The translations under genes were made by a program, and so were the position numbers. The notes under the pieces were generated by a model. That model was not told the DNA's origin and did no database searches. It saw nothing but the letters and a program-made list of their open reading frames with translations. From Gammaproteobacteria bacterium (lineage in GTDB: Bacteria; Pseudomonadota; Gammaproteobacteria; UBA4575), in the NCBI GenBank assembly GCA_965221955.1, contig CBDCTA010000005.1, positions 8,524 to 72,523 on the forward strand: a stretch of DNA of 64,000 nucleotides, given 5' to 3'. Positions 1 through 64,000 of this stretch are shown here, one piece after another; position 1 is the first letter of the stretch; every line of letters starts with the position of its first letter.

Positions 1-74
1 TTCCTATATATATCTATACAACTTATCTCAAAGGTCAGAAAGCAAACGAAATAGGCATGTAATTAAACTATTAT

Positions 75-104
75 AATGTCCGCTATTGGCCGAAAGCGGA
101 CATT
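75..104. repeat. Palindromic site AATGTCCGCT-N10-AGCGGACATT (copy 0)
   Basis: Perfect 10-bp inverted arms around ATTGGCCGAA; its reverse complement differs from the copy at 17236-17265 at only 2 nt. Confidence 0.9.
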
Positions 105-169
105 TCGAGTTCTCTTAACTTTAATCAGATACGTCATCCATGTTGTAAACTTTGTGAGTGCATCCATGC
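105..169 (-). repeat. Leader-like segment shared with 17171-17235
   Basis: Reverse complement of 75-169 aligns ungapped with 17171-17265 (72/95 identical, counted by hand), including GCATGGATGC and GATTAAAGTTA blocks. Confidence 0.8.
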
Positions 170-234
170 AGTCGTACAATTTCTGTGCTTCCGTCATACA
201 TGGAGGCCGAAGCAGACATTATTAATCAGTAAGA

Positions 235-2355
235 TTAATAATTCCGATATACGAAAGAACTCGAATTTCTTGCTTCTAGAAGTTTTGTGAGGTCAGTGGC
301 GATATGTGCAGTTTCGTCTAATAATACATCAATAAAAGCTTCATCATCGTCCAACTTATTAAGATTTTCCTCTGTATCTTTCAGTAAGTTTTCATACTCG
401 GAGCGTGTTGACTCAAGCCGTTTATATTCTTCTTTTCTAGTGGACTCTAGCAAAGAAACTGTTTTTTGATTTCTAACATCATAGTCCAGTTGAAATATTT
501 CAATTAAAGAATTGAATTTTTCATCTTCGCGTATTCTGCTTTTGTGTTTTTCAGCTGTTTGGTTAATGATCTGTACGTCTACATCGCCATAATGATGTTT
601 AACAGGGGAGATCGTGCTTGCAGGTAGCGCATTTTTTAATGCGCGTTCACCGTATGCTTCGTCTTCAGATAAGGTATTGAAATCGATGTCTGGAACAACA
701 CCTTGATGTTGAGTGCTGCTGCCGTTTATACGAAAATATTGCGCTATGGTTGCCTTTAATTGACCAAGCTTTTCGTCGTCACTCGTGCTGAAATTATTTA
801 AATCTACAAGTTGTTGTACGGTGCCTTTACCAAATGTAGTTTCACCTGCGACGATGCCGCGTCGATAATCCTGAATTGCGCTGGCTACAATTTCAGAGGC
901 CGATGCACTATAGCGATCAACTAAAACCACTAACGGTCCATAATATGAAATATCAGAGTCACGATCACGATGTACTTCAATATGGCCACTTGAGTCTTGT
1001 ACTTGCACGATCGGGCCTTCATCTATAAATAGGCCAGCCAACTGAGTCGCTTCTGTCAGTGAGCCGCCCCCGTTTCCGCGCAAGTCTAAAATTAATGCAT
1101 CAATTTTTTGTTTTTTAAGCTCTGTGAGCAAGTTGTTCACATCGCGAGTGGTGCTTCTATAATCTTTGTCACCACGTTGGTATGCAGCAAAATCGATGTA
1201 AAAAGTGGGTACATCGATCACTCCAATTTTATATTGTTGTGCGCCTTCTTCTATTTCGATGACTTCACTCTTGGCAGCTTGTTCTTCTAATTTAATTTTG
1301 TCACGAGTAATTTGAATTTCTTTTATCTTTGCGGCTTGACCTTCATCACCCGGTAATATTTGCAAATTTACTTTGGTGCCTTTAGCGCCACGAATTAATG
1401 CAACCACTTCTTCCAAGCGCCAACCCACTACATCTTTAAATTCTTTTTCGTTTTCTTGTGAGATACCTACAATCCTGTCAGTACCGTGTAATAAATCACT
1501 TAAATCTGCTGGCCCGCCAGGGATGATTTTTTCTACTACTGTATATTCGCCATCTGTTCTCAATAACGCACCAATACCTTCTAATGAAAGGCTCATTCGA
1601 ATTTCAAAGTTTTTAGAAGTTCTTGGTGATAAATAGTTAGTATGAGGTTCTAAAGTACTTGCAAACGCATTGATGAAAAGTTGATAGACATCTTCAGCAT
1701 CTACTTGTGTACTGCGTTTAGCAATACCTCTGTACCGCTTTTCTAATGTCTCTTTGATTTCTGAAGGTTTTTTATCTGCGAGTCTTAAAGTTAGTACATC
1801 GTTTTTTACACGCTTACGCCAGATTTCATTTAATTCATTACTGTTCTGAGCCCATGCAGATTCTGAACGATCTATGATTAACTCTTCATCAATTTTAAAA
1901 TTAAATTTATCTTCTAACAAATCTAAGGCAAATAATACACGTTCATCTACTCGTGCTTGATATAAGCGGAACATTTGGAAAGGAGCATTTAAATCTGTTC
2001 TAGAAATTGCATCATCTAGTTTGAAACGAAAGATTTGAAAACTATCAATATCCTTTTGATAGAAATAGCTGCGATTTGGATCTAATGCTTCGAGATAAGC
2101 ATTTAATATTTGAGCAGAAAGCGTGTTGTTGATATTAAATTCTTTATAGTGGTACTTATCTAAAAAATGCGTGATCAGTTTAGTGGCACGATTATGTTGT
2201 TTTCCAGGACTAAGAATTTCGCTTGTATTACTATAGCTAACGCTGCTTGCAGCAATCAGCGTTAATGCGGTGAGACAGAAAAGGATTAATTTTGAAGAGA
2301 ATTTTTCCAAAATAGAATGCTTAATATTGATGTAATTAATGTGCAGTTTAGACAA
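235..2355 (-). CDS. prc: Tail-specific (carboxy-terminal processing) protease, S41 family
   Basis: PDZ region (GIGALL...GGPAD), DLRGNGGGSL, catalytic SASASEIV and TFGKGTVQ motifs, signal peptide; true start may be a little downstream. Confidence 0.93.
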   Translation of the reverse strand: MSKLHINYINIKHSILEKFSSKLILFCLTALTLIAASSVSYSNTSEILSPGKQHNRATKLITHFLDKYHYKEFNINNTLSAQILNAYLEALDPNRSYFYQKDIDSFQIFRFKLDDAISRTDLNAPFQMFRLYQARVDERVLFALDLLEDKFNFKIDEELIIDRSESAWAQNSNELNEIWRKRVKNDVLTLRLADKKPSEIKETLEKRYRGIAKRSTQVDAEDVYQLFINAFASTLEPHTNYLSPRTSKNFEIRMSLSLEGIGALLRTDGEYTVVEKIIPGGPADLSDLLHGTDRIVGISQENEKEFKDVVGWRLEEVVALIRGAKGTKVNLQILPGDEGQAAKIKEIQITRDKIKLEEQAAKSEVIEIEEGAQQYKIGVIDVPTFYIDFAAYQRGDKDYRSTTRDVNNLLTELKKQKIDALILDLRGNGGGSLTEATQLAGLFIDEGPIVQVQDSSGHIEVHRDRDSDISYYGPLVVLVDRYSASASEIVASAIQDYRRGIVAGETTFGKGTVQQLVDLNNFSTSDDEKLGQLKATIAQYFRINGSSTQHQGVVPDIDFNTLSEDEAYGERALKNALPASTISPVKHHYGDVDVQIINQTAEKHKSRIREDEKFNSLIEIFQLDYDVRNQKTVSLLESTRKEEYKRLESTRSEYENLLKDTEENLNKLDDDEAFIDVLLDETAHIATDLTKLLEARNSSSFVYRNY

Positions 2356-2641
2356 TGAAGTATCTCGCTCGCGGCTGTAATCTTAGAGGAAAGCTGTGAA
2401 TGATTAAATTTTATACGTTATGTCACTGAGTGGGGGAGAGCTTTGTTATGCTTTTGACCACTTTAAAATCAAGTATATATTTGTAAGCAATTGATTGTAA
2501 GGACTATATTTAACTTGTTATGCTTTTACAGTTAAAGCGGCATGAAGAGCCGCCCAAATGCGATAAACTGAAGAAAGTAATGTCCATGACAATCGCTTAA
2601 GTTTGTCGTTATAAAGACCCTAATAACAATATAAAAATCCT

Positions 2642-4126
2642 TTGACTACTGAAAATACCATCGTAATCGGCAAAAGCGATGCTGTGCAGCGTCTTTTCCT
2701 TAACCGAGCTAATCGCCATGGCTTAATCGCAGGCGCTACAGGTACGGGTAAGACCGTCACTTTGCAAATACTGGCTGAAGGCTTTTCACAAGCAGGTGTA
2801 CCGGTGTTTGCAGCAGATATTAAGGGAGATTTAAGCGGTATCAGCCAAGCCATCGAAGAAAAGCCCAAACTGGTTGAGCGGGCAGCTAAAACCGGAGTAG
2901 AAGGGTATACACCGCGTGGTTTCCCAACCGTATTTTGGGATATCTTTGGTAAACAGGGGCATCCAGTGCGCACCACAATCTCGGAAATGGGTCCGTTGTT
3001 GTTGTCGCGTTTGTTGGACTTAAATGACACACAAGAAGGCGTATTAAATATTGCCTTTAAACTGGCGGATGATCAGGGTCTATTGTTGTTAGATTTCAAA
3101 GATTTGAGAGCAATGCTTAACTATGTAGGTGAGAATGCATCTGAGCTCACAATCGACTATGGGAATGTCAGTAAACAATCGATAGGTGCGATTCAGCGCC
3201 GCTTATTAGTACTTGAACAACAAGGTGCTAAAAACTTTTTTGGTGAGCCTGCTTTAGAGCTGAAAGATCTAATGCGTACTACCGAAGAAGGCAAAGGATT
3301 TATTAATTTATTTGCTGCGGATGAACTCATGCAAAATCCGCGACTCTATTCGACGTTCTTGCTCTGGCTACTGTCTGAGTTATTTGAAGAGCTTCCCGAG
3401 GTGGGTGATCCAGATAAACCCAAGCTAGTATTTTTCTTCGATGAAGCTCATTTGTTATTTGACGATGCCCCCAAGGCATTGGTTCAAAAAGTTGAGCAGG
3501 TGGTTCGTTTGATTCGTTCTAAAGGTATAGGCGTATATTTTGTCACGCAGAACCCAATAGATGTCCCTGATGAAGTATTAGGGCAATTGGGAAATCGAAT
3601 TCAACACGCGCTGCGTGCTTACACTCCACGAGACAAGAAAGCGGTTAAAGCCGCTGCCACTACTTTTAGAGAAAATTCTGAGCTCGATACTGAAAAAGTG
3701 ATTACTGAACTGGGTGTAGGCGAGGCATTAGTGTCTGTTTTGGATCCGGAGGGTGTACCAACAGTTGTGCAACAAACTAAAATTCGTCCTCCTGAATCCA
3801 GAATGGGGCCTGCCACGAAGCCAGAGCGCAAGACTGTGTTTGGGCAAAGTCCAATCAAAGATATTTACGATAAACGTATAGATCGTGAAAGTGCCGCAGA
3901 GAAACTTAAAGCACGTGCTGAAGAAGCAGCTAAAGAAGCTGAAAACAAGGCAAATAAAGAAAGAGAATATGAGGCAAAGAAACCTAAAAAAACGACTCGT
4001 AAAAAACGTAGTAGAAGAGAAACGACAACCCAAACTGTTGTTAAGAGTGCGACTAAAGTAATCACTTCACGGATTGGGCAATCGATTATCCGTGGAATTA
4101 TGGGTTCAATTTTTAAAGGAAGATAG
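2642..4126 (+). CDS. DUF853/YjgR-type HerA-like P-loop ATPase
   Basis: [16 protein letters not shown] Walker [11 protein letters not shown] Walker [15 protein letters not shown]. Confidence 0.88.
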
Positions 4127-4137
4127 GTATATCAAAG

Positions 4138-4518
4138 ATGGCTGAAAATTTATTACGCGAATGGGAAGTGTGTTTAAACAATGGTGATCTTGATGGGATC
4201 GTAGATTTATATACTAAGGATGCTGTTTTATGGGGTACTTTCTCAGATATTATTCGTGACAATCATGAATTAATTCGAGAATACTTTGAAAACTTATTTG
4301 AAAGAAAAAATCTTAAGGTAGAATTCGGAGCTTCTAACTTAAGAAGTTTTGGCCAGGCGGCTATATATTCTGGGGACTATAAATTCACCTATGAAGAGGA
4401 TGGAACTGTCGAATGCCCTTCAAGATTTTCATTTGTTTTTTATAAGAAAGCGGGTGAAGAATATAAAATAATTGACCATCATTCGTCTTTGATTCCTGAT
4501 ACAGGATCACGCGGATAA
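4138..4518 (+). CDS. NTF2/SnoaL-like (DUF4440) protein
   Basis: 126 aa, LYTKDAVLWGT...IREYF...RFSFVF...IIDHHSS pattern. Confidence 0.75.
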   Translation: MAENLLREWEVCLNNGDLDGIVDLYTKDAVLWGTFSDIIRDNHELIREYFENLFERKNLKVEFGASNLRSFGQAAIYSGDYKFTYEEDGTVECPSRFSFVFYKKAGEEYKIIDHHSSLIPDTGSRG

Positions 4519-5661
4519 GCCTTTTTTAATTCTATCAAGCCCTTCATCAATTTTTTCATCTGATAGTGCCCCATAAGACAATCGCAAGAAACAAGATGAT
4601 TGAATTCCAAAAGCGGATCCAGGGATCGTTGCTACTCCAAATTTTTCAATTAATGTTCTAGCTAACTGCATATCATCTTGTGTAGTGTCGATGTTCAAGA
4701 GCGTATAAAATGCGCCCTCTGATGTAGGTTGAGACTTTAATCTACTCAGATTGCTGAGTTTGTTTAATACCATTTCGCGTTTTATATACATCGCATGTCG
4801 TTTTTCTTCAAGGAAAATGCTTTCTGCACTTAATGCGCCGATTGCTGCATATTGTGAGACCATAGGTGGTGAAATGAGCACTGTATCTTGAATTTTTTTA
4901 ACCGCTGATAATAAATGTTGCGGTATTACCATATAACCGATACGCCAACCCGCAAATCCATAACCTTTGGAGAAAGAAAATAAAGAAATGGTGTGTTCAT
5001 GTGCGTGTTCTAGTGAAGCCGAGGAAAAATGTTCGTGCTCGCCATAATAAAAATCTTCGTATGCTTCGTCACTGATATGATAGATATTATGCTGTTTGCA
5101 TAATTGATTAATTTCTATTAACTCTTCTTTTGTATATACCACGCCGCTAGGATTATTGGGGCTAATAGTGACAATGGCTTTAGTTTTGTTTGTGATCGCA
5201 GCCTTAATTTTGTCTATGTCTAAATGAAAATCATCTTTACTGGCAACCAACACAGGCTTGCATTGTTCCATCGTTAAAGACATTTCATGATTAAAATAAT
5301 AGGGTAGGGATAATATAACTTCCTCTCCTGGATCAGTGATTGCGAGTATCGCGGTATTAAATGCCATATTGGATCCGGCGGTGACTACAATCGTATTGTT
5401 GTCGTCAACTTCAATATTGTTGGTTTGTTTTAATTTGGTTTTTAAGGCCTGTTGTAATTCAGGTATCCCTTCAACGGGACCATATCGATTAATCTCATCA
5501 TCATCTAAGTGTTTCCGAACGCTTTGAAAAGCTTGTTTTGGTGGATCATAAAAAGCGATGCCTTGGCCAAATGATATCGTGCCTGGATTGTTTCGGCTTA
5601 ATTCGCCAATGTAGGGAATAATAGGGGATTGAACGGCGTCCAGCCGTTTACTGTTTTTCAT
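4507..5661 (-). CDS. PLP-dependent aminotransferase class I/II
   Basis: SPNNPSG, ISDEAY, SFSKGYGFAGWRIGY (PLP lysine). Confidence 0.9.
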   Translation of the reverse strand: MKNSKRLDAVQSPIIPYIGELSRNNPGTISFGQGIAFYDPPKQAFQSVRKHLDDDEINRYGPVEGIPELQQALKTKLKQTNNIEVDDNNTIVVTAGSNMAFNTAILAITDPGEEVILSLPYYFNHEMSLTMEQCKPVLVASKDDFHLDIDKIKAAITNKTKAIVTISPNNPSGVVYTKEELIEINQLCKQHNIYHISDEAYEDFYYGEHEHFSSASLEHAHEHTISLFSFSKGYGFAGWRIGYMVIPQHLLSAVKKIQDTVLISPPMVSQYAAIGALSAESIFLEEKRHAMYIKREMVLNKLSNLSRLKSQPTSEGAFYTLLNIDTTQDDMQLARTLIEKFGVATIPGSAFGIQSSCFLRLSYGALSDEKIDEGLDRIKKGLSA

Positions 5662-5707
5662 CTCAATTTGAGAAAATCTTATTGTCTATTGTTAGATACG
5701 AGTGTTA

Positions 5708-7999
5708 TTAAATTGTTATGCGTCGATAAATGTCTGAGACTTTATAAGGCAATTTATCAACATGATCAATGACCGTAAAATTCACAGCACCATACATATG
5801 TTGCAAATAATCCATCGCTTCTTCGTCTATGGTGATACAAAAAGGGTGGATGCCTAAAAATTTAGCTTCTATCAATGCGCGTCTTGTATCTTCGATTCCA
5901 TATGGGCCACGATAACCATCTTGATCATCGGGTCTACCATCTGAAAGAGTAATTAAAAGTTTGGTGCGAGCCTCAACTTGATGCAATTTTTTTGTTAAAT
6001 GTCTAATTGCAGCACCCATGCGAGTATAGTCTTGTGGTTCGATTCCGCTAATGCGTGCTTTTACTTCTTTGTCATAGTTTTCATCAAACTCTTTAATTCT
6101 ATATAGTTCGCAACGTTGGTGGGTTACACCAGAAAAACCGTAGATTGCATATCGATCACCCAATATTTCAAGTGATTCACAAAGTAAAATCAAGGCTTCG
6201 CGCTCCATTTCATTAATCCAGCCGCTAGTGGAGCCGCTCATATCAATCATGAACATTACTGCAATGTTACGATCAACCTTGCGTGACTTAGTAAATAAAT
6301 TTTCTGAAGCCTCCATACCGATTTTTGTGTCAGTGAAGGCATCGATGACAGCATCCAGATCAATGTCGTCACCAAAAGGTTGACGTTTCATGCGCTTATC
6401 GTCTTCGCGCAAAGCTTCAAATGTTCTATGTAAATGTTTCAATAAGCCACGATGTTTATGTAAGGTGTTATTGACAAAATTATTATGAATAGGACGTACT
6501 TCAATTTCTTTTAAATGGCACCAGTCTTTGCGATATTTCTGCCTAGAGTGATCCCATTCGTCATAGAAGAAAACATTTTCAATGTTTTCTTCTATGACCT
6601 CTAAGTTCCCTTCAGACTCTTCTTCATTTTCAGCATAGTTATAATCAGTAACTAGATATTCGTCAGGAATACTGCCTTGGTCTTGTAATATCGAAGCTAA
6701 TAGTTGTTGTATATCTTCTGGTGGTTCAATGGCTTTTTCGTCGAACTGTAATTCGATTTTAAAACCATCCGGCATGCCATCATCTTCTATTTCTTTAATA
6801 GAGAAACCTTTTTCACCATTTTCAGCAATTGAGTCAACTGATATTTCTCCACTTTCATTTTTAGTGTTCTCACGACTCATTTTTTCAAGCTCTTGCTGCA
6901 AGAGTGTAAGCTTATCTTTTAAGGATTGTTTTTCTTTTATCTCTCTTGCTTCAATTGCTAATCGTGTTTCGTGTGGGTTTAATGAACCTTGATAAATTTT
7001 ATCTACAGGCATTTGTTCATCTTTATAAACGGCCTCGAGAAAAAACATGGTGTCTTGAACTGTTGCAGTGGGTTTGGATAGTTCCAAAAAGGCTCTTTGC
7101 CAATTTTTTGATAAATTATCTTGAATGTTATTCTCTTGTTGCTCGCTCAGAGCTTGCATTGCGCGTGCAATTCCAGGCAACTCGTTTTTAATGCGTGCGT
7201 CTAGGCGGATGGTTTCAAGTTTATGGAAGATAGACAAGGCGCGATCAGGATCTTTGAATCGTTTAATCAATGCTTCGACATTCATGCGCCAAGTGCCAAA
7301 CCAGGTTTGTGCCCACTGATGCACAGCCATGGCTTTGTATAAAGTAAAGTTATCTTCGCGTTTATTAAATAGTGAAGAAATTTCAGGAAGTCGTATTAAT
7401 TCAGTGTCGGTATAAAGCTCATCGTTTGCTTCAATTCCTAAATATCGCCCGCTTAATCCCATAACAAAACTTTCGAGTATGCGAGATACTTCATTTAAAG
7501 CAACGCTGCTAGGTGCAAGACTTAGCGATGTCACATAGCTTTCAACATTACGCATGGTATTGATGCAATCATCCATACCATTTTTATCATAGATAGTTAG
7601 TAAGTTAGCAATCCAATCATCCCAATTTTCTTCATCTACGAGCTTTAAACTTTGTGGGCCAAATTGACAGAAGCTGAAACCTAACTCAATACTGGTATTG
7701 CAAATTTTTTCAATAGTATTTAAAAAGCGATCTTGATCTACTTTGGCAGACCCTGCGAGTTCTTTAGCAGGTTCAAAAACACTGTTTTGAACGCTAAGCA
7801 CGGGTTCTACTAGTAGCTCCATACGTAGTTGTAGTTCGCGCACCCCCATTCCGCCATAAGATGCACTAGTCGTGAGTCCTCCTTGGCGTTCTAAGGATTT
7901 GATATGTCCACCATCCTTGCTATAAGCGGGGATTTCATATTTTTCATCACCGTTTTTGTTTTGGAGTTTTTTCCATTGTTTTTTCCAAAACATAATCAA
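5708..7999 (-). CDS. NorD/CbbO-like VWA-domain adaptor protein
   Basis: YDEWD...YRKDWC, GDDIDLDA, MIDAS DMSGST, YTRMGAAIRH, LSDGRPDD, YGIEDTRRA. Confidence 0.82.
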   Translation of the reverse strand: MIMFWKKQWKKLQNKNGDEKYEIPAYSKDGGHIKSLERQGGLTTSASYGGMGVRELQLRMELLVEPVLSVQNSVFEPAKELAGSAKVDQDRFLNTIEKICNTSIELGFSFCQFGPQSLKLVDEENWDDWIANLLTIYDKNGMDDCINTMRNVESYVTSLSLAPSSVALNEVSRILESFVMGLSGRYLGIEANDELYTDTELIRLPEISSLFNKREDNFTLYKAMAVHQWAQTWFGTWRMNVEALIKRFKDPDRALSIFHKLETIRLDARIKNELPGIARAMQALSEQQENNIQDNLSKNWQRAFLELSKPTATVQDTMFFLEAVYKDEQMPVDKIYQGSLNPHETRLAIEAREIKEKQSLKDKLTLLQQELEKMSRENTKNESGEISVDSIAENGEKGFSIKEIEDDGMPDGFKIELQFDEKAIEPPEDIQQLLASILQDQGSIPDEYLVTDYNYAENEEESEGNLEVIEENIENVFFYDEWDHSRQKYRKDWCHLKEIEVRPIHNNFVNNTLHKHRGLLKHLHRTFEALREDDKRMKRQPFGDDIDLDAVIDAFTDTKIGMEASENLFTKSRKVDRNIAVMFMIDMSGSTSGWINEMEREALILLCESLEILGDRYAIYGFSGVTHQRCELYRIKEFDENYDKEVKARISGIEPQDYTRMGAAIRHLTKKLHQVEARTKLLITLSDGRPDDQDGYRGPYGIEDTRRALIEAKFLGIHPFCITIDEEAMDYLQHMYGAVNFTVIDHVDKLPYKVSDIYRRITI

Positions 8000-8481
8000 C
8001 GATTACCTTTGCGTAGATTTTTTATTAAAAAGTCTTTCGCTTGATTGATTTTTGTAGCCAGATAATCGTTACCACCACGATCAGGATGAATTTTCTGAAT
8101 TAATTTTCGATGCGCTTCAATGATTTCTTCTTCAGTAGCATTTCTATCAACGCCCAATACTTTGTATGCTTCTTCGGTTGTCATTTTGGAATTTTGAGTG
8201 CTGTTATTTTCTGTACCTGTATGGTTTGGAGGGGTATCTGTGAATAGTCTTTGTAAAAAAGGCAAAAATTTCAAAAACCCCATAAATTTTTGAAATAAAG
8301 CTGCAAGCGTTGCGATTAAGGCAAACAACCAATGTAATCTTCCTGTGGCGGCCATTATGATCAAAACAATAGCAGCAAAGATAAGTACTGCTTGAATTTG
8401 TTTATTTTTCGGTTGCTTACGTAGCCAACGCAAGAATAATAAAATTCCAATAATTCCTGCGATGAGTAAGATTTGATTCAT
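7996..8481 (-). CDS. Membrane-anchored J-domain (DnaJ/Pam18-like) protein
   Basis: N-terminal TM helices; C-terminal EAYKVLG...HPDRGG...KINQAKD J-domain. Confidence 0.85.
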   Translation of the reverse strand: MNQILLIAGIIGILLFLRWLRKQPKNKQIQAVLIFAAIVLIIMAATGRLHWLFALIATLAALFQKFMGFLKFLPFLQRLFTDTPPNHTGTENNSTQNSKMTTEEAYKVLGVDRNATEEEIIEAHRKLIQKIHPDRGGNDYLATKINQAKDFLIKNLRKGNR

Positions 8482-8649
8482 AAGAATGGGTTAGTGTCTA
8501 AGGCTGGAAATTGTAGGGTTCCTTGCCAAAATTTAGTAGGTTGATTTTGGGCTATTGCTATATTTTGAAATAATTAAATTTTATTTTAACCCAAAAGTGC
8601 ATTTTGATCGTTTAAGCATGTAAATCTAGTGGAAAATAAAGGATTAAGC

Positions 8650-10110
8650 ATGAAACGTATCCAATCTTGGTCAATATTCGTAATAAGTTTACTCTTCATC
8701 TTAAGTTTAGGGCAGGTAGGGGCTTCTACACATGAAGGAGAGCATAGGAGCACCTTGGAAGATCAGTCAGAAGTCGCGGTTACTATTTATAACGATCAAT
8801 TAGCTTTAGTGAAAGACCTACGCACCATTCGTTTGGATAGTGGTTTTAATAAATTGGCGTTTCGTGAAGTGAGTGCCCAAATGCGACCAGAAACAGCATT
8901 ATTACGTAGCCTAAACTATCCTGATGGGTTTCGTCTAATCGAACAGAATTTTGATTTTGATCTGTTAACACCGCAAAAACTATTAGAAAAATATGTCGGT
9001 AAAAAAGTCAAAGTAGTGAAAACACATCCAACTACCGGGAAAGAAAAGTTGCTCGATGCAGTTGTGCTAAGTGTCAATAACGGGGTGGTATTGCGTATTG
9101 GCAATCGTATTGAAACAGGTGTTCCAGGGCGTATTGTATTTGATGAAGTACCAGGTAATTTGCGGGATCGACCAACCTTGGTTATGCAGCTTAACAGTGC
9201 GACTTCGAAAGCACAGCAGTTACAGCTTAGTTATTTAACCGGAGGTCTGTCTTGGAGGGCGGATTATGTAGCTGAGTTAGATGAGTCAGATGAATTTGTT
9301 GATTTAACGGGTTGGGTTACGTTAACCAATCAAAGTGGTGCAACCTATAAAAATGCCAAATTGCAACTTGTAGCCGGTGATGTAAATCGCGTACAAAATG
9401 GTTTTAAAGAGGCTAAGAGAAGATTTGAAATGTTAGCTGAAGAATCTATGGCAGCAGATGCGGATATGGTTGAAGAAGCTTTATTTGAATATCATTTGTA
9501 TACCCTACAACGACCCACTACGATAAAAGAAAATCAAACCAAACAGGTTTCATTATTAAGCGCAACAAAAATACCGGTTAAGAAGGAATTTTTATTAAAA
9601 GGTCAGAACTACTACTATCAAAGTTCGTATGGCTCTATTGGGCAAAAAATGAAAGTAGGTGTATTTGTAGAATTTAATAACGACAAGGAATCTAATTTAG
9701 GTATGCCATTACCGAAAGGAGTGGTGAGGGTTTATAAAAATGATCAATCAGGTAATGCACAGTTTGTAGGTGAAGACCGTATTGATCATACACCAAAAAA
9801 TGAAGAAGTAAGGTTAAAGCTTGGCGATGCCTTTGATGTAACCGCAGATAAAAAACAAACTCATTTCAAAAAAGCACATGCAATTGGTAAGTATAACTAT
9901 GCATACACCGCTAGTTTTCAAATCGATCTTAAAAATGCTAAAAATCAAGAGGTGGAAGTTGTTGTACAAGAGCCTATTCCAGGTGATTGGAAAATGAAAA
10001 AGCAAAGCCATGAGCATGAAAAAGTGGCTTCAGGTACTGCGGAGTGGAGAATCAAAGTACCAGCAGAAGGTAAAACCACTTTGACATATGAGGTATTGAT
10101 AAGATATTAG
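8650..10110 (+). CDS. DUF4139/DUF4140 secreted protein, copy 1
   Basis: Signal peptide, VAVTIYN..LALVKD, LSYLTGGLSWRADY, EYHLYTL; start taken at ATG 8650 (ORF from GTG 8629). Confidence 0.8.
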   Translation: MKRIQSWSIFVISLLFILSLGQVGASTHEGEHRSTLEDQSEVAVTIYNDQLALVKDLRTIRLDSGFNKLAFREVSAQMRPETALLRSLNYPDGFRLIEQNFDFDLLTPQKLLEKYVGKKVKVVKTHPTTGKEKLLDAVVLSVNNGVVLRIGNRIETGVPGRIVFDEVPGNLRDRPTLVMQLNSATSKAQQLQLSYLTGGLSWRADYVAELDESDEFVDLTGWVTLTNQSGATYKNAKLQLVAGDVNRVQNGFKEAKRRFEMLAEESMAADADMVEEALFEYHLYTLQRPTTIKENQTKQVSLLSATKIPVKKEFLLKGQNYYYQSSYGSIGQKMKVGVFVEFNNDKESNLGMPLPKGVVRVYKNDQSGNAQFVGEDRIDHTPKNEEVRLKLGDAFDVTADKKQTHFKKAHAIGKYNYAYTASFQIDLKNAKNQEVEVVVQEPIPGDWKMKKQSHEHEKVASGTAEWRIKVPAEGKTTLTYEVLIRY

Positions 10111-10129
10111 TCTTAATAAAGGATATAAC

Positions 10130-11572
10130 ATGAAAAAAATATCATTTTTGACTTCTACGTTACTATTTTTCTGTCTCACGCAAATCGCGGTTGCCGAAGA
10201 TGAAATACGAAGTACGCTTGAAGATCAACAAGAGGTCGCAGTTACCATCTATAACGAGCAATTAGCACTTGTTAAAGATTCAAGACGAATCAAGTTAGAT
10301 AATGGATTTAATCGCCTTGCATATCGTGAAGTGAGCGCACAAATGCGACCTGAAACCGCGTTACTTCGAAGTATCGACCATCCTGATGGGTTTCGTTTGA
10401 TTGAACAAAATTTTGACTTTGATTTATTAACCCCACAGAAACTTCTAGAAAAATATGTGGGTAAAAAAGTTAGAGTAGTTAGAACACATCCAACTACTGG
10501 TGAAGAAAGAACTGAAGAAGCCGAAGTCTTAAGTGTAAATAATGGTGTTGTGTTAAGGGTTGGAAATCGAGTTGAAACCGGTTATCCAGGTCGAATTATT
10601 TATGATGAGGTGCCTGAGAATTTGCGCGATCGTCCAACGCTGGTGATTTCGCTGGAAAGTGGTACCTCTAAAACTCAAGATTTACAGTTAAGTTATTTAA
10701 CCGGTGGCTTAGGTTGGAAAGCGGACTATGTTGCCGAGTTGGATGAATCAGATCAATTTGTCGATTTGACGGGTTGGGTTACGTTAACGAACCAAAGTGG
10801 TGCCACGTATAAGAATGCTAAATTGCAATTAGTTGCGGGTGATGTGAATCAAGTGCGTCAAGAAATGAATATTCTGCAGCGGAATATGTCTGGGAAAGTG
10901 GGTATGGCAAAAGCAGCAGCACCTGCAATGGTTGAAGAGGGGTTGTTTGAATATCACCTTTATACTTTGCAACGCCCAACTACTATTTCTCATAATCAAA
11001 CCAAGCAAGTGTCTTTACTAAGCGCAACCAAAATTCCTGTTAAAAAAGAATTTTTGCTACAAGGTCAAAATTATTACTACCGCAGCTCGTATGGGCAAAT
11101 TGGCCAAAAATTGAAAGTGGGCGTGTTTGTAGAGTTTGAAAATAAAGAAGAGTCTAATCTTGGTATGCCTTTGCCTAAAGGTGTAGTGCGAGTTTATAAA
11201 AATGATCAATCCGGTAATGCACAATTTGTTGGCGAAGATCGTATTGATCATACGCCTAAAAACGAAGAAATTAAGCTAAAACTTGGCGATGCGTTTGATG
11301 TGACGGCAGATAAAAAGCAAACCAACTTTAAAAAAGCGACCGCTATAGGAAAATATAGCCAAGCCTACACCGCAAGCTTTGAAGTAATATTAAAAAATGC
11401 TAAAGATGAAGCAGTGGAAGTCGTAGTTCGTGAACCCATCCCGGGTGACTGGAAAATGAAGCAAGAAAGCCATCAGCACAAAAAAGTAGCAGCTGGTACT
11501 GCGGAATGGAGAATAAAAGTACCTGCTGAAGGCAAAACTACATTAAGCTATGATGTGTTGGTTCGTTACTAA
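10130..11572 (+). CDS. DUF4139/DUF4140 secreted protein, copy 2 (tandem paralog)
   Basis: Long stretches identical in protein to copy 1; SD AAGGA upstream. Confidence 0.82.
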   Translation: MKKISFLTSTLLFFCLTQIAVAEDEIRSTLEDQQEVAVTIYNEQLALVKDSRRIKLDNGFNRLAYREVSAQMRPETALLRSIDHPDGFRLIEQNFDFDLLTPQKLLEKYVGKKVRVVRTHPTTGEERTEEAEVLSVNNGVVLRVGNRVETGYPGRIIYDEVPENLRDRPTLVISLESGTSKTQDLQLSYLTGGLGWKADYVAELDESDQFVDLTGWVTLTNQSGATYKNAKLQLVAGDVNQVRQEMNILQRNMSGKVGMAKAAAPAMVEEGLFEYHLYTLQRPTTISHNQTKQVSLLSATKIPVKKEFLLQGQNYYYRSSYGQIGQKLKVGVFVEFENKEESNLGMPLPKGVVRVYKNDQSGNAQFVGEDRIDHTPKNEEIKLKLGDAFDVTADKKQTNFKKATAIGKYSQAYTASFEVILKNAKDEAVEVVVREPIPGDWKMKQESHQHKKVAAGTAEWRIKVPAEGKTTLSYDVLVRY

Positions 11573-11591
11573 GTTGAAGCAATAATAAATT

Positions 11592-12494
11592 TTGTATAAC
11601 GCAAAGCCTCTAGACTGGCTGGGTATGGTGGCGCTTGTCATCATGTTTGGTAGTGCCTTCATGTTTACAAAGATCTCTGTTCAAGAGTATCCACCTGTGA
11701 TTGTAACGGCGGGTAGAATCATCATTGCTGCTGGTTTATTGTTGTTAATTTCTGTAATTAGAAGAGATTCTTTTACATTTATTCGGCGACATTGGGGACT
11801 ATTAATTGCGCTAGCATTTTTTGGAAGTTGTTTGCCTTTTTATTTAATTAGTTGGGGGCAGCAAACAGTAGACAGCAGTATTGCTGGGATTCTGATGGCG
11901 GTGATGCCATTAACGACTATTGTGTTAGCACATTTTTTTGTTGTTGATGAAAAACTAACCACAAATAAAGTCATTGGTTTTTTTCTAGGGTTTGTAGGTA
12001 TTCTCGTATTATTCGGGCCCGGAGCATTGGCTAATTTCGAAAGTGACGTGAATAGATTGCTAGCAATGCTCGCGATATTAGCAGGAGCGATAAGTTATGC
12101 TGTGAATACAATTATTGCTAAACGCTTGCCCAAAGAAAGTTTTGTGGCGATGTCGGCAGCAGTTTTAATAATTGCTAGTCTGCTTATGTTACCTTCAATA
12201 TTTATATCCAATCTAGATTGGACATTTTCAATTAGAAGCATTGAGTTCGCTTCTTTGGTTTTATTGGGTGTTTTCCCTACCGCAGTGGCTACCATCATTT
12301 ATTTTGCAGTAATCGCAAGAGTGGGGCCTTCATTTTTAGCACAAATAAATTATTTAATTCCTGTTTGGGCTGTATTAGTGGGGGTTGTATTCTTAAATGA
12401 AAAGATCGGTTTCAATGCAATTATCGCTTTATTTATTATTTTACTTGGAATTGCACTTGCACAACGTAAGAAATTATCGTTCGCGAGATTTTAA
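11592..12494 (+). CDS. DMT/EamA family transporter
   Basis: About 10 TM helices in two repeats, SWGQQTVDSSIAGILMA. Confidence 0.85.
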   Translation: MYNAKPLDWLGMVALVIMFGSAFMFTKISVQEYPPVIVTAGRIIIAAGLLLLISVIRRDSFTFIRRHWGLLIALAFFGSCLPFYLISWGQQTVDSSIAGILMAVMPLTTIVLAHFFVVDEKLTTNKVIGFFLGFVGILVLFGPGALANFESDVNRLLAMLAILAGAISYAVNTIIAKRLPKESFVAMSAAVLIIASLLMLPSIFISNLDWTFSIRSIEFASLVLLGVFPTAVATIIYFAVIARVGPSFLAQINYLIPVWAVLVGVVFLNEKIGFNAIIALFIILLGIALAQRKKLSFARF

Positions 12495-12518
12495 GAACAA
12501 CAAATTAAGGACTTTAGA

Positions 12519-12884
12519 ATGCAAAAGAATGTGCTTGGTGGTGATTTGCAGAGCTGTTGTGAGGAATTGTTAACAGGCTACTTTCGAAACGGGCGTTGTG
12601 ATACTGATGAACATGATATTGGCATGCATACTGTGTGTGCAAATGTAACGAAAGAATTTTTAGAATTTTCTAAGATAAAAGGAAATGACTTAACTACACC
12701 TTATCCAGAAGCAGATTTCCCAGGTTTGAAACCTGGAGATAAATGGTGTTTGTGCGTGCAGCGCTGGATAGAAGCGCTAGAGGAAAATAAAGCGCCTAAT
12801 ATTTATTTACAGGCAACACATAGTTCAGTGTTGGAATATGTTGAACTAGAAGTGCTTGCAAAATATGCGCTAGATAAAAATTAA
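12519..12884 (+). CDS. DUF2237 family protein
   Basis: NVLGGDLQSC, TGYFRNGRC, HTVCA, GNDLTTP, PGLKPGDKWCLC. Confidence 0.88.
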   Translation: MQKNVLGGDLQSCCEELLTGYFRNGRCDTDEHDIGMHTVCANVTKEFLEFSKIKGNDLTTPYPEADFPGLKPGDKWCLCVQRWIEALEENKAPNIYLQATHSSVLEYVELEVLAKYALDKN

Positions 12885-12913
12885 CATTTGTTCTAGTTTC
12901 AAGGAGGGTTAAT

Positions 12914-13420
12914 TTATTCTCTAGAGATGAATGCTTCAAGCGCCTCAGGTTTTACTGGGCCTGGATTATGACCTACTAAATGACCGTCTGGGTTAAACAT
13001 CAAAAATGTAGGTGTACCACGTAAAGGTTCTTCTGTCGCAGATTGGTAATTAAAAGCGACTACAGTAATTTCCCCAATTAAATTATCAAATGTCATTGGC
13101 ATCTCATCGATGTGCTGAGTAATCTTATCAAGCTCGGAATAACCGTCCAAAGAAACGCCAATTACTTTTGCTTTAGTATCTTTATGTTTGTCATGAAACT
13201 CTGAAATAACAGGGTATTCGCGTTGGCAAATTCCACAATCTGTTGTCCATAACATTACTAGGGTCCATTTATCTTTTTCAAAGTGCTGAGATAGAGTAGT
13301 AAACTTGCCTTCAAGCGTTCTGACTTCTGTCCAGTCAGACGCCATAGCGCCATAACTAAACAGCAACAGAATAAGTAGGCTGGCGATACATATGGATTGA
13401 AATAAATATGTGCGTTTCAT
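12914..13420 (-). CDS. TlpA/redoxin family periplasmic thioredoxin-fold protein
   Basis: Signal peptide, WTTDCGIC CxxC, GTPTF cis-Pro motif; start at ATG 13420 preferred. Confidence 0.8.
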   Translation of the reverse strand: MKRTYLFQSICIASLLILLLFSYGAMASDWTEVRTLEGKFTTLSQHFEKDKWTLVMLWTTDCGICQREYPVISEFHDKHKDTKAKVIGVSLDGYSELDKITQHIDEMPMTFDNLIGEITVVAFNYQSATEEPLRGTPTFLMFNPDGHLVGHNPGPVKPEALEAFISRE

Positions 13421-13550
13421 AATGTTGGGGTTGAGTATAATCTTAGTTAACACAACTATCAGTGTGCTGATTTTAGCTTAGAGTTAGTGGATAATTCGAT
13501 AGTTCCGATGTGCTGCACTAATATACATAACAAATAACGAGCGAACAAAT

Positions 13551-14429
13551 ATGTCAAACAAAGATCTTCCATATAGCAGTATTCAGAGCGTGCTAGACCA
13601 GGTAGGTGCTTTGGCATTTCCAGGTATTTACGACACGCTTTCTGCAAAAATTGCCGAGCAAGTAGGGTTTCCCATGGGGTTCATTTCAGGATATTCACTT
13701 GCGGCGGCCACCATAGGGGAACCTGATTTTGGACTACTTACCCAAACCGAAGTAGTGGAACGAGCACGTGCTATTTGCAGTAGTGTTTCTATGCCTATTA
13801 TTGTAGATGCAGATACCGGATATGGTAATCCATTAAATGTTCATCGTACGGTTACACAGTTAATTGATGCAGGTGCAAAAGGATGCTTTTTAGAAGATCA
13901 AGTTTGGCCAAAAAAATGTGGCCATATGCGTAATAAAAAAGTCATCGAACGTGAGGAATATCTATATAAAATTCAAGCAGCCGTTGATGCAAGAGGCAAT
14001 AGTGATTTCTTTATTGTTGCACGTACTGATGCTGAAGCGGTTTTAGGTTTAGATGAAGCAATTGCAAGAGTAAAAGCAGCACGTAAAATTGGAGCTAATG
14101 CGAGCTTTGTTGAAGCACCTGGTTCATTAGAACAACTGAAAAGAATAGGACAAGAATCGCCGCATCCTAATGTTGCTAACATGATTGAGGGGGGAGCTAC
14201 TCCTGTATTACCTAAGAGCAAGTTAGAAGAATTAGGCTTCCACTTAATTCTTTACCCCCTCACAGGTTTGTTTACAGCAGGTAAGGCAATGCGAGATATC
14301 TATTCAAAATTACAAAACGATGGTACAACGCTTGGTATGGAAGAAGCCTTGTTAAACTTTGAAGAGTTTAATGATTTGATTGGAGTTGAAGAGAAGTATA
14401 AGCAGTCTGAAAAATATGGTGTTAAGTGA
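13551..14429 (+). CDS. Isocitrate lyase/PEP mutase family enzyme (methylisocitrate lyase/oxaloacetate decarboxylase-like)
   Basis: DADTGYG, LEDQVWPKKCGH, IVARTDA, NMIEGG. Confidence 0.88.
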   Translation: MSNKDLPYSSIQSVLDQVGALAFPGIYDTLSAKIAEQVGFPMGFISGYSLAAATIGEPDFGLLTQTEVVERARAICSSVSMPIIVDADTGYGNPLNVHRTVTQLIDAGAKGCFLEDQVWPKKCGHMRNKKVIEREEYLYKIQAAVDARGNSDFFIVARTDAEAVLGLDEAIARVKAARKIGANASFVEAPGSLEQLKRIGQESPHPNVANMIEGGATPVLPKSKLEELGFHLILYPLTGLFTAGKAMRDIYSKLQNDGTTLGMEEALLNFEEFNDLIGVEEKYKQSEKYGVK

Positions 14430-14554
14430 AGGAAGCCTTGATTTAACTTGGTTGCTTCGTTAAAAGATACCTCGAAATCGTTCATGTATATTTAAATACA
14501 TCATACTCTTCTCGATATTTTTTGCCTCGTCCCAAGCTAAATTAATACTTCTTT
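14429..14554 (+). mobile_element. MITE-like intergenic repeat, family M copy A
   Basis: Imperfect TIRs AAGGAAGCCTTGATTTA / TAAATTAATACTTCTTT; core similar to 50539-50674 and to the reverse complement of 62104-62236. Confidence 0.7.
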
Positions 14555-16064
14555 AGGTTTCTATTATTTTTATTAGGTTTGGACTTAGTAAATAAGCTAA
14601 AGTGGTAAGCATTAACAAACATAATAAGTTTAACCAAAAACCTGATTTTCTCATTTCAGGCATAGAAATGTGTCCTGATCCAAAAACAATTGCGTTAGGT
14701 GGTGTTGCAATTGGCAGCATAAACGCACAGCTCGCTGCAATAGCTGCAGGAATGATAAGTATATAAGGGTGTATGTTTAATGCAGGGGCTATGGCGGCAA
14801 GCACGGGTACTAACGTTGCAGTGGTTGCAGTATTCGACGTAAGTTCAGTAAGAAATACAACTGCACTCACAATAATCAAAAGGATAAGTAGTGGCGGCAA
14901 AATTGAAAGAATGGTTGCTTGTGCACCAATAAATTCAGTTACACCATTTGCTTTTACTGCTGCAGCTAAACTTAAACCACCGCCTAACAAGATTAATATC
15001 CCCCAAGGTAGTTCTTTTAAGTTCTCCCATTGTAAAATAAACGACTGGTTTTTTGATTTACTAGGGATTAGAAATAATGTAATCGCGGCAAAGATTGCAA
15101 TACTGGAGTCCGTCAGGCCAGCTAGTGGTTTGTAATGGTTTCCATTTAATGAGAATTCTATGTTTTGTAAAAATGTGCGGCTTAGCCATAAAGCAATGGT
15201 GAAAGAGAAAACAAAACAAACTGCTTTTTCTTCATAGCTCATTTTTCCTAACGCATGTTTTTGCTCACGTAAAGATTGTGATGAGTGGCCAAGTTTGACT
15301 TTATCTACTTTATAAATGAGCTTAGCTAATAACCACCAAGCTACAGGTAATAATATGCATACAACGGGGACTCCAATTTTAGTCCATTGCAGGAAACTGA
15401 TGTCTTGTTGAAAAGGAGAGTCAATGGCGTCTTTAATAAAAGATACTACAAATAGATTTGGTGCTGTTCCAATAATTGTTGCAATGCCACCAATGTTTGC
15501 TGCATAAGCAATGCTTAACATAATGCAGGTTGCAAAAGCTTGTTGATTAAATTCCTTTCCAGCTAACAATACTATGACACTTAAAGCAATCGGTAGCATC
15601 ATTGCAGTGGTGGCTGTATTCGAGATAAACGCACTCAAAAATGCAGTAGCTAACATAAAGCCACCTACAATTCTGGAAGGAGAGTTGCCGATTTTTGTAA
15701 GAATTCCCAAAGCTATACGTTTATCTAAGCTCCAACGTTGAATCGCGATGGCAATAATAAAGCCGCCTAAAAATAAAAATATAATGTGAGATGCATAAGG
15801 CGCTGTTGCTGCTTTAATAGATGCCACCTCAAATAAAGGAAACAATGCGATGGGCATGAGTGCAGTAACAGTGATATGTGTAGCTTCTGTTAACCACCAA
15901 ATTGCCATCCACACGAGTAATGCAATGGTTGCTTTAGCAGGGTGTGCCAGGAGAGTTTGTTCACCATTACTTGCGATATAGTGGTCAGGTAACCACCAAT
16001 AGACCACTAGTGCCAATATGGGGCCAGAAATAAGCCAAATACCCTTGAATTGAGGTGCTTTCAT
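14553..16064 (-). CDS. SLC13/DASS sodium:dicarboxylate/sulfate symporter
   Basis: SNTATTAMMLPI, IGTAPN, FLTELTSNTAT, AFMLPIATPPNAIVF. Confidence 0.92.
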   Translation of the reverse strand: MKAPQFKGIWLISGPILALVVYWWLPDHYIASNGEQTLLAHPAKATIALLVWMAIWWLTEATHITVTALMPIALFPLFEVASIKAATAPYASHIIFLFLGGFIIAIAIQRWSLDKRIALGILTKIGNSPSRIVGGFMLATAFLSAFISNTATTAMMLPIALSVIVLLAGKEFNQQAFATCIMLSIAYAANIGGIATIIGTAPNLFVVSFIKDAIDSPFQQDISFLQWTKIGVPVVCILLPVAWWLLAKLIYKVDKVKLGHSSQSLREQKHALGKMSYEEKAVCFVFSFTIALWLSRTFLQNIEFSLNGNHYKPLAGLTDSSIAIFAAITLFLIPSKSKNQSFILQWENLKELPWGILILLGGGLSLAAAVKANGVTEFIGAQATILSILPPLLILLIIVSAVVFLTELTSNTATTATLVPVLAAIAPALNIHPYILIIPAAIAASCAFMLPIATPPNAIVFGSGHISMPEMRKSGFWLNLLCLLMLTTLAYLLSPNLIKIIET

Positions 16065-16145
16065 ATCTCTTCAGTCTAATAGTTTGATATACCTTTAAAA
16101 AATTTCATTCGCTAGAATATCAATAAGATATTGGCTTTATTAACG

Positions 16146-17168
16146 ATGCAAGCAAAAACACAAATTCAAGATACTTTATCACGACCTATTCGTGATCTAA
16201 GAATTTCGGTTACGGATCGTTGTAATTTTCGTTGCACCTATTGTATGCCGAAAGAAGTGTTCAATTCAGAATATGAGTTTTTACGCAGAGATGATTTGCT
16301 TAGTTTCGAAGAAATCGCTCGAATATCAAAAATTTTCGCAAATATAGGCGTCAAAAAAATTCGTTTAACTGGGGGGGAGCCCTTATTACGAAAGAATCTT
16401 CCAGTTTTAATTAAGCAACTATCAAATATTGATGGAATTGAAGATATCAGTTTAACCACTAATGGTGTTCTTCTAACTACTGAAGTTGCGCAGCAATTAA
16501 AAGATGCAGGCTTGAAACGCATTACCATTAGTTTAGATGCGCTGGATGACGAAACATTTAAAGCGATAAGCGATGTAAATTTTAATGTAGAAAAAGTATT
16601 AGCCTCTGTAGAACATGCTCAGAACGCAGAGCTTGACCCCATTAAAATTAACATGGTGGTGAAAAAAGGTATTAATGAACATTCTATTTTGCCAATGGCG
16701 AAACATTATCACGGCAGTGGCGTTATTTTACGTTTCATTGAATTCATGGATGTGGGTAGCACCAATCAATGGCAAATGGATGATGTGTTTTCTGCTAAAG
16801 AAATTGCAAATGTAATTCATCAAGAGTTGCCTATTGAACCTGCAGAAGCTAATTATCACGGTGAAGTGGCAAAACGCTGGCAATATAAAGATGGTGGTGG
16901 AGAAATTGGAATTATTTCTTCTGTGACGCAACCATTTTGCCAAAGCTGCACACGCGCAAGGCTTTCTGCAGAAGGCAAACTCTATACTTGTTTATTTGCT
17001 ACACAAGGTAAAGATTTACGCCATCTTGTTCGCGAACAAGCAGACGATAAACATATTCAAGATGTCATTACTGCAATTTGGAAAAAACGCAATGATCGTT
17101 ACTCAGAACTACGAACTTCTGAAACCGTCTTGCTCCCAAAAGTAGAAATGTCTTATATTGGTGGGTAA
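16146..17168 (+). CDS. moaA: GTP 3',8-cyclase (radical SAM)
   Basis: LRISVTDRCNFRCTYCMP, TGGEPLLR, FCQSCTRARL, C-terminal MSYIGG. Confidence 0.96.
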   Translation: MQAKTQIQDTLSRPIRDLRISVTDRCNFRCTYCMPKEVFNSEYEFLRRDDLLSFEEIARISKIFANIGVKKIRLTGGEPLLRKNLPVLIKQLSNIDGIEDISLTTNGVLLTTEVAQQLKDAGLKRITISLDALDDETFKAISDVNFNVEKVLASVEHAQNAELDPIKINMVVKKGINEHSILPMAKHYHGSGVILRFIEFMDVGSTNQWQMDDVFSAKEIANVIHQELPIEPAEANYHGEVAKRWQYKDGGGEIGIISSVTQPFCQSCTRARLSAEGKLYTCLFATQGKDLRHLVREQADDKHIQDVITAIWKKRNDRYSELRTSETVLLPKVEMSYIGG

Positions 17169-17170
17169 GC

Positions 17171-17233
17171 GCATGGATGCGCGCATATGATGCCCATCAG
17201 GGATGATGTAACAGATTAAAGTTAGGTATTTTC
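17171..17233 (+). repeat. Leader-like segment shared with 105-169
   Basis: Collinear similarity to the segment behind prc; same 65-nt distance from GCATGGATGC to the palindrome. Confidence 0.8.
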
Positions 17234-17267
17234 AAAATGTCCGCTTTCGGCCATAAGCGGACATTTT
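17234..17267. repeat. Palindromic site copy 1 (perfect 13-8-13)
   Basis: AAAATGTCCGCTT-TCGGCCAT-AAGCGGACATTTT. Confidence 0.92.
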
Positions 17268-17305
17268 AGGTTACTAGTATTTATAATTAGTTATCTACTT
17301 AGAAA

Positions 17306-17593
17306 CTATAAAATATGTCGACGAATTAAAATCCAAGCAAGCGGCAGTAACGCAATCAAAGCCGATATTATTAATGAAGTTCTAAACGTGCCTTCTCGCG
17401 CTTCAATAATACACTGATATACAGCTATTCCTGCAATTACAAAGCTGAGCAACACCGGTATGAGAAACAAAGGTGCTGTAGACCATGCACCCCATCCATC
17501 ATAATTGCGAATATATAATTCAATTCCAACAAGAACTGAAACAGGAATCAAGCAAAGAAATTCTAGTATATGCTTTCGGCCAATAGCGGTCAT
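17306..17593 (-). CDS. Hypothetical small membrane protein (cassette cargo 1)
   Basis: 95 aa with three hydrophobic helices; its ATG lies inside palindrome copy 2. Confidence 0.6.
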   Translation of the reverse strand: MTAIGRKHILEFLCLIPVSVLVGIELYIRNYDGWGAWSTAPLFLIPVLLSFVIAGIAVYQCIIEAREGTFRTSLIISALIALLPLAWILIRRHIL

Positions 17594-17594
17594 T
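17565..17594. repeat. Palindromic site copy 2 (left arm degenerate)
   Basis: AGTATATGCT-TTCGGCCAAT-AGCGGTCATT; spacer identical to the reverse complement of copy 0. Confidence 0.8.
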
Positions 17595-18231
17595 GATTAA
17601 CTGGTTTCCAACGATACCAAGAAATTACTTTCCATTTATCTGCAAACAATAAATTCTGACTTATTCTCTTTGTCTCACTTTCCATGATCAACCATCCATT
17701 TTGGCTTTTACTAAACTTTCGAGTTTCTGATGAACTATGATTGGCTAATACAATAGTATCAACGTTAAATCGTTTCTTTAAAATTAAGTTCCCATTCTCA
17801 CAATGGAAGTCACCATTTTTAATACTTAATGTCTGAGTTCCTTTAGGGGAATTACGTTCCCACATTTTAATACTTAGCTGATCGTGGTTTGGCTGTTGCA
17901 GCTCAGCTACCGTACCAGACAAAACCACTTCACATCTGCTCTGCCATGTCCATCTTTTGCTATGACCTGTCCTATAATAATCTTCAAATTCAGGCATTTT
18001 TTTCGATAAAAGTTGAAAATCTAAACGATAGCAGGAAAGGATTTGAGCTTTTGGGATTTCAGCATCCACATCATAAAATCCTGAAACATTGGGGCATTGA
18101 TTATTTTTATTTTCGTTTTCTAATTTTGACCACTCTATAGGATACTCAACGATTACATCCTCCATATACATGGAACATGAGGTCAGTAAAATAATATGCA
18201 TATAGATGATTGAAATTGAAATCACACGCAT
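17590..18231 (-). CDS. Hypothetical lipoprotein (cassette cargo 2)
   Basis: 213 aa, lipobox LTSC, several Cys; its stop TGA lies inside palindrome copy 2. Confidence 0.65.
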   Translation of the reverse strand: MRVISISIIYMHIILLTSCSMYMEDVIVEYPIEWSKLENENKNNQCPNVSGFYDVDAEIPKAQILSCYRLDFQLLSKKMPEFEDYYRTGHSKRWTWQSRCEVVLSGTVAELQQPNHDQLSIKMWERNSPKGTQTLSIKNGDFHCENGNLILKKRFNVDTIVLANHSSSETRKFSKSQNGWLIMESETKRISQNLLFADKWKVISWYRWKPVNQ

Positions 18232-18259
18232 GTTTCAAGAGCCAATCTTTAGTGTGCTA

Positions 18260-18289
18260 AATGTCCGCTTTGGGTCGTTAAAGGTCATT
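18260..18289. repeat. Palindromic site copy 3 (right arm degenerate)
   Basis: AATGTCCGCT-TTGGGTCGTT-AAAGGTCATT, abutting the moaB stop codon. Confidence 0.78.
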
Positions 18290-18813
18290 TATTTTTCTTT
18301 AAGCCGTGGCATCAACTCCACCAAGTTACATGGCCGACTTCTATAATCGAGCTGGTGTGAAATCAATTTATCCCAGGCTTCTGCACAAGCGCCTGCAGAG
18401 CCCGGTAAACAAAATATATACGTTGCATTGGCAACGCCTGCAAAAGCACGGGATTGCAGGGTGGAAGTTTTAATCGTTTCATAAGACAATACGCGAAACA
18501 TTTCACCAAAACCGGTAATTTCTTTATCCAGCAAAGGGCGAATGGCTTCAGGGGTACCGTCTCGTCCGGTTACACCTGTTCCACCTGTAGTCAGTACGAC
18601 ATCAGACTTTTCCTCAGCAATCCATTTGGCTACTACGGCGCGAATTTTGTAGATATCATCCGGTACAATAATTTTTTCACGTAAGTCATGACCAGCTGTG
18701 GTTAGACGATCGCAAAGTAATTTACCGGACTTGTCGTCTGCTTCTGTGCGGGTATCTGATATTGTTAGAACCGCGACATTTAAAGGCTTAAAAGACCGTT
18801 CGTTGTTACTCAT
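18289..18813 (-). CDS. moaB: Molybdenum cofactor biosynthesis protein B
   Basis: AVLTISDTR, TTGGTGVTGRDGTPEA, GFGEMFR, RPCNLVELMPRL. Confidence 0.93.
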   Translation of the reverse strand: MSNNERSFKPLNVAVLTISDTRTEADDKSGKLLCDRLTTAGHDLREKIIVPDDIYKIRAVVAKWIAEEKSDVVLTTGGTGVTGRDGTPEAIRPLLDKEITGFGEMFRVLSYETIKTSTLQSRAFAGVANATYIFCLPGSAGACAEAWDKLISHQLDYRSRPCNLVELMPRLKEK

Positions 18814-18882
18814 ATATAATAGTAGTTAAATTAAATATTCTATTTACTTAATGTAGCGTACTTAGCATTCAATGTCATAGAA

Positions 18883-19320
18883 ATGAAAGTCGAAATTAGA
18901 GAATCGCAATATGATCCATGGTATGAAGCTTGTGTCCATGAAGAAGAATCTCTACGTAAAGGAGAGCACGGCGCTAAATCTATTTTTATTGGTTCGATGC
19001 GAGATATGAATGAGGGAGATGCTGTTACTTCAATGGTGTTAGAGCATTATCCAGAGATGACGCAAAAGCACTTAGAGGCCATTGCGACAGAAGCATTAAA
19101 AAAATTTGATATTTTAGATGTACTTATTCTTCATCGAGTAGGCGAAGTATTTCCTAGTGATCCGATTGTATGTGTAGTGGTGTGGTCACTACATCGTGGA
19201 GCTGCATATGATGCAAACCGCTTTATTATGGAGGATTTAAAGTCTAAAGCACCGTTTTGGAAAAAAGAGACATTAGCAAGTGAGGCTAACCGTTGGGTGG
19301 AGAAAAACACACCTGGATAA
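18883..19320 (+). CDS. moaE: Molybdopterin synthase catalytic subunit
   Basis: LEHYPEMT, HRVGEV, HRGAAY, LKSKAPFWKKE. Confidence 0.92.
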   Translation: MKVEIRESQYDPWYEACVHEEESLRKGEHGAKSIFIGSMRDMNEGDAVTSMVLEHYPEMTQKHLEAIATEALKKFDILDVLILHRVGEVFPSDPIVCVVVWSLHRGAAYDANRFIMEDLKSKAPFWKKETLASEANRWVEKNTPG

Positions 19321-19334
19321 ATTAGAGCTTATTC

Positions 19335-20618
19335 CTAGATAATTGCTTCGAATGGGAGTACTTGTACCTCATCATCGACTTCTACGCCACCTGACTCCAT
19401 GGGTAAGATGATAAAACAGTTCGCATCTGACATTGAACGTAAAATTCCTGAACCTTGTGCTCCAGTTTTAACTACTTCATAAGAAGTTGGATTGTTATTT
19501 GTTTTTGAAAGGATTCCTCGTTGGTACTCTATACGTCCTGGCCGTTTACGCAACTTAGTTTTGCAAGCAGCATTTAGCATTAAAGGTTCTTTATATTTAA
19601 GACCCATTAACTTTTTAAGTGCAGGTTGCACAAACATATAAAAGGTCACCATCACTGAAACAGGATTTCCAGGTAGACCGAAAAACCAAGCATTTTTAAT
19701 TTTTCCAAAGGCAAGAGGTCGGCCAGGTTTCATTGCGACTTTCCAGAAATTAACTTCGCCTATTTTCTCTAACGTTTCTTTAACAAAATCTGCTTCGCCA
19801 ACGGATACACCACCCGAAGTAATAATCACATTTGCTTTATCCGCAGCATTTAAAAAAGCTTGTTCCACTGCTTCGCGCTTATCTTCAATGACTCCTAAAT
19901 CAATAATTTCTACTCCTAGCTTTGAAAGCATGCCATGTAAGGTATAACGATTACTGTCATAAATTTGCCCAACTTCTAATTCACTTCCTACAGGTCTAAG
20001 TTCATCACCGGTTGAGAAAAAAGCAATACAAATTTTTTTATTTACATTTACTTCATTAATACCAACAGATGCTATCAACCCTAAGTCAGCAGGTGTAAGC
20101 TGTTTGCCTTTGCAAAGTACTAGTCCGCCTATTGGAATGTCTTCGCCTGCTAAGCGAACGTTTTGACCTATTTTATTCGAATGGTCAATTGTGATGTCAT
20201 TATCATTTACTTCAACATGTTCTTGCATGATCACCGTATCAGTATTGGTAGGCATTGCGGCGCCCGTCATAATGCGTACACATTCGCCTTTATTGACTTC
20301 ACCAGTGTAGGGTCGTCCTGCCCATGATGTTCCAATATTTTTAAGTGTAACAGTATCTTGAGTAGGAATGTCTGCGCCTATAATTGCATAACCATCCATG
20401 GCGGAGTTCGTGTGGCCAGGCACATTAATATTTGAAGTTATATCTTCTGCTAGCGTGCGGCCTAGCGATTCTCGAATAGGTGATTTCTCTGTCTCAGATA
20501 TTGAAGAGATCGTGTTTAAAATTCGTTGTAAGGCTTGATTAGCATCGAGTGAAGCTGGATCAAAATCGTCCATACAACTAGGATCATGTGTTACAGATTC
20601 TGTATTTTTTGATGGCAT
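19335..20618 (-). CDS. moeA: Molybdopterin molybdotransferase
   Basis: NSAMDGYA, RIMTGA, STGDEL, IYDSNR, SGGVSVGEAD, MKPGRP, GLPGNPVS. Confidence 0.95.
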   Translation of the reverse strand: MPSKNTESVTHDPSCMDDFDPASLDANQALQRILNTISSISETEKSPIRESLGRTLAEDITSNINVPGHTNSAMDGYAIIGADIPTQDTVTLKNIGTSWAGRPYTGEVNKGECVRIMTGAAMPTNTDTVIMQEHVEVNDNDITIDHSNKIGQNVRLAGEDIPIGGLVLCKGKQLTPADLGLIASVGINEVNVNKKICIAFFSTGDELRPVGSELEVGQIYDSNRYTLHGMLSKLGVEIIDLGVIEDKREAVEQAFLNAADKANVIITSGGVSVGEADFVKETLEKIGEVNFWKVAMKPGRPLAFGKIKNAWFFGLPGNPVSVMVTFYMFVQPALKKLMGLKYKEPLMLNAACKTKLRKRPGRIEYQRGILSKTNNNPTSYEVVKTGAQGSGILRSMSDANCFIILPMESGGVEVDDEVQVLPFEAII

Positions 20619-20759
20619 AAAAAGGTTTTGATGGTTGAAGCAATAATTATTATTATAATGTCACAACGATATGAACTCGAGTTACTTATTAGAGTCTAAC
20701 ACTCAATTGCATATTTCTGCGTTCAATTTTTCTCTTTAATGATGTATTAATTTATTACC

Positions 20760-21749
20760 ATGCTGCGATTACTCAGTGTAGTGTTTTTACTATTAATTTC
20801 TACTCAGATATTTGCTGAATGGCAAACTGAAGATGCTGCCATTATGGGCACCACAATTCGTGTTGAAGTGTGGCATGAAGATGCAAAATTGCGTCAACAA
20901 GGAATTGACAAAGTATTAGAAGAAATGGAAAGGGTGAATCGCTTAATGAGCCCTTATATTGAAGATAGTCAGCTCTCAAAAATTAATAAGCATGCACATG
21001 AAGGGCCTGTAGAAGTTGATCAAGATTTATTCGATGTAATTAATAGATCACTGGAAGTTTCACGTCTTACTAGCGGAGCATTTGATATTACTTATGCAAG
21101 CGTTGGTCACTTATTCAACTATCGTAAAGAAATCAAACCAAGTGAGGAAGAAATTGAGCAAGCTAGAACATTGATTGATTATAAAAACGTAGTACTTGAT
21201 AAAGATCATTCTAGCGTTGCCTTTTTAAAGCAAGGTGTAAAAATTGATTTGGGTGGAATTGCAAAAGGGTTTGCAGTGGATCAATCGATTCAACATTTGC
21301 GCGATCTTGGTATTCAGCATGCGCTTGTTTCTGCAGGAGGTGATACGCGTTTATTAGGTGATCGACTTGGTCGAGCTTGGCTGGTGGGAATTCGTGATCC
21401 TTCAAATACAGAAGAAGTGATAGTGATGTTACCTTTACAAGATGAAGCGCTATCGACATCTGGTGATTACGAAAGATTTTTTATTGAAGATGGTGAAAAA
21501 TATCACCATATTATTCACCCCAATACCGGCAAATCGGCAAGCGAAGTTCGTAGTGTTTCGATTCTGGCAAGTGATTCAACCACTACGGATGCACTTTCAA
21601 CTAGCATATTTGTAATGGGAGTAAGCGAAGGCCTTAGCTTACTAAATAGTCTTCAAGGAGTGGAAGGAGTCATCATCGATCAACAAGGCAAGCTCTATTA
21701 CTCAGACGGTCTTCAACAAGAAAAAAACGAAACTCATTCCGACTCTTAA
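20760..21749 (+). CDS. apbE: FAD:protein FMN transferase
   Basis: IMGT, GAFDIT, IDLGGIAKGFAVD, SAGGD, STSGDYERF, YHHIIHP.TG, DALST. Confidence 0.93.
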   Translation: MLRLLSVVFLLLISTQIFAEWQTEDAAIMGTTIRVEVWHEDAKLRQQGIDKVLEEMERVNRLMSPYIEDSQLSKINKHAHEGPVEVDQDLFDVINRSLEVSRLTSGAFDITYASVGHLFNYRKEIKPSEEEIEQARTLIDYKNVVLDKDHSSVAFLKQGVKIDLGGIAKGFAVDQSIQHLRDLGIQHALVSAGGDTRLLGDRLGRAWLVGIRDPSNTEEVIVMLPLQDEALSTSGDYERFFIEDGEKYHHIIHPNTGKSASEVRSVSILASDSTTTDALSTSIFVMGVSEGLSLLNSLQGVEGVIIDQQGKLYYSDGLQQEKNETHSDS

Positions 21750-21764
21750 GTGACGTAAATCACA
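21749..21764. promoter_or_regulatory. Candidate CRP/FNR-family binding site
   Basis: AGTGA-cgtaaa-TCACA, 9/10 match to TGTGA-N6-TCACA, in the intergenic region upstream of the large operon. Confidence 0.4.
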
Positions 21765-22024
21765 CTTAACATAGCTGTAAATTCTTTCCAAATTATGAGC
21801 GGTAATCACTTATACCGTTGATCTGTTTAATTTGACCGCCAATACCTCTGCCACGGTTCCACCCATTTAAGGGGTGAATAATCGACACCATATAGTCCTT
21901 AAAAATCAAGGAGATAGGGCTATTATGTGAGAGCACTTATAGCCGTACTATTTTTGATGTTAGTGGCTGAATCTGTGTGAATTTTTTTAATGAAATGGAT
22001 CTTTAGGTGTTACTGGAGTTGGTT

Positions 22025-24955
22025 ATGAAAAGGAACTTTACACATATTTGGGTTTTGATCGCCGTCGTGTGTTCCGTGTTACTGGTTTTACCGAGTTGTA
22101 AAACAGGCTCATCTGAATCTGCAGATGGATTTACAACTATTGGAAATTATCCAATGGTGTACGTGCAAAGAAGCATGGCTGCTCTGGGTAATCCAACCGA
22201 TGGTGTTACTTTTGCACCGGGTGGCGACCTTATGTACAAAGATGCATCTACAGGTGCCATTACCCCTATTAATATCACGTCTGCATATACGCAAGGTCAA
22301 GGCGATGTGTCTGATCCTGCGGTAAATTATGATGCCACTAAAGTTATTTTCTCCATGCGTAGACCAGGGGACGAAACCTTTAGTCTCTGGGAGATGGATG
22401 TTGCTTCAAGACAAATTTCGCAAGTGATGGCAGATCCCGTTGCGGCAGAATTAGGTGATGATGTAGATCCTGCATATTTACCAGATGGCAGAATTGTATT
22501 TACGTCAAACCGTCAAAAGCGCATGTTGGAAATGCAGCTTGAGCAAAATATTGCTCAACATAAAACACTTGATGAATATGAGCGTGAAGATGTTTTAAAC
22601 CTTCATATATTCAATCCTCTTACTCAAGATATTACACAAATTTCATTTAACCAAAGTCATGATCGCAATCCTTCAGTTTTGAAAGACGGTCGCATTATGT
22701 TTAGTCGTTGGGATCACTTAGCGAATCGTAACCACTTCCCAATATTTACGGTTAATCCTGATGGTACTGATTTATTTGTTCTGTATGGTGCATTTAGTCC
22801 AGGTAATTCATTCCTGCATCCAATGGAACAACAGAATGGAAACATTCTAACTACATTAATGCCTTTGTCTGGTACAGATGAAGGTGGCGCACTGTTTACA
22901 ATCAACACAAATAATTATTCCGAACATTGTGAGCCAGCACCAGGCGTTGCACCGGGTTGTAATGGTCAAATTAAACCGGATGGTGCAGTAAACTTAGCAG
23001 AAGTAACTTTTGACGGAAGCTTCTCACCTGGTGGTCGTTACTCATCACCGGACCCATTATGGGATGGTACAGGTCGAGTACTAATCTCACGTGCAATAGC
23101 GCCTCACCCCGATTTTGGTGGCATTCCTGTAGAAACACATCCTTTTAACGGTAGTACGAAGCAAGTATTCGGACCATCAAACTATCGTATTTATATGATG
23201 GACTTTAATAATGATGTACGTCCTGTTCAGACAGGTGCAGCTAATGGTATGGCCTACCTAGACCCTGTAGCCATATATCCACGTCGTTTAAGTGATGTGC
23301 CTGCAATTCGTCCAGATAAACCTGTTAACCCTGCGATGGTGGTTGAGCCTAATGGCTTAGGTGGCCAAGGTATGGGTGTACTAGGTGTGCGTTCGGTTTA
23401 TCACACAGATTTCTTAGACATCATGGGAGATCGTGTTTTAGTGCCTGCATTAGGTGAAAACATTCCTAAAATTGGTAGCACACCTGATTTGTTAGCGTTA
23501 AAAGATCCTAACAATCCAAGTTATTTGAATCGTCCAGGATATTTTGCACGCGTGACACGTGCATTACCAACACCTCCAGGAATTTCGCGAAGTGCAATTG
23601 GTCGCACTAACTTTGAAATGCAAGAAGTATTAGGTTATGTGCCTGTTGAGCCAGATGGTTCAATTTTAGCTAAGGTTCCTGCAGATTCTGCGTTAACCAT
23701 TGCTGTTTTGGATGAATCGGGACGTGCATTTCAAACTCATACAAACTGGTTACAAGTACGTCCAGGTGAAACACGCACTTGTAATGGCTGTCATTCACCT
23801 AGACGTGCGTTGAACTCTATTAATGTTGCACCAATTGCGGGTAGCCATGTTAATGCATTGGGTGCAGAAACGATGGCTGAAACACGTGCACGTTTAAATA
23901 ATGAAACCGCACCTGCATTAAATTCAAATGTGGAGTTTACAGAGTTCTGGTCAAACGGATTAGAGCAAAACTTTACGCTTTCATTAGCAAATTTAGATAC
24001 ACCGGTTCCAGATAACGGCCGTATTGATTACGTAACGCATATACAACCTATCTTTGAAAAAGATCGTGGTGCAAACACATGTACGAGCTGTCATAACAAT
24101 AATTTGTTAGCGGATCCAGTTTCTGGCGGTTTGACATTAGAAGGTGGTTTGTCAGGTTTTGCAGGACATATTATTTCTTATGATCAACTTATGCGTGGTC
24201 CGTTTAAGGTAGATGAAAATGGAAATCCACTACCACCTATTGTGACCGAAAGTGGTCGTGTTATTTTTCCACGTGGCCCTGCATTAGTACGAGTAGGAAG
24301 TTCAGCAAACAGCTCACGTACTAGTCATTTAATAGAAACGGTTTACAACACTAAGCTGAGAGCAGGTGGAAGCTATTCTTTAGGTTTAGTAGATCATTCC
24401 ACAATGTTATCTGCTGATGAAAAATGGTTGCTTTCTACTTGGGTAGATGTAGGCGCGCAATATACTAACGAGCCTTATGAGCTTGTAAACGGACAATATG
24501 TTGTTCGCGATGCAATCGTTTCAAGTAGAACGGTTAGTCGTTCAGTATTCAATGATCAAATTCATCCGATCTTAAAAGCTGAGTGCATGTCATGTCACGT
24601 TGCAGATGGTTTCGATGCAGAGTCTTCTCAAGATCCAAACTTATTTGCAGATGAAAATGATGAAGACCACGAATTTAATCGATTCGTGCTTACAGGAAAT
24701 CAATCTGGTGACTTTAATGTTACTCGTGCAATGATTAATAATCTTTGTGATCCGATGAACAATAATATTCTACTACGTCCAATTTCGGACAACATTGCTC
24801 CTAACTTACCTCATCCACAAATCCTGGTTGATATTAATGATCCAAATGGTGCCACTCGGCCGGTTTTCCAAGACACTGGTCCTGGATCCTCCTACGACAT
24901 AATTTTGACCTGGCTTATGATGGGTGAAGCTAGTAATCCAACCTGTCTAAATTAG
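22025..24955 (+). CDS. Large lipoprotein: TolB/PD40-like beta-propeller, hydrazine synthase alpha (HzsA)-like middle domain and three c-type heme motifs
   Basis: Lipobox LPSC; propeller repeats (DVSDPAV, DVDPAYLPDGRIVFTS, DRNPSVLKDGRIMFSRWD); LGYVPVEPDGS..KVPAD...WLQVRPGETRTCNGCH; CTSCH; CMSCH; SD GGAG before ATG 22025. Confidence 0.78.
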   Translation: MKRNFTHIWVLIAVVCSVLLVLPSCKTGSSESADGFTTIGNYPMVYVQRSMAALGNPTDGVTFAPGGDLMYKDASTGAITPINITSAYTQGQGDVSDPAVNYDATKVIFSMRRPGDETFSLWEMDVASRQISQVMADPVAAELGDDVDPAYLPDGRIVFTSNRQKRMLEMQLEQNIAQHKTLDEYEREDVLNLHIFNPLTQDITQISFNQSHDRNPSVLKDGRIMFSRWDHLANRNHFPIFTVNPDGTDLFVLYGAFSPGNSFLHPMEQQNGNILTTLMPLSGTDEGGALFTINTNNYSEHCEPAPGVAPGCNGQIKPDGAVNLAEVTFDGSFSPGGRYSSPDPLWDGTGRVLISRAIAPHPDFGGIPVETHPFNGSTKQVFGPSNYRIYMMDFNNDVRPVQTGAANGMAYLDPVAIYPRRLSDVPAIRPDKPVNPAMVVEPNGLGGQGMGVLGVRSVYHTDFLDIMGDRVLVPALGENIPKIGSTPDLLALKDPNNPSYLNRPGYFARVTRALPTPPGISRSAIGRTNFEMQEVLGYVPVEPDGSILAKVPADSALTIAVLDESGRAFQTHTNWLQVRPGETRTCNGCHSPRRALNSINVAPIAGSHVNALGAETMAETRARLNNETAPALNSNVEFTEFWSNGLEQNFTLSLANLDTPVPDNGRIDYVTHIQPIFEKDRGANTCTSCHNNNLLADPVSGGLTLEGGLSGFAGHIISYDQLMRGPFKVDENGNPLPPIVTESGRVIFPRGPALVRVGSSANSSRTSHLIETVYNTKLRAGGSYSLGLVDHSTMLSADEKWLLSTWVDVGAQYTNEPYELVNGQYVVRDAIVSSRTVSRSVFNDQIHPILKAECMSCHVADGFDAESSQDPNLFADENDEDHEFNRFVLTGNQSGDFNVTRAMINNLCDPMNNNILLRPISDNIAPNLPHPQILVDINDPNGATRPVFQDTGPGSSYDIILTWLMMGEASNPTCLN

Positions 24956-24976
24956 TAATTAAAACAGAGGTTTGTC

Positions 24977-25465
24977 GTGCAATTATTGCGGCTGGTGTTA
25001 CTACTAGTCGCAGTAGCACCGTTATTCTTATTCCAAGGATGTGATAGTACGTCCAACGAGCCACTTCCAAACAGTGGCCAAAGTCTATGCTTTGATCTTT
25101 ACGAGACGTGCATAGATCCAATTTTTCATAACCTCACTTCTACAGGTAATTCTTGTTCACAGGCAGGTTGTCATAACCCACCTATTGGCCAGGATGGGTT
25201 CTTTTTGTTTCCTGCAGCAGGTATGGGGTCTACAGAAATGATGAATAATTTTAATCAGGTTGAGTCAAGAACACTTAATAACAATTTATTGCTTAGCAAA
25301 GCCACCGGTAATGCTCACGGTGGTGGACAACAATTAAGAGTAGGAGATCTTTGTTATACCGCTATTCAAGAATGGAGTGTTATTAGTTTTAACGGTGGTG
25401 CATGTCCTCCGCTTCCCAGTGGCTGTCCTATGCCAGCACAAATACCACTTTTCTGCGGGCCGTAA
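24977..25465 (+). CDS. Cys-rich lipoprotein, putative atypical cytochrome c (CX4CH)
   Basis: Lipobox FQGC; IDPIF...CSQAGCH...HGGG resembles the third heme domain of the upstream protein. Confidence 0.62.
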   Translation: MQLLRLVLLLVAVAPLFLFQGCDSTSNEPLPNSGQSLCFDLYETCIDPIFHNLTSTGNSCSQAGCHNPPIGQDGFFLFPAAGMGSTEMMNNFNQVESRTLNNNLLLSKATGNAHGGGQQLRVGDLCYTAIQEWSVISFNGGACPPLPSGCPMPAQIPLFCGP

Positions 25466-25509
25466 TTGGTATGAATACAACCAATAATAAACATATGGAT
25501 CGTTACAGC

Positions 25510-26280
25510 ATGAAGCTGAACATAACTCACTTATTTTACGTGATTTTATTTTTTGTTTTGTTATTTGCGCCATTTACTAATGCTTTTGCAGATCTATTTG
25601 GAAAAAAAGAATATCAGCGCGTCAAGATTGTAGATCCCTATATTGAATTACACACAGGTCCAGGTCGAGGTTATCCAATTTTTCATGTAGTCAAACGTCA
25701 TGAGTGGATTGACATCATGAAGCGTAAAACAGATTGGTTCAAAGTGAAAAATGATCGAGGTGTTGAAGGTTGGGTGAGTCGCAAGCAAATGGAGCAAACA
25801 TTAACCGTGGCAGGAATTCCTAAGTCATTTAGAGATGTACTCTATGACGATTTCCTACACCGACGTTTAGAATTTGGTATATCTGCAGGTGAGTTTGATA
25901 ACGATCCAATCGTTTCTGCAAGGCTTGCATACAAATTTTCAGAAAATATCGCACTTGAGTTCCAAGTTTCTAAAGTTGCAGGAAAGTTATCAAGCTCAGA
26001 TATTTATGCCGTCAATCTAGTTTCTATGCCTTTTCCTGATTGGCGACTAACGCCACATTTCACTATTGGTTACGGGCGTTTTGAGAATGAACCTAAAGGT
26101 TCGCTCATTCAAGATGCTGAAACTGAAGATGACCTAGCTAATTATGGTTTAGGGATTCGTTATTACTTAACAAAAAGATTCTTTCTGCGTGGAGATTATC
26201 GACGTTACATCGTTTTATCAGAAGACGATAGAAACGATGAGTTTGATGAATTCAGCGCAGGGGTTTCATTTTTTTTCTGA
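25510..26280 (+). CDS. SH3-domain + outer-membrane beta-barrel protein (GltA/B-like)
   Basis: ELHTGPGRGYPIF...DWFKV...GWV bacterial SH3; alternating beta strands ending GVSFFF; start uncertain (25471 or 25510). Confidence 0.72.
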   Translation: MKLNITHLFYVILFFVLLFAPFTNAFADLFGKKEYQRVKIVDPYIELHTGPGRGYPIFHVVKRHEWIDIMKRKTDWFKVKNDRGVEGWVSRKQMEQTLTVAGIPKSFRDVLYDDFLHRRLEFGISAGEFDNDPIVSARLAYKFSENIALEFQVSKVAGKLSSSDIYAVNLVSMPFPDWRLTPHFTIGYGRFENEPKGSLIQDAETEDDLANYGLGIRYYLTKRFFLRGDYRRYIVLSEDDRNDEFDEFSAGVSFFF

Positions 26281-26302
26281 TGCTTAACTCATAGGACATC
26301 AT

Positions 26303-26941
26303 ATGAAAGTTAAATTACTTATTATTTTATTACTCATGTTTGTGTTACATCCGGTATGCGCTGATGATGAAGCGCCTGAACCTGAATCAACCCAAGAACA
26401 AGTGATTGAACCGGATATCTACCGTAGAGATATCGTCGTACCTCGCATTGATACGGAAAATTTTGAAATCACTGCGTATTACGGCGTATTGGATATCGAA
26501 GATTTTGGTACTGAGCCTGCATATGGATTGCGAGCGGCTTATCACGTAACTGAAGATTTTTTCATAGAAGGTGCAATAGGGATGTCTGAAACATCAGATG
26601 AAACTCTAGAGAATTTGACCACCTTTAATATCCTGCAAGATGAAGACGTTACTTATTACAACGTATCAATTGGTTACAACATCTTTCCTGGCGAGGTGTT
26701 CCTAGGTAGCGATATTGCCATGACCAGTAGTTTTTACCTGATGTTTGGAGTAGGCAACGTTGAGTTTAATGAAGAAGATGAGTTTGCTTATAACATAGGT
26801 TTTGGGTTGAAAGTGTTACCTACAGATTGGTTGTCATTCCGATTTGATGTGCGTGACATCGTATATGAAACAGATTTGTTAGGGGATAACGAATTCACCA
26901 ATAACTTTGAAGTTACGGCAAATGTAGGAGTGTTTTTCTAA
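26303..26941 (+). CDS. Outer-membrane beta-barrel protein (GltA/B-like)
   Basis: Signal peptide, GLRAAYHVTEDFFIE, RFDVRD, C-terminal NVGVFF beta-signal. Confidence 0.78.
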   Translation: MKVKLLIILLLMFVLHPVCADDEAPEPESTQEQVIEPDIYRRDIVVPRIDTENFEITAYYGVLDIEDFGTEPAYGLRAAYHVTEDFFIEGAIGMSETSDETLENLTTFNILQDEDVTYYNVSIGYNIFPGEVFLGSDIAMTSSFYLMFGVGNVEFNEEDEFAYNIGFGLKVLPTDWLSFRFDVRDIVYETDLLGDNEFTNNFEVTANVGVFF

Positions 26942-26989
26942 TGCAGAAAAACATCGCTTTTGAAAAGTTTTATTCAGGGAAGGAATGCT

Positions 26990-27496
26990 ATGAGTAGAAA
27001 TAAGTTATTAGTAATTGGGTTAGTAGCGTTAATTACGTTAAGCATTACCAGTGTTGTGTCGTTTGCCAAAATCAAAGCAAACAGCGCACCAGATTTTGTC
27101 TTGAAAAGCGCAGCAGGAAAGAATGTTCGCTTAAGCGAACTTAAAGGGCGTGTCGTCTTGTTGAACTTTTGGGCAACTTGGTGTGGTCCTTGTGCAGAAG
27201 AAATTCCTCATCTTAATGAACTGCATGCATCAATAGATCCTTATGACTTTGAATTGCTGGGTATCAATATTGATGAAGATCAATCGAAAGCGGTTCATTT
27301 GGCAAAAAAGTTAGATGTTAATTTTCCTATTTTATTTGATGTAGATAAAAGCGTGAGTAAGAACTTTGATATTAAAGCGATGCCTACCACGATCATTATT
27401 GATCGTGAAGGAAAAATTAGACATGTAAATAAAGGTTTCAAGAAAGGTTATATAGAGCGTTACCACAAACAAGTACAAGCCTTGAGAAAAGAGTAG
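26990..27496 (+). CDS. TlpA family thiol-disulfide oxidoreductase
   Basis: APDFVL, NFWATWCGPC, AMPTTIIIDREG. Confidence 0.9.
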   Translation: MSRNKLLVIGLVALITLSITSVVSFAKIKANSAPDFVLKSAAGKNVRLSELKGRVVLLNFWATWCGPCAEEIPHLNELHASIDPYDFELLGINIDEDQSKAVHLAKKLDVNFPILFDVDKSVSKNFDIKAMPTTIIIDREGKIRHVNKGFKKGYIERYHKQVQALRKE

Positions 27497-27502
27497 TTCA
27501 AA

Positions 27503-27775
27503 GTGATTATGCTAAAAAAATTAAAATGCACAGCAGCCAGGCTGATAGTTTTTGGTTTGATAATTTCCATTGGAGCGTGTTCATCATTTAGTTTGCCAAA
27601 CATATCTAACATAGAACCTTGGGTGCCTCCATATGAACGTGAATATTTGGCTGACCCTATTATGAGTTTTAATAAAGATCCACTATCTAATAAATATAGA
27701 CAACATGTTTTTAATACACGTGAAGGTGCGCGAGGTGCGGGTTATGCGCATGGTGGTGGTTGTGGTTGCAATTAA
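27503..27775 (+). CDS. DUF4266 lipoprotein
   Basis: Lipobox IGAC; PWVPPYEREYLADPIM...REGARG...GGGCGCN C-terminus. Confidence 0.85.
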   Translation: MIMLKKLKCTAARLIVFGLIISIGACSSFSLPNISNIEPWVPPYEREYLADPIMSFNKDPLSNKYRQHVFNTREGARGAGYAHGGGCGCN

Positions 27776-27792
27776 ATTTTGTAAATTGATAA

Positions 27793-28915
27793 ATGATTAA
27801 CCTTATATTTAAAACTTATTTATTAATACTTTTGCTAAGTATTTTTACCAATACATGGGCCGAAGTGTTACCCGAAGAACGGGCTGATATTGGGTATCAC
27901 TATTATGATGGTGGTGGGGTAGAAGTAGATGGTGCCACCATGTTGGTGCGTAAAAACTTTGCAGGTAAATATTCTATTTATGGTGGGTATCACCACGATA
28001 GCATAAGTGGTGCTTCACCTGATGTATTAGCTGGTGCAAGTAAATATGATGAAGAGCGTGATGAATACACGATTGGTGGTACGTATTTACGTGATAACAC
28101 CTTAATGGATCTTTCTTACACTTATAGTGATGAGGATGACTACGAATCTAATACAGTAAGTTTCGATATTTCGCATGAAATGTTTGGTGCCATGACAAAG
28201 ATGTATATCGGCACATCGATCGGAGCCGATGATGTTGAACGAACTGATTTGCCAAGTTTTGAAGAAGACTTAGATCGATATTCTTTTCGAGCTGGAATAT
28301 CGCAAGTGATCACCAAAACCTTCGCGATGGCAGTTTGATTATGAAGCCACAGTAGAAGAAGGCTTTCTAAATAACCCATATCGATTCGTATTTTTAAATG
28401 GCGTATCTCTTGGTAGTGGATCAGAAGAATATCCCGATACCCGTACAGGACAAGCTTATGCTCTAAAGGGAATTAAATATTGGCAACATCGCGCCTCCAC
28501 ATCTCTCGGTTATCGGTTTTATAGGGACACTTGGGATGTTCGTTCCCATACCTTAGACCTTAATTATTCACAATACATTGGAAATCAATGGGTTGTTGAC
28601 GTTTATGGACGTTATTACACGCAAGATAAGGCGGATTTCTATAGCGACAATTTCACCGCCCAGTTGAGGTATATGGCGCGAGATAAAGAGCTAAGTAGTT
28701 TTGATAGTTTTGCAGTAGGCGGGCGACTTCGTTACGACTTATTTAAGGATTATAAATTTTTACGTACCGCTTCATTAAATCTCGCAGTTGAGTATTTGGA
28801 TTATGACTATGACGATTATTCCGGAATTGAATCAGTGGCAGATACTGCAAGTTTAGGCGGTGGATATTCATTTGATGCAACTACTATTCAATTTTACATT
28901 TCAACTTGGTTTTAA
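27793..28915 (+). pseudogene. DUF3570 outer-membrane beta-barrel, interrupted by a 1-nt frameshift at ~28334-28336
   Basis: Frame 1 stops at TGA 28336-28338; the frame from GAT 28337 reads open DYEATVEEGFLNNPYRF...YPDTR...RFYRDTWDVRSHT...ARDKELS...ISTWF; joined product about 373 aa. Confidence 0.8.
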
Positions 28916-28963
28916 CTGTTGGGTTTAGCAAAAAGAAGCAGTTTGAGTTTGCGGAGAAAAAAG

Positions 28964-29512
28964 ATGTATAAAAAATTTATTTTATTTATCAGCTGCATTT
29001 TGCTGGCATATGTTTGCAGTGTCGGAGCAGATATAGGCGAACTAAACGCAAGTGAAGATCAAGATTTTCAAGATTTAGATAATGATATACAAGATTTAAA
29101 AGAAGAAGTGCTTGAGCTTAATCGTGATCTTTATATCTTAGAAGAAGAGCTACTTTATCCATCCAGCACCCAAGTCGCAGTTTATGTTTCTGTAGATGTT
29201 GGTGATTTTTTTGATCTTGATTCTGTTCAAGTCATGTTAAATGAAAAAATAGTAGCAAATTATTTATATACGGAACGTGAAGTAGATGCTTTGTTACGCG
29301 GAGGTGTGCATCAAATTTATATCGGAAACTTACCCTCAGGTGAACATGAATTAGTTGCATATTTTGTTGGCCGTGGCCCTAAAGGTAGAGATTTCAAGCG
29401 TGGTGCGAATCGTATCATAGATAAAGGTTTGGGGGCTAAATATTTAGAGTTAAAAATTACCGACCGGACTCCAAAGCATCAGCCTGACTTTATTGTTAAA
29501 GAGTGGGAATAA
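28964..29512 (+). CDS. Conserved periplasmic coiled-coil protein of Glt-like clusters
   Basis: Signal peptide, LKEEVLELNRDLYILEEELLYP, YLYTEREVDALLRGGVHQIY; no HTH visible. Confidence 0.7.
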   Translation: MYKKFILFISCILLAYVCSVGADIGELNASEDQDFQDLDNDIQDLKEEVLELNRDLYILEEELLYPSSTQVAVYVSVDVGDFFDLDSVQVMLNEKIVANYLYTEREVDALLRGGVHQIYIGNLPSGEHELVAYFVGRGPKGRDFKRGANRIIDKGLGAKYLELKITDRTPKHQPDFIVKEWE

Positions 29513-31491
29513 AGAGATTAATGTTAGCCGCTAAATACACAACAGTGGTGAGCAAATTTAAAGCCAAGGCACACTTGGCTTTTTGCATTTCAGTGCTTTT
29601 ATTATATTCAGGCATATCGAGTGCGAAAATTGAAGAACCTAATATTATTAAAGACCTTCACTATGGTGAAGTTCTATTTCATTTTTATCAAGAAGATTAT
29701 TTTACTTCCATTGTTCATTTATTAGCAGCACGCGATTTAAATCGTACTTCTAATCATGTGCCTGAAGATGAATTATTGTTAGGTGGAATCGATTTATCTT
29801 ACGGTCTTCACAAAGAGTCTAAGCGCATTTTCAATAAGCTTTTAGCCGGCAATGTACGCGATACGATTAAGAACCGTGCTTATTATTATTTAGCTAAAAT
29901 TTACTATCAACGTGGTTATTTAGATGAATCTGCTGATTTTCTTAGTAATGTTAATGGTCCGGTGCAAGAAAGTATATTTGGTGAGTTAAAGCTGTTAACA
30001 GGCCAAGTATATATGTCGCAGGGCAATTACGATGCGGCGATTTCAAGTTTAGCTAAATGGAAAGCCCCAAAAGCTTATAAAAATTACGCAAATTATAATT
30101 TAGGCGTAGCGCATACTAAACGCGGTAATGTTGATACAGGTATTGATTACTTAAAAAAAGTTGGCAAGTTAAAAGCTAAAACTGAAACCATGCGAACACT
30201 GCGCGATCGTGCAAATCTTGCCTCAGGTTTAACACTCATTCAAAACGATCGTCCTGAAGATGCTATCAAATATTTAGAAAAAGTACGTCTAGAGGGTTTA
30301 TATTCAAACTTGGCGTTACTCGGTATTGGTTGGGCAAATAGCAATGCCAATAGACATAATTCTGCGTTAGCACCTTTGATGGAATTGCGTAACCGCAGTG
30401 CTTATCACTCAGAAGTGCAGGAAGGAATTTTAGCGCTTGCGCATGCTTACAATGAAATGGGACATCACGGTCGTGCCGTTCAAGCATATGAGAAAGCAGC
30501 AGATATTTATTTAACTGAAGCCCAAGAGCTTTCATATGCTGCAAATGAAATTGAACAGGGTGCGTTAGTGAATGCTTTGTTAGATCGCACTAAAGGCGGT
30601 GCACAGATGGGATGGTTCTGGACACTTCGTGATCTGCCCGATTTGCCTGAGGTGAAGTACTTTACAGAGCTATTAGCCGAACATGAATTTCATGAAGCAT
30701 TAAAAAATTTCCGTGATCTATTGTTCTTGAAGAAAAATCTAAAATATTGGGACGAAAATATAGATATTTATCTGACTATGTTAGATACACGTAAAGCACG
30801 TTATCAAAAATATTTACCTTTAGTGCAACAGCGTTTACATGAACTAGACCTAAGTAAATTACAGTCACAACAAGATACATTATCTTTTGTTTTGAATGAA
30901 ATTGAAAATGATAATGCATTTATCAAGCTAGCTACTGCAGAAGAAAAACGTAAGCTTTCTGAACTTGACGAGTTAGAAAAGCGTTTAGCGCTCTTAAAAG
31001 AGCAAGAACCTAATAACAATAAAATTGCGAAAATGAGTGAAAAGCTTGAGTTAATGCGTGGCATCATGCGTTGGCAAATTCATAGTGCATATATCGAGCG
31101 TAAGTGGAATCACAAGCAAGAGATTTCTGAAATTAATAAACATTTATCGATTACTCCTGGAAAAAGTAGCTCTATTAAAAAAGCGATTAGCGATAGTGTA
31201 GAAAAATTTGATGAATTTGAAGCACGGATACTAGCTTTACAAAAAGAAATTAAAAGAATTATTCCTATTGCAGATCGTGTTTTTATTGAGCAATCACGTT
31301 ATCTAGAGCATGTTGCTGTAAAAGAATTGAAAAAGCGTGAAAAAATACTCGCAGGTTATGAAAAGCATGCGCGTTATGAACTTGCATCTGCATATGATGC
31401 TGCAGCATCTTCAATTGTTCCTGGCGCAGAGTCAAACAACGTTGATGATGGCGAAGCTAAGAAGAGCAAAAAATGGTGGAAGTTTTGGTAA
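29503..31491 (+). CDS. TPR protein (GltC-like)
   Basis: DLHYGEVLFHFYQEDYF, multiple TPR helices, C-terminal coiled coil and KKWWKFW tail. Confidence 0.72.
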   Translation: MGIKRLMLAAKYTTVVSKFKAKAHLAFCISVLLLYSGISSAKIEEPNIIKDLHYGEVLFHFYQEDYFTSIVHLLAARDLNRTSNHVPEDELLLGGIDLSYGLHKESKRIFNKLLAGNVRDTIKNRAYYYLAKIYYQRGYLDESADFLSNVNGPVQESIFGELKLLTGQVYMSQGNYDAAISSLAKWKAPKAYKNYANYNLGVAHTKRGNVDTGIDYLKKVGKLKAKTETMRTLRDRANLASGLTLIQNDRPEDAIKYLEKVRLEGLYSNLALLGIGWANSNANRHNSALAPLMELRNRSAYHSEVQEGILALAHAYNEMGHHGRAVQAYEKAADIYLTEAQELSYAANEIEQGALVNALLDRTKGGAQMGWFWTLRDLPDLPEVKYFTELLAEHEFHEALKNFRDLLFLKKNLKYWDENIDIYLTMLDTRKARYQKYLPLVQQRLHELDLSKLQSQQDTLSFVLNEIENDNAFIKLATAEEKRKLSELDELEKRLALLKEQEPNNNKIAKMSEKLELMRGIMRWQIHSAYIERKWNHKQEISEINKHLSITPGKSSSIKKAISDSVEKFDEFEARILALQKEIKRIIPIADRVFIEQSRYLEHVAVKELKKREKILAGYEKHARYELASAYDAAASSIVPGAESNNVDDGEAKKSKKWWKFW

Positions 31492-34289
31492 AACTTACAC
31501 ATAAAGTTATTGTAATAATGGCGATTGCAGCCATTGTGGTTTCGTGTGGAAGCTTTGGTAAAAACCGCGGTGAAACAATAGGCAGTGTCAGTAAAAAACG
31601 CGTTAAGGTAAAAGAAGACTTACCCGTTCAAAGTAGTCGTAGCAAAGCGATTAGTCAATACAGAAAGCTGGTTAATGAAGATCCTGATAACGTGCACCCA
31701 GAGGTGCTGCGTAGGTTAGGGGATTTGCGCATGGAAGAGACAGAGGACCATCTTGCGGAAAAAGTTCAAGTGCCAGATAAGCATACTTATGCTGAAACCA
31801 TCAAACATTATGAAGATATTTTAGCTAAGCATGCAAACTACAAAGGCCGGGATCGTGTGTTATATCAAATTTCACGTGCCTATGAGCTCAGTGGTGAACA
31901 CGAAAAAGCACTGAAAGCGCTAGATCAATTGGTTTATGAATATCCTGATTCCCCTTATTTTGCAGAAACGCAGTTTAGGCGTGCAGAAATCTTATTTGTA
32001 GAAAAGCAATATTCTCAAGCCGAGAATGCCTATGAGTCTGTAATTCGACAAGGACCGGAAGGTCGTTTTTATATTCATTCTTTATACAAGCATGGTTGGT
32101 CGCATTTCAAACAAGTCGATTATGACTATGGTCTTCCATCATTTAACACTGTACTAGATAACTTGTTAGTTAATGGCGTGGAAGCAGAGCAAATTGCACA
32201 ACTTTCACAGCCTGATCAGGAATTGCTAGACGACACACTTCGTGCAATTAGCCTAAGTTTTGCTTACCTAGGTGGGCCAGATGAAGTGTCTAATTTTTTT
32301 GCAGACTCAGGCAGAAAGCCACATGAAATATTAGTTTATGAAAGATTGGGTAAACAATATTTAGAAAAACGACGTTGGAGTGATGCTGCAAATACCTACA
32401 GACAGTTTGTTGAGACACATCGCTTTAGTCCTCAAGCACCTCATTTTCAAATTAAATCGATTGAAGCTTACAAGAAAGGGAAGTTCCCATCTGAAGTGTT
32501 GCGTGCCAAGAAAGAGTTTGTGGTCGATTACAATTTAAAATCTGAATACTGGGCGCATAACGATATTTCACAATCAGATGATATTGTTTCATTGCTTAAG
32601 TCAACGATCACTGATTTAGCTAAACACTATCACTCAGTAGCACAAAAAGAACGTAAACAACCAAAAGAATTCTACGATGAAGCTGCTACATGGTATACCG
32701 CTTACTTAGAATCATTCCCACAAGATGAAAAAGCTCCTGAGATGAATTTTTATCTTGCGGAAGTGCGATATGAAACTAAACAATATGCAGGTGCTGTACA
32801 GGCTTATGAAAAAACAGCATATGGATACAAGAAGCATCCAAAGTCAGCTGAAGCGGGTTATGCAGCAATCATTGCTTACAACGAATGGCTGAAAGTAGAA
32901 AAACAAGCTGCACAGCAATCAGCAATTAAAAATCAATTAATCGATAGTTCATTTAGGTTTAACGAAAATCATCCTGAGCATCCTGAAGTGGCTAAGGTGA
33001 TGACGGTTACTGCAGAAGAACTTTATGCACGCAAAGATTTTAATCGTGCTACAAAAGCGTCAGATATTATTATCAATGATCATCCGAGCGCAGATAAAAA
33101 ATTGATGTTGTCCGCGTGGACAGTGAAAGCGAATTCAGCATTCGACACAGCACAATACGCAGATTCAGAAAAAGCTTATGTGGAAGCTTTACGAAGAGTA
33201 GAAGCCAATAAAAAACTACGCGACCCATTAAAAGATCGGCTTGCAGCATCTGTATATAAACAGGGTGAAGCGAGTAAAAAAGAAGGCGATTTAGAGGCTG
33301 CGGTTTCTCACTATTTAAGAGTAGGGCAAGTTGTTCCTGATGCCGAGATACGTGCGACGGCGCATTATGATGCTTCCGCAGCGTTATTAGAACTTGAAGA
33401 TTGGGGGCGTGCGTCAAGAACATTGGAGGATTTTCGAGCGCGTTTTCCTAAACACGAACTACAGGGTGATGTAACTAAAAAGTTAGCCGTTTCTTATGAC
33501 AAAGGCGGACAGCATCTTAAAGCCGCAAAAGAATACGAAGCGATTGGTGCAAGTTCTAACGATCCCCGTCTAAAACGCGAAGCACGCTTACAAGCGGCAG
33601 ACCTATATGGCAAAGGTGGAGATTTTTATGGCGCTGAAAAAAGTTTGCTTGCCTATATTGAAGAAAATCCAAGACCTGTTGAACCTGCTATGGAGGCCAT
33701 GCATAAACTTGTCGTTATGTATACCGAGCGAAAATACATTGATGACAAACTTAATTGGCAACGCAAAATCATAGAAGCAGACGCACGTGCAGGTGCTGAA
33801 CGCAGCAGTCGTACTAAATTTTTAGCTGCTACTGCATCATTAGATTTTGCAAAAATAGAATATGACGCATATAGCCAAATCTTTTTGATTCATCCGTTAG
33901 AGAAAAATTTAAAACGTAAGAAAAAGCAAATGCAAGTAGCACTAGATGCTTATGAAGCAGCTAGTAATTATAAAGTTGCGCAAGTCACAACAGCCGCTAC
34001 ATATTGGACGGGGAAAATTTACCAAGATTTTGCGGTGGCAATGATGGAGTCTGACCGGCCAGGCAAGCTTTCAGGTGAAGAGCTTGCTCAATATGAAATT
34101 TTATTAGAAGAACAGGCTTACCCATTTGAAGAACAAGCGATTGAGGTGCACGAATTAAATGCTTCACGTATTTCTGACAACGTCTATGACGAATGGGTAA
34201 AAAAGAGTATGACTGAGCTAGCTAAGCTTGCGCCAGCACAATATGTAAAAGCTGAAAGGAGTGAAGACCTTGTTCAGAACATCTACTAA
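31473..34289 (+). CDS. Large TPR lipoprotein (GltD/AgmU-like)
   Basis: Lipobox VVSC; many TPRs (YKHGWSHFK, FYLAEVRYE); C-terminal YEILLEEQAYPFEEQAIEVH. Confidence 0.75.
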   Translation: MVEVLVKLTHKVIVIMAIAAIVVSCGSFGKNRGETIGSVSKKRVKVKEDLPVQSSRSKAISQYRKLVNEDPDNVHPEVLRRLGDLRMEETEDHLAEKVQVPDKHTYAETIKHYEDILAKHANYKGRDRVLYQISRAYELSGEHEKALKALDQLVYEYPDSPYFAETQFRRAEILFVEKQYSQAENAYESVIRQGPEGRFYIHSLYKHGWSHFKQVDYDYGLPSFNTVLDNLLVNGVEAEQIAQLSQPDQELLDDTLRAISLSFAYLGGPDEVSNFFADSGRKPHEILVYERLGKQYLEKRRWSDAANTYRQFVETHRFSPQAPHFQIKSIEAYKKGKFPSEVLRAKKEFVVDYNLKSEYWAHNDISQSDDIVSLLKSTITDLAKHYHSVAQKERKQPKEFYDEAATWYTAYLESFPQDEKAPEMNFYLAEVRYETKQYAGAVQAYEKTAYGYKKHPKSAEAGYAAIIAYNEWLKVEKQAAQQSAIKNQLIDSSFRFNENHPEHPEVAKVMTVTAEELYARKDFNRATKASDIIINDHPSADKKLMLSAWTVKANSAFDTAQYADSEKAYVEALRRVEANKKLRDPLKDRLAASVYKQGEASKKEGDLEAAVSHYLRVGQVVPDAEIRATAHYDASAALLELEDWGRASRTLEDFRARFPKHELQGDVTKKLAVSYDKGGQHLKAAKEYEAIGASSNDPRLKREARLQAADLYGKGGDFYGAEKSLLAYIEENPRPVEPAMEAMHKLVVMYTERKYIDDKLNWQRKIIEADARAGAERSSRTKFLAATASLDFAKIEYDAYSQIFLIHPLEKNLKRKKKQMQVALDAYEAASNYKVAQVTTAATYWTGKIYQDFAVAMMESDRPGKLSGEELAQYEILLEEQAYPFEEQAIEVHELNASRISDNVYDEWVKKSMTELAKLAPAQYVKAERSEDLVQNIY

Positions 34290-34917
34290 ATTATTGTTCG
34301 CGAATATTATTTTGGTTTTAAGCATTACGCTATTAACCAGTTGTGCAAATATGCCAAGTCTTAAAAAGCCAGCATCAAGTTCTAAAAGTGCAGAAAAAAC
34401 TGAAAAATCTACAGATAAAATTTTAGCGCAACCAAATTTTAGAATCAGTAAAAAAACAGCAGCTGCTTACAATGATGCATTAAAACATATGCGTGCCAAA
34501 AATTACGATACAGCAATTTTGGAAATGCAAAAAGTTGCCAAGATGGACCAACGCATTTCAGGGCCTTGGGTAAATATGGGGGTGGCTTATAAAGAACTGG
34601 GTAATGCAAAAAATGCAAAAATTGCATTTGAAAAGGCAATAATTATTAATCCTAATAATCCTTATGCCTTGAATCAGTTGGCCATTTTAAAGCGCGAAGA
34701 TGGCAAGTTTGATGAAGCAGAGAAATTGTATAAGAAAGCATTGGCCGCATATCCGGATTATAAAAACGCTCATCTGAATCTAGCTATTTTGTGTGATGTT
34801 TATTTAAGGAAAATAGGCTGCGCGTTGGACCATTATCAAAAATATTTGAATCTGTCCGGTGGCCAGGATAAGCAAGTAATTGCTTGGATGTCGCAGTTAA
34901 AAAAGCAAGGTAGCTGA
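34261..34917 (+). CDS. TPR lipoprotein (GltE/AglT-like)
   Basis: Lipobox LTSC; TPRs, AHLNLAILCDVYL. Confidence 0.75.
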   Translation: MKTLFRTSTKLLFANIILVLSITLLTSCANMPSLKKPASSSKSAEKTEKSTDKILAQPNFRISKKTAAAYNDALKHMRAKNYDTAILEMQKVAKMDQRISGPWVNMGVAYKELGNAKNAKIAFEKAIIINPNNPYALNQLAILKREDGKFDEAEKLYKKALAAYPDYKNAHLNLAILCDVYLRKIGCALDHYQKYLNLSGGQDKQVIAWMSQLKKQGS

Positions 34918-34922
34918 GTCAA

Positions 34923-35207
34923 ATGAAAACAATATCAATACTTATCAGCATGCTTTTGCTCTGTTGCATAGCATCAGCCGAGGACTCTCCTCGTGTACAG
35001 AAGGCTGGACCTACACAAGAGTTACAAGGGATAGATGTTATTGGTAACCGTGAGTTACCTAAAGCATTGGTTATCGTGCCGTGGAAAGCTCCAGAACCAG
35101 GTGAGCTCGATGGTTCGCCTTTGCAAAGTTTAATAGATGAAGTGCTAGGCCCTGTAGATAAGGATGTGCACAAAAGAAAAGTGAGTTATTACGAACAATA
35201 TTATTAA
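34923..35207 (+). CDS. Small exported protein (GltF-like)
   Basis: Signal peptide; IDVIGNRELPKALVIVPW; position between the TPR gene and the motor genes. Confidence 0.62.
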   Translation: MKTISILISMLLLCCIASAEDSPRVQKAGPTQELQGIDVIGNRELPKALVIVPWKAPEPGELDGSPLQSLIDEVLGPVDKDVHKRKVSYYEQYY

Positions 35208-35218
35208 TGGTTTTTTAT

Positions 35219-35245
35219 TCCAGTTATGAAGCTGGATTTTTATTT
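35219..35245 (+). terminator. Possible intra-operon hairpin/terminator
   Basis: TCCAGTT-atga-AGCTGGA followed by TTTTTATTT. Confidence 0.35.
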
Positions 35246-35271
35246 AAGCGTTAAACGCTAAGGAGCAAAAA

Positions 35272-36012
35272 ATGGAAGACAACGGGTCAGAAATCATCAC
35301 TACAGATGGTTCAGAGACTGTAATGATGGATGGAGCAGAAATGCTTGTTACTCCAGAAGTACATGATCCGAGCCTATATGAAACTGTAGTTTCATTTTTC
35401 CAATCGGGTGGACCATTCATGATCCCGATTGCAATTATTCTTGCAATTGGTATTGCGATTGCAGTTGAAAGATATCTTTATCTTTCTGCGTCTCGCACAC
35501 GTAATCAACTTGCTTGGGGCAAGTTACAGTCTGCCTTACAAAGTGGAAATTTATCCCAAGCAATGGGTTTTGCAGAAAAATCCAAAGCCGCAGTAAGTCG
35601 CATTATTCATTATGGGTTTCTACGTGCAAAAACATCACGTCGCCGTGATGATGTTGAAATTGCAATGGAAGAAGGTTTAATGGAAGTGTTACCTAAACTT
35701 GAAAAGCGCACACACTACCTTGCAACTTTTGCAAATATTGCAACATTACTTGGATTGCTTGGAACCATTATTGGTTTGATTGGTGCCTTCACATCCATTG
35801 CTGAAGCGAATCCTGCAGATAAAGCCGATATTTTATCTGCAAATATATCAGTAGCGATGAACACTACAGCGTTTGGTTTGATGGTCGGTATTCCTCTTTT
35901 ACTTATCCATGCATGGCTATCTACTAAGACTACTGAAATTGTAGACAGTCTTGAAATGGCATCTGTGAAGGTTCTTAACTTTGTAACAGATAATAAACCC
36001 GCTGCTGCGTAA
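35272..36012 (+). CDS. MotA/TolQ/ExbB proton channel (AglR-like)
   Basis: GGPFMIPI, ATLLGLLGTIIGLIGAF, ISVAMNTTAFGLMVGIP. Confidence 0.9.
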   Translation: MEDNGSEIITTDGSETVMMDGAEMLVTPEVHDPSLYETVVSFFQSGGPFMIPIAIILAIGIAIAVERYLYLSASRTRNQLAWGKLQSALQSGNLSQAMGFAEKSKAAVSRIIHYGFLRAKTSRRRDDVEIAMEEGLMEVLPKLEKRTHYLATFANIATLLGLLGTIIGLIGAFTSIAEANPADKADILSANISVAMNTTAFGLMVGIPLLLIHAWLSTKTTEIVDSLEMASVKVLNFVTDNKPAAA

Positions 36013-36045
36013 TACTTGTAAGTAATAAACTAAAGGTAAACCAGA

Positions 36046-36546
36046 ATGCGTAATAAGAGACGTTGGAAAAAACGCTTTCAGAAAAATGAAGCGGAACTAA
36101 GTGTTACGCCATTTATGAATTTGATGGTAATCCTGGTTCCTTTCCTACTCATCATGTTGGTCTTCGCCAAGATTACAGTCTTGGAATTACACCTTCCTGC
36201 TGCATCAAACGAAGCGAAACCGAACGAACGCGAATTGGTTTTAGAAATCATCGTTAAAGAAGATTATCTAATTGTTCAAGATAAAAATGGTAGTTTTCAA
36301 AGATACAGGATTGATAAGAAAGAAGAAGCCTATGATGTTGAGTTACTTTCGCTCACGCTTCAATCTCTCAAGAACAAACATCCTGAAAACGTTGCAGCAT
36401 CCATTCTGCTAGAGCCAGACATTGGTTATGAAAGCTTGGTTTTGGTTATGGATGCGGTGCGTGCGATCGATATAGAAGATGATCTAGGTAATTTTACACG
36501 TGCTGAACTTTTTCCAGAAATATCATTAGGTGATGCTCCTGCCTAA
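36046..36546 (+). CDS. ExbD/TolR family protein 1 (AglQ-like; TM Asp replaced by Asn)
   Basis: SVTPFMNLMVILVPFLL TM; IGYESLVLVMDAVR; LFPEISL. Confidence 0.85.
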   Translation: MRNKRRWKKRFQKNEAELSVTPFMNLMVILVPFLLIMLVFAKITVLELHLPAASNEAKPNERELVLEIIVKEDYLIVQDKNGSFQRYRIDKKEEAYDVELLSLTLQSLKNKHPENVAASILLEPDIGYESLVLVMDAVRAIDIEDDLGNFTRAELFPEISLGDAPA

Positions 36547-36586
36547 GATAAGTATGAGTTAAGTTTAAGGAAATAGGTAATAAAGA

Positions 36587-37099
36587 GTGAACGATCGAAG
36601 AGTAAAACGTATGGAACGTCAACATGGGCGAAATAAACAACCGCCTTTTAATGTTGTTTCATTAATGGACATTTTTACCATCTTGGTATTCTTCTTATTG
36701 GTGAATACCAATGAGATTACCCCATTGCCTAATCCTAAAGGAATTGAAATGCCAGAGTCGATTTCTGAGGTAACTCCTCAGGAATCAGTAGTTGTAATGC
36801 TGAGTAAAGAAGCAGTACGACTTCAAGGCGAAGATGTCATTACGATAGAAGAGGTGATGAAAGAAGATTCTATTGAGGTTTCTTTATTTGTAGAGAAATT
36901 AAAGCAACTTGCGAATGAAGTTGAGCCAGTATCTGAAGAAGATCCAGAACGGGAAGTTACTATTATGGGTGATAAAGAAGTACCTTATAAAGTGCTCGAC
37001 CGCATAATGCGTTTATGTGCAAGTTATGCTGGATTTTCAAAAATTTCGTTATCTGTAATACAAAAAGAAACGCAACTAGAGTCCCATATAGAGTCGTAA
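36587..37099 (+). CDS. ExbD/TolR family protein 2 (AglS-like)
   Basis: NVVSLMDIFTILVFFLL TM; IMGDKEVPYKVLDRIM. Confidence 0.87.
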   Translation: MNDRRVKRMERQHGRNKQPPFNVVSLMDIFTILVFFLLVNTNEITPLPNPKGIEMPESISEVTPQESVVVMLSKEAVRLQGEDVITIEEVMKEDSIEVSLFVEKLKQLANEVEPVSEEDPEREVTIMGDKEVPYKVLDRIMRLCASYAGFSKISLSVIQKETQLESHIES

Positions 37100-37101
37100 G
37101 C

Positions 37102-38082
37102 ATGGCTGCAGTAATAAATAATTCATATTTCCCACACGATTTACCCTGGACAATAAATCCAGAACAACAGGCTCGTTTTAATAAATTATTACGTTGGTCG
37201 GTTGCGGCAATAATATTCTTGGCATTTTTATTTTCATTTTTGCCATTGCCAGAACTTGAAGAGCCCGAAAAACAAGAACCAGAACGTTTAGTAAAATTAA
37301 TTCCTAAGGTGGAAGTGCCTCCGCCACCACCGCCTAAAATAGTACCGGTAGAAACAAAGGTTAAACCGAAACCAAAACCAAAGGTTAAACCGAAACCACA
37401 ACCAAAAAAAGAACCGATTAAAACGGCTGCTAAACCTAAGAAAGCACCGATCCCACAGAAATCTGCTAAAGAAGTTGCTGCAAGCTCAGGTTTGTTAGCT
37501 ATGAAAGATGATTTATCAGATATTAAAAAGAGTTCATCATCTGCAGCATTAGGAGAACGATCGCTTAATACTAGTGGTACAACTGGACAAACAACGAAAC
37601 GCTCACTTGTAACGAAGAACTATGGCAAAGCTAGCGGTGGAATCAACACGGCTAGTTTAAGTACAAACACCGGAGGCAATGGTCTTGGTGGGCGCGCAGC
37701 AGGTTCTATTGGTGGTTCCGGTATTGGTGGGGGAGGAACAGGTTCGGGTAGTGGAGATGGTTCCGGTAATGGCGATGGGAGTGGTTATGGTAAAACGCGT
37801 GATTTAGAAAAAATTCAAATCATGTTTGATCGCAATAAGAGCGGATTATTTACACTTTATAATCGTGAGTTGCGCAAAGATGCATCTTTACAAGGTAAGG
37901 TTGTGCTTAACATTACGATTGCACCATCGGGTAAAGTTACCAGCGCAAGCATAGTTTCCAGCCAATTAGGAAACTCACAACTTGAAGGTAAAATTCTTCA
38001 ACGTGTGAAACTAATTAACTTTGGAGCAGAAGATGTTCCACCGTTCAATTTCAATTACCCTATTGATTTCTATCCTACTTAA
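37102..38082 (+). CDS. TonB-like energy transducer with AgmX/PglI (GltG/GltJ)-type C-terminal domain
   Basis: Single TM, Pro/Lys repeats (KVKPKPKPKVKPKPQPK), Gly-rich linker, LYNRELRKDASLQGKVVLNITIAPSGKV. Confidence 0.82.
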   Translation: MAAVINNSYFPHDLPWTINPEQQARFNKLLRWSVAAIIFLAFLFSFLPLPELEEPEKQEPERLVKLIPKVEVPPPPPPKIVPVETKVKPKPKPKVKPKPQPKKEPIKTAAKPKKAPIPQKSAKEVAASSGLLAMKDDLSDIKKSSSSAALGERSLNTSGTTGQTTKRSLVTKNYGKASGGINTASLSTNTGGNGLGGRAAGSIGGSGIGGGGTGSGSGDGSGNGDGSGYGKTRDLEKIQIMFDRNKSGLFTLYNRELRKDASLQGKVVLNITIAPSGKVTSASIVSSQLGNSQLEGKILQRVKLINFGAEDVPPFNFNYPIDFYPT

Positions 38083-38701
38083 ACAAGCACTGCCTTCGTT
38101 ATTACTGTTGGTTTTGCTTGTTTCTGTTAACGCTACTCAACCCAATTGGGTGTTAAGCGGCACATTCTTAAATGCGGATAATACGCATGCCATGTTTGTT
38201 GACGAAAATGGAGATGAATTATTACTAGAGCTTGGTGATGATATCCAAGGCTGTGATCTTGTGGATGTACTACAAGGCTCTGCAAGAATTCAATGCAGTG
38301 GTAAAGAATATGTTTTAGAACTTCGCAATAGCGTTGGCGATGTTCTTCTACAAGCTGAATATGAACAATCATTGGCACAAACAAAAACCGTCGTATTGTC
38401 CAAAGAAGAAGTAGCCGATTATATAAAAGAGAAACAACGCTTGGTTTCAGAGATTGGCTTTTTGCCATTAGTAGAGGGTCAAGAAGTCGTCGGGTTTACC
38501 TTATCTAAGATTGAGCCTGATACCAAAGCTGCTATGTTAGGGCTAAATAATGGTGACATCATCAAAGCAGTAAATGGCGTTCATGCTTCAGAGTCAGAGC
38601 AGTTTATACAAACGGTAGAAGGGTTATCGGATGCGCCAGAAGTGACGGTAGAAGTGGATCGTGATGGTCAGTTAATGGCTTATACTTATATATTAGAGTA
38701 G
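38033..38701 (+). CDS. GspC-like PDZ-domain protein
   Basis: TM, LSGTF...AMF HR-like segment, C-terminal GFTL..IEPD...LGLNNGDIIKAVNG PDZ; start uncertain, overlaps upstream gene. Confidence 0.6.
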   Translation: MFHRSISITLLISILLKQALPSLLLLVLLVSVNATQPNWVLSGTFLNADNTHAMFVDENGDELLLELGDDIQGCDLVDVLQGSARIQCSGKEYVLELRNSVGDVLLQAEYEQSLAQTKTVVLSKEEVADYIKEKQRLVSEIGFLPLVEGQEVVGFTLSKIEPDTKAAMLGLNNGDIIKAVNGVHASESEQFIQTVEGLSDAPEVTVEVDRDGQLMAYTYILE

Positions 38702-38925
38702 AAATTGATAAAAAATCACTGAAATACATATATTTCAGCTAGTTATGTAACTTATCTAATATAAATTCTCCTGCTTAAGCATCTTTACTCCAAACTTATC
38801 CAAATACATTCCATATCTAATATATAGGTATGTCTGTGTTGTACGGAATCCCGTATCAACACGGTCTATTGCAGTACAATGTTCATATATATGAGAAAAA
38901 AAGTTCCATTTACTGGAGATCCATT

Positions 38926-41376
38926 ATGACGTTACTCGTGTGGTTGTTGGCTTTGGGAGCATTGGCTTTTGGCCTAGCTAGAGCGAAATGGTCATTTGCG
39001 GTTTGGACTGCAGTGATCGCAGGCGCATTAGCGGTACTTACTTTAACTGGTTTTTTGAACGGTATTGCAGCATGGATTCTTTGGATACTGTTTATTCCAC
39101 TTGCTTTGCTCAATGTCACAAATCTTCGTGTTTCGTATCTAAGCAAGCCAATGCTTGGATATGTTAAAAAAGTGCTACCTCCAATGTCGCAAACCGAACG
39201 TGATGCGATCGAAGCTGGCACCGCATGGTGGGAAGCGGAATTATTTCGTGGAAACCCTGAGTGGGACCAGCTGCTCAATCATGATGTATCCGAACTTTCT
39301 GCTGAAGAACAAGCATTTATAGATGGTCCGGTAGATGAACTATGTAGCATGATTGATGATTGGCAGGTGACAAATGATCTAAACGATCTATCTCCTAAAA
39401 CATGGAAATTTATTAAAGAGAATAAATTTCTAGGCATGATCATTCCAAAAAAATATGGTGGCTTAGAATTTTCAGCAATTGCGCATTCCACCGTAGTCAT
39501 GAAAATCTCTACTCGCAGTGGTACGGCAGGGGTGTCCGTAATGGTGCCAAATTCATTAGGACCTGCAGAACTTCTTTTGCATTATGGTACAGAAGAACAA
39601 AAAGATTATTACCTTCCGCGTTTGGCAGTGGGCGAAGAAATTCCATGTTTCGCATTAACAGGGCCTAATGCAGGTTCGGATGCGGGCGCAATTCCAGACA
39701 CAGGAATCGTTTGTAAAGGTAAATATGAAGGCAAAGAAGTTTTAGGTTTACGCTTAAACTGGGAAAAGCGTTACATCACCTTAGGGCCAATCGCGACAGT
39801 ACTCGGTTTAGCATTTAAAGCGTATGACCCGGATGGTTTGTTAGGCGATAAAGAAGATTTAGGTATCACTTGTGCATTGATCCCAACGACTACTCCTGGC
39901 GTTACTATTGGTAATCGACACAATCCGCTAAATTCTGCGTTTATGAATGGCCCAAATTGGGGGAAAGATGTTTTTATTCCAATGGATTGGATTATTGGCG
40001 GGCAAGATCAAATTGGTAAAGGTTGGCGTATGTTAGTGGAGTGTCTGTCAGTTGGGCGTGGTATTTCATTGCCCGCGTTGGGAACTGGTGCAGGGAAGTT
40101 CGCCAGTTACATGACAGGTGCTTATGCAGCCGTTCGCAAACAATTTAATGTACCTATCGGTAAGTTCGAAGGGGTTGAAGAAGCATTAACTCGAATTGGT
40201 GGTTTAACCTATATGATGGAAGCCGCACGCAGATTAACTGCTTCTGCGATTGATCACGGTGAAAAACCTTCAGTCGTTACAGCAATACTGAAATATCACA
40301 ACACAGAAGGAATGCGGCAAGTGATAAACGATGCAATGGATGTGCATGGTGGGCGAGGCATATGTATCGGCCCAAGTAACTATCTTGCACGTGCGTATCA
40401 ATCCATTCCAATCAGTATCACAGTTGAAGGCGCAAATATTTTAACCAGAAGTTTAATTATCTTTGGTCAAGGTGCCATGCGTTGTCATCCGTATATCATT
40501 GAACTCATTAATGCTTCTGCAGATCCGGATAAAGAACAAGGCTTAAAACAATTTGATGAAGCACTTTTCAAACACATAGGTTATGCAACCTGCAATGGTG
40601 CACGATCATTTTTATATGGTTTAACGCGAAGTCGTTTAGCGGAAAGCCCAGTTCAGGGACCAACACGTGGCTACTTCAAACGTTTGGCACGAATGAGTGC
40701 AAGTTATGCGTTTGTATCCGATTTTGCCATGCTGTTTTTAGGTGGAGGATTAAAACGAAAAGAAAAACTTTCTGGTCGTTTTGCTGATGCACTCAGTTAT
40801 ATGTATTTAAGTTCTGCAGTATTAAAACGTTTCGAAGATACAGGCCGCCCAGCAGAAGATTTACCTTTTGTAGAGTGGAGTACTAAATATTGTTTATACA
40901 ATGTGCAAGATGCATTAGATGAAATATTAAGAAACTTCCCATCGGTTATTGTGGGGCAACTTTTACGCTTGATTGTCTTTCCAACAGGAAAAAGCTTGCG
41001 TTACCCAAATGATCGTGTAGGACACGAAGTCGCAAAACGATTAATCGTACCATCTGAAACCAGAGATCGATTGACTGAAGGCGTTTACAAAACAACGGAT
41101 CCAAAGGATCCTATTGGTTGTGTGCAATACGCTTTTCATGCAGTTGCAGCAGCGTATGAAGCAGAAAAGAAACTTAAAAAAGCGCACATCGGTCCTCCCG
41201 AGTTAGGTCGGCCTAGTAATTGGTTAGAAGATGCAGTTGAGCAAGGAGTCATCACAAAAGAAGAAGCTAAGCTAGTCGAAGAAGCGCATAAAGCCACTCG
41301 CGAAGCCATTATGGTAGATGACTTTCCTCCAAAGAAGGCAGCAGCAAAACGAAAAGCCACTAAAAAAGCAGCTTAA
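38926..41376 (+). CDS. fadE: Acyl-CoA dehydrogenase (long FadE type)
   Basis: MSQTERDAIEAG, VMVPNSLGPAELL, CFALTGPNAGSDA, ITVEGANILTR; SD GGAG before ATG 38926. Confidence 0.93.
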   Translation: MTLLVWLLALGALAFGLARAKWSFAVWTAVIAGALAVLTLTGFLNGIAAWILWILFIPLALLNVTNLRVSYLSKPMLGYVKKVLPPMSQTERDAIEAGTAWWEAELFRGNPEWDQLLNHDVSELSAEEQAFIDGPVDELCSMIDDWQVTNDLNDLSPKTWKFIKENKFLGMIIPKKYGGLEFSAIAHSTVVMKISTRSGTAGVSVMVPNSLGPAELLLHYGTEEQKDYYLPRLAVGEEIPCFALTGPNAGSDAGAIPDTGIVCKGKYEGKEVLGLRLNWEKRYITLGPIATVLGLAFKAYDPDGLLGDKEDLGITCALIPTTTPGVTIGNRHNPLNSAFMNGPNWGKDVFIPMDWIIGGQDQIGKGWRMLVECLSVGRGISLPALGTGAGKFASYMTGAYAAVRKQFNVPIGKFEGVEEALTRIGGLTYMMEAARRLTASAIDHGEKPSVVTAILKYHNTEGMRQVINDAMDVHGGRGICIGPSNYLARAYQSIPISITVEGANILTRSLIIFGQGAMRCHPYIIELINASADPDKEQGLKQFDEALFKHIGYATCNGARSFLYGLTRSRLAESPVQGPTRGYFKRLARMSASYAFVSDFAMLFLGGGLKRKEKLSGRFADALSYMYLSSAVLKRFEDTGRPAEDLPFVEWSTKYCLYNVQDALDEILRNFPSVIVGQLLRLIVFPTGKSLRYPNDRVGHEVAKRLIVPSETRDRLTEGVYKTTDPKDPIGCVQYAFHAVAAAYEAEKKLKKAHIGPPELGRPSNWLEDAVEQGVITKEEAKLVEEAHKATREAIMVDDFPPKKAAAKRKATKKAA

Positions 41377-41386
41377 AAAATAAAAA

Positions 41387-41848
41387 ATGTCAGATGCTGA
41401 ATTAGGGGGTGCCATAAAGCGGCTTGAAAACTTCGAGCCGTTTAAAATGATGCAAGTCAAAATCTTGGAGCTCACCCCAGATTGGCGCACGATTAAATTA
41501 TTATTACCTCTTTCAGAAGCCGCAACTAACCATCAAGGCACCATGTTTGGTGGTTTTATGGCATCTCTTGCAGATCCAGTTGCAGCGCTTTCATGCGGCA
41601 AGTTGTTTCCTGGTTATGCGGCGTGGACACGGAAATTAACCGTAGACTTTTTGCGTGCAGGCACAGGCGATCTCGAATTACATTTTGAATTCCCAGCTAA
41701 ATTAGAACCAATTATTAAAAAAGAATTAGAAGAAAAACAAAGAAGCACGCCGACATTTACATATGCCTATTATTTAAAAGATGGAACTCTATGTGCTCAA
41801 GTCGAATGCACTGTAGCGATTCGTCCACAGGGTTATATGAAGAAATAA
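41387..41848 (+). CDS. Hotdog-fold thioesterase (PaaI/DUF4442-like)
   Basis: NHQGTMFGGFMASLADP; directly follows fadE. Confidence 0.78.
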   Translation: MSDAELGGAIKRLENFEPFKMMQVKILELTPDWRTIKLLLPLSEAATNHQGTMFGGFMASLADPVAALSCGKLFPGYAAWTRKLTVDFLRAGTGDLELHFEFPAKLEPIIKKELEEKQRSTPTFTYAYYLKDGTLCAQVECTVAIRPQGYMKK

Positions 41849-41877
41849 ATGTTTCAAATATTTGAGGCATTTATTTT
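41843..41877 (+). terminator. Hairpin after the fadE-thioesterase pair
   Basis: AAATAAATGTTTCAAA-ta-TTTGAGGCATTTATTT. Confidence 0.45.
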
Positions 41878-42001
41878 AAACTCTTCTAAATTATTCAAAG
41901 TTTCAGTTGCCTTTTGCTATAATTTAGTAGTTGGGCGATAAGAGAAATGTTATCTCTACGCAATCTTGAGTGACAAACATATAATAAGGCCAGGGCGTTC
42001 T

Positions 42002-42778
42002 ATGAAAAAAATACTCATCAGTTTGGTTGTGATTATTGCAATTATTGCAGTCGGTGCTTATTTCCTTTTAGGTAACTTAGACAATATTGTTAAAGCTGCG
42101 ATTGTGAAATATGGCTCTGAAGTGACTCAAACCAGTGTTGGAGTGGGTGGCGTAAAAATTGGGTTATCCGATGGTTTAGGTTCTATTTCTAATTTAAGCG
42201 TTGCGAACCCTAAAGGGTTTTCAAATAATGATTTGTTTCAAATGGATAACACTAGTGTTCAGCTTAGTTTGGAAAGAACGACGACTGACGTGATTGTAAT
42301 TGAACAAGTGTTGTTAGATGGTCCGTCGATTATATATGAGTTGAGTAAGAAGGGCAGCAATGTGGATACGATTAAAAAGAATGTTGATGCGTATACTGCT
42401 GGTGGTTCGGATAGCGGAGAGAGTAGTGGGCCGAAATTGATTATTGAGAATTTAATTATCAAAAACGGTGAGGTTCAAGTGACTTCTGATATGGTAAAAG
42501 GCAAAACGTTATCTACACCGCTTCCTGCAATTCATTTGCGTGATATTGGTAAAGACACTGGGGGCGCAACACCTGCAGAGGTCGCAAAGAAAGTGGTTGC
42601 AGTACTTACGAGCCAAATTGGAGCGGCAGCAGGTAAGCTTGATTTGCGTTCGTTAATGGATGAAGAGATGTTGAAGCAGCTTGGGGCTGAAAAATTAAAA
42701 GGAGTTGAAGGCAAAACCATGGATAAGCTAAAAGGTATCGGTGGTGATGCGGGTGAAAAACTTAAGAAGTTGTTTTAA
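42002..42778 (+). CDS. AsmA-like/DUF748 family protein
   Basis: N-terminal TM, LSVANPKGFS, LPAIHLRDIG...GATPAEV. Confidence 0.7.
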   Translation: MKKILISLVVIIAIIAVGAYFLLGNLDNIVKAAIVKYGSEVTQTSVGVGGVKIGLSDGLGSISNLSVANPKGFSNNDLFQMDNTSVQLSLERTTTDVIVIEQVLLDGPSIIYELSKKGSNVDTIKKNVDAYTAGGSDSGESSGPKLIIENLIIKNGEVQVTSDMVKGKTLSTPLPAIHLRDIGKDTGGATPAEVAKKVVAVLTSQIGAAAGKLDLRSLMDEEMLKQLGAEKLKGVEGKTMDKLKGIGGDAGEKLKKLF

Positions 42779-42836
42779 AACAAAAATTGAACTTATTATT
42801 TTTGTCAGTCTTTTTGCATTTTTAGGCCACATTTGA

Positions 42837-42873
42837 ATGCAATGATGTAAATAAGTTGTTTACGTCATTGCAT
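42837..42873. promoter_or_regulatory. Long inverted repeat directly before the amidase start codon
   Basis: ATGCAATGATGTAAATAA-g-TTGTTTACGTCATTGCAT. Confidence 0.5.
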
Positions 42874-42875
42874 CT

Positions 42876-43397
42876 ATGAAGCGTCGAAAATTTTTAATTT
42901 GTTCATCAATACTCGCTAGTTCTTTCGGGCTTGGTGGGTTTTATTGGGCAAACCGTTGGGAATACATTGTAGTTCACCATAGTGCGGGCAATTATGGTGA
43001 TATCGAATTTTTACAGAAAGTGCATCGTCAAAGACAAGCAGGTGATCCTATTGATGCGATTCCCTATCACTTTGTAATCGGAAATGGCAATGGTTTAGAG
43101 TTGGGGGAAATCGCAAGTGACTGGAGAAATGATTACAAACTTTGGGGCATGCACGTCTCCGCAAACAATATAGAGCGTAACTTTCGTGGATTGGGGATTT
43201 GTTTAATTGGTAATTTTGAAACCCACAAAGTACCCGAGCAGCAGTATCAAGCTTTGGTTTTGTTAACGAAATCGTTAATGAAGCAATATGACATTCGTGC
43301 TGATCATGTTACGGGACATGGCCATACGAAAGGAGAATCTACGAAATGTCCAGGGAAGTATTTTCCGATGGAGAGGTTTAAGGGGGATATTGTGTAG
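42876..43397 (+). CDS. N-acetylmuramoyl-L-alanine amidase (Amidase_2/PGRP-like) with Tat-like leader
   Basis: MKRRKFL leader; IVVHHSA, YHFVIGNG, GICLIGNF, GH...TKCPG zinc ligands. Confidence 0.85.
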   Translation: MKRRKFLICSSILASSFGLGGFYWANRWEYIVVHHSAGNYGDIEFLQKVHRQRQAGDPIDAIPYHFVIGNGNGLELGEIASDWRNDYKLWGMHVSANNIERNFRGLGICLIGNFETHKVPEQQYQALVLLTKSLMKQYDIRADHVTGHGHTKGESTKCPGKYFPMERFKGDIV

Positions 43398-43499
43398 AAC
43401 CTACATTAATAGGCTCAAGCATATTTAATAAACTAATTACATTTTAATTTATGGCAAGAAGTGCACGTTCAGTTCACTAAATAAAACTTACCAAGTTAG

Positions 43500-43690
43500 T
43501 TGTTCATTTTCTTTGCTTGTCCAAAGAAAACGAACCAAAAGAAAGGACACCCAAATTTAATTGTCCTAAAGGATTCGCGCGTTTCACAGAACGACTTGGC
43601 TGTCGGCATGATTCGCATCCATGCTCAACACGCCTCAAATGAACATCCTTGTTCATTTGTCAGCCGTCTTGTCTGTTCACTTACAAAGCA
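43500..43690. repeat. Structured non-coding repeat/MITE-like element
   Basis: TTTTCTTTG-cttgtc-CAAAGAAAA hairpin followed by CCAAAAGAAAGG; also GCATCCATGC and AAATGAACA-tcct-TGTTCATTT hairpins. Confidence 0.55.
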
Positions 43691-43898
43691 AATAATGGGT
43701 TTAATTTAAGAAGGTCTTCCTAGACTCTCTAGAAGAAATTTGGGTTCAAAAAGCTTTTATATTTTGGTGCTTAGAATTTTGCTTGGAGGGATCAAGATTT
43801 GGGTCAATTAGCCTAGCAATAAGCCCATTTATCATTATTTTAGTGGGTCTTTTTGCTCATATTTATACAATTTAATCAATTATTTAGGATTAATTGTT

Positions 43899-45056
43899 AT
43901 GAGTGAAATGTCCACTTATACGGTAATTAGTACCGGTCAGCTTCAAGAGGATTTTGGCCTCGAAGAGGTTAAAAATAGCTTCGCAAAATTGTTTAAAACC
44001 ACTCCTGAAAAGGCGAGTGCTTATGTTGGCGTGAAAAAGATTTTAAAGAAAAATCTTGATCATTCAAAAGCGCATAAATTGAAAGCACGCCTTGAACAGA
44101 TCGGTATGGTGGTTGCACTGAAAGAAAATAAGCAAGCAACTTCTGCAGATGCAATGTCTTTATCGGTTGAAGACAAAGCACCCACTAAAGAAGATACGAC
44201 GATGACGTGTCCTAAATGTAATTTACGTCAAGAGAAGGCAGAGCAGTGTTCGGGTTGTGGCGTATATGTGGAAAAATTACTAGCACCTTCTGCAACGGAT
44301 ACGGTAATTGGGCAATCCACTATAATGAAAGCACCTCCAATTGAAGATCCGTCAAATGCTACGGGCATTACGACGGCCCCCACCATGCAAACTTCAAGTG
44401 GTGCTAAGGGAATTAATCTTGTAGGTATTGCCGCTGCAGCAGGTGTTGCTGTAGTAGGTGCGTTGTTATGGAAATATATTACCGTTTGGTTTGGTTATGA
44501 GTTTGCGATTATTGCAATTGGCATTGGCGCAGGTGTGGGCATTGCTGCAGTGATGTTTGAATCGGAAGGTGTTGCTACTGGAATAATTTGTGCAATTTTT
44601 ACTTTGCTTTCTATTTTTGGTGGCAAATATATGGCGATGTCTTATTTGCAAGAAACTTGGTCGCAAGATATAACAGCGGCCATAGAAGGTGAAGAAGATA
44701 TTTATAGAGATTATTATCAGCAAGACTTAAAAGCTGCTGAAGCCTTTGGTGATGGAATTGAAGACAAAAAAGAGCTTGTTGCATTCCTTAAAGAGCATGG
44801 CTATGAAGAATATTATGATGTTGACAATATTTCTGAAGCTGAAATCGCAGACTTTAACGAATATGTGGTTCCGCATTTAAAAAGAATTTCTGAAACGACC
44901 CCGAGTTTTGAAGAATGGTTGCAGGGTAGTTTCCAAGAGAATGTTGAAGATCTCTCTACTTCTTCATTAGTGTTTTTAGATTTTGGTTTAATGGGAATCT
45001 TGTTTCTACTTTTAGGTGTGGGCACTGCATTTAAGATGGGAATGGGTGAAGGATAA
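43899..45056 (+). CDS. Hypothetical membrane protein with zinc ribbon
   Basis: CPKC-x8-CSGC motif, three or four TM helices, acidic periplasmic-like domain. Confidence 0.75.
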   Translation: MSEMSTYTVISTGQLQEDFGLEEVKNSFAKLFKTTPEKASAYVGVKKILKKNLDHSKAHKLKARLEQIGMVVALKENKQATSADAMSLSVEDKAPTKEDTTMTCPKCNLRQEKAEQCSGCGVYVEKLLAPSATDTVIGQSTIMKAPPIEDPSNATGITTAPTMQTSSGAKGINLVGIAAAAGVAVVGALLWKYITVWFGYEFAIIAIGIGAGVGIAAVMFESEGVATGIICAIFTLLSIFGGKYMAMSYLQETWSQDITAAIEGEEDIYRDYYQQDLKAAEAFGDGIEDKKELVAFLKEHGYEEYYDVDNISEAEIADFNEYVVPHLKRISETTPSFEEWLQGSFQENVEDLSTSSLVFLDFGLMGILFLLLGVGTAFKMGMGEG

Positions 45057-45060
45057 AATT

Positions 45061-45420
45061 ATGAGTACAGCAGAATTTGATAAATTTGATCTTGAAGGTT
45101 TGTCGCTTGAGGACATAGAACCTGCCAAACCAGTAGAGGTGGAACAGAAAGTGCCACAAGATTTGCCGCAAGAGATTGAGGAAATTCAGGTAAAACCTGT
45201 TGAACAGGAACCAGTAAAGAAAGCAGCTGAGCCTATGCCGCAGGCACAAAATACACAGAATGCAGAAAGTGCTGATGTGCCAGAAGGCAAAATGGTTTGT
45301 CCTAAATGTGAGCTTTTGCAAGATAAAGCTGAGCAGTGTTCGGGTTGTGGTGTATATGTTGCTAAAGCCCAAGCACAAGTAGGTCAATCTAAAATTCAAA
45401 TTACCTCAACAAAATTCTAG
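45061..45420 (+). CDS. Small acidic zinc-ribbon protein
   Basis: CPKC-x8-CSGCGVYV near-identical to the upstream gene; ATG 45061 after GAAGGA. Confidence 0.7.
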   Translation: MSTAEFDKFDLEGLSLEDIEPAKPVEVEQKVPQDLPQEIEEIQVKPVEQEPVKKAAEPMPQAQNTQNAESADVPEGKMVCPKCELLQDKAEQCSGCGVYVAKAQAQVGQSKIQITSTKF

Positions 45421-45439
45421 TTCCAATATTCAAGAATAA

Positions 45440-46006
45440 TTAACGTAAGGATTTTAAGAGCACGTAAACGGCTCCTGTCCCTCCATCATTAGGTCTTGCA
45501 GAACAAAAGGCAAGTATTTCACTGCGTTGTTGAAGCCACTTGTTTACCAGAGGTTTAATTTTTGGTCCCTGGTTGTTTGAGCCATAGCCTTTGCCGTGAA
45601 TAATGCGCACACACCTAATATTATCTTCTCTAACGGTTTGAATAAATTTAGCCAGTGCAACTTGAGCTTCTACTTGAGTGTGGCCGTGTAAATCTAATTC
45701 TGCACCGATATTGTATTGGCCTTTTTTAAGTTTTTTGAAAATACTTTTTTGAATTCCTGAGCGGCAAAATGAAAGACTGTCGCCAGGCTGCAAATCTTCA
45801 ACGTCTAGGCTGACTTCCAATGACTCTTCTAATACACGTTGCTTGTCTTTAAGCGTTTCATTAGGCGTGGGCTTTAGTTTTGGGGTTTGATGGGCAGCAC
45901 GATTATGGTGTTCAGCATTCAGTGGCTTAACATCATCCAATAGATCCGCAAAACGCATATCTTCATCTATATTCGAATTGTCTTTTGTGTCTTTATCCTG
46001 AGACAT
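45440..46006 (-). CDS. Smr/MutS2 domain endonuclease
   Basis: LDLHG, IIHGKG, AFCSARPNDGGTGAVYVLL. Confidence 0.9.
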   Translation of the reverse strand: MSQDKDTKDNSNIDEDMRFADLLDDVKPLNAEHHNRAAHQTPKLKPTPNETLKDKQRVLEESLEVSLDVEDLQPGDSLSFCRSGIQKSIFKKLKKGQYNIGAELDLHGHTQVEAQVALAKFIQTVREDNIRCVRIIHGKGYGSNNQGPKIKPLVNKWLQQRSEILAFCSARPNDGGTGAVYVLLKSLR

Positions 46007-46106
46007 TAGTAACTACCACTTTAGTCCTTGAATTTGTTACTATTTTCATCGTAGACAGAAATCTATCTACCACTCATAATAATTTTACCTAATTTCTACA
46101 ATACGC

Positions 46107-46859
46107 ATGCACCTATTATTAAGTAATGACGATGGCATTCATGCCAGCGGTTTGAAGCTATTGGCTGAGGCACTTGCCCCGCTAGGCAAAATTTCTGTGG
46201 TTGCGCCGAATCGTAATCGTAGTGCTGCGAGTAATTCTTTGACCTTGGAGCGGCCCATTCGTGCCCAAAAAGTTGCGGAAAATTGGTATAGCGTTGATGG
46301 CACTCCTACAGATTGCGTGCACCTAGCCATTACTGGCCTGTTAAAAGATGAGCCAGATATTGTCGTTTCGGGTATTAATACAGGCGCTAATTTGGGTGAT
46401 GACGTGATTTACTCGGGGACCGTAGCGGCTGCAATTGAAGGTCGTTTTTTGGGGTTGCCTGCCGTGGCCGTTTCACTGACCTCTTTTCAGCCCATGTTCA
46501 TGCAAGATGCTGCAGAAGTTACACATGGGTTGGTTTCAAATTTAACCAAAACAACTTTACCCAATGATGTAATTATTAATATTAATATTCCTGATGTTGC
46601 TAAAGAAGAGCTAAAGGGTGTGCAAACCACACGCTTAGGAAACCGACACAAAGCCGAGCCGGTAATTGAAGCGCAAGATCCACGCGGTAAACCTATTTAT
46701 TGGGTAGGTGCTGCAGGGCCCGAGCAAGATGCAGGAATTGGTACAGATTTTTATGCGGTGAATAACAATTATATTTCAGTTTCACCAATGCATCTTGATT
46801 TGACGCATTACAAAGCTATGGAAGATGTTGAAAAATGGATATCAAATTGTGAACTCTAA
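46107..46859 (+). CDS. surE: 5'/3'-nucleotidase SurE
   Basis: [44 protein letters not shown]. Confidence 0.96.
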
Positions 46860-47514
46860 TAATCATGCTGGCATAGGAATGACTTCTCAGCGGACGCGAG
46901 ATCGTTTGGTTACGCGTTTAGAAGAGAAAGGGATTAGCAATATACACGTTTTGGAAGCCATGCGTATGACCCCTAGGCATTTATTTGTTGACGAAGCTTT
47001 GGCTTCGCGAGCTTATGAAGACACCGCATTACCGATTGGACATAAGCAAACTATTTCGCAACCGTATGTGGTAGCACGCATGACTGAAGCTATTTTAAAA
47101 GATGGAATACCAGAAAAAGTTTTAGAAATTGGAACCGGTTCAGGATATCAAGCGGCTATTCTTGCTGCCATTGTTAAAGAAGTTTATACCGTTGAAAGAA
47201 TTGAACCATTATATCAACAAGCACGCCGTCGTGCGATGCAACTTGGTTTAAGAAATATTCGCTTTAAACTTTCTGATGGTACATGGGGTTGGGAAAGCTA
47301 TGCACCTTATGATGCGATTGTAGTAACAGCTGCGCCAAAAGAAGTTCCTGAGGCATTAATAGAGCAGCTGGGTGAAAATGGTAGATTAGTTATTCCAGTA
47401 GGTAAGACTTCTGAAATTCAAGATTTATTACTGTTGCATAAAACGCCTGAAGGAATTCGTAAAGAACATCTTGATGCGGTAAGTTTTGTGCCACTTATTC
47501 AGGGTGGTGTATGA
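46849..47514 (+). CDS. pcm: Protein-L-isoaspartate O-methyltransferase
   Basis: [43 protein letters not shown]; start approximate. Confidence 0.95.
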
Positions 47515-47530
47515 GTACTAATATGTCGTT

Positions 47531-48115
47531 ATGAAAATATTTAGTTGGTTGTATGAAAAAGTAATGGGGTGGTCAAGACATCCACATGCGAGTTATTACT
47601 TGGGGGCATTGAGTTTTGCGGAATCTTCTTTTTTCCCCATTCCTCCTGATGTCATGCTGGCACCGATGTCAGTGGCGAGTCCAAATAAAGCGTGGGGGTT
47701 TGCGCTATTAACGACGGTTACATCCGTTTTAGGCGGTATATTTGGTTATTTTATTGGCGCCTTTGCATTTGAGTATATTGAGCCTTGGATACAGTCATCC
47801 GCTTATTTGCCTAAATTTGAAACGGCGAAAGCTTGGTTCGCAGAGTGGGGCGTGTGGATCGTGTTTGTTGCAGGTTTTTCACCTATTCCTTATAAATTAT
47901 TCACAGTAACCGCAGGTTTGCTATCACTGGCTCTGATTCCTTTCATTATTGCTTCTTTTATTGGTCGTGGTTCGCGATTCTTCCTGGTTGCAGGCTTACT
48001 TAAAATTGCTGGTCCTAAGATTGAACCAATGGTAAAAAAATATGTGGAATGGATTGGCTGGATTACGGTCTTATTACTTATCTTAGCTATCGTTTATTTT
48101 AAATATTTGCATTAA
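47531..48115 (+). CDS. yqaA: YqaA/DedA family membrane protein
   Basis: SFAESSFFPIPPDVML, FSPIPYKLFT, GRGSRFFLV. Confidence 0.88.
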   Translation: MKIFSWLYEKVMGWSRHPHASYYLGALSFAESSFFPIPPDVMLAPMSVASPNKAWGFALLTTVTSVLGGIFGYFIGAFAFEYIEPWIQSSAYLPKFETAKAWFAEWGVWIVFVAGFSPIPYKLFTVTAGLLSLALIPFIIASFIGRGSRFFLVAGLLKIAGPKIEPMVKKYVEWIGWITVLLLILAIVYFKYLH

Positions 48116-48858
48116 TGCCTAGCTTAATAAGAAAAGTAATCTTTTGTTTGCTTTTATTGTCGGTTATTTCATGTGTATCGAATCGTAATAGTCAGGTTTA
48201 TTATGATTATGATCACGGATATCACACTGTACTTAAAGGTGAAACGCTGTATTCCATCGCTTTTAGACATGGTGTCGATTACAAAAGGTTAGCAAGATGG
48301 AACGGTATACGTTCGCCTTATACGATTTATGCGGGCCAAAGGCTCAGGTTGACTCGTTCGCAAGTTACTTCTAAAACCTATGCTGTAAAAAAGAAAAGCA
48401 CACCTACAAATGATACGAGTACAAAGAAAAAAACTACTAGCACCGTTTCAACAAAACCTAAAGTTAGTAGACCTGAAAAGTTAATTAAGCATGAATGGAA
48501 TTGGCCAACTAAAGGTAAAGTGATTCGCACTTATTCGTCTCGATTAGGAGGCAACAAGGGAATTGATATAGCGGGTAAAGTTGGTCAACCTGTTTTGGCA
48601 GCTTCGTCAGGAAAAGTAGTATACAGCGGTAATGGATTAACAGGCTATGGTAATTTAATTATTGTTAAACATAGCGAACAATTTTTAAGTGCGTATGCGC
48701 ATAATAAAAGACTGTTTGTAAAAGAAGGTGGCGAAGTAAAACGCGGTGAAAAAATTGCCGAACTGGGTAAGTCAGGAACCAATGAGGCGAAGTTGCATTT
48801 TGAAATTCGATATAAAGGTAAGCCCGTGGATCCTCTAAAATATTTACCTAAACTTTGA
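48115..48858 (+). CDS. nlpD: LysM + M23 lipoprotein NlpD
   Basis: Lipobox VISC, HTVLKGETLYSIAF LysM, NKGIDI...YGNLIIVKH...LHFEIR. Confidence 0.9.
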   Translation: MPSLIRKVIFCLLLLSVISCVSNRNSQVYYDYDHGYHTVLKGETLYSIAFRHGVDYKRLARWNGIRSPYTIYAGQRLRLTRSQVTSKTYAVKKKSTPTNDTSTKKKTTSTVSTKPKVSRPEKLIKHEWNWPTKGKVIRTYSSRLGGNKGIDIAGKVGQPVLAASSGKVVYSGNGLTGYGNLIIVKHSEQFLSAYAHNKRLFVKEGGEVKRGEKIAELGKSGTNEAKLHFEIRYKGKPVDPLKYLPKL

Positions 48859-48885
48859 AGCATTAAAATTAAATCAAAGCTTCTT

Positions 48886-49263
48886 TTATGATTTAGGGAG
48901 AATTACGGCTGCAGTAGCTTTTCTACCTTCCGCAATTAAAATTCCATAGGTTCTGCATGCCGCGCTGGTATTCATCGTTTCTAATCCGATTTGATGTTGC
49001 GCAAATAATGCAATGATTTTTGGATCCGGAAGTGCTAAATGCTCACCTGTTCCAATGATGGCAATTTCGGGTTGTTGATGAAGAATTGTAGCTGAGGCGG
49101 TTTCATCTAATTGGCTTATATGTGTGACTTCCCATGGCGAAATTAATGACTCTGGGCTGATTATCAGGCTTTGATAGTGGGGTTCATTATTGATCATCAC
49201 ACAATCGGATCGATAGCCTGTGATAGTGTATTTAGCGTCAGCGAAATCTTGAGTGATATCCAT
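48886..49263 (-). CDS. Mth938-like (DUF498) protein
   Basis: PEIAIIGTG, IGLETMNTSAACRTYGILIAEGR. Confidence 0.88.
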   Translation of the reverse strand: MDITQDFADAKYTITGYRSDCVMINNEPHYQSLIISPESLISPWEVTHISQLDETASATILHQQPEIAIIGTGEHLALPDPKIIALFAQHQIGLETMNTSAACRTYGILIAEGRKATAAVILPKS

Positions 49264-49355
49264 CTTTGATGAGTTAGGGTGGTAATTGTTTATCTATACA
49301 ATGGGTTGGGCACAAGTTGGTTAATCGCGTATTATACTCAGCGCTTACAGGATAG

Positions 49356-50540
49356 ATGAATCAGATGGAAGATTTCCCCAGAATATCACGGCTTCCCCCG
49401 TACGTATTTAATATCGTAAATGAACTGAAAGCCAACGCGCGAGCGCGAGGTGAGGACATTGTCGATTTCGGTATGGGAAATCCTGATAAGCCTGCACCGA
49501 AACATATTACGGATAAATTAGTGGAAGCTGCACAGCGTGAAAACACGCATCGATATTCGTTGTCTCGCGGGATACCACGACTGCGCAAAGCGGTAGCGGA
49601 TTGGTATCAACGAAAGTTCAATGTTGAAATTGATCCCGAAAAAGAAGCCATTGTTACCATTGGATCAAAAGAAGGTTTGGCGCATTTAACTTTGGCGACT
49701 TTAGGGCCGGGTGATGCGGTATTGGTGCCTAATCCAGCCTATCCGATTCACCCCTATGGTTGTGTGATTGCGGGTGCTGACATTATATATGTACCCCTCA
49801 CTGAGGATTCTGATTTCTTTTCAGAGCTGGAGAAGGCGATCGAAGATTCTTGGCCTAAGCCAAAAATGCTGATTGTAAATTTTCCAGGTAACCCGACGAC
49901 ACAATGTGTAGATCTTGCTTTTTTAGAACGTTTGGTTGCGATCGCGAAACAGCACCAAATGTGGTTGGTGCATGATATAGCATACGGAGAGATTACCTTT
50001 GATGGCTATGAGGCACCTTCAATTCTTCAAGTGGATGGAGCAAAAGATATCGCTGTAGAATTTTACTCCTTATCGAAAACTTACAACATGCCAGGCTGGC
50101 GAGTGGGTTTTATGTGTGGCAATCCGATCTTAGTCGAGGCACTATCACGCATTAAATCCTATTTGGATTACGGTATGTTCACTCCTATCCAAGTGGCCGC
50201 TATAGAGGCGTTAAACAGTCCACAAGAAGTCATTGATGAAGTGCGCGATGTATATAGAAGAAGACGGGATGTGTTGTGTGAAGGATTGTGCAATGCAAGT
50301 TGGCAAATAGAGAAGCCGAAAGCCACAATGTTTGTTTGGGCAAAGATTCCAGATGAGTATGCGCATTTAGGCTCTTTAGAGTTTTCTAAGAAGTTGTTAG
50401 AAGAAGCAAAAGTTGCGGTTTCTCCTGGAGTAGGATTTGGTAAGTATGGCGACACACATGTGCGTTTTAGTTTGATTGAAAACGAGCATCGAACTAGACA
50501 GGCCGTGCGGAGTATTAAAAAGATGCTAAGGAAACATTAA
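49356..50540 (+). CDS. alaC: Alanine transaminase AlaC
   Basis: [49 protein letters not shown]. Confidence 0.92.
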
Positions 50541-50674
50541 AGAAACACTGATTTATTCTGATATTTCATTAAAAATGATCTCAATGTCGCTCATGTATAA
50601 ATCAATACATGTCATTCACCTCGACATTTTTTTGCCTAATATCAGTCATTACGTTTATGAATATATGCTTTCTT
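50539..50674 (+). mobile_element. MITE-like repeat, family M copy B
   Basis: Starts AAAGAAACACTGATTTATTC at the alaC stop; core GCTCATGTATAAATCAATACA...TTTTTTGCCT matches copy A. Confidence 0.7.
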
Positions 50675-50711
50675 GAGAAATTGTTTAGGTGTTAATAGGT
50701 AAAATTTAAAG

Positions 50712-52031
50712 ATGTCTGCGTTAGAGCCTGTAAAAGTAGGAGTATTAGGTTTAGGTACTGTGGGTTGCGGTACTGCAAATATTTTATCGCGTAATGCAGA
50801 TGAAATTGCGCGCCGAGCAGGCCGAGGTATAGAAATTACAATTGCCAGTATGCGTGATACTAAAAAACCACGCGCATGTGATACTTCGTCGATAACCTTA
50901 ACCGAAGATTCTAATAAAGTAGTAACGGATCCTAATGTTGAAATAGTGCTTGAGTTGATCGGCGGTACAGATGAAGCGAAAGATTTAGTGCTTAAAGCTA
51001 TCGATCATGGTAAACATGTTGTCACGGCAAACAAAGCGTTGATTGCCTTGCATGGCAATGAAATCTTCCAACGCGCACAAGATAAAGGTGTAACGATTGC
51101 ATTTGAAGCTGCAGTAGCTGGTGGGATTCCCATTATTAAAGCGATCCGCGAAGGATTGTCGGGAAATGCGATTCAATGGTTGGCAGGCATTATTAATGGT
51201 ACGGGTAATTTCATTCTTACTGAAATGCGAGACAAAGGTCGCGACTTTGATGATGTATTAAAAGAAGCGCAGCAATTAGGTTATGCAGAAGCGGATCCAA
51301 CTTTTGACGTAGAAGGGATTGATGCTGCACACAAGTTAACTATCCTCGCTTCCATTGCTTTTGGTGTACCGCTTCAGTTTGAAAAAGTTTATACAGAAGG
51401 TATCACCGAGATTACTCGTGAAGATGTAGCATATGCTGCAGAACTGGGTTATCGCATCAAGCATTTAGGGATTGCTAAGCGTACTATTAATGGCTTAGAG
51501 ATGCGTGTGCACTCAACACTTATTCCACACAGAAGGCTTATCGCTAATGTTGATGGCGTGATGAATGCAATAGTGATAAAAGCAGATGCGCTGGGGCCAA
51601 GTTTGTATTACGGAGCTGGAGCAGGTGCAGAACCCACAGGTTCTGCAGTGGTTGCGGATTTAGTAGATGTTGTGCGGGCATTAACCTCTGACCCCGAAAA
51701 TCGTGTGCCCCATTTGGCATTTCAACCTGGTGCGTTGTCCGATATACCTATTTTATCTATGGATGATGTATCGACCGCATACTATTTGCGTATTCACGTA
51801 CAGGATAGGCCCGGCGTATTGGCAGATGTAACCCAAATTTTCGCTGACCATGCTATTAGCATAGAAGCTATTATCCAAAAAGAACCGCAAGCCAATATTA
51901 CAAGTGTGCCAATTGTTATTCTCACTCACGAAGTAAGAGAACAAGATATGAACCAAGCGATTGCTGAAGTTGAAAAGCTTGAAGCGGTAACGGATAAAAT
52001 TATGCGCATCCGACTGGAAACGTTGTCGTGA
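50712..52031 (+). CDS. hom: Homoserine dehydrogenase with ACT domain
   Basis: GLGTVG, VVTANKA, FEAAVAGGIP, GYAEADPTFDVEG, DRPGVLA. Confidence 0.96.
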   Translation: MSALEPVKVGVLGLGTVGCGTANILSRNADEIARRAGRGIEITIASMRDTKKPRACDTSSITLTEDSNKVVTDPNVEIVLELIGGTDEAKDLVLKAIDHGKHVVTANKALIALHGNEIFQRAQDKGVTIAFEAAVAGGIPIIKAIREGLSGNAIQWLAGIINGTGNFILTEMRDKGRDFDDVLKEAQQLGYAEADPTFDVEGIDAAHKLTILASIAFGVPLQFEKVYTEGITEITREDVAYAAELGYRIKHLGIAKRTINGLEMRVHSTLIPHRRLIANVDGVMNAIVIKADALGPSLYYGAGAGAEPTGSAVVADLVDVVRALTSDPENRVPHLAFQPGALSDIPILSMDDVSTAYYLRIHVQDRPGVLADVTQIFADHAISIEAIIQKEPQANITSVPIVILTHEVREQDMNQAIAEVEKLEAVTDKIMRIRLETLS

Positions 52032-52075
52032 TAGATTAGCGTATTCTTTGTATTTAAATATAAGTCATTAAATTT

Positions 52076-53212
52076 ATGAAACCTAAACACTATACCGGTC
52101 TAATCGACCGATACCGCTCGGTATTACCATTGGCTCCTGATTGTAGAGTTATTAGCTTATGTGAAGGGGATACACCTTTAATCGAATGTCACAATATTCA
52201 ACAAGCCAATGAAAGAAATATAAAATTATTTCTTAAATTTGAAGGGTTAAATCCTACCGGCTCATTTAAAGATCGTGGGATGACGGTCGCTGTAACTCAA
52301 GCGGTTTCTGAGGGTAGTCAAGCAATTATTTGTGCTTCAACAGGAAATACTTCAGCGTCAGCAGCAGCGTATGCGGCACGTGCAGGGATAAAAGCTTTTG
52401 TACTTATACCAGATGGCAAAATTGCCATGGGTAAACTCGCGCAAGCGATGATGCATGGTGCAACCATTTTACAGATTCGCGGCAACTTCGACGATGGAAT
52501 GCGCTTAGTCAAAGAAGTTGCCAGTGAAGCCCCAGTTAATATCGTAAATTCAATTAATCCATATCGCTTACAAGGGCAGAAGACTGCATCGTACGAAATA
52601 GTTGAAGCATTAGGGCGTGCACCAGATTTTCATTGTATACCTGTAGGAAATGCTGGAAATATTTCTGCGCATTGGACAGGTTATTCAGAACTTGCGGCAA
52701 CTTCAGGCAAAGAGGTTACAAAGGCGTGTGGGTTTTGTAATGGTGATTGTCAGTTTGTAAACGAGCCTGTTATAGCTCTACGACCAAAAATGTTGGGTTA
52801 TCAAGCGGCTGGCGCAGCACCCTTTATTAAAGGCGTGATGATTGATGAGCCGGATACAGTTGCTACTGCGATTCGTATTGGTCATCCTCAAAGTTGGGAT
52901 TATGCACATGCTGCAGTGAATGAGTCTGGTGGTTGGTTTAATTCTTTTGCAGACGGAGAAATTTTAGCTACACAGAAATTACTGGCTTCTGCTGAAGGTG
53001 TTTTTTGTGAACCAGCTTCTGCAACTTCTATGACAGGAGCTTTGCATGATATTGAAGCGGGTAACATTCCAGAAGGCAGTACAGTAGTTTGTACTCTAAC
53101 TGGTCATGGTCTGAAAGATCCTGATATCGCAATTAAGCAGAGTAATACTGAAATGCTTACCATTGATGCAGAACTGGATTCTGTCAAGCGTGCAATATTA
53201 GATAATATATAG
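52076..53212 (+). CDS. thrC: Threonine synthase (short type)
   Basis: KFEGLNPTGSFKDRGM, CASTGNTSAS, PVGNAGNI, TLTGHGLKDP. Confidence 0.95.
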   Translation: MKPKHYTGLIDRYRSVLPLAPDCRVISLCEGDTPLIECHNIQQANERNIKLFLKFEGLNPTGSFKDRGMTVAVTQAVSEGSQAIICASTGNTSASAAAYAARAGIKAFVLIPDGKIAMGKLAQAMMHGATILQIRGNFDDGMRLVKEVASEAPVNIVNSINPYRLQGQKTASYEIVEALGRAPDFHCIPVGNAGNISAHWTGYSELAATSGKEVTKACGFCNGDCQFVNEPVIALRPKMLGYQAAGAAPFIKGVMIDEPDTVATAIRIGHPQSWDYAHAAVNESGGWFNSFADGEILATQKLLASAEGVFCEPASATSMTGALHDIEAGNIPEGSTVVCTLTGHGLKDPDIAIKQSNTEMLTIDAELDSVKRAILDNI

Positions 53213-53240
53213 TTTTCTTTTTAAGTGTTGGGAGCCCTGT

Positions 53241-54161
53241 GTGATTAAAAAATTATTAATCAAAAAATATTGGCAATTTTTCATTCTTGCCATATTTCTG
53301 CCTATATTAAGTACTACTGCGTCTGCAGAAGCAATTCAAAAGCCTTTCTTATGGGAAATTAAAGGCGATAGGGCAACTTCTTATTTGTTTGGCACGATCC
53401 ACTTACCTGACGAACGAGTGACGACATTACATCCCAGTGTGGAAGAAGCTTTTAAAGCTAGCGAGTATGTTTATACAGAAATTCCATTAGATACTAGCGA
53501 TTTGCTCTCACAAACAAATTATTTAATGTTAAGTGGGGACCAAACATTGGCTGACATTGTAGAGACTGATTTGTTAGAGCGGATAAATAATATTGTTAAA
53601 GAAATAAATCCAATTCTAACTATTGACCCGTTCATAAAATTTAAAGCGTGGGCATTGGCAACGAGTTTGCCATTGTTAGAACAACAATTGATGAACCCAG
53701 GAATATTGCCACTCGATGCGCAGTTATATCAACGTGCAGGCAATGAAGGTAAAGGCACTGGTGGACTAGAGACCATGCAAGAGCAGCTCAGTTATTTTGA
53801 TAATTTAACACGAGATGAAGAACTTAAAATGTTGCGTGATACTGTTGAATTTATGGAGCAAGCCGGTACACAAGAAAAAAATATTGCAGAAGAATTTATT
53901 CAATACTACATGCAGGGCGACGTAGATGCATTTGGCGATTTAATGGTGAAATATGTGAAAGAAGATGAATTTTCAAAAGATTTTATGAAGAAAATTTTAC
54001 ATGACCGTAACATTATTATGGCAGATCGCATTCAAGCAAAACTAAAGAAAAACCCTTCACGAAGTTACTTTTTTGCGATAGGTGCAGGACACTTTTGGGG
54101 ATCAACAGGTATACAAAACCTTCTTATAGAAAAAGAACTTAAAATAAATCGAGTTAAATAA
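53241..54161 (+). CDS. TraB/GumN family protein
   Basis: LWEIK...SYLFGTIH, GLETMQEQ, RNIIMA, FFAIGAGH. Confidence 0.88.
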   Translation: MIKKLLIKKYWQFFILAIFLPILSTTASAEAIQKPFLWEIKGDRATSYLFGTIHLPDERVTTLHPSVEEAFKASEYVYTEIPLDTSDLLSQTNYLMLSGDQTLADIVETDLLERINNIVKEINPILTIDPFIKFKAWALATSLPLLEQQLMNPGILPLDAQLYQRAGNEGKGTGGLETMQEQLSYFDNLTRDEELKMLRDTVEFMEQAGTQEKNIAEEFIQYYMQGDVDAFGDLMVKYVKEDEFSKDFMKKILHDRNIIMADRIQAKLKKNPSRSYFFAIGAGHFWGSTGIQNLLIEKELKINRVK

Positions 54162-54165
54162 ATAC

Positions 54166-54894
54166 TTAAATCATCCATTCTGCCGGATTTAACGAATCAT
54201 CTTGTTCCCATCTAAAGTTTTCAGGTGTAGACTTGCAAAGAGGAGACATTGATTCAATATATTTTAATCTGCTGATGGATTCAGCTCCAAGACTTGCTAA
54301 ATGCGCGGAGGGTAATTGGCAATCTAATAATGGAAACCCCCAGTGATGCATGTGCATGGCTAAATAAGCGAGGGCTACTTTAGAGGCGTTGGTTTGAAAG
54401 CTGAACATCGATTCTCCGTAAAACATTTTGCCAATCATCACGCCATAAATACCTCCAATCAAGCGTTCTTGTTGATCCCATAATTCAATTGAGTGTGCAT
54501 GCCCTACTTGATATAAATGGCAATAGGCCTCTGTCATTTCGTTAGTGATCCAAGTGCCGCGTGCATAACTTCTAGGTGCAGCACATGCCATCACTGTTTT
54601 TTTAAAATCACCATCAAAGGTGACTGTCCAATTATGTTTACGCAGCGTTCTTCTAAGACTAGAGGATATTTTAAAATTTTTGGTAAATAACACTCCACGC
54701 GGGTTAGGGGACCACCATAAAATAGGCTGCCCGTCTTCATACCAAGGAAAAATGCCATTGCGATAAGCGTTTAATAATCTGGTTTCACTAAGGTCTCCGC
54801 CTGCGGCTAGCAAGCCTTCAGGGTTAATCAGCGCACTTTCAATGTCTGGGAAAGTAGCAGTTGGGTCACTTGGGTCTAACCAGGTAATATCCAT
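54166..54894 (-). CDS. aat: Leucyl/phenylalanyl-tRNA--protein transferase
   Basis: GLLAAGGDL, GIFPWY, WWSPNPR, GESMFS...NASKVAL. Confidence 0.95.
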   Translation of the reverse strand: MDITWLDPSDPTATFPDIESALINPEGLLAAGGDLSETRLLNAYRNGIFPWYEDGQPILWWSPNPRGVLFTKNFKISSSLRRTLRKHNWTVTFDGDFKKTVMACAAPRSYARGTWITNEMTEAYCHLYQVGHAHSIELWDQQERLIGGIYGVMIGKMFYGESMFSFQTNASKVALAYLAMHMHHWGFPLLDCQLPSAHLASLGAESISRLKYIESMSPLCKSTPENFRWEQDDSLNPAEWMI

Positions 54895-54920
54895 ATAGGT
54901 GTGCGAATACTCTTTTATAA

Positions 54921-56105
54921 TTAAGATCGGTATGGTGAGAGTTTCATTAGCTCATCATAATCCTGCTGCATGTAATGTTGCTCGCGCTGACAAAAATCTC
55001 GAATTGATGGTTCAAAACGTACATCATGAATAGCATGCGAAGACCATGTTTTTTTAGGTAAAAAACCACGACTGATTTTATGTTCGCCCTGAGCCCCCGG
55101 CTCAAAAACTTGTAGTTTATTTTCAATTGCGTGTTCAATACCTTGGTAATAACAAGCCTCAAAATGCAAACTATGAAAAGATTGACTGCAGCCCCAGAAA
55201 CGTCCGTATAGTTTTTTTGTACTGCAAAAGTTAATCGCACATGCAATGAGTTGGTTTTTGCTATAAGCGAGCACCAACATTATTTGTTCACCTAAAGTCT
55301 GTCCAACTTCTATAAAGAACTCCAAACTTAACGTAGGTATGCCGCTTTTTCGATAAAATGTGCTTTCATAAAAAGCATGGATTTGTTGCCATTGCGATTC
55401 ATTTAATTCTTTTCCATACAAACGTTTTATTTCGATATTTTGTTCGTATACATATCTACGTTCTTGCTTAACTTTTTTTCGTTTTCTAGATACAAAGCTT
55501 TCTAAAAATTGATCAAAAGATTCATAGTTATGATTATTCCAATGAAATTGATAGCCCATGCGAAATATTAAATTTTGATTTTCAAAGTAATCGCACTCTT
55601 CTGGTTGATTAAATAACCAATGACAGCCAGACATTTTAAGTTTTTGAGATTCTTCAATAGTTTTTGAGATCATCGCATCAGCAAGACTGGATTTTTGCTG
55701 TTGTGGCAATAATGAAGAGAATAATAAGCGTTTTCCTGTTACAGGTGTATAAGGAATAGAAGAGATGATCTTAGGGTAATAATTTAATCCTGTTTGTTCA
55801 TAGGCAGATGCCCAAGACCAATCAAATACGAACTCACCATAAGAGTTTGTTTTAATATAAAGAGGAGTGGCTGCAACTAATTTATTTTGGCTGTTGCGTG
55901 CAATTAAGTGATGAGGGTACCAGCCATATTGTTTGCCTAAACAGTCGTTTTTCTCAAGCGCGGATAAAAACTCATAGCATAAAAATGGGTCGTTATCTTC
56001 AATGAGTGCATTCCAATCTTTTAGCTCTATATTTTTAAGAGAGCTTATAAAACTAAATGAAAAGTCTGTTGCAGACGAGGCTGAACAAGTATTTTCAGTT
56101 GACAA
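54921..56105 (-). CDS. FemAB-like GNAT protein (DUF482)
   Basis: SYGEFVFDWSWA, PYTPVTG, LYGRFWG, LHFEACYYQGI, GAQGEHKISRGF. Confidence 0.9.
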   Translation of the reverse strand: MSTENTCSASSATDFSFSFISSLKNIELKDWNALIEDNDPFLCYEFLSALEKNDCLGKQYGWYPHHLIARNSQNKLVAATPLYIKTNSYGEFVFDWSWASAYEQTGLNYYPKIISSIPYTPVTGKRLLFSSLLPQQQKSSLADAMISKTIEESQKLKMSGCHWLFNQPEECDYFENQNLIFRMGYQFHWNNHNYESFDQFLESFVSRKRKKVKQERRYVYEQNIEIKRLYGKELNESQWQQIHAFYESTFYRKSGIPTLSLEFFIEVGQTLGEQIMLVLAYSKNQLIACAINFCSTKKLYGRFWGCSQSFHSLHFEACYYQGIEHAIENKLQVFEPGAQGEHKISRGFLPKKTWSSHAIHDVRFEPSIRDFCQREQHYMQQDYDELMKLSPYRS

Positions 56106-56122
56106 CAGAGGCCAATACCTAG

Positions 56123-57139
<1,017 letters not shown>

Positions 57140-57327
57140 TCAGTGGTGAATAGACCGTATAACTGAATGATATATTGCAGCAGATAATAGCTGGCTTGAG
57201 AGAATTGACGATAGTAATAAATGGGTGTGAATACTAGAAAAATCAAGCCTTACAGGGAGTGGAGTAAGTATAGGTTGCTATGAGTTATAATGTTATAATT
57301 ATAAGATACATTAAAGTGCATAGATAA

Positions 57328-57347
57328 ACGTATGGTTTTCCATACGT
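57328..57347. promoter_or_regulatory. Perfect palindrome in the divergent trxB-ftsK spacer
   Basis: ACGTATGG-tttt-CCATACGT. Confidence 0.4.
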
Positions 57348-57516
57348 AAATAAGCACTACAATAACAAGACCTACCAAAGTCTGGCCCCAGACAAATTTT
57401 TGCAATGTTGATCAAATATGTAGACTATTGCAAGTTAAATTTATACTATTCAATTAGTTATAGTATATTTTTAATAATTATTTTAATCTTGTGAAGAAGA
57501 CGTTAGGAATCATAAA

Positions 57517-59853
57517 TTGAGACAGGCAACGCTTAAAAAAACAGCAGCTAGAAGAAGAAAAACTTCTTCTCCGCCACATAACTTAACCTTGCTAAGGGGC
57601 TTGCGAGAAAGCGCATTAGTGGTTTTAGTAGCCCTTGGTGCCTATTTAATGGTGGCTTTACTCAGTTATGATCCGGCCGATCCAGGTTGGACTCATACTG
57701 GTACCAACCATTTAATCAGTAATATGGGCGGCACGGTAGGTGCTTATTTTGCCGATTTGTTTTTTTTCTTATTCGGTTATCTTGCCTATCTTGCGCCACT
57801 CATGGTGGCCTACAGCGGCTGGTTGATCTATGAAGGAAAGCTCGAAAATGGCCAAATCGATTATCGTACCTTGGGAGTTCGTTGGGCGGGTTTCTTGCTA
57901 ACGCTAGGTGCAGGTTGTGGTTTAGCTACTTTACATTTTCAATCCGGATTCATGCCAAGTTTTGCGGGTGGTGTTTTTGGTGATCTTACAGGCAACGGGT
58001 TTGTATCTGTTTTTAGTTTTGTGGGTGCGACGCTATTGTTGCTTGCGTTATTTTTTGCTGGCATCACCATATTTTCTGGATTTTCATGGTTATGGTTACT
58101 TGATTTTACTGGTAAACACACCATTAGATTTAGTTCATGGGCGTGGCAATACATAAACGAGTTGCGTGAAGAATATGCCAGTAAAAAAGCCAAGGTAGAG
58201 CGTGCTGAAATTGTTAAAGAAACAAAAGTTAAAATACAAAAGCGTGCGAAACCAAGAATTGAACCGACAATAAAAGAAATTGAATTGAGTGACCGCAAAG
58301 AGCGTGAGTCACAAATTCCACTGTTTAATGCTGCATCGGCAACCGATCTGCCTCCAGTTTCCATGCTTGATAAAGTGATTGATACTTCTAAAGGTTATTC
58401 TAACGATGCCTTAGAGGCCATATCAAGACAAGTTGAGCTTAAGCTACTTGATTTTAATATTGAAGCAGAGGTTGTCGAAGTTCATCCGGGTCCGGTGATT
58501 ACAAGATTTGCGATACAACTCGCCCCAGGTATTAAGGTGAGTAAAGTGACAAACTTAGCTAAGGATTTAGCACGTGCGCTTTCTGTTTCCAGTGTGCGAA
58601 TCGTAGAGGTGATTCCTGGAAAGTCTTATGTTGGTCTTGAAATTCCAAACGAGCATCGTGAACTCGTAGTGTTAAATGATGTGATTGAGTCCGAAACGTA
58701 CGATGAAGAAGTGTCGCCTTTAACACTTGGTTTAGGTAAAGATATCAGTGGGCGTCCAGTGGTTGCGGACTTAGCTAAAATGCCGCATTTGCTTGTTGCT
58801 GGTACAACAGGTTCAGGTAAATCTGTGGCACTTAATGCGATGTTGTTAAGTATTTTATACAAAGCAACCCCGCAACAAGTCCGTATGATCTTAATTGATC
58901 CAAAAATGCTTGAACTAGCCGTATACGAAGGCATTCCACATCTGCTTTCACCCGTCGTAACCGATATGAAAGAAGCTTCAAATGCTTTGCGTTGGTGTGT
59001 AGCTGAAATGGAACGTCGTTATCATTTAATGTCTGCGCTCGGTGTACGCAGTATGGCGGGTTATAACAGCAAAGTACAAAAAGCTATAGATGAAGGTGAG
59101 CCTATACTTGACCCGCTATTTAAAAATGATCAAGTTGAAGCTTTAGAACCTGGACAAGCTGAAGAACTCACACAATTACCAAATATTGTCATCATTATTG
59201 ATGAGCTAGCTGACATGATGATGGTGGTGGGTAAAAAAGTTGAAGAACTAATTGCGCGCATTGCGCAAAAAGCGCGTGCGGCAGGTATCCATTTAATTTT
59301 AGCCACGCAACGTCCGTCAGTTGATGTAATTACTGGACTAATTAAAGCTAATATTCCTACTCGAATTGCGTTCCAAGTTTCTTCCAAAGTTGATTCGCGC
59401 ACCATTTTAGATCAAATGGGTGCAGAGCAGCTCTTAGGACATGGTGATATGTTGTATTTACCTGGTGGTACTTCCATACCTGAGCGTGTACATGGTGCAT
59501 TTGTGTCAGATGAAGAAGTTCATAAAGTAGTTGCATTCTTGAAAGAGAAAGGTGAACCGGCTTATCTAGAAGAGGTCACGCAAGATCCAATTAACGGTGG
59601 TGATGCCATACCTGGCTTGGAGCCATTGGATGCAGGGGGTAGAGATGATGATATGGATCCACTTTATGATGAGGCTGTAGCGATTGTGACCGAAACACGT
59701 AAAGCTTCTATTTCATATGTACAACGCAGATTAAAAGTCGGATATAACCGCGCTGCACGAATGATCGAAGAAATGGAAGCCAGTGGCGTTGTAAGTGGCG
59801 TGCAAGCAAATGGTACAAGGGAAGTAATCGCCCCTCCACCTGTTCCAGTCTAG
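57517..59853 (+). CDS. ftsK: DNA translocase FtsK
   Basis: N-terminal 4TM domain, PHLLVAGTTGSGKS, IIDELADMMM, gamma domain VQRRLKVGYNRAAR. Confidence 0.97.
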   Translation: MRQATLKKTAARRRKTSSPPHNLTLLRGLRESALVVLVALGAYLMVALLSYDPADPGWTHTGTNHLISNMGGTVGAYFADLFFFLFGYLAYLAPLMVAYSGWLIYEGKLENGQIDYRTLGVRWAGFLLTLGAGCGLATLHFQSGFMPSFAGGVFGDLTGNGFVSVFSFVGATLLLLALFFAGITIFSGFSWLWLLDFTGKHTIRFSSWAWQYINELREEYASKKAKVERAEIVKETKVKIQKRAKPRIEPTIKEIELSDRKERESQIPLFNAASATDLPPVSMLDKVIDTSKGYSNDALEAISRQVELKLLDFNIEAEVVEVHPGPVITRFAIQLAPGIKVSKVTNLAKDLARALSVSSVRIVEVIPGKSYVGLEIPNEHRELVVLNDVIESETYDEEVSPLTLGLGKDISGRPVVADLAKMPHLLVAGTTGSGKSVALNAMLLSILYKATPQQVRMILIDPKMLELAVYEGIPHLLSPVVTDMKEASNALRWCVAEMERRYHLMSALGVRSMAGYNSKVQKAIDEGEPILDPLFKNDQVEALEPGQAEELTQLPNIVIIIDELADMMMVVGKKVEELIARIAQKARAAGIHLILATQRPSVDVITGLIKANIPTRIAFQVSSKVDSRTILDQMGAEQLLGHGDMLYLPGGTSIPERVHGAFVSDEEVHKVVAFLKEKGEPAYLEEVTQDPINGGDAIPGLEPLDAGGRDDDMDPLYDEAVAIVTETRKASISYVQRRLKVGYNRAARMIEEMEASGVVSGVQANGTREVIAPPPVPV

Positions 59854-59966
59854 AAACTTTGATTTAACCTAATACTTAGTTAAAAAATGTACTTATGTAC
59901 ATGGAAGTACTGCATGCCAGTTTTGCAGGAGCAAAAACCTGGCCTGGAATAAATCAATGCTTCTTT
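59851..59966 (+). mobile_element. MITE-like repeat, family M copy D (family ends, different hairpin-containing interior)
   Basis: TAGAAACTTTGATTTA...AATAAATCAATGCTTCTTT ends; interior GTACATGGAAGTAC and TTTTGCAGGAGCAAAA. Confidence 0.55.
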
Positions 59967-60044
59967 TTTACTTAATTAATGAATTTTAGTGTCTAGTATT
60001 AGTCTAACTGGCATAATCCAATGAATTGGAATATGGAGTGCTGA

Positions 60045-60680
60045 ATGTTACGTTCCGTTAAAGTATTGTCTTATTTAATCTTATTAACCTTGTCGCTACC
60101 TGTTTTTAGTAGCGGAGCGATTCAACGTTTGGATGAATTTTTTTCAGAGGTAGACTCATTTGAAGGTCAATTTATACAAACTGTTTTTGATGAAAATAAT
60201 GAAGTCATGCAGGAATCTAGTGGTGATGTAGCGTTGCATAAACCTGGTCGATTTCGATGGCAATACACACAACCCTATCCACAACTGATTTTGGCAGATG
60301 GTGAATATTTATGGTTGTACGATGAAGAGTTGATGCAAGCGAGTGCTAAACCAATTGATACAGCGCTTGGCAACGCGCCTATTATGCTACTCACAAATGT
60401 GCGACCCCTTAAAGAAGATTTTGAAGTGGCAGAAGCGGGTAATAGAGAAAACCTTGAATGGATAGAGCTAACTCCATTGGTGCAAGATACAGAGTTTCAT
60501 AAAATTCAAATTGGGCTTAATCAAGAAGGTGTGAAGAAAATGGAATTACACGACCATTTTTCACAGAAAACCGTAATTGAATTTGTAAATTTACAGACTA
60601 ATGTTGCTTTTCCGCCAGAACGATTTAAATTTGTTGCGGCAGAAGGAGTAGATGTTGTTGGCTATCCTGATTCTGAGTAG
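60045..60680 (+). CDS. lolA: Outer-membrane lipoprotein carrier
   Basis: KPGRFRWQY..PYPQLILADG..LWLYDEEL; ftsK-lolA-rarA synteny. Confidence 0.93.
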   Translation: MLRSVKVLSYLILLTLSLPVFSSGAIQRLDEFFSEVDSFEGQFIQTVFDENNEVMQESSGDVALHKPGRFRWQYTQPYPQLILADGEYLWLYDEELMQASAKPIDTALGNAPIMLLTNVRPLKEDFEVAEAGNRENLEWIELTPLVQDTEFHKIQIGLNQEGVKKMELHDHFSQKTVIEFVNLQTNVAFPPERFKFVAAEGVDVVGYPDSE

Positions 60681-60749
60681 CTTAAAGCCCTGGTCATTGT
60701 AGACAAAAATATAAGATAATCTCCTAGAACTTTATTCTAGGATTCAATC

Positions 60750-62105
60750 ATTTCTAACTCGGTACTAAATTCTCCCGACTTATTTGACCAAGCCGATAAT
60801 AGTTATCGTCCGCTTGCAGACAGAATGCGTCCTAAAACCTTAGATGCATTTGTGGGTCAAAATCATCTTCTTGCGAAAGATAAACCACTAAGGGTTGCAA
60901 TCGAGCAAGGCAAGCTACATTCGATGATTTTCTGGGGTCCTCCTGGAACAGGTAAAACCACTTTAGCGCGAATTATTTCTAACACTTCGGATGCGCAGTT
61001 TATTCCAATTTCAGCTGTATTGTCGGGTGTAAAAGAAATTCGTCAAGCGATAGAACAAGCGAAAGCCTATAACCAAGGACGCAGTGCTAGGACAGTTCTA
61101 TTTGTTGATGAAGTGCATCGTTTTAATAAATCACAACAGGATGCGTTTTTGCCACATATTGAAGATGGCACAATTTATTTTATTGGAGCTACAACTGAAA
61201 ACCCTTCTTTTGAACTCAATAACGCACTTTTATCTCGAGCACGGACGTATATCTTAAAACGTTTGACGGATAAAGATATCCAACAATGCATCCAGCTAGC
61301 ATTACAAGATGACAAGCAAGGTCTAGCGAAACATATAAAGGGAATAGAAGATGATGCTCTAGAAGTATTAGCGATGTCTGCTGATGGTGATGCGCGAAGA
61401 GCACTTAATTTTTTGGAGATTGCCGTTGATTTAATTGATAGTGACACAGAAAAACAAGTTATTACTAAAGATGTTATTCAAGAAGTCACTTCACAAACCA
61501 TGCGAAGGTTTGATAAGCAAGGCGAATATTTTTATGATCAAATATCTGCTTTACATAAATCTGTACGTGGATCAGACCCTGATGCCGCGCTATATTGGTT
61601 TTGTAGAATGATTGATGGAGGTTGTGACCCACATTATGTTGCAAGACGTATAGTGCGTATGGCGAGTGAAGATATTGGTAACGCAGATCCAAGTGGTTTG
61701 CAAATTACTTTAGATGCGTGGAACACTTATGAGCGATTAGGTTCTCCTGAAGGGGAATTAGCGATTGCACATGCAATCGTCTATTTGAGTTGTGTGCCAA
61801 AAAGCAATGCTGTGTATACTGCATATAAAGCAGCCATGCGCGATGCAAAAGAATATGGCACATTAGAAGTGCCAATGCATTTGCGTAATGCACCTACTAA
61901 ATTTATGAAAGAAATAGGTTATGGTGAAGGATATCGGTATGCGCATGATGAAGAAGATGCATTTGCCGCAGGAGAAGTCTATTTGCCAAAAGAACTACAA
62001 AGGCAGCAATATTACCAGCCTGAAGAACGAGGCTTAGAAGCAAAAATTAAACAGCATTTGAATATTTTAAGACAAAAAAATGTTGAGAATAAATCAGATA
62101 ATTGA
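60750..62105 (+). CDS. rarA: Replication-associated recombination protein A (MgsA)
   Basis: GPPGTGKTT, FVDEVHRFNKSQQD, ISALHKSVRGSD; first ATG is at 60825 but the conserved RPLADR reads upstream, so a start at ATT 60750 is proposed. Confidence 0.92.
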   Translation: MSNSVLNSPDLFDQADNSYRPLADRMRPKTLDAFVGQNHLLAKDKPLRVAIEQGKLHSMIFWGPPGTGKTTLARIISNTSDAQFIPISAVLSGVKEIRQAIEQAKAYNQGRSARTVLFVDEVHRFNKSQQDAFLPHIEDGTIYFIGATTENPSFELNNALLSRARTYILKRLTDKDIQQCIQLALQDDKQGLAKHIKGIEDDALEVLAMSADGDARRALNFLEIAVDLIDSDTEKQVITKDVIQEVTSQTMRRFDKQGEYFYDQISALHKSVRGSDPDAALYWFCRMIDGGCDPHYVARRIVRMASEDIGNADPSGLQITLDAWNTYERLGSPEGELAIAHAIVYLSCVPKSNAVYTAYKAAMRDAKEYGTLEVPMHLRNAPTKFMKEIGYGEGYRYAHDEEDAFAAGEVYLPKELQRQQYYQPEERGLEAKIKQHLNILRQKNVENKSDN

Positions 62106-62236
62106 GAAAGCACTGATTTATTAAAGAAGTGGTTGAGACGAGGCAAAAAATATTTTGGAAAATGCAGTGTATTTATAATGCATGAGTATTTTAAAAATAT
62201 TTTTTAACGAAGCATCAAAATAAATCAGGGGATTTC
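62104..62236 (-). mobile_element. MITE-like repeat, family M copy C (inverted)
   Basis: GAAAGCACTGATTTATT / AATAAATCAGGGGATTTC TIRs; reverse complement GCTTCGTTAAAA...ATATTTTTTGCCTCGTC matches copy A. Confidence 0.72.
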
Positions 62237-62251
62237 GAAAAAGGAAATAAA

Positions 62252-62533
62252 GTGGACCAACTGAAATTATCAAGAGAGCTCATTGAAAAAATTGAGAAAG
62301 TTTTAGTAGAAGAGGATGAGCGTGCAAGAAACCCTTTACTAGCAGGCCAGTATCTGTCTGCAATAATTGGTTTTATTGTAGGTAATCATGATCTGCCCAT
62401 AGGCGAGAAAAATGAGATTATGAATGAACTTAATGCATTTTCTAAATATGTATACGATGACATCACGCGCCAACGTCAGCAAACTATACAACCTAAAGGC
62501 GAAGCCTTTGGAATTTGGAAACCAGGTGATTAG
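62252..62533 (+). CDS. Hypothetical protein
   Basis: 93 aa, SD AAGGA before GTG, ends AFGIWKPGD. Confidence 0.7.
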   Translation: MDQLKLSRELIEKIEKVLVEEDERARNPLLAGQYLSAIIGFIVGNHDLPIGEKNEIMNELNAFSKYVYDDITRQRQQTIQPKGEAFGIWKPGD

Positions 62534-62549
62534 TAAAAATGAAGAATTA

Positions 62550-62963
62550 TTAATTTAATGGAGGTAATTTTCCTGTTTTAATGTATTGCTGATAATAATC
62601 GCAGTGCTTGATCATGCCTCTTTCGCTGGTTTGAGTTTGCATGTCTTTGTGGGCTACTTGCCATTCACTGCAGTTTTTGGCTAAACGTATTCCATGATCG
62701 TCAATTTTTCTTTGTTCTATTAAAAATTCTTCATTAATATCTTCTTTGGTAACTTCCTGAATTTTTAATACTTCTTGTTGCTTTTTAATTTTTTGCTTTG
62801 TTTTATTAGTTTGTTTCGTGACATCTTTGGATATTTCATCTGTAGATTTTTCAGTTTCGCCTTCAATAATTTCAGCCATGATCCAATTTGAAACGAAATT
62901 TCCTACAGCAACACCAGCAATAATAATGAAGAGTAAAGCGATATAGTTAACTTTTGAGCCCAT
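62550..62963 (-). CDS. Hypothetical membrane-anchored protein
   Basis: N-terminal TM, coiled coil, two Cys. Confidence 0.65.
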   Translation of the reverse strand: MGSKVNYIALLFIIIAGVAVGNFVSNWIMAEIIEGETEKSTDEISKDVTKQTNKTKQKIKKQQEVLKIQEVTKEDINEEFLIEQRKIDDHGIRLAKNCSEWQVAHKDMQTQTSERGMIKHCDYYQQYIKTGKLPPLN

Positions 62964-62986
62964 ATTAAACGTCCCGCAAAAATATA

Positions 62987-64000
62987 TTAATCTCGTCTCA
63001 ATTTATCTGATATAGCAATGGGTGTAGGGTATTTCAGGACAATCAAGTAGGTTGAAAGGATAAAGCTCACTATTGTGCATACTTGGATGAAATTAGAGGC
63101 TTTTAGTGAGATTAAGCCTACGCTTAACGCTACAAATCCAAGCAATAGTGAAAATTCACTTAGTTGGCCCAAGCGTACGCCGATTTCTTTAGCATCTTGG
63201 CTGGATTCGCCACTCTTGTGTATGAGTTTGCTAAATATAAATGGTTTTATAAGCAGCAGTATCGCACTTGTAATAATTGCTGGGATTAAAAGTTGCCAAG
63301 CAATGCCTATGTCTAAACTTGCGCCTAATGAGAAGAAAAATATAACCAAGAAAAAATCTCGAATGGGTTTAAGGCTTTCCGAGATATAAAATGAAATCGG
63401 TCCAACTGCAATCGAAACTCCTGCAATAAAAGCTCCCGTTTCATGCGATAGGCCAATATAATGCGCGAGTTCTGCTATTGCTAAGCACCAACCAATCGCT
63501 AATAAAAATACATATTCTTTTATTTTATCGAATTTTGTCATTAGTTTAATCAGTACAAAGCGTTCAAAAAAGAATGCAAATGCAATTAAACCTGGTAAAG
63601 CGAGGATTAGTTTTCCTAATGAATGTAACGTATTGGTGTCGGTTCCTTGGGTTTCGATTAAAAGTAACAAGACGATAGCCATAATATCTTGCAGCAATAA
63701 AATACTTATGATGATTTCACCGACGTGCTGGTGGTGCAACACTGTAGTAGGTAAAAGCTTAAGTCCAATAATGGTGCTGGAAAACATAAATGCAGCAGCA
63801 ATGATTATTTGATCCATGAAAGAGAGCTGTAATAGCCATGCGGCTATAAAGCCAATACCCGCAAATATTAATGAAGCACCTAATGTAACCAGAGTTGATT
63901 GTTTAATTGAGGCAATAAGTTTTTGAGGGTGTAGATTAAGTCCTAATAGAAACAATAAAAACATAATGCCGACTTTGGCGATTTGTCGAGAAAATTCTGT
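62987..64000 (-). CDS. Cation:proton antiporter (CPA2), 5'-truncated by the window edge
   Basis: GIMFLLFLLGL, FSSTIIGLKLL, ILLLQD, GAFIAGV, LGQLSEFS; frame open to position 64000. Confidence 0.88.
   Translation of the reverse strand, partial: TEFSRQIAKVGIMFLLFLLGLNLHPQKLIASIKQSTLVTLGASLIFAGIGFIAAWLLQLSFMDQIIIAAAFMFSSTIIGLKLLPTTVLHHQHVGEIIISILLLQDIMAIVLLLLIETQGTDTNTLHSLGKLILALPGLIAFAFFFERFVLIKLMTKFDKIKEYVFLLAIGWCLAIAELAHYIGLSHETGAFIAGVSIAVGPISFYISESLKPIRDFFLVIFFFSLGASLDIGIAWQLLIPAIITSAILLLIKPFIFSKLIHKSGESSQDAKEIGVRLGQLSEFSLLLGFVALSVGLISLKASNFIQVCTIVSFILSTYLIVLKYPTPIAISDKLRRD

Follow-up and report, generated by a model that had tools for sequence, protein, structure and literature searches.

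Results

Organisation of the moaA-moaB locus

We analysed a window of 64,000 nucleotides from a gammaproteobacterial genome. G000 denotes this genome, C5 and similar labels its contigs, and the other G numbers its relatives. As shown in Table 1, the gap between moaA and moaB consists of one pad, formed by an X element and a hairpin, at the stop codon of moaA, and two single-gene modules in the direction of moaB. An nhmmer search matched the X element to C5:25676-25758, which is 17153-17235 of the window (E 9e-19). The 3' part of moaA is kept in congeners at 70-82% DNA identity.

Table 1. Features of the window and their coordinates.
Feature	Position	Strand	Basis and remarks
Terminal B hairpin (76-103) and X element (105-185)	76..185	-	Hairpin scan and X search
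moaA	16131..17168	+	ORF; radical-SAM molybdenum-cofactor gene, name from the sequence-only reading; conserved left flank
X element, ~70-nt end module	17166..17233	+	Starts from the stop codon of moaA
Hairpin 1, B type, intact	17237..17264	+	Extended palindrome 17234-17267
Cassette gene 1, 95-aa small membrane protein	17306..17593	-	ORF; start codon (ATG) is within hairpin 2
Hairpin 2, decayed B type	17566..17593	+	Sequence match; ATGA is gene 2 stop and gene 1 start
Cassette gene 2, 213-aa orphan	17590..18231	-	ORF; N-terminus lipoprotein-like by eye
Hairpin 3, decayed A type	18261..18288	+	Abuts the moaB stop codon
moaB	18289..18813	-	ORF; conserved right flank in congeners; convergent with moaA

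A sequence-only reading of the window had reported three co-oriented sites in this gap, the first a perfect 13-8-13 palindrome, and their positions and spacing were borne out. Site 1 (17235-17266) has perfect 13-nt arms (17234-17246 and 17255-17267) around an 8-nt loop. The sites at 17564-17595 and 18259-18290 are co-oriented with it and 72% and 78% identical to it, respectively, and the start-to-start distances are 329 and 695 nt. The arm pattern matched three times in the window at up to three mismatches, against 0.03 expected, which rules out a chance origin. A fourth hairpin copy at 76-103 has the opposite orientation to the moaA-moaB sites, and with the adjoining X element (76-185) it closes a 24-hairpin array directly upstream of the window (G000:C5:676-8626).

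The folding of the three sites was then compared as DNA. Site 1 still folds (-13.1 kcal/mol, z -7.6), and X and hairpin 1 fold together at -23.7 kcal/mol (z -5.8). The folds of site 2 (-0.7 kcal/mol, equalled or bettered by 167 of 200 shuffles) and site 3 (-2.3 kcal/mol, z -1.7, 16 of 200 shuffles equal or better) were unconvincing. Sites 2 and 3 are decayed hairpin copies, known by their sequence and not by self-complementarity, and together with site 1, which is intact, they belong to a 28-nt hairpin family. Since two of the three are decayed, the small array between moaA and moaB may be a fossil.

Each interval holds one minus-strand ORF, in agreement with the sequence-only reading, which had placed one same-strand gene of no assignable family in each; both cassette genes matched 0 Pfam families. 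Among 5.8 billion proteins, the 213-aa protein has no relative except itself. A search of the protein collection gave six relatives for the 95-aa protein, all of which start with MT(A/S/T), for which the first arm of the hairpin codes; this arm is ATGACCGC in P0002, and the relatives were compared as protein only. An Rfam search of positions 1-20000 of the window returned nothing relevant, with a weak palindromic match to a miRNA model at 6560-6598.

Sequence and arrangement of the hairpin family

The family pattern is an arm ATGTCCGC, a conserved loop of 12 nt (N12) and an arm GCGGACAT, and the loop is either of type A (TTTGGGTCGTTA) or of type B (TTTCGGCCAATA). A scan of the whole G000 genome for ATGTCCGC-N12-GCGGACAT with at most one mismatch gave 62 sites, compared with 0 for the reversed control, and the intervals hold single genes, as had been anticipated. 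Oriented models recognised 174 sites in G000; these models allow substitutions only, and hairpin length variants would go unscored. A neighbouring site within 3 kb was found for 158 of the 174 (32% expected), and orientation was uniform in 26 of the 30 clusters with at least two sites. Two-site clusters read B then A in 11 of 13 cases. The grammar of the hairpins is fixed as B-gene-A, and A-spacer-B pairs, 73-83 nt from start to start, are common.

Conservation extends to the loops and to the asymmetry of the arms, and the stems are mismatched in most A copies, so that more than pairing alone is maintained. Arm polymorphisms common to A and B fit A being an inverted B, as in an inverted doublet of the REPIN kind, with near-palindromic loops that leave the relative orientation ambiguous. 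The flanks of the hairpins are A-rich in G000 (TAAA followed by ATGTCC) and varied in alphaproteobacteria. Read in the direction of the gene, the sequence after the hairpins is A-rich, not T-rich. Hairpin 1, directly after moaA, is followed by TTTT.

Hairpin orientation in G019 follows the replichore in 70 of the 85 classified sites. It reverses at dnaA, at 0.585 Mb, and again close to dif, at 1.912 Mb, with 40 of 48 and 30 of 37 sites conforming. A replication-linked process that needs no enzyme, or simple selection on gene orientation, would account for this no less well than a sequence-specific protein acting in trans.

Modules between the hairpins

In this lineage, the hairpins join three sorts of short module: single genes with nearly no untranslated flank, a spacer of 45-55 nt, and the structured element X of 73 nt. 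Of 90 co-oriented units, 79 have their largest ORF in the A-to-B direction (p 8e-14). The stop codon falls inside the downstream hairpin or no more than 15 nt from it in 49 of 86 units, and in 12 of the 86 it is the TGA of the hairpin's own ATGAC. Accessory functions are mixed in the cassettes with proteins that have no Pfam match. The tightly packed single genes bounded by hairpins occur in arrays or as isolated units, and X frames the arrays, of which G000 has about 30, dispersed and with X at both ends.

X consists of two stem-loops with NGGA loops, followed by CAGATTAAAGT, and both stems covary among 40 copies. There were 61 matches to X, most of them in convergent pairs, and two X...X pairs of 209 and 189 bp are empty (C22:45725-45933 and C29:575431-575619). 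TA precedes GTGAG in 6 of the 11 left ends of X that were read, and the right ends have no TA. These inverted X pairs are small fold-back elements that serve as landing pads. A generic promoter scan of the C5 array gave 24 promoter-like sites, fewer than the 34.3 expected, and only one of those listed lies in a spacer (L037 3688-3716, TTGGAA-17-TAAAAT); a role of the spacer module as a promoter is therefore only weakly suggested.

Turnover of modules between strains and relatives

Three cassette pairs in differing contexts are 97%, 86%, and 77% identical, and their homology begins and ends at the hairpins. In the 97%-identical pair, it stops no more than 1 nt from the hairpin edges, and what lies beyond is unrelated. 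A copy of cassette gene 1 with 97% identity lies in another array (C11:2700-3057) and carries the identical decayed hairpin 2, and a homologue in G011 lies in a different X-bounded array. Two pairs of co-assembled strain variants were also compared. The flanks are 99.3% and 99.1% identical between C14 and C23, and 98.7% and 99.7% identical between C10 and C29, and in both pairs the arrays differ between the terminal hairpins, with breakpoints at these hairpins or no more than about 12 nt away from them. The cassette-like behaviour suspected from the moaA-moaB sites was thus upheld by the orientation of 79 of 90 units, homology that ends at hairpins, and differing arrays beside 99%-identical flanks.

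The gap between moaA and moaB is empty or differently filled in relatives, a comparison to which the sequence-only reading had pointed. It ranges from 35 bp (G013) to 11.6 kb (G010) in congeners. The gap contains X and one hairpin with no gene in G011, whereas in G008 it has three different cassettes that run the opposite way. In G001, G003, G004, G009, and G012, the gap has a gene with no detectable hairpin. Only one related pair was found among the gap ORFs compared (n=13). A second hotspot, adjoining xerD, ranges from 0.18 to 12.5 kb. These genome comparisons show that modules are gained, lost and copied as hairpin-to-hairpin units. In Logan contigs, one run covers the locus (share 0.91) and three runs cover small shares. 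Joints at hairpin coordinates in these contigs were rejected as deletions or circles, their sides being only 21-29 letters long and belonging to other copies of the repeat, so that the assembled contigs yielded no excision product or circle.

Distribution of the hairpin

Of the 14 congeners, 13 have the hairpin family. Five unrelated alpha- and betaproteobacterial genomes contain the same 28-mer in 38-360 copies, with 0 in the controls. The hairpin was also found at no fewer than 119 loci in a wide range of taxa, and on plasmids of Klebsiella and Citrobacter. The loop letters and the unequal arms are constant from gammaproteobacteria of 38% GC to alphaproteobacteria of 57% GC. At alphaproteobacterial loci, hairpin triplets lie between ordinary genes of all kinds, as in plain BIMEs. 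The hairpin core was found in 36 loci of viral contigs; 17 of these are one identical site with identical flanks and were read as one prophage lineage. A terminase is the only other protein common to five loci of the hairpin-bearing viral contigs.

No match to a 126-nt hairpin-spacer-hairpin query was found in E. coli genomes. The Bradyrhizobium repeats Br-REP1 and Br-REP2 were considered as the same repeat and rejected because the sequences differ. Literature searches by hairpin strings, peptides read from the hairpins, concepts, and REP/RAYT gave no description of the repeat in the text covered, and figures or supplements might list the family.

Search for an associated enzyme

The sequence-only reading had expected a recombinase acting in trans, and this expectation was not supported: no tyrosine recombinase, HUH/RAYT protein or other transposase was found to co-occur with the sites. 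G000 has no IntI, the best match to TIGR02249 being XerD (83 bits, cut-off 265), and IntI was also not found in the 13 hairpin-bearing congeners. The only congener with IntI, G013, is the only one with no hairpin. Family searches of G000 gave no Y1/RAYT (0 matches to Y1_Tnp), IS110, Rpn, TnpB, rve, or DDE_Tnp_1, and no multicopy IS was found in it. Two 2-copy repeats of 1.2 and 1.4 kb were rejected as IS, since they are a desaturase and a binding protein.

Among 18 relatives with at least 12 hairpins, only G001 and G015 carry Y1_Tnp. It is absent from the complete genomes G010, G014, and G019 despite their 57, 18, and 88 hairpins, respectively, and it was present in one of the five hairpin-rich alpha- and betaproteobacterial genomes. 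Six Y1_Tnp loci were fetched (G001 included, G015 not), and none has a hairpin.

XerC and XerD are the sole tyrosine recombinases common to all genomes checked. XerD adjoins the largest array of G000 but shows the same conservation in the hairpin-less G013, and in G001 and G019 xerD has no array beside it; XerD was therefore rejected as the driver. A phage-type integrase of 431 aa was rejected because it is present only in G000 and G014, with distant matches in three other genomes, and a serine recombinase family of 544 aa because it is present in 3 of 14 congeners and does not track the hairpins. These results indicate that none of integron integrase, RAYT, IS110, DDE, TnpB, Rpn, and serine recombinase tracks the hairpins. 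The dif-like site of the host (C4:59807) is canonical, with 0 mismatches to the dif motif, and has nothing in common with the hairpin arms.

Discussion

Comparison with known systems

The hairpins resemble the repeats of REP/BIME and REPIN-RAYT systems (E. coli REP and BIME-1/RIP, Pseudomonas REPINs) in being high-copy short extragenic palindromes directly after genes, and, as in BIMEs, they are found alone or in groups of two or three joined by short conserved linkers. The AATCAA-type box of the hairpin linker may resemble the IHF site of BIME-1. However, REPIN-RAYT systems have a RAYT flanked by repeats, and none is present in G000 or most hairpin carriers. The GTAG tetranucleotide at the 5' foot of REPs is also absent here. 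REPs are usually lineage-specific, whereas the hairpin 28-mer is kept across classes and bounds single accessory genes in long arrays of strain-variable content.

The CGTC-tagged REP superfamily, which includes the Neisseria dRS3 clusters, was described by Di Nocera et al. (2013, PMC3733652). According to that description, CGTC-type REPs have no transposase, are mostly alphaproteobacterial, and are clustered in some genera; they have TGTC or CCTC tag variants, a loop of 4-5 nt, a CCA tail, and a stem of 8-9 bp starting with AT. The hairpin shares an 8-bp stem starting with AT and the lack of a dedicated transposase with the families as described there. Its loop, however, is 12-13 nt, it has no external tag and no CCA tail, and TGTC occurs in it only inside the stem, at positions 2-5; this separation refers to the text of PMC3733652 and not to its consensus figure.

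Integrons and CALINs also have compact cassettes in one orientation, most of them with a single gene and most of the genes unknown, and an imperfect palindrome at the end of each, with content turnover between strains and the same cassette at different places. In contrast to integrons, there is no IntI here, about 30 dispersed arrays occur instead of one, and X lies at both ends instead of an attI beside intI. The arms ATGTCCGC and GCGGACAT, read directly, have no RYYYAAC or GTTRRRY boxes, and the genuine attC sites beside the IntI of G015 gave no hairpin match. The claim that the sites are neither attC nor dif therefore held against real examples of both, the attC sites of G015 and the dif-like site at C4:59807.

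Acinetobacter pdif modules, moved by XerCD, have 28-bp sites (11-6-11) that flank discrete gene modules and no recombinase of their own. The hairpins likewise are 28-bp sites readable as 11-6-11 around gene modules with no element-borne recombinase, but their arms are unlike the host dif, the flanking sites are co-oriented and not alternating, and the modules lie in arrays on the chromosome. Fold-back MITEs of the ERIC/Correia type and mobile insertion cassettes are transposase-less and can carry passenger genes. The X...X frame has terminal inverted repeats, small size, and many copies in common with fold-back MITEs; it may differ at its target sites, where no duplication is evident, no matching transposase was found for it, and its cargo is added module by module at an internal hairpin. 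PATEs derived from IS200/IS605 have left-end and right-end hairpins and need Y1 TnpA in trans, and G000 has neither Y1_Tnp nor TnpB.

The hairpin as a probable cassette joint

We consider that the hairpin is a transposase-less REP/BIME-like repeat acting as a cassette joint, in a layout that is integron-like and yet not an integron. This descriptive part of our explanation is very probably right, and the explanation as a whole, with the joining protein proposed below, has about an even chance. The sequence-only reading had proposed integron-like gene capture with a site of its own; the cassette behaviour stood, but the sites are not private to such a system and belong to a REP/BIME-like family amplified in several classes of Proteobacteria. 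Breakage and joining would take place inside the hairpin. Both steps may be carried out in trans by a sequence-specific protein outside all tested recombinase and transposase families, for which we see somewhat less than an even chance; it would be a housekeeping enzyme or a member of an unrecognised family. If so, the logic would resemble that of integrons, with a different site and enzyme. Extended further, the hairpin joints and X pads would form an integrase-free cassette system that captures, stacks, and swaps single genes at about 30 chromosomal sites. Its enzyme would come from an unrecognised family or be a housekeeping enzyme put to a new use, and the joint would work in alpha-, beta-, and gammaproteobacteria as well as on plasmids; we offer this only tentatively.

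The same joints might also work with no dedicated protein, through template switching linked to replication, from hairpin to hairpin where forks stall, or through short-homology or RecA recombination between 28-nt hairpins and hairpin-spacer-hairpin units of about 100 nt, perhaps after DNA uptake. We regard this as possible but doubtful. The failure of every tested enzyme family to track the hairpins is consistent with it, as are the replichore-following orientation in G019 and the 28-nt hairpin retained at each junction under substitution-only models, which homology-guided switching would give. However, structure alone leaves the constancy of loop and arms from 38% to 57% GC and the amplification to hundreds of copies unexplained, the mismatched stems of most A hairpins argue against selection for folding, and a length of 28 bp lies at the lower limit for RecA recombination. 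CGTC-type REPs, also transposase-less as described in PMC3733652, are a further point in favour of protein-free joints.

Alternatively, ordinary REP or terminator hairpins could accumulate after genes of accessory islands, and strains would then differ through ordinary horizontal transfer combined with homologous recombination of the flanking regions. Hairpin 1 and its TTTT after moaA do resemble a terminator between convergent genes, alphaproteobacterial copies lie between all kinds of genes in a BIME-like manner, and five relatives have a gap gene with no detectable hairpin. This explanation is nevertheless unlikely, since neither the homology of the 97%-identical pair ending within 1 nt of the hairpin edges nor the position of the variant breakpoints, no more than about 12 nt from the terminal hairpins and next to flanks of 99% identity, favours it, the B-gene-A grammar and the orientation bias (79 of 90) would be unexpected, and the sequence after the hairpins is A-rich in the direction of the gene. 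An integron array that lost its integrase (CALIN), or a REP or PATE moved by RAYT or an IS200/IS605 TnpA, is highly improbable. The layout of single co-oriented ORFs between repeats with variable content fits, and G001 and G015 carry Y1_Tnp genes, but IntI is found only in the hairpin-less G013 among the congeners, the attC sites of G015 look unlike the hairpins, and Y1_Tnp is missing from G000, G010, G014, G019, and four of five alpha- and betaproteobacterial genomes, with no hairpin in the six fetched loci.

Integrons are the textbook route by which bacteria stack and shuffle single genes. An integron-style layout with a different site recurs at about 30 places in one small genome, and the integrase-free cassette system, if true, would be an alternative to integrons in functional terms. 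A specific enzyme acting on the hairpins, should there be one, would be a new recombination tool, and it would answer how transposase-less CGTC-type REP families multiply, a question left open in the account of PMC3733652. Should no enzyme be required, the case would show that short hairpins can by themselves arrange accessory genes as exchangeable modules. In both cases, the hairpins offer a convenient marker with which to find variable genes of uncultured bacteria.

Palindromic sites between moaA and moaB

The sequence-only reading described three co-oriented sites between moaA and moaB, one of them a 13-8-13 palindrome, with one same-strand gene of no assignable family in each interval. Both observations held. 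Site 1 has two co-oriented copies, site 2 at 72% and site 3 at 78% identity, and the start-to-start spacings are 329 and 695 nt. The arm pattern was matched three times in the window against 0.03 expected, and 62 times genome-wide with at most one mismatch against none in the control, so the sites are real and beyond chance. Each interval contains one minus-strand ORF, of 95 aa (cassette 1) and 213 aa (cassette 2), and a Pfam scan gave no match for either protein. Among the three sites, site 1 alone folded stably (-13.1 kcal/mol, z -7.6); at the other two the hairpin has decayed. Two codons are contributed by hairpin 2: the stop (TGA) of the 213-aa gene and the start (ATG) of the 95-aa gene. 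Each of the six proteins related to the 95-aa product also starts with MT(A/S/T), which is what the first hairpin arm encodes in the window copy, the one copy for which DNA was read. Elsewhere in the window, a perfect-looking palindrome weakly matched a miRNA model on both strands (31 bits; gathering score 92) and is probably a chance hairpin or terminator.

Locations of the features in the window and on other contigs (C) of the same assembly
Feature	Location	Remarks
X module at moa locus	window 17166-17233	begins at moaA stop codon, within moaA 3' untranslated region
Site 1	window 17235-17266	8-nt loop between perfect 13-nt arms
Palindrome	window 6560-6598	
24-hairpin array	C5:676-8626, just upstream of window	about 12 single-gene cassettes, all co-oriented; orientation opposite to moa array
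Last hairpin and X of that array	window 76-185	array end 17 kb before moa locus
Second long array	C23:10.8-23.3 kb	
Second copy of cassette 1	C11:2700-3057	97% identity; within A-spacer-B array
Cassette pair	C5:749 and C26:69642	86% identity
Cassette pair	C5:3077 and C17:16509	77% identity
Long tandem repeats	C22:1-1926 and C29:662144-663592	periods about 339 and 294 bp

Organization of the hairpin arrays

The assembly (2.69 Mb, 38.6% GC, 96.6% complete, 4.3% contamination) was surveyed with two oriented 28-nt models; the window corresponds to C5:8524-72523. We found 174 oriented sites: type A (loop TTTGGGTCGTTA) accounted for 89 and type B (loop TTTCGGCCAATA) for 85, and conservation extended to the loops as well as the arms. 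A neighbour lay within 3 kb of 158 sites, against 32% expected. Orientation was uniform in 26 of the 30 clusters of at least two sites. The order was B then A in 11 of 13 two-site clusters, and the two types alternated in the long arrays, where the repeat order is A, a 45-55-nt spacer and B (73-83 nt from A start to B start). The spacer has a conserved TTGGAA box, in gene direction, 17 nt ahead of AAAAT. Because a generic promoter scan flagged just one spacer, a promoter role is only weakly suggested.

The largest ORF began on the A side and ended on the B side in 79 of 90 co-oriented inter-hairpin units (p 8e-14). Usually a single ORF filled about 90% of the gap and typically started 10-45 nt past the upstream hairpin. 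The stop codon lay inside the downstream hairpin or at most 15 nt from it in 49 of 86 units; in 12 it was the TGA within the ATGAC of that hairpin, and in 8 it abutted the hairpin. Twenty products were scanned against Pfam. All 10 larger ones had a family (Na/H exchanger, SbtA-type transporter, M48 and M23 peptidases, Hsp20, HAD and alpha/beta hydrolases, TPR protein, cyclase). Two of the 10 smaller ones exceeded the cut-off (Rieske, macro domain), two had sub-threshold matches and six had none. No recombinase or transposase family was matched among the 20.

The 73-nt X module lies ahead of terminal B hairpins, and its inverted copy follows terminal A hairpins. It consists of GTGAG, stem-loop 1, CGAATATGAG, stem-loop 2 and CAGATTAAAGT. 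The 61 nhmmer matches in the assembly mostly formed convergent pairs framing 0 to about 25 cassettes, including two empty pairs of 189 and 209 bp. Both stems covaried across 40 copies (for example GCGCA/TGCGC, GCATA/TATGC, GCCCA/TGGGC; CAAC/GTTG, CATC/GATG, CGTC/GACG) and the loops retained NGGA; X is therefore a structured element. We presume that its loops (A/U-N-GGA) resemble CsrA/RsmA binding hairpins. The TAG of X is the moaA stop in two congeners (G011, G014) and the moaB stop in a third (G002).

Turnover of cassettes at hairpin boundaries

The moaA-moaB gap was compared across congeners. It was 35 bp without repeats in G013, X plus one hairpin without a gene in G011, two cassettes in the present assembly (G000), three different cassettes in opposite orientation in G008, and a 91-aa gene with X adjoining moaB in G002. 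Other ORFs occupied it in G001, G003, G004, G009, G012 and G014, and it reached 11.6 kb in G010. Among 13 gap ORFs compared, the only related pair was that of G009 and G012. The comparison had been proposed as a check, and empty or differently filled arrays were found; this variable content contradicts a fixed pair of genes between moaA and moaB. A homologue of cassette 1 lay within another X-bounded array of G011, whose moa gap is empty.

Homology between the two cassette 1 copies ran from the first base of one hairpin to one base past the next, and the outer flanks were unrelated. Two more cassette pairs showed the same hairpin-limited homology (see the table). A second common hotspot was the xerD-side locus (0.18 to 12.5 kb). 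At least two loci are present in the assembly as a pair of near-identical variants. In C14 and C23, the xerD-side flanks were 99.3% and the far flanks 99.1% identical, and the arrays of 4.2 and 12.5 kb had one cassette in common; C14 carried an additional 1034-bp cassette between two hairpins, where C23 had a single hairpin. In C10 and C29, the flanks were 98.7% and 99.7% identical and the arrays between terminal hairpins wholly different. Contig alternatives 97-99% identical were found for the same loci (C14/C23, C10/C29, C11/C26, C12/C13, C1/C25); the assembly is a mix of two or more closely related strains, which helps in observing how arrays turn over. Some apparent paralogues may therefore sit in different strains, and the context argument for the cassette pairs holds despite this mixing. 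These alignments show the hairpins to be the breakpoints of cassette-sized differences.

Distribution and replication orientation

Across 41 genomes including G000, the hairpin was present in 13 of 14 congeners and also in one other family. Among 10 other genera of the same family, four had at least 12 copies and two more had 2 copies each. The 22-nt core occurred at 119 or more loci in species genomes, against a chance expectation of about 9 estimated by base counting; carriers included many Xanthobacteraceae and other alphaproteobacterial MAGs, Xanthomonadales, Woeseiaceae and Oxalobacteraceae. Five hairpin-rich alpha/beta-proteobacterial genomes had 38-360 copies each (controls 0), grouped between genes in twos or threes at 45-nt intervals. 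At four such MAG loci (L079, L083, L096, L141), triplets had three loop types and 45-nt spacing; read in frame, they would yield recurrent short peptides ending predicted proteins. Klebsiella and Citrobacter plasmids carried hairpin copies at module joints.

In the complete genome of a further relative, G019, 85 of the 88 listed sites were classified by eye, with three ambiguous sites dropped. Between dnaA (0.585 Mb) and a dif-like site (1.912 Mb), 40 of 48 pointed one way, and 30 of 37 the reverse way on the other arm. Orientation thus flips at dnaA and near the dif-like site, and 70 of 85 sites follow the replichore; most cassette genes are therefore on the leading strand, a bias that fits a replication-linked mechanism and, equally, selection on gene orientation.

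Candidate enzymes and mechanism

The sequence-only reading proposed integron-like gene capture by a recombinase acting in trans. The cassettes, their varying content and the hairpin-limited homology support the first part; the recombinase was not found. IntI was not detected in G000, where the best match (83 bits) was XerD, beside dsbC, and searches for Y1/RAYT, IS110, Rpn, TnpB, rve, DDE_Tnp_1 and multicopy IS gave none. Its tyrosine recombinases were XerC, XerD and one phage-type integrase, and its one serine recombinase was large. None of these families tracked the hairpin. Within the genus, the phage-type integrase was confined to G000 and G014, apart from a weak G004 match (34% identity), and resolvase-family proteins occurred in 3 of 14 congeners. 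Y1_Tnp was present in 2 of 18 relatives with at least 12 hairpins and in one of the five hairpin-rich alpha/beta genomes; it was absent from the complete genomes G010, G014 and G019 (57, 18 and 88 hairpins), and the six Y1_Tnp loci examined contained no hairpin. IntI occurred in the genus only in G013 (387 bits), the sole congener without hairpins, so IntI and hairpins may have a complementary distribution, judged from this single genome. The integron of another relative, G015, had ordinary attC sites. The host dif site is of canonical form and does not resemble the hairpin. As had been claimed, the sites resemble neither attC, whose boxes they lack, nor dif.

The cassette layout is like that of an integron, but both defining features, IntI and attC boxes, were lacking. 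By sequence type, the nearest elements are REP/BIME elements and transposase-less CGTC-tagged REPs. The latter, as described by Di Nocera et al. (PMC3733652), have an 8-bp stem beginning AT, a 4-5-nt loop, a CCA tail and no transposase. The hairpin shares the stem and the lack of a transposase, but not the tag, loop or tail described there.

Joining would take place inside the hairpin. We tentatively favour a trans-acting, sequence-specific protein (probability roughly 0.45), because conservation across classes extends to the loop letters and to arms that are unequal and often mismatched, and because the repeat was amplified independently in each lineage. The main rival, template switching without an enzyme or short-homology recombination, is supported by the empty enzyme search and the replichore bias, and we consider it somewhat less likely. 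Overall, the hairpin represents a novel form within an already known type of repeat.

What the first reader, a model, noticed from the sequence alone, without database searches (positions are those of the whole stretch)
20760..38701. Composite envelope machine: multiheme propeller + flavinylation module + Agl/Glt-like proton-driven motor in one locus
Seen: about 17 tightly packed co-directional genes. Established (from recall): the barrel-barrel...TPR-TPR-TPR-small-ExbB-ExbD-ExbD-TonB order matches the Agl/Glt core used for Myxococcus gliding and spore-coat assembly, whose homologs in non-gliding Gammaproteobacteria have no known function. ApbE-TlpA-DUF4266-DUF3570 is a separately noted extracytosolic flavinylation cluster. 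Here the redox module is nested between the Glt-like barrels and the TPR genes, and the operon is headed by heme lipoproteins. Inference: a PMF-energised outer-membrane system that exports, assembles or services surface redox proteins, or imports a substrate with coupled redox chemistry, rather than gliding.
Basis: partly seen in the sequence, partly recalled or inferred. Interest (0 to 1): 0.82.

Follow-up and report, generated by a model that had tools for sequence, protein, structure and literature searches.

The report
Proton-motor envelope machine with redox module
An 18-gene cluster joins a gliding-motor-like, proton-driven envelope complex to an outer-membrane set of heme, flavin and thiol proteins, and the same partnership recurs in many Gammaproteobacteria, which gives a testable lead to what this long-unexplained motor does in bacteria that do not glide.

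Summary
Window 20760-38701 carries 18 tightly packed genes on one strand:
- Redox and outer-membrane genes: ApbE, a 3-CXXCH beta-propeller lipoprotein homologous along its length to hydrazine synthase alpha, a small CX4CH lipoprotein, an SH3-barrel, an OMP_myx_plus barrel, TlpA, DUF4266 and DUF3570.
- Motor and scaffold genes: a conserved coiled-coil/Ig-like protein, three TPR proteins, a small protein, ExbB, two ExbD, a TonB-like protein with the AgmX/PglI tail, and a GspC-like PDZ protein.

- ApbE heads the cluster, not the heme lipoproteins.
- DUF3570 is split by a 1-base insertion. It is absent in 8 of 8 relatives and in the one public contig that covers the site.
- The barrels travel with the redox genes, not with the TPR genes.

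The link is conserved. In an even sample of about 400 genomes of the class, 77 have the GltD-like gene. Of 54 genomes with the heme propeller, 51 are among those 77. So are the genomes of 58 of 61 divergent DUF3570 genes. No canonical DUF3570 gene (0 of 54) lies near it.

I found no paper that links the modules. Best reading, inferred: a Glt/Tol-like proton motor acts on an outer-membrane redox lipoprotein complex. The substrate is unknown. This is a new variant of known kinds.

The parts
20760..21749 (+). ApbE, an FAD:protein FMN transferase with a signal peptide. First gene of the cluster.
   Evidence: PF02424, 286 bits. Position varies in relatives: at the head, after DUF3570, or just before the 182-aa gene.
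22028..24955 (+). 975-aa lipoprotein: beta-propeller, heme middle domain and C-terminal heme region. Full-length distant homologue of hydrazine synthase alpha. Three CXXCH motifs.
   Evidence: HZS_alpha 70.8 bits and PD40. The family profile matches 5c2v_A at E 1.2e-21 in four collinear stretches. The model's best Foldseek match is 5c2v_A (E 9.7e-28, TM 0.61), followed by TolB. CXXCH 1 and 2 are kept in 28 of 28 homologues, the third in 14 of 28.
24977..25465 (+). 162-aa lipoprotein with one CX4CH motif. Asp follows the lipid cysteine in 12 of 14 homologues.
   Evidence: No Pfam family at E up to 1. Present only in the collinear type of locus.
25507..26280 (+). Outer-membrane protein with an N-terminal SH3 domain and a small beta-barrel.
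   Evidence: SH3_3 28 bits and OMP_b-brl 47 bits. TIGR04565 scores 48.6 bits, below the 60-bit cut-off.
26303..26941 (+). Small beta-barrel of the OMP_myx_plus family, named after its myxobacterial members.
   Evidence: TIGR04565 at 144 bits against a 60-bit cut-off. It is the only above-cut-off match in the genome.
26990..27496 (+). TlpA/ResA-type periplasmic thiol-disulfide oxidoreductase with a CGPC motif.
   Evidence: AhpC-TSA 107 bits and Redoxin. CGPC is kept in 29 of 29 homologues.
27509..27775 (+). DUF4266 lipoprotein ending in CGC(N).
   Evidence: PF14086 at 76 bits. The C-terminal CxC is kept in 25 of 25 homologues.
27793..28915 (+). DUF3570 of a divergent subfamily that is linked to the GltD-like gene. 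It carries a DSISGAS flavinylation-type motif and is split by a 1-base insertion near 28325-28333.
   Evidence: PF12094 hits in two frames. The insertion is seen against 8 of 8 relatives. The extra base is absent from the X1 contig. Motif conservation is shown.
28964..29512 (+). Conserved 182-aa protein: signal or anchor segment, long helix, then a beta-sandwich. It is the first gene of the core in every locus examined.
   Evidence: No Pfam or NCBIfam family. Model pLDDT 86. No PDB match at E<=1e-3. At least 582 loci in genome contigs encode a relative.
29503..31491 (+). 662-aa TPR and coiled-coil protein in the GltC position.
   Evidence: TPR families. Position as in the Luciano core listing. 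Homology to M. xanthus GltC was not tested directly.
31473..34289 (+). 938-aa TPR lipoprotein in the GltD position.
   Evidence: TPR_6, TPR_16 and YfiO. The YbgF model scores 97 bits in 5 stretches. Found in 77 of 400 class genomes.
34261..34917 (+). 218-aa TPR lipoprotein in the GltE position.
   Evidence: TPR families. The NF033758 gliding_GltE model gives E 1.4e-11 and 44 bits, below the 225-bit cut-off.
34923..35207 (+). 94-aa secreted protein in the place of the 'additional gene' of the gammaproteobacterial core. This is also the GltF position.
   Evidence: No family found. Present in 48 of 49 loci with enough downstream sequence. Position inferred from the Fig. S1 locus-tag listing.
35272..36012 (+). 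ExbB/TolQ/AglR-type proton channel subunit.
   Evidence: PF01618 at 97.6 bits.
36046..36546 (+). ExbD/TolR-type subunit 1.
   Evidence: PF02472 at 55.6 bits.
36587..37099 (+). ExbD/TolR-type subunit 2.
   Evidence: PF02472 at 57.8 bits.
37099..38082 (+). TonB-like transducer: short N-terminus, one TM helix, a Pro/Lys-rich spacer, a Gly/Ser-rich stretch and an AgmX/PglI-type C-terminal domain.
   Evidence: NF033768 at 60.9 bits against a 40-bit cut-off, and TonB_C. It is the only above-cut-off match in the genome. No FHA, ZnR or GYF domain was found.
38021..38701 (+). GspC-like protein with a PDZ domain. The start codon is uncertain. Present only in collinear-type loci.
   Evidence: The GspC models score 59.5-67.9 bits, below their cut-offs, with weak PDZ hits. 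Present in 11 of 49 loci with enough downstream sequence.

Best explanation
The locus encodes one envelope-spanning system built from two conserved blocks. In most other carriers a third block lies alongside.

Block 1, motor and scaffold:
- An ExbB / 2x ExbD proton channel.
- A TonB-like transducer with the AgmX/PglI tail.
- Three TPR proteins in the GltC, GltD and GltE positions.
- A small protein in the GltF position.
- A conserved coiled-coil/Ig-like protein.
This is the 'core complex' from which the Myxococcus Agl-Glt/Nfs machines are thought to derive.

Block 2, outer-membrane redox block:
- A heme beta-propeller lipoprotein related to hydrazine synthase alpha.
- Two small barrels, one of the OMP_myx_plus family.
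- TlpA, the CxC lipoprotein DUF4266, and a DUF3570 protein with an ApbE-type motif.
- ApbE.

Shown here: gene content, the conserved partnership of the blocks across many families, conserved redox motifs, and the fold of the heme protein.

Inferred mechanism:
- The barrels, DUF3570 and DUF4266 form an outer-membrane platform that holds the heme lipoprotein. This parallels the proposed M. xanthus platform, where GltA/B/H barrels plus the GltK lipoprotein hold the propeller lipoprotein CglB.
- Electrons pass from DsbD, encoded elsewhere, through TlpA and the DUF4266 CxC to FMN on DUF3570, and then to or from the hemes.
- The TPR scaffold couples this platform to the proton motor. The motor does mechanical work on it, such as exposure, gating, release or relocation of the lipoprotein, as TolQRA does on TolB-Pal.

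The substrate and the direction of electron flow are unknown.
For: - Gene content.
- Synteny: the whole block is collinear in 9 of 9 same-family loci, plus 1 truncated locus.
- Background rate: in the even class sample, the GltD-like gene is in 77 of 400 genomes.
- Heme propeller: found in 54 of 401 genomes, and 51 of those 54 are GltD-positive.
- Divergent DUF3570: 58 of 61 genes are in GltD-positive genomes. 39 of 61 lie within 26 kb of the GltD-like gene on the same contig, 25 of them within 6 kb. No canonical DUF3570 gene does so (0 of 54).
- 44 of 61 divergent DUF3570 genes have the heme gene within 9 kb.
- The link survives rearrangement. Loci are either collinear or divergently transcribed, and the barrels always stay with the redox genes.
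- In 50 of 50 loci with at least 9 kb upstream, at least one redox gene lies upstream of the 182-aa gene. The script counted 49 and the listing adds L066. This set is biased towards composite loci.
- Conserved motifs: CXXCH 1 and 2 in 28 of 28, CxC in 25 of 25, CGPC in 29 of 29, and D-S-x-[ST]-[SG]-A-S in DUF3570.
- The heme protein resembles HZS alpha and TolB.
- TIGR04565 and NF033768 each have one above-cut-off match in the genome, both inside this locus.
- DsbD and the Ccm genes exist elsewhere in the genome.
- The Myxococcus platform model comes from PMC11761067 (passages). DUF3570 flavinylation comes from PMC8238504 (passages).
Against: - No experiment or expression data bear on it. No RNA run holds the stretch.
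- 21 of 77 GltD-positive genomes have neither the heme propeller nor the divergent DUF3570. Two such cores show no redox gene or barrel in the flanks fetched. So the core can exist without the redox block.
- In this assembly DUF3570 is frameshifted. If the frameshift is real, the system is impaired here.
- Most divergent DUF3570 proteins read SSAS rather than the tested [S/T]GA[S/T] motif.
- That DUF3570 is a barrel, that the heme protein is surface-exposed, and that any proteins touch each other are all unshown.
- The 160-bit split between canonical and divergent DUF3570 was chosen after seeing the data.
- Related genomes are not independent samples.
Confidence: 0.45

Rival explanations
1. 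Dedicated import system. The ExbB/ExbD/TonB-like motor energises uptake of a substrate, such as a metal or a metal chelate, through the barrels. DUF3570 would act as the gated channel. The heme, flavin and thiol proteins would reduce or process the substrate in the periplasm, as in reductive iron assimilation.
For: The motor is of the Ton/Tol type. Meheust et al. note 25 DUF3570 clusters with a VIT1 iron transporter and links between flavinylation and iron uptake (PMC8238504, passages). The redox block always includes barrels.
Against: The locus has no TonB-dependent receptor, plug domain, binding protein or inner-membrane transporter. Three large TPR proteins are not part of known Ton import systems. 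The TonB-like C-terminus matches the AgmX/PglI type.
Confidence: 0.2
2. The redox genes are maturation or repair factors rather than a conduit. TlpA, DUF4266, DUF3570 and ApbE would keep cysteines reduced for heme attachment, or repair oxidised envelope proteins of the complex. The heme propeller would be the only working enzyme, and the motor complex would merely position it.
For: TlpA/ResA-type proteins commonly serve cytochrome c maturation; the ResA and DsbE models are among the hits. TlpA or ApbE alone sits next to the core in 12 of 50 loci.
Against: The genome has its own Ccm genes and DsbD elsewhere. It also has a second, canonical TlpA-DUF4266-DUF3570-ApbE cluster. The divergent DUF3570 co-occurs specifically with the GltD-like gene, which points to a dedicated part rather than a general helper.
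Confidence: 0.12
3. Two or three independent operons lie side by side and have no shared function.
For: Terminator-like hairpins follow ApbE (21798-21819) and the small gene (35219-35236). 21 of 77 cores lack the redox block.
Against: The partnership is kept through rearrangements across many families. 51 of 54 heme-propeller genomes and the genomes of 58 of 61 divergent DUF3570 genes carry the GltD-like gene, against a background of 77 of 400. Terminator-like sites are no more frequent than in shuffled sequence (19 found, 14.1 +/- 3.9 expected).
Confidence: 0.05
4. A gliding or polymer-trafficking machine, as in Myxococcus (Agl-Glt or Agl-Nfs).
For: The core genes, the order of the TPR genes, the OMP_myx_plus barrel and the AgmX/PglI tail are shared.
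Against: The TonB-like protein has only about 30 cytoplasmic residues and no FHA, ZnR or GYF domain. The locus has no VWA adhesin and no GltI-like protein. Luciano et al. state that the core is not sufficient for motility and that most carriers are not known to glide (PMC3169522, passages).
Confidence: 0.03

Closest known systems
Agl-Glt gliding machinery and Agl-Nfs spore-coat machinery of Myxococcus xanthus
   Same: A TolQ/ExbB-type channel with two TolR/ExbD-type subunits. A TonB-like transducer with the AgmX/PglI C-terminal domain. Three TPR proteins and a small protein in the same order. An outer-membrane barrel of the OMP_myx_plus family. In the proposed M. xanthus model the outer-membrane platform holds a beta-propeller lipoprotein (CglB there, the heme propeller here). 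This last parallel is inferred.
   Different: No cytoplasmic platform domains (FHA, ZnR, GYF) and no VWA adhesin. GltH, GltI, GltJ and GltK were not identified. Added here are heme, flavin and thiol redox genes and a coiled-coil/Ig-like protein.
Gammaproteobacterial 'core complex' (Group B genes gltC, D, E, G and aglR, Q, S plus one additional gene; Luciano et al. 2011)
   Same: The same set and order of eight genes in a single cluster. The authors state its function is unknown.
   Different: That paper lists neither the 182-aa upstream gene nor any redox gene or barrel. It states that gltA/B-type genes are confined to Myxococcales and Bdellovibrionales. Here an OMP_myx_plus barrel lies in the locus. 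No species from their list was examined here.
ApbE-DUF3570-DUF4266-thioredoxin-like flavinylation clusters (Meheust et al. 2021)
   Same: All four gene families are present, along with the CxC end of DUF4266 and an SGAS motif in DUF3570. The cluster has no DsbD, as in 316 of their clusters.
   Different: The DUF3570 here belongs to a lower-scoring subfamily that matches Pfam mainly from about position 100 onwards. In the sample, only this subfamily lies near GltD-like genes. In most members the motif reads SSAS. The genome also has a canonical cluster elsewhere.
Hydrazine synthase alpha subunit (anammox; PDB 5C2V chain A)
   Same: A propeller, a heme middle domain and a C-terminal heme domain, collinear along the length.
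   Different: About 17% identity. It scores 84.5 bits on the NCBIfam equivalog model against an 800-bit cut-off. It is a lipoprotein. No beta or gamma partner genes were recognised beside it. The host is a gammaproteobacterium. No function has been shown for such homologues (PMC12758564, passages).
Tol-Pal system
   Same: TolQ/TolR-type motor hits. A TolA/TonB-like transducer. A TolB-like propeller (Foldseek E about 1e-11). A YbgF-like TPR signal. Its known mode of action, recalled rather than tested here, is a proton-driven pull on an outer-membrane lipoprotein complex.
   Different: All Tol models except YbgF score below their cut-offs. The YbgF score comes from 5 repeated stretches. The propeller carries hemes and a lipid anchor. 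There is no Pal-like OmpA-domain lipoprotein in the locus.
Porin-cytochrome conduits such as MtrCAB (recalled, not tested here)
   Same: The idea of a barrel that encloses a redox carrier and is joined to a lipoprotein cytochrome at the outer membrane.
   Different: No homology. Flavin and thiol carriers replace a decaheme wire. A proton motor is attached.

Membership tests
Agl-Glt / Agl-Nfs machinery (M. xanthus) | Motor of one TolQ/ExbB-like and two TolR/ExbD-like subunits encoded together | tested here: met
   PF01618 once and PF02472 twice, in adjacent genes at 35272-37099.
Agl-Glt / Agl-Nfs machinery (M. xanthus) | TonB-like transducer with the AgmX/PglI C-terminal domain | tested here: met
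   NF033768 scores 60.9 bits against a 40-bit cut-off and 64.2 bits in the genome search, where it is the only such match.
Agl-Glt / Agl-Nfs machinery (M. xanthus) | Cytoplasmic FHA (GltG) or ZnR/GYF (GltJ) domains that link to the cytoplasmic platform | tested here: not met
   Only TonB_N and TonB_C are found. About 30 residues precede the TM helix. The full GltG and GltJ models give only weak C-terminal hits.
Agl-Glt / Agl-Nfs machinery (M. xanthus) | GltC, GltD and GltE TPR proteins homologous to the M. xanthus proteins | tested here: inconclusive
   Three TPR proteins of fitting size and order. The GltE model gives E 1.4e-11 and 44 bits against a 225-bit cut-off. No M. xanthus sequence was available for a direct comparison.
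Agl-Glt / Agl-Nfs machinery (M. xanthus) | GltA/GltB-type outer-membrane barrels (that TIGR04565 is their family is recalled, not shown by a call) | tested here: inconclusive
   TIGR04565 scores 144 bits for 26303-26941, above the 60-bit cut-off, and 48.6 bits for the SH3-barrel, below it. No M. xanthus GltA or GltB sequence was compared.
Agl-Glt / Agl-Nfs machinery (M. xanthus) | Surface adhesin CglB (VWA domain) and GltH, GltI, GltK | tested here: not met
   No VWA domain in any of the locus proteins. GltH, GltI and GltK could not be searched for lack of models.
Gammaproteobacterial core complex (Luciano 2011) | gltC, D, E, G and aglR, Q, S in one cluster with one additional small gene | tested here: met
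   The gene order at 29503-38082 fits the pattern read from the locus-tag gaps in Fig. S1, for example Tgr7_0536-0543 without 0540. The fit is by architecture only.
ApbE-DUF3570-DUF4266-Trx flavinylation cluster (Meheust 2021) | All four families present, with signal peptides | tested here: met
ApbE-DUF3570-DUF4266-Trx flavinylation cluster (Meheust 2021) | Two [S/T]GA[S/T] flavinylation motifs in DUF3570 | tested here: inconclusive
   The first motif is SGAS. The second reads AGAS. Most linked homologues read SSAS at the first site. Flavinylation cannot be tested with these tools.
ApbE-DUF3570-DUF4266-Trx flavinylation cluster (Meheust 2021) | Intact DUF3570 reading frame | tested here: not met
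   A 1-base insertion in this assembly. The base is absent from the one public contig that covers the site, so an assembly error or a strain-level lesion is likely.
Hydrazine synthase alpha | Score above the curated equivalog cut-off | tested here: not met
   NF052339 scores 84.5 bits against an 800-bit cut-off. The protein shares the fold and architecture but is not an HZS.
TonB-dependent import system | TonB-dependent receptor with a plug domain in the locus | tested here: not met
   No Plug or TonB_dep_Rec hit in any of the locus proteins.
Tol-Pal | TolQ, TolR, TolB and Pal above their model cut-offs | tested here: not met
   TolQ 58 against 221, TolR 33-34 against 127, TolB 25.5 against 343. 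No Pal-like protein. Only YbgF passes (97.4 against 90.1), and through repeated TPR units.

The most novel reading that the evidence does not exclude
The long-unexplained 'core complex' of non-gliding Gammaproteobacteria, the ancestor-like relative of the Myxococcus gliding motor, is in most carriers the proton-driven part of a previously undescribed outer-membrane redox machine. In that machine a flavinylated DUF3570 barrel with its CxC lipoprotein, GltA/B-type barrels and a hydrazine-synthase-alpha-like heme lipoprotein form a motor-operated electron conduit or surface enzyme. A further two-cytochrome-plus-Tat-protein module takes part in most genomes. On this reading Myxococcus kept the barrels and the motor and replaced the redox lipoprotein with an adhesin.
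Probability: 0.3. Interest if true: 0.85.

Novelty: new variant of a known kind. Interest (0 to 1): 0.72.

Why it matters
Luciano et al. (2011) left open what the Glt/Agl core does in bacteria that do not glide. Meheust et al. (2021) left open what DUF3570-based electron transfer is for. More than 600 hydrazine-synthase-alpha-like proteins have no known function (PMC12758564).

This locus and its relatives tie the three unknowns together. The heme propeller and a distinct DUF3570 subfamily occur almost only in genomes that carry the GltD-like gene, usually beside it.

That turns three separate open questions into one testable hypothesis: a proton motor that works on an outer-membrane redox complex. 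It also suggests that the barrels of the Myxococcus gliding machine have an older history than was thought. The carriers include sediment, sulfur-cycling and marine Gammaproteobacteria, so the unknown chemistry may matter for element cycling.

Tried and rejected
- Complex prediction of the GltC-position protein (residues 42-662) with the OMP_myx_plus barrel (21-212), each with its own alignment, gave no verdict: score 0.00, controls not run. This is no evidence either way.
- Foldseek of the 182-aa protein model against the PDB gave no match at E<=1e-3, only generic beta-sandwiches.
- Promoter- and terminator-like scans were uninformative: 38 promoter-like sites against 60 +/- 7 in shuffles, and 19 terminator-like sites against 14 +/- 4.
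- Earlier findings of this scan held nothing for this place or these words.
- Sequencing runs: no RNA run holds the stretch. Only Logan contigs could be laid. Runs X10, X11 and X3 do not cover the frameshift site.
- NF033759 was guessed to be a Glt model. It is the unrelated TraA exchanger model.
- Pfam at E up to 1 gave nothing useful for the small 94-aa protein, the 182-aa protein, the CX4CH lipoprotein or the Tat protein of the third module. The monoheme protein gave only a 0.07 hit to PSD2.
- The large supplementary table of Meheust et al. is not held as text (3 files, 5,406 characters). I could not see whether their DUF3570 clusters list TPR or HZS_alpha neighbours.
- An alternative genetic code or a programmed frameshift for DUF3570 was rejected, because all 8 relatives read through in one frame without the extra base.

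Full report
**What is in the window**

ORF listing and translation, with Pfam and NCBIfam, give 18 co-directional genes between 20760 and 38701:

1. ApbE.
2. A 975-aa lipoprotein with PD40 repeats, an HZS_alpha middle domain and three CXXCH motifs.
3. A 162-aa lipoprotein with one CX4CH motif.
4. An SH3 domain fused to a small outer-membrane barrel.
5. A 212-aa barrel that passes TIGR04565 (OMP_myx_plus, 144 bits against a 60-bit cut-off).
6. A TlpA/ResA-type thioredoxin with CGPC.
7. DUF4266, which ends in CGC-N.
8. DUF3570.
9. A 182-aa protein with no family.
10. A TPR protein of 662 aa.
11. A TPR protein of 938 aa.
12. A TPR protein of 218 aa.
13. A 94-aa secreted protein.
14. ExbB.
15. ExbD.
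16. A second ExbD.
17. A TonB-like protein whose C-terminus passes NF033768 (AgmX/PglI tail, 60.9 bits against 40).
18. A GspC-like PDZ protein.

Intergenic gaps are 0-64 nt or small overlaps, except about 260-280 nt after ApbE. Upstream lie molybdenum-cofactor genes on both strands, with MoeA directly adjacent on the opposite strand. Downstream lies a FadE-type acyl-CoA dehydrogenase. The genome is a 2.69-Mb, 29-contig assembly. The nearest named relatives are labelled as Gammaproteobacteria MAGs.

**Corrections to the observation**

- ApbE heads the cluster, not the heme lipoproteins.
- DUF3570 is read in two frames (27793-28338 and 28310-28915). An alignment with eight same-family relatives shows one extra base near 28325-28333 in the window. 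All eight relatives have a single ORF of 372-375 aa.
- Of four public runs laid on the gene, only X1 covers the site. It does so with one 325-nt contig at depth 4.3, which has 4 other differences. That contig lacks one base at 28332.
- The break is therefore most likely an assembly error or a strain-level lesion. It is not a feature of the system.

**Is the composite conserved?**

Within the window's family, the block from MoeA to the dehydrogenase is collinear in 9 of 9 loci with enough sequence. A tenth locus, cut by contig ends, is collinear as far as it goes. The GltD-position protein has strong matches in 13 of 14 other genomes of the genus and in 4 of 10 other genera of the family.

For an unbiased view I searched the same even sample of about 400 genomes of the class with four queries.

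- *GltD-position protein* (E<=1e-20): 77 of 400 genomes (G271 not scored).
- *PF12094 (DUF3570)*: 91 of 401 genomes. This tally includes one canonical hit in the unpublished genome G063. No other claim rests on that genome.
- *Heme-propeller profile* (E<=1e-15): 54 of 401 genomes.

The DUF3570 hits fall into two kinds:

| Kind | Pfam score | Genes | In GltD-positive genomes | Within 26 kb of the GltD-like gene, same contig |
|---|---|---|---|---|
| Canonical | >=160 bits | 54 | 27 | 0 |
| Divergent | 80-160 bits | 61 | 58 | 39 (25 within 6 kb) |

Canonical hits match the profile from its start. Divergent hits mostly match from about position 100 or 220 onwards. Most of the remaining divergent genes lie on other contigs of fragmented assemblies. 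I chose the 160-bit line after seeing the data. Stated without the line: all 39 DUF3570 genes that lie near a GltD-like gene score below 160 bits.

Of the 54 heme-propeller genomes, 51 are GltD-positive. Of the 61 divergent DUF3570 genes, 44 have the heme gene within 9 kb. Of the 77 GltD-positive genomes, 56 have the heme propeller, the divergent DUF3570 or both, and 21 have neither. Related genomes are not independent samples, but the carriers span dozens of the sample's families.

**Anatomy across genomes**

I fetched twenty loci, chosen because they have both genes on one contig.

- 17 of 20 show the full unit heme propeller / SH3-barrel / barrel / TlpA / DUF4266 / DUF3570. L031 lacks TlpA and DUF4266 hits. 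L034 lacks the heme hit. The L042 stretch ends inside the unit.
- ApbE lies in 11 of 20 stretches. Its place varies: at the head, after DUF3570, or just before the 182-aa gene.
- The unit either sits directly upstream of the 182-aa gene on the same strand, as in the window, or is transcribed divergently several kb away.
- In every case the two barrels stay with the redox genes. They are therefore part of the redox block. They are not 'Glt barrels' that flank an inserted redox module.

A scan of genome contigs with an alignment of the 182-aa protein found at least 582 loci. The best 80 are nearly all labelled Gamma- or Proteobacteria. They include Steroidobacteraceae, Woeseiaceae, Acidiferrobacterales, Sedimenticolaceae, Ectothiorhodospiraceae, Halothiobacillaceae, Ca. 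Thiodiazotropha and the isolate Lentisalinibacter sediminis C23. A few carry odd labels.

I built HMMs from the fetched loci and ran them over these 80 loci.

Downstream, among 49 loci with at least 9.5 kb:

| Gene | Loci |
|---|---|
| GltD-position gene | 49 |
| Small gene, ExbB, each ExbD, TonB-like gene | 48 each |
| GspC-like gene | 11 |

Upstream, among 50 loci with at least 9 kb, all 50 have at least one redox gene. The script counted 49. L066's TlpA overlaps the anchor gene and is visible in the listing.

| Gene or block upstream | Loci of 50 |
|---|---|
| ApbE or TlpA | 43 |
| Heme propeller | 35 |
| Barrels | 26 |
| DUF3570 | 17 |

This set is biased towards relatives of composite loci.

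Two GltD-positive genomes from other families have only the 182-aa gene, the TPR genes, the small gene and the motor. No redox gene or barrel lies in the flanks fetched (L016 and L017).

**A third module**

In split loci, three further genes lie between the blocks, co-directional with the core:

- a protein of about 400 aa with one CXXCH;
- a lipoprotein of about 850 aa with two CXXCH and a Laminin_G_3 domain;
- a protein of about 530 aa with a twin-arginine signal.

In the class sample, the first of these is in 47 of 400 genomes, and 46 of those 47 are GltD-positive by comparison of the genome lists. Of 48 full-length copies, 32 lie within 1.5 kb of the heme-propeller gene. In the window's genome the three genes sit on another contig (G000:C4:134413-139414).

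**The individual parts**

*Heme propeller.* A profile of 17 homologues matches hydrazine synthase alpha (5c2v_A) at E 1.2e-21, in four collinear stretches from the propeller to the C-terminal domain. The AlphaFold model has mean pLDDT 62.9. The propeller and middle domain are confident and the C-terminal third is poor. Its best PDB match is 5c2v_A (E 9.7e-28, TM 0.61 on the target), followed by TolB proteins at about 1e-11. It is not a hydrazine synthase, scoring 84.5 bits against the 800-bit cut-off. The first two CXXCH motifs are invariant in 28 of 28 homologues and the third is kept in 14 of 28. A recent paper reports more than 600 structural homologues of the alpha subunit and no experimentally confirmed function among the top hits (PMC12758564, passages).

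*DUF3570.* The window protein has DSISGAS followed by LAGAS. Across 22 linked homologues, the first site reads D-[ST]-[IV]-[ST]-[SG]-A-S in all but one. SGAS appears in the window's close kin and SSAS in most others. Meheust et al. showed flavinylation of a canonical DUF3570 at two [S/T]GA[S/T] sites, and they describe the ApbE/DUF3570/Trx-like/DUF4266 clusters as DsbD-fed (PMC8238504, passages).

*Other redox parts.* DUF4266 keeps its terminal CxC in 25 of 25 homologues and TlpA keeps CGPC in 29 of 29. The genome has one DsbD and its Ccm genes elsewhere. It also has a second, canonical TlpA-DUF4266-DUF3570-ApbE cluster at C22:369724-372716.

*The 182-aa protein.* Its model (pLDDT 86) is a signal or anchor segment, a helix of about 60 residues and a beta-sandwich. 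It has no specific PDB match.

*Small CX4CH lipoprotein.* Asp follows the lipid cysteine in 12 of 14 homologues. By the E. coli rule, which I recall rather than tested, this would keep it in the inner membrane.

*TonB-like protein.* It has about 30 residues before its TM helix and no FHA, ZnR or GYF domain.

*Barrel C-termini.* All three barrel-type proteins end in aromatic residues (FFF, VFF and TWF). I recall this as typical of outer-membrane proteins.

**Comparison with what is known**

Luciano et al. 2011 (PMC3169522; passages; Fig. S1 text) defined a core complex in Gammaproteobacteria, one betaproteobacterium, Geobacter and Fibrobacter. It comprises gltC, D, E, G and aglR, Q, S in one cluster, plus one additional gene. 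They stated that its function is unknown and that it is not sufficient for gliding.

The locus-tag gaps in their figure, for example Tgr7_0536-0543 without 0540, fit the order found here. The 94-aa gene would be their additional gene. They placed gltA and gltB only in Myxococcales and Bdellovibrionales. Here an OMP_myx_plus barrel lies in the locus. I did not examine any species from their list, and I did not compare any protein directly with an M. xanthus sequence.

A 2025 structural model (PMC11761067, passages) proposes three relations:

- GltA/B/H barrels plus the lipoprotein GltK expose the propeller-containing lipoprotein CglB at the surface.
- GltC docks the N-termini of the barrels.
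- GltF bridges GltC, GltD and the TonB-like domain of GltG.

The redox block here has matching kinds of parts: barrels, a small lipoprotein and a large propeller lipoprotein.

My literature searches for the combination found no paper that links the modules:

| Terms | Result |
|---|---|
| DUF3570 or DUF4266 | 5 papers |
| hydrazine synthase with ExbB, TonB, TPR | 0 papers |
| flavinylation or ApbE with ExbB, ExbD, gliding, GltD | none of the 15 listed links them |
| Agl-Glt with Gammaproteobacteria | none of the 15 listed links them |
| HZS_alpha terms | 20 papers; none links them by title or abstract start |

The large supplementary table of Meheust et al. could not be read.

**Mechanism**

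Shown here:
- the parts;
- their conserved partnership, which survives rearrangement;
- the conserved redox motifs;
- the HZS-alpha/TolB-like fold.

Inferred:
- The barrels, DUF3570 and DUF4266 form an outer-membrane platform for the heme lipoprotein.
- A thiol-to-flavin-to-heme electron path runs through it, fed by DsbD and TlpA.
- The TPR scaffold joins this platform to the ExbB/ExbD/TonB-like motor.
- The motor uses the proton gradient to do mechanical work on the platform, such as exposure, gating or release, as proposed for Glt on CglB and known for Tol on TolB-Pal.

The one complex prediction I ran gave no verdict. The rival readings are given with the report: Ton-type import with periplasmic redox chemistry, a maturation or repair role for the thiol and flavin genes, independent neighbouring operons, and gliding. 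The substrate is unknown.

**Verdict**

The locus is a member of the known gammaproteobacterial core-complex kind and of the known DUF3570 flavinylation kind. Their conserved union with a hydrazine-synthase-alpha-like heme lipoprotein, OMP_myx_plus-type barrels and, in most genomes, a further cytochrome/Tat module does not appear in the literature I could search. I rate it a new variant of a known kind, of high interest because it makes an old open question testable.

Noticed in passing
G000:C4:134413-139414 (outside the window; locus L123 4411-9409): Three genes: a monoheme protein of about 400 aa, a diheme Laminin_G_3 lipoprotein of about 750-850 aa, and a protein of about 510-530 aa with a twin-arginine signal. 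In most other carriers they lie next to the heme-propeller gene and upstream of the core. In this genus they are elsewhere in the genome. The monoheme gene is in 47 of 400 class genomes, and 46 of those have the GltD-like gene.
   Followed up: yes
G000:C22:369724-372716 (outside the window; locus L124): A second, canonical TlpA-DUF4266-DUF3570-ApbE cluster with an intact DUF3570 (228 bits). It has no Glt-like genes nearby.
   Followed up: partly
window 16131-20618: Molybdenum-cofactor genes (MoaA, a MogA/MoaB-like gene, MoaE and MoeA) lie directly upstream. The adjacency of MoeA and ApbE is kept in the same-family loci and in L023. Whether this relates to the Tat-exported protein of the third module is unknown.
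   Followed up: no
window 35219-35236: A terminator-like hairpin with a T-run in the 64-nt gap between the small 94-aa gene and ExbB. It may separate or attenuate the scaffold and motor genes. Such sites are no more frequent here than in shuffled sequence.
   Followed up: no
window 24977-25465: The small CX4CH lipoprotein has Asp right after the lipid cysteine in 12 of 14 homologues. By the recalled E. coli rule this would retain it in the inner membrane. It occurs only in collinear-type loci.
   Followed up: partly
window 8629-11572: Two tandem paralogous genes (493 and 480 aa), each with a DUF4139 domain. Function unknown.
   Followed up: no
window 5708-8481 (minus strand): A 763-aa ORF with no Pfam family at E<=1e-8. 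A small DnaJ-domain protein precedes it on the same strand.
   Followed up: no
G068:C1:1998599-2001698 (class sample): One complete genome has the heme-propeller gene in two frames, next to the monoheme gene of the third module. It has no GltD-like gene and no DUF3570 hit. It may be a decaying remnant of the system.
   Followed up: no
loci L096, L101, L119: Several genes of the system appear as multiple fragments in these long contigs. This points to many frame breaks, possibly long-read assembly errors.
   Followed up: no
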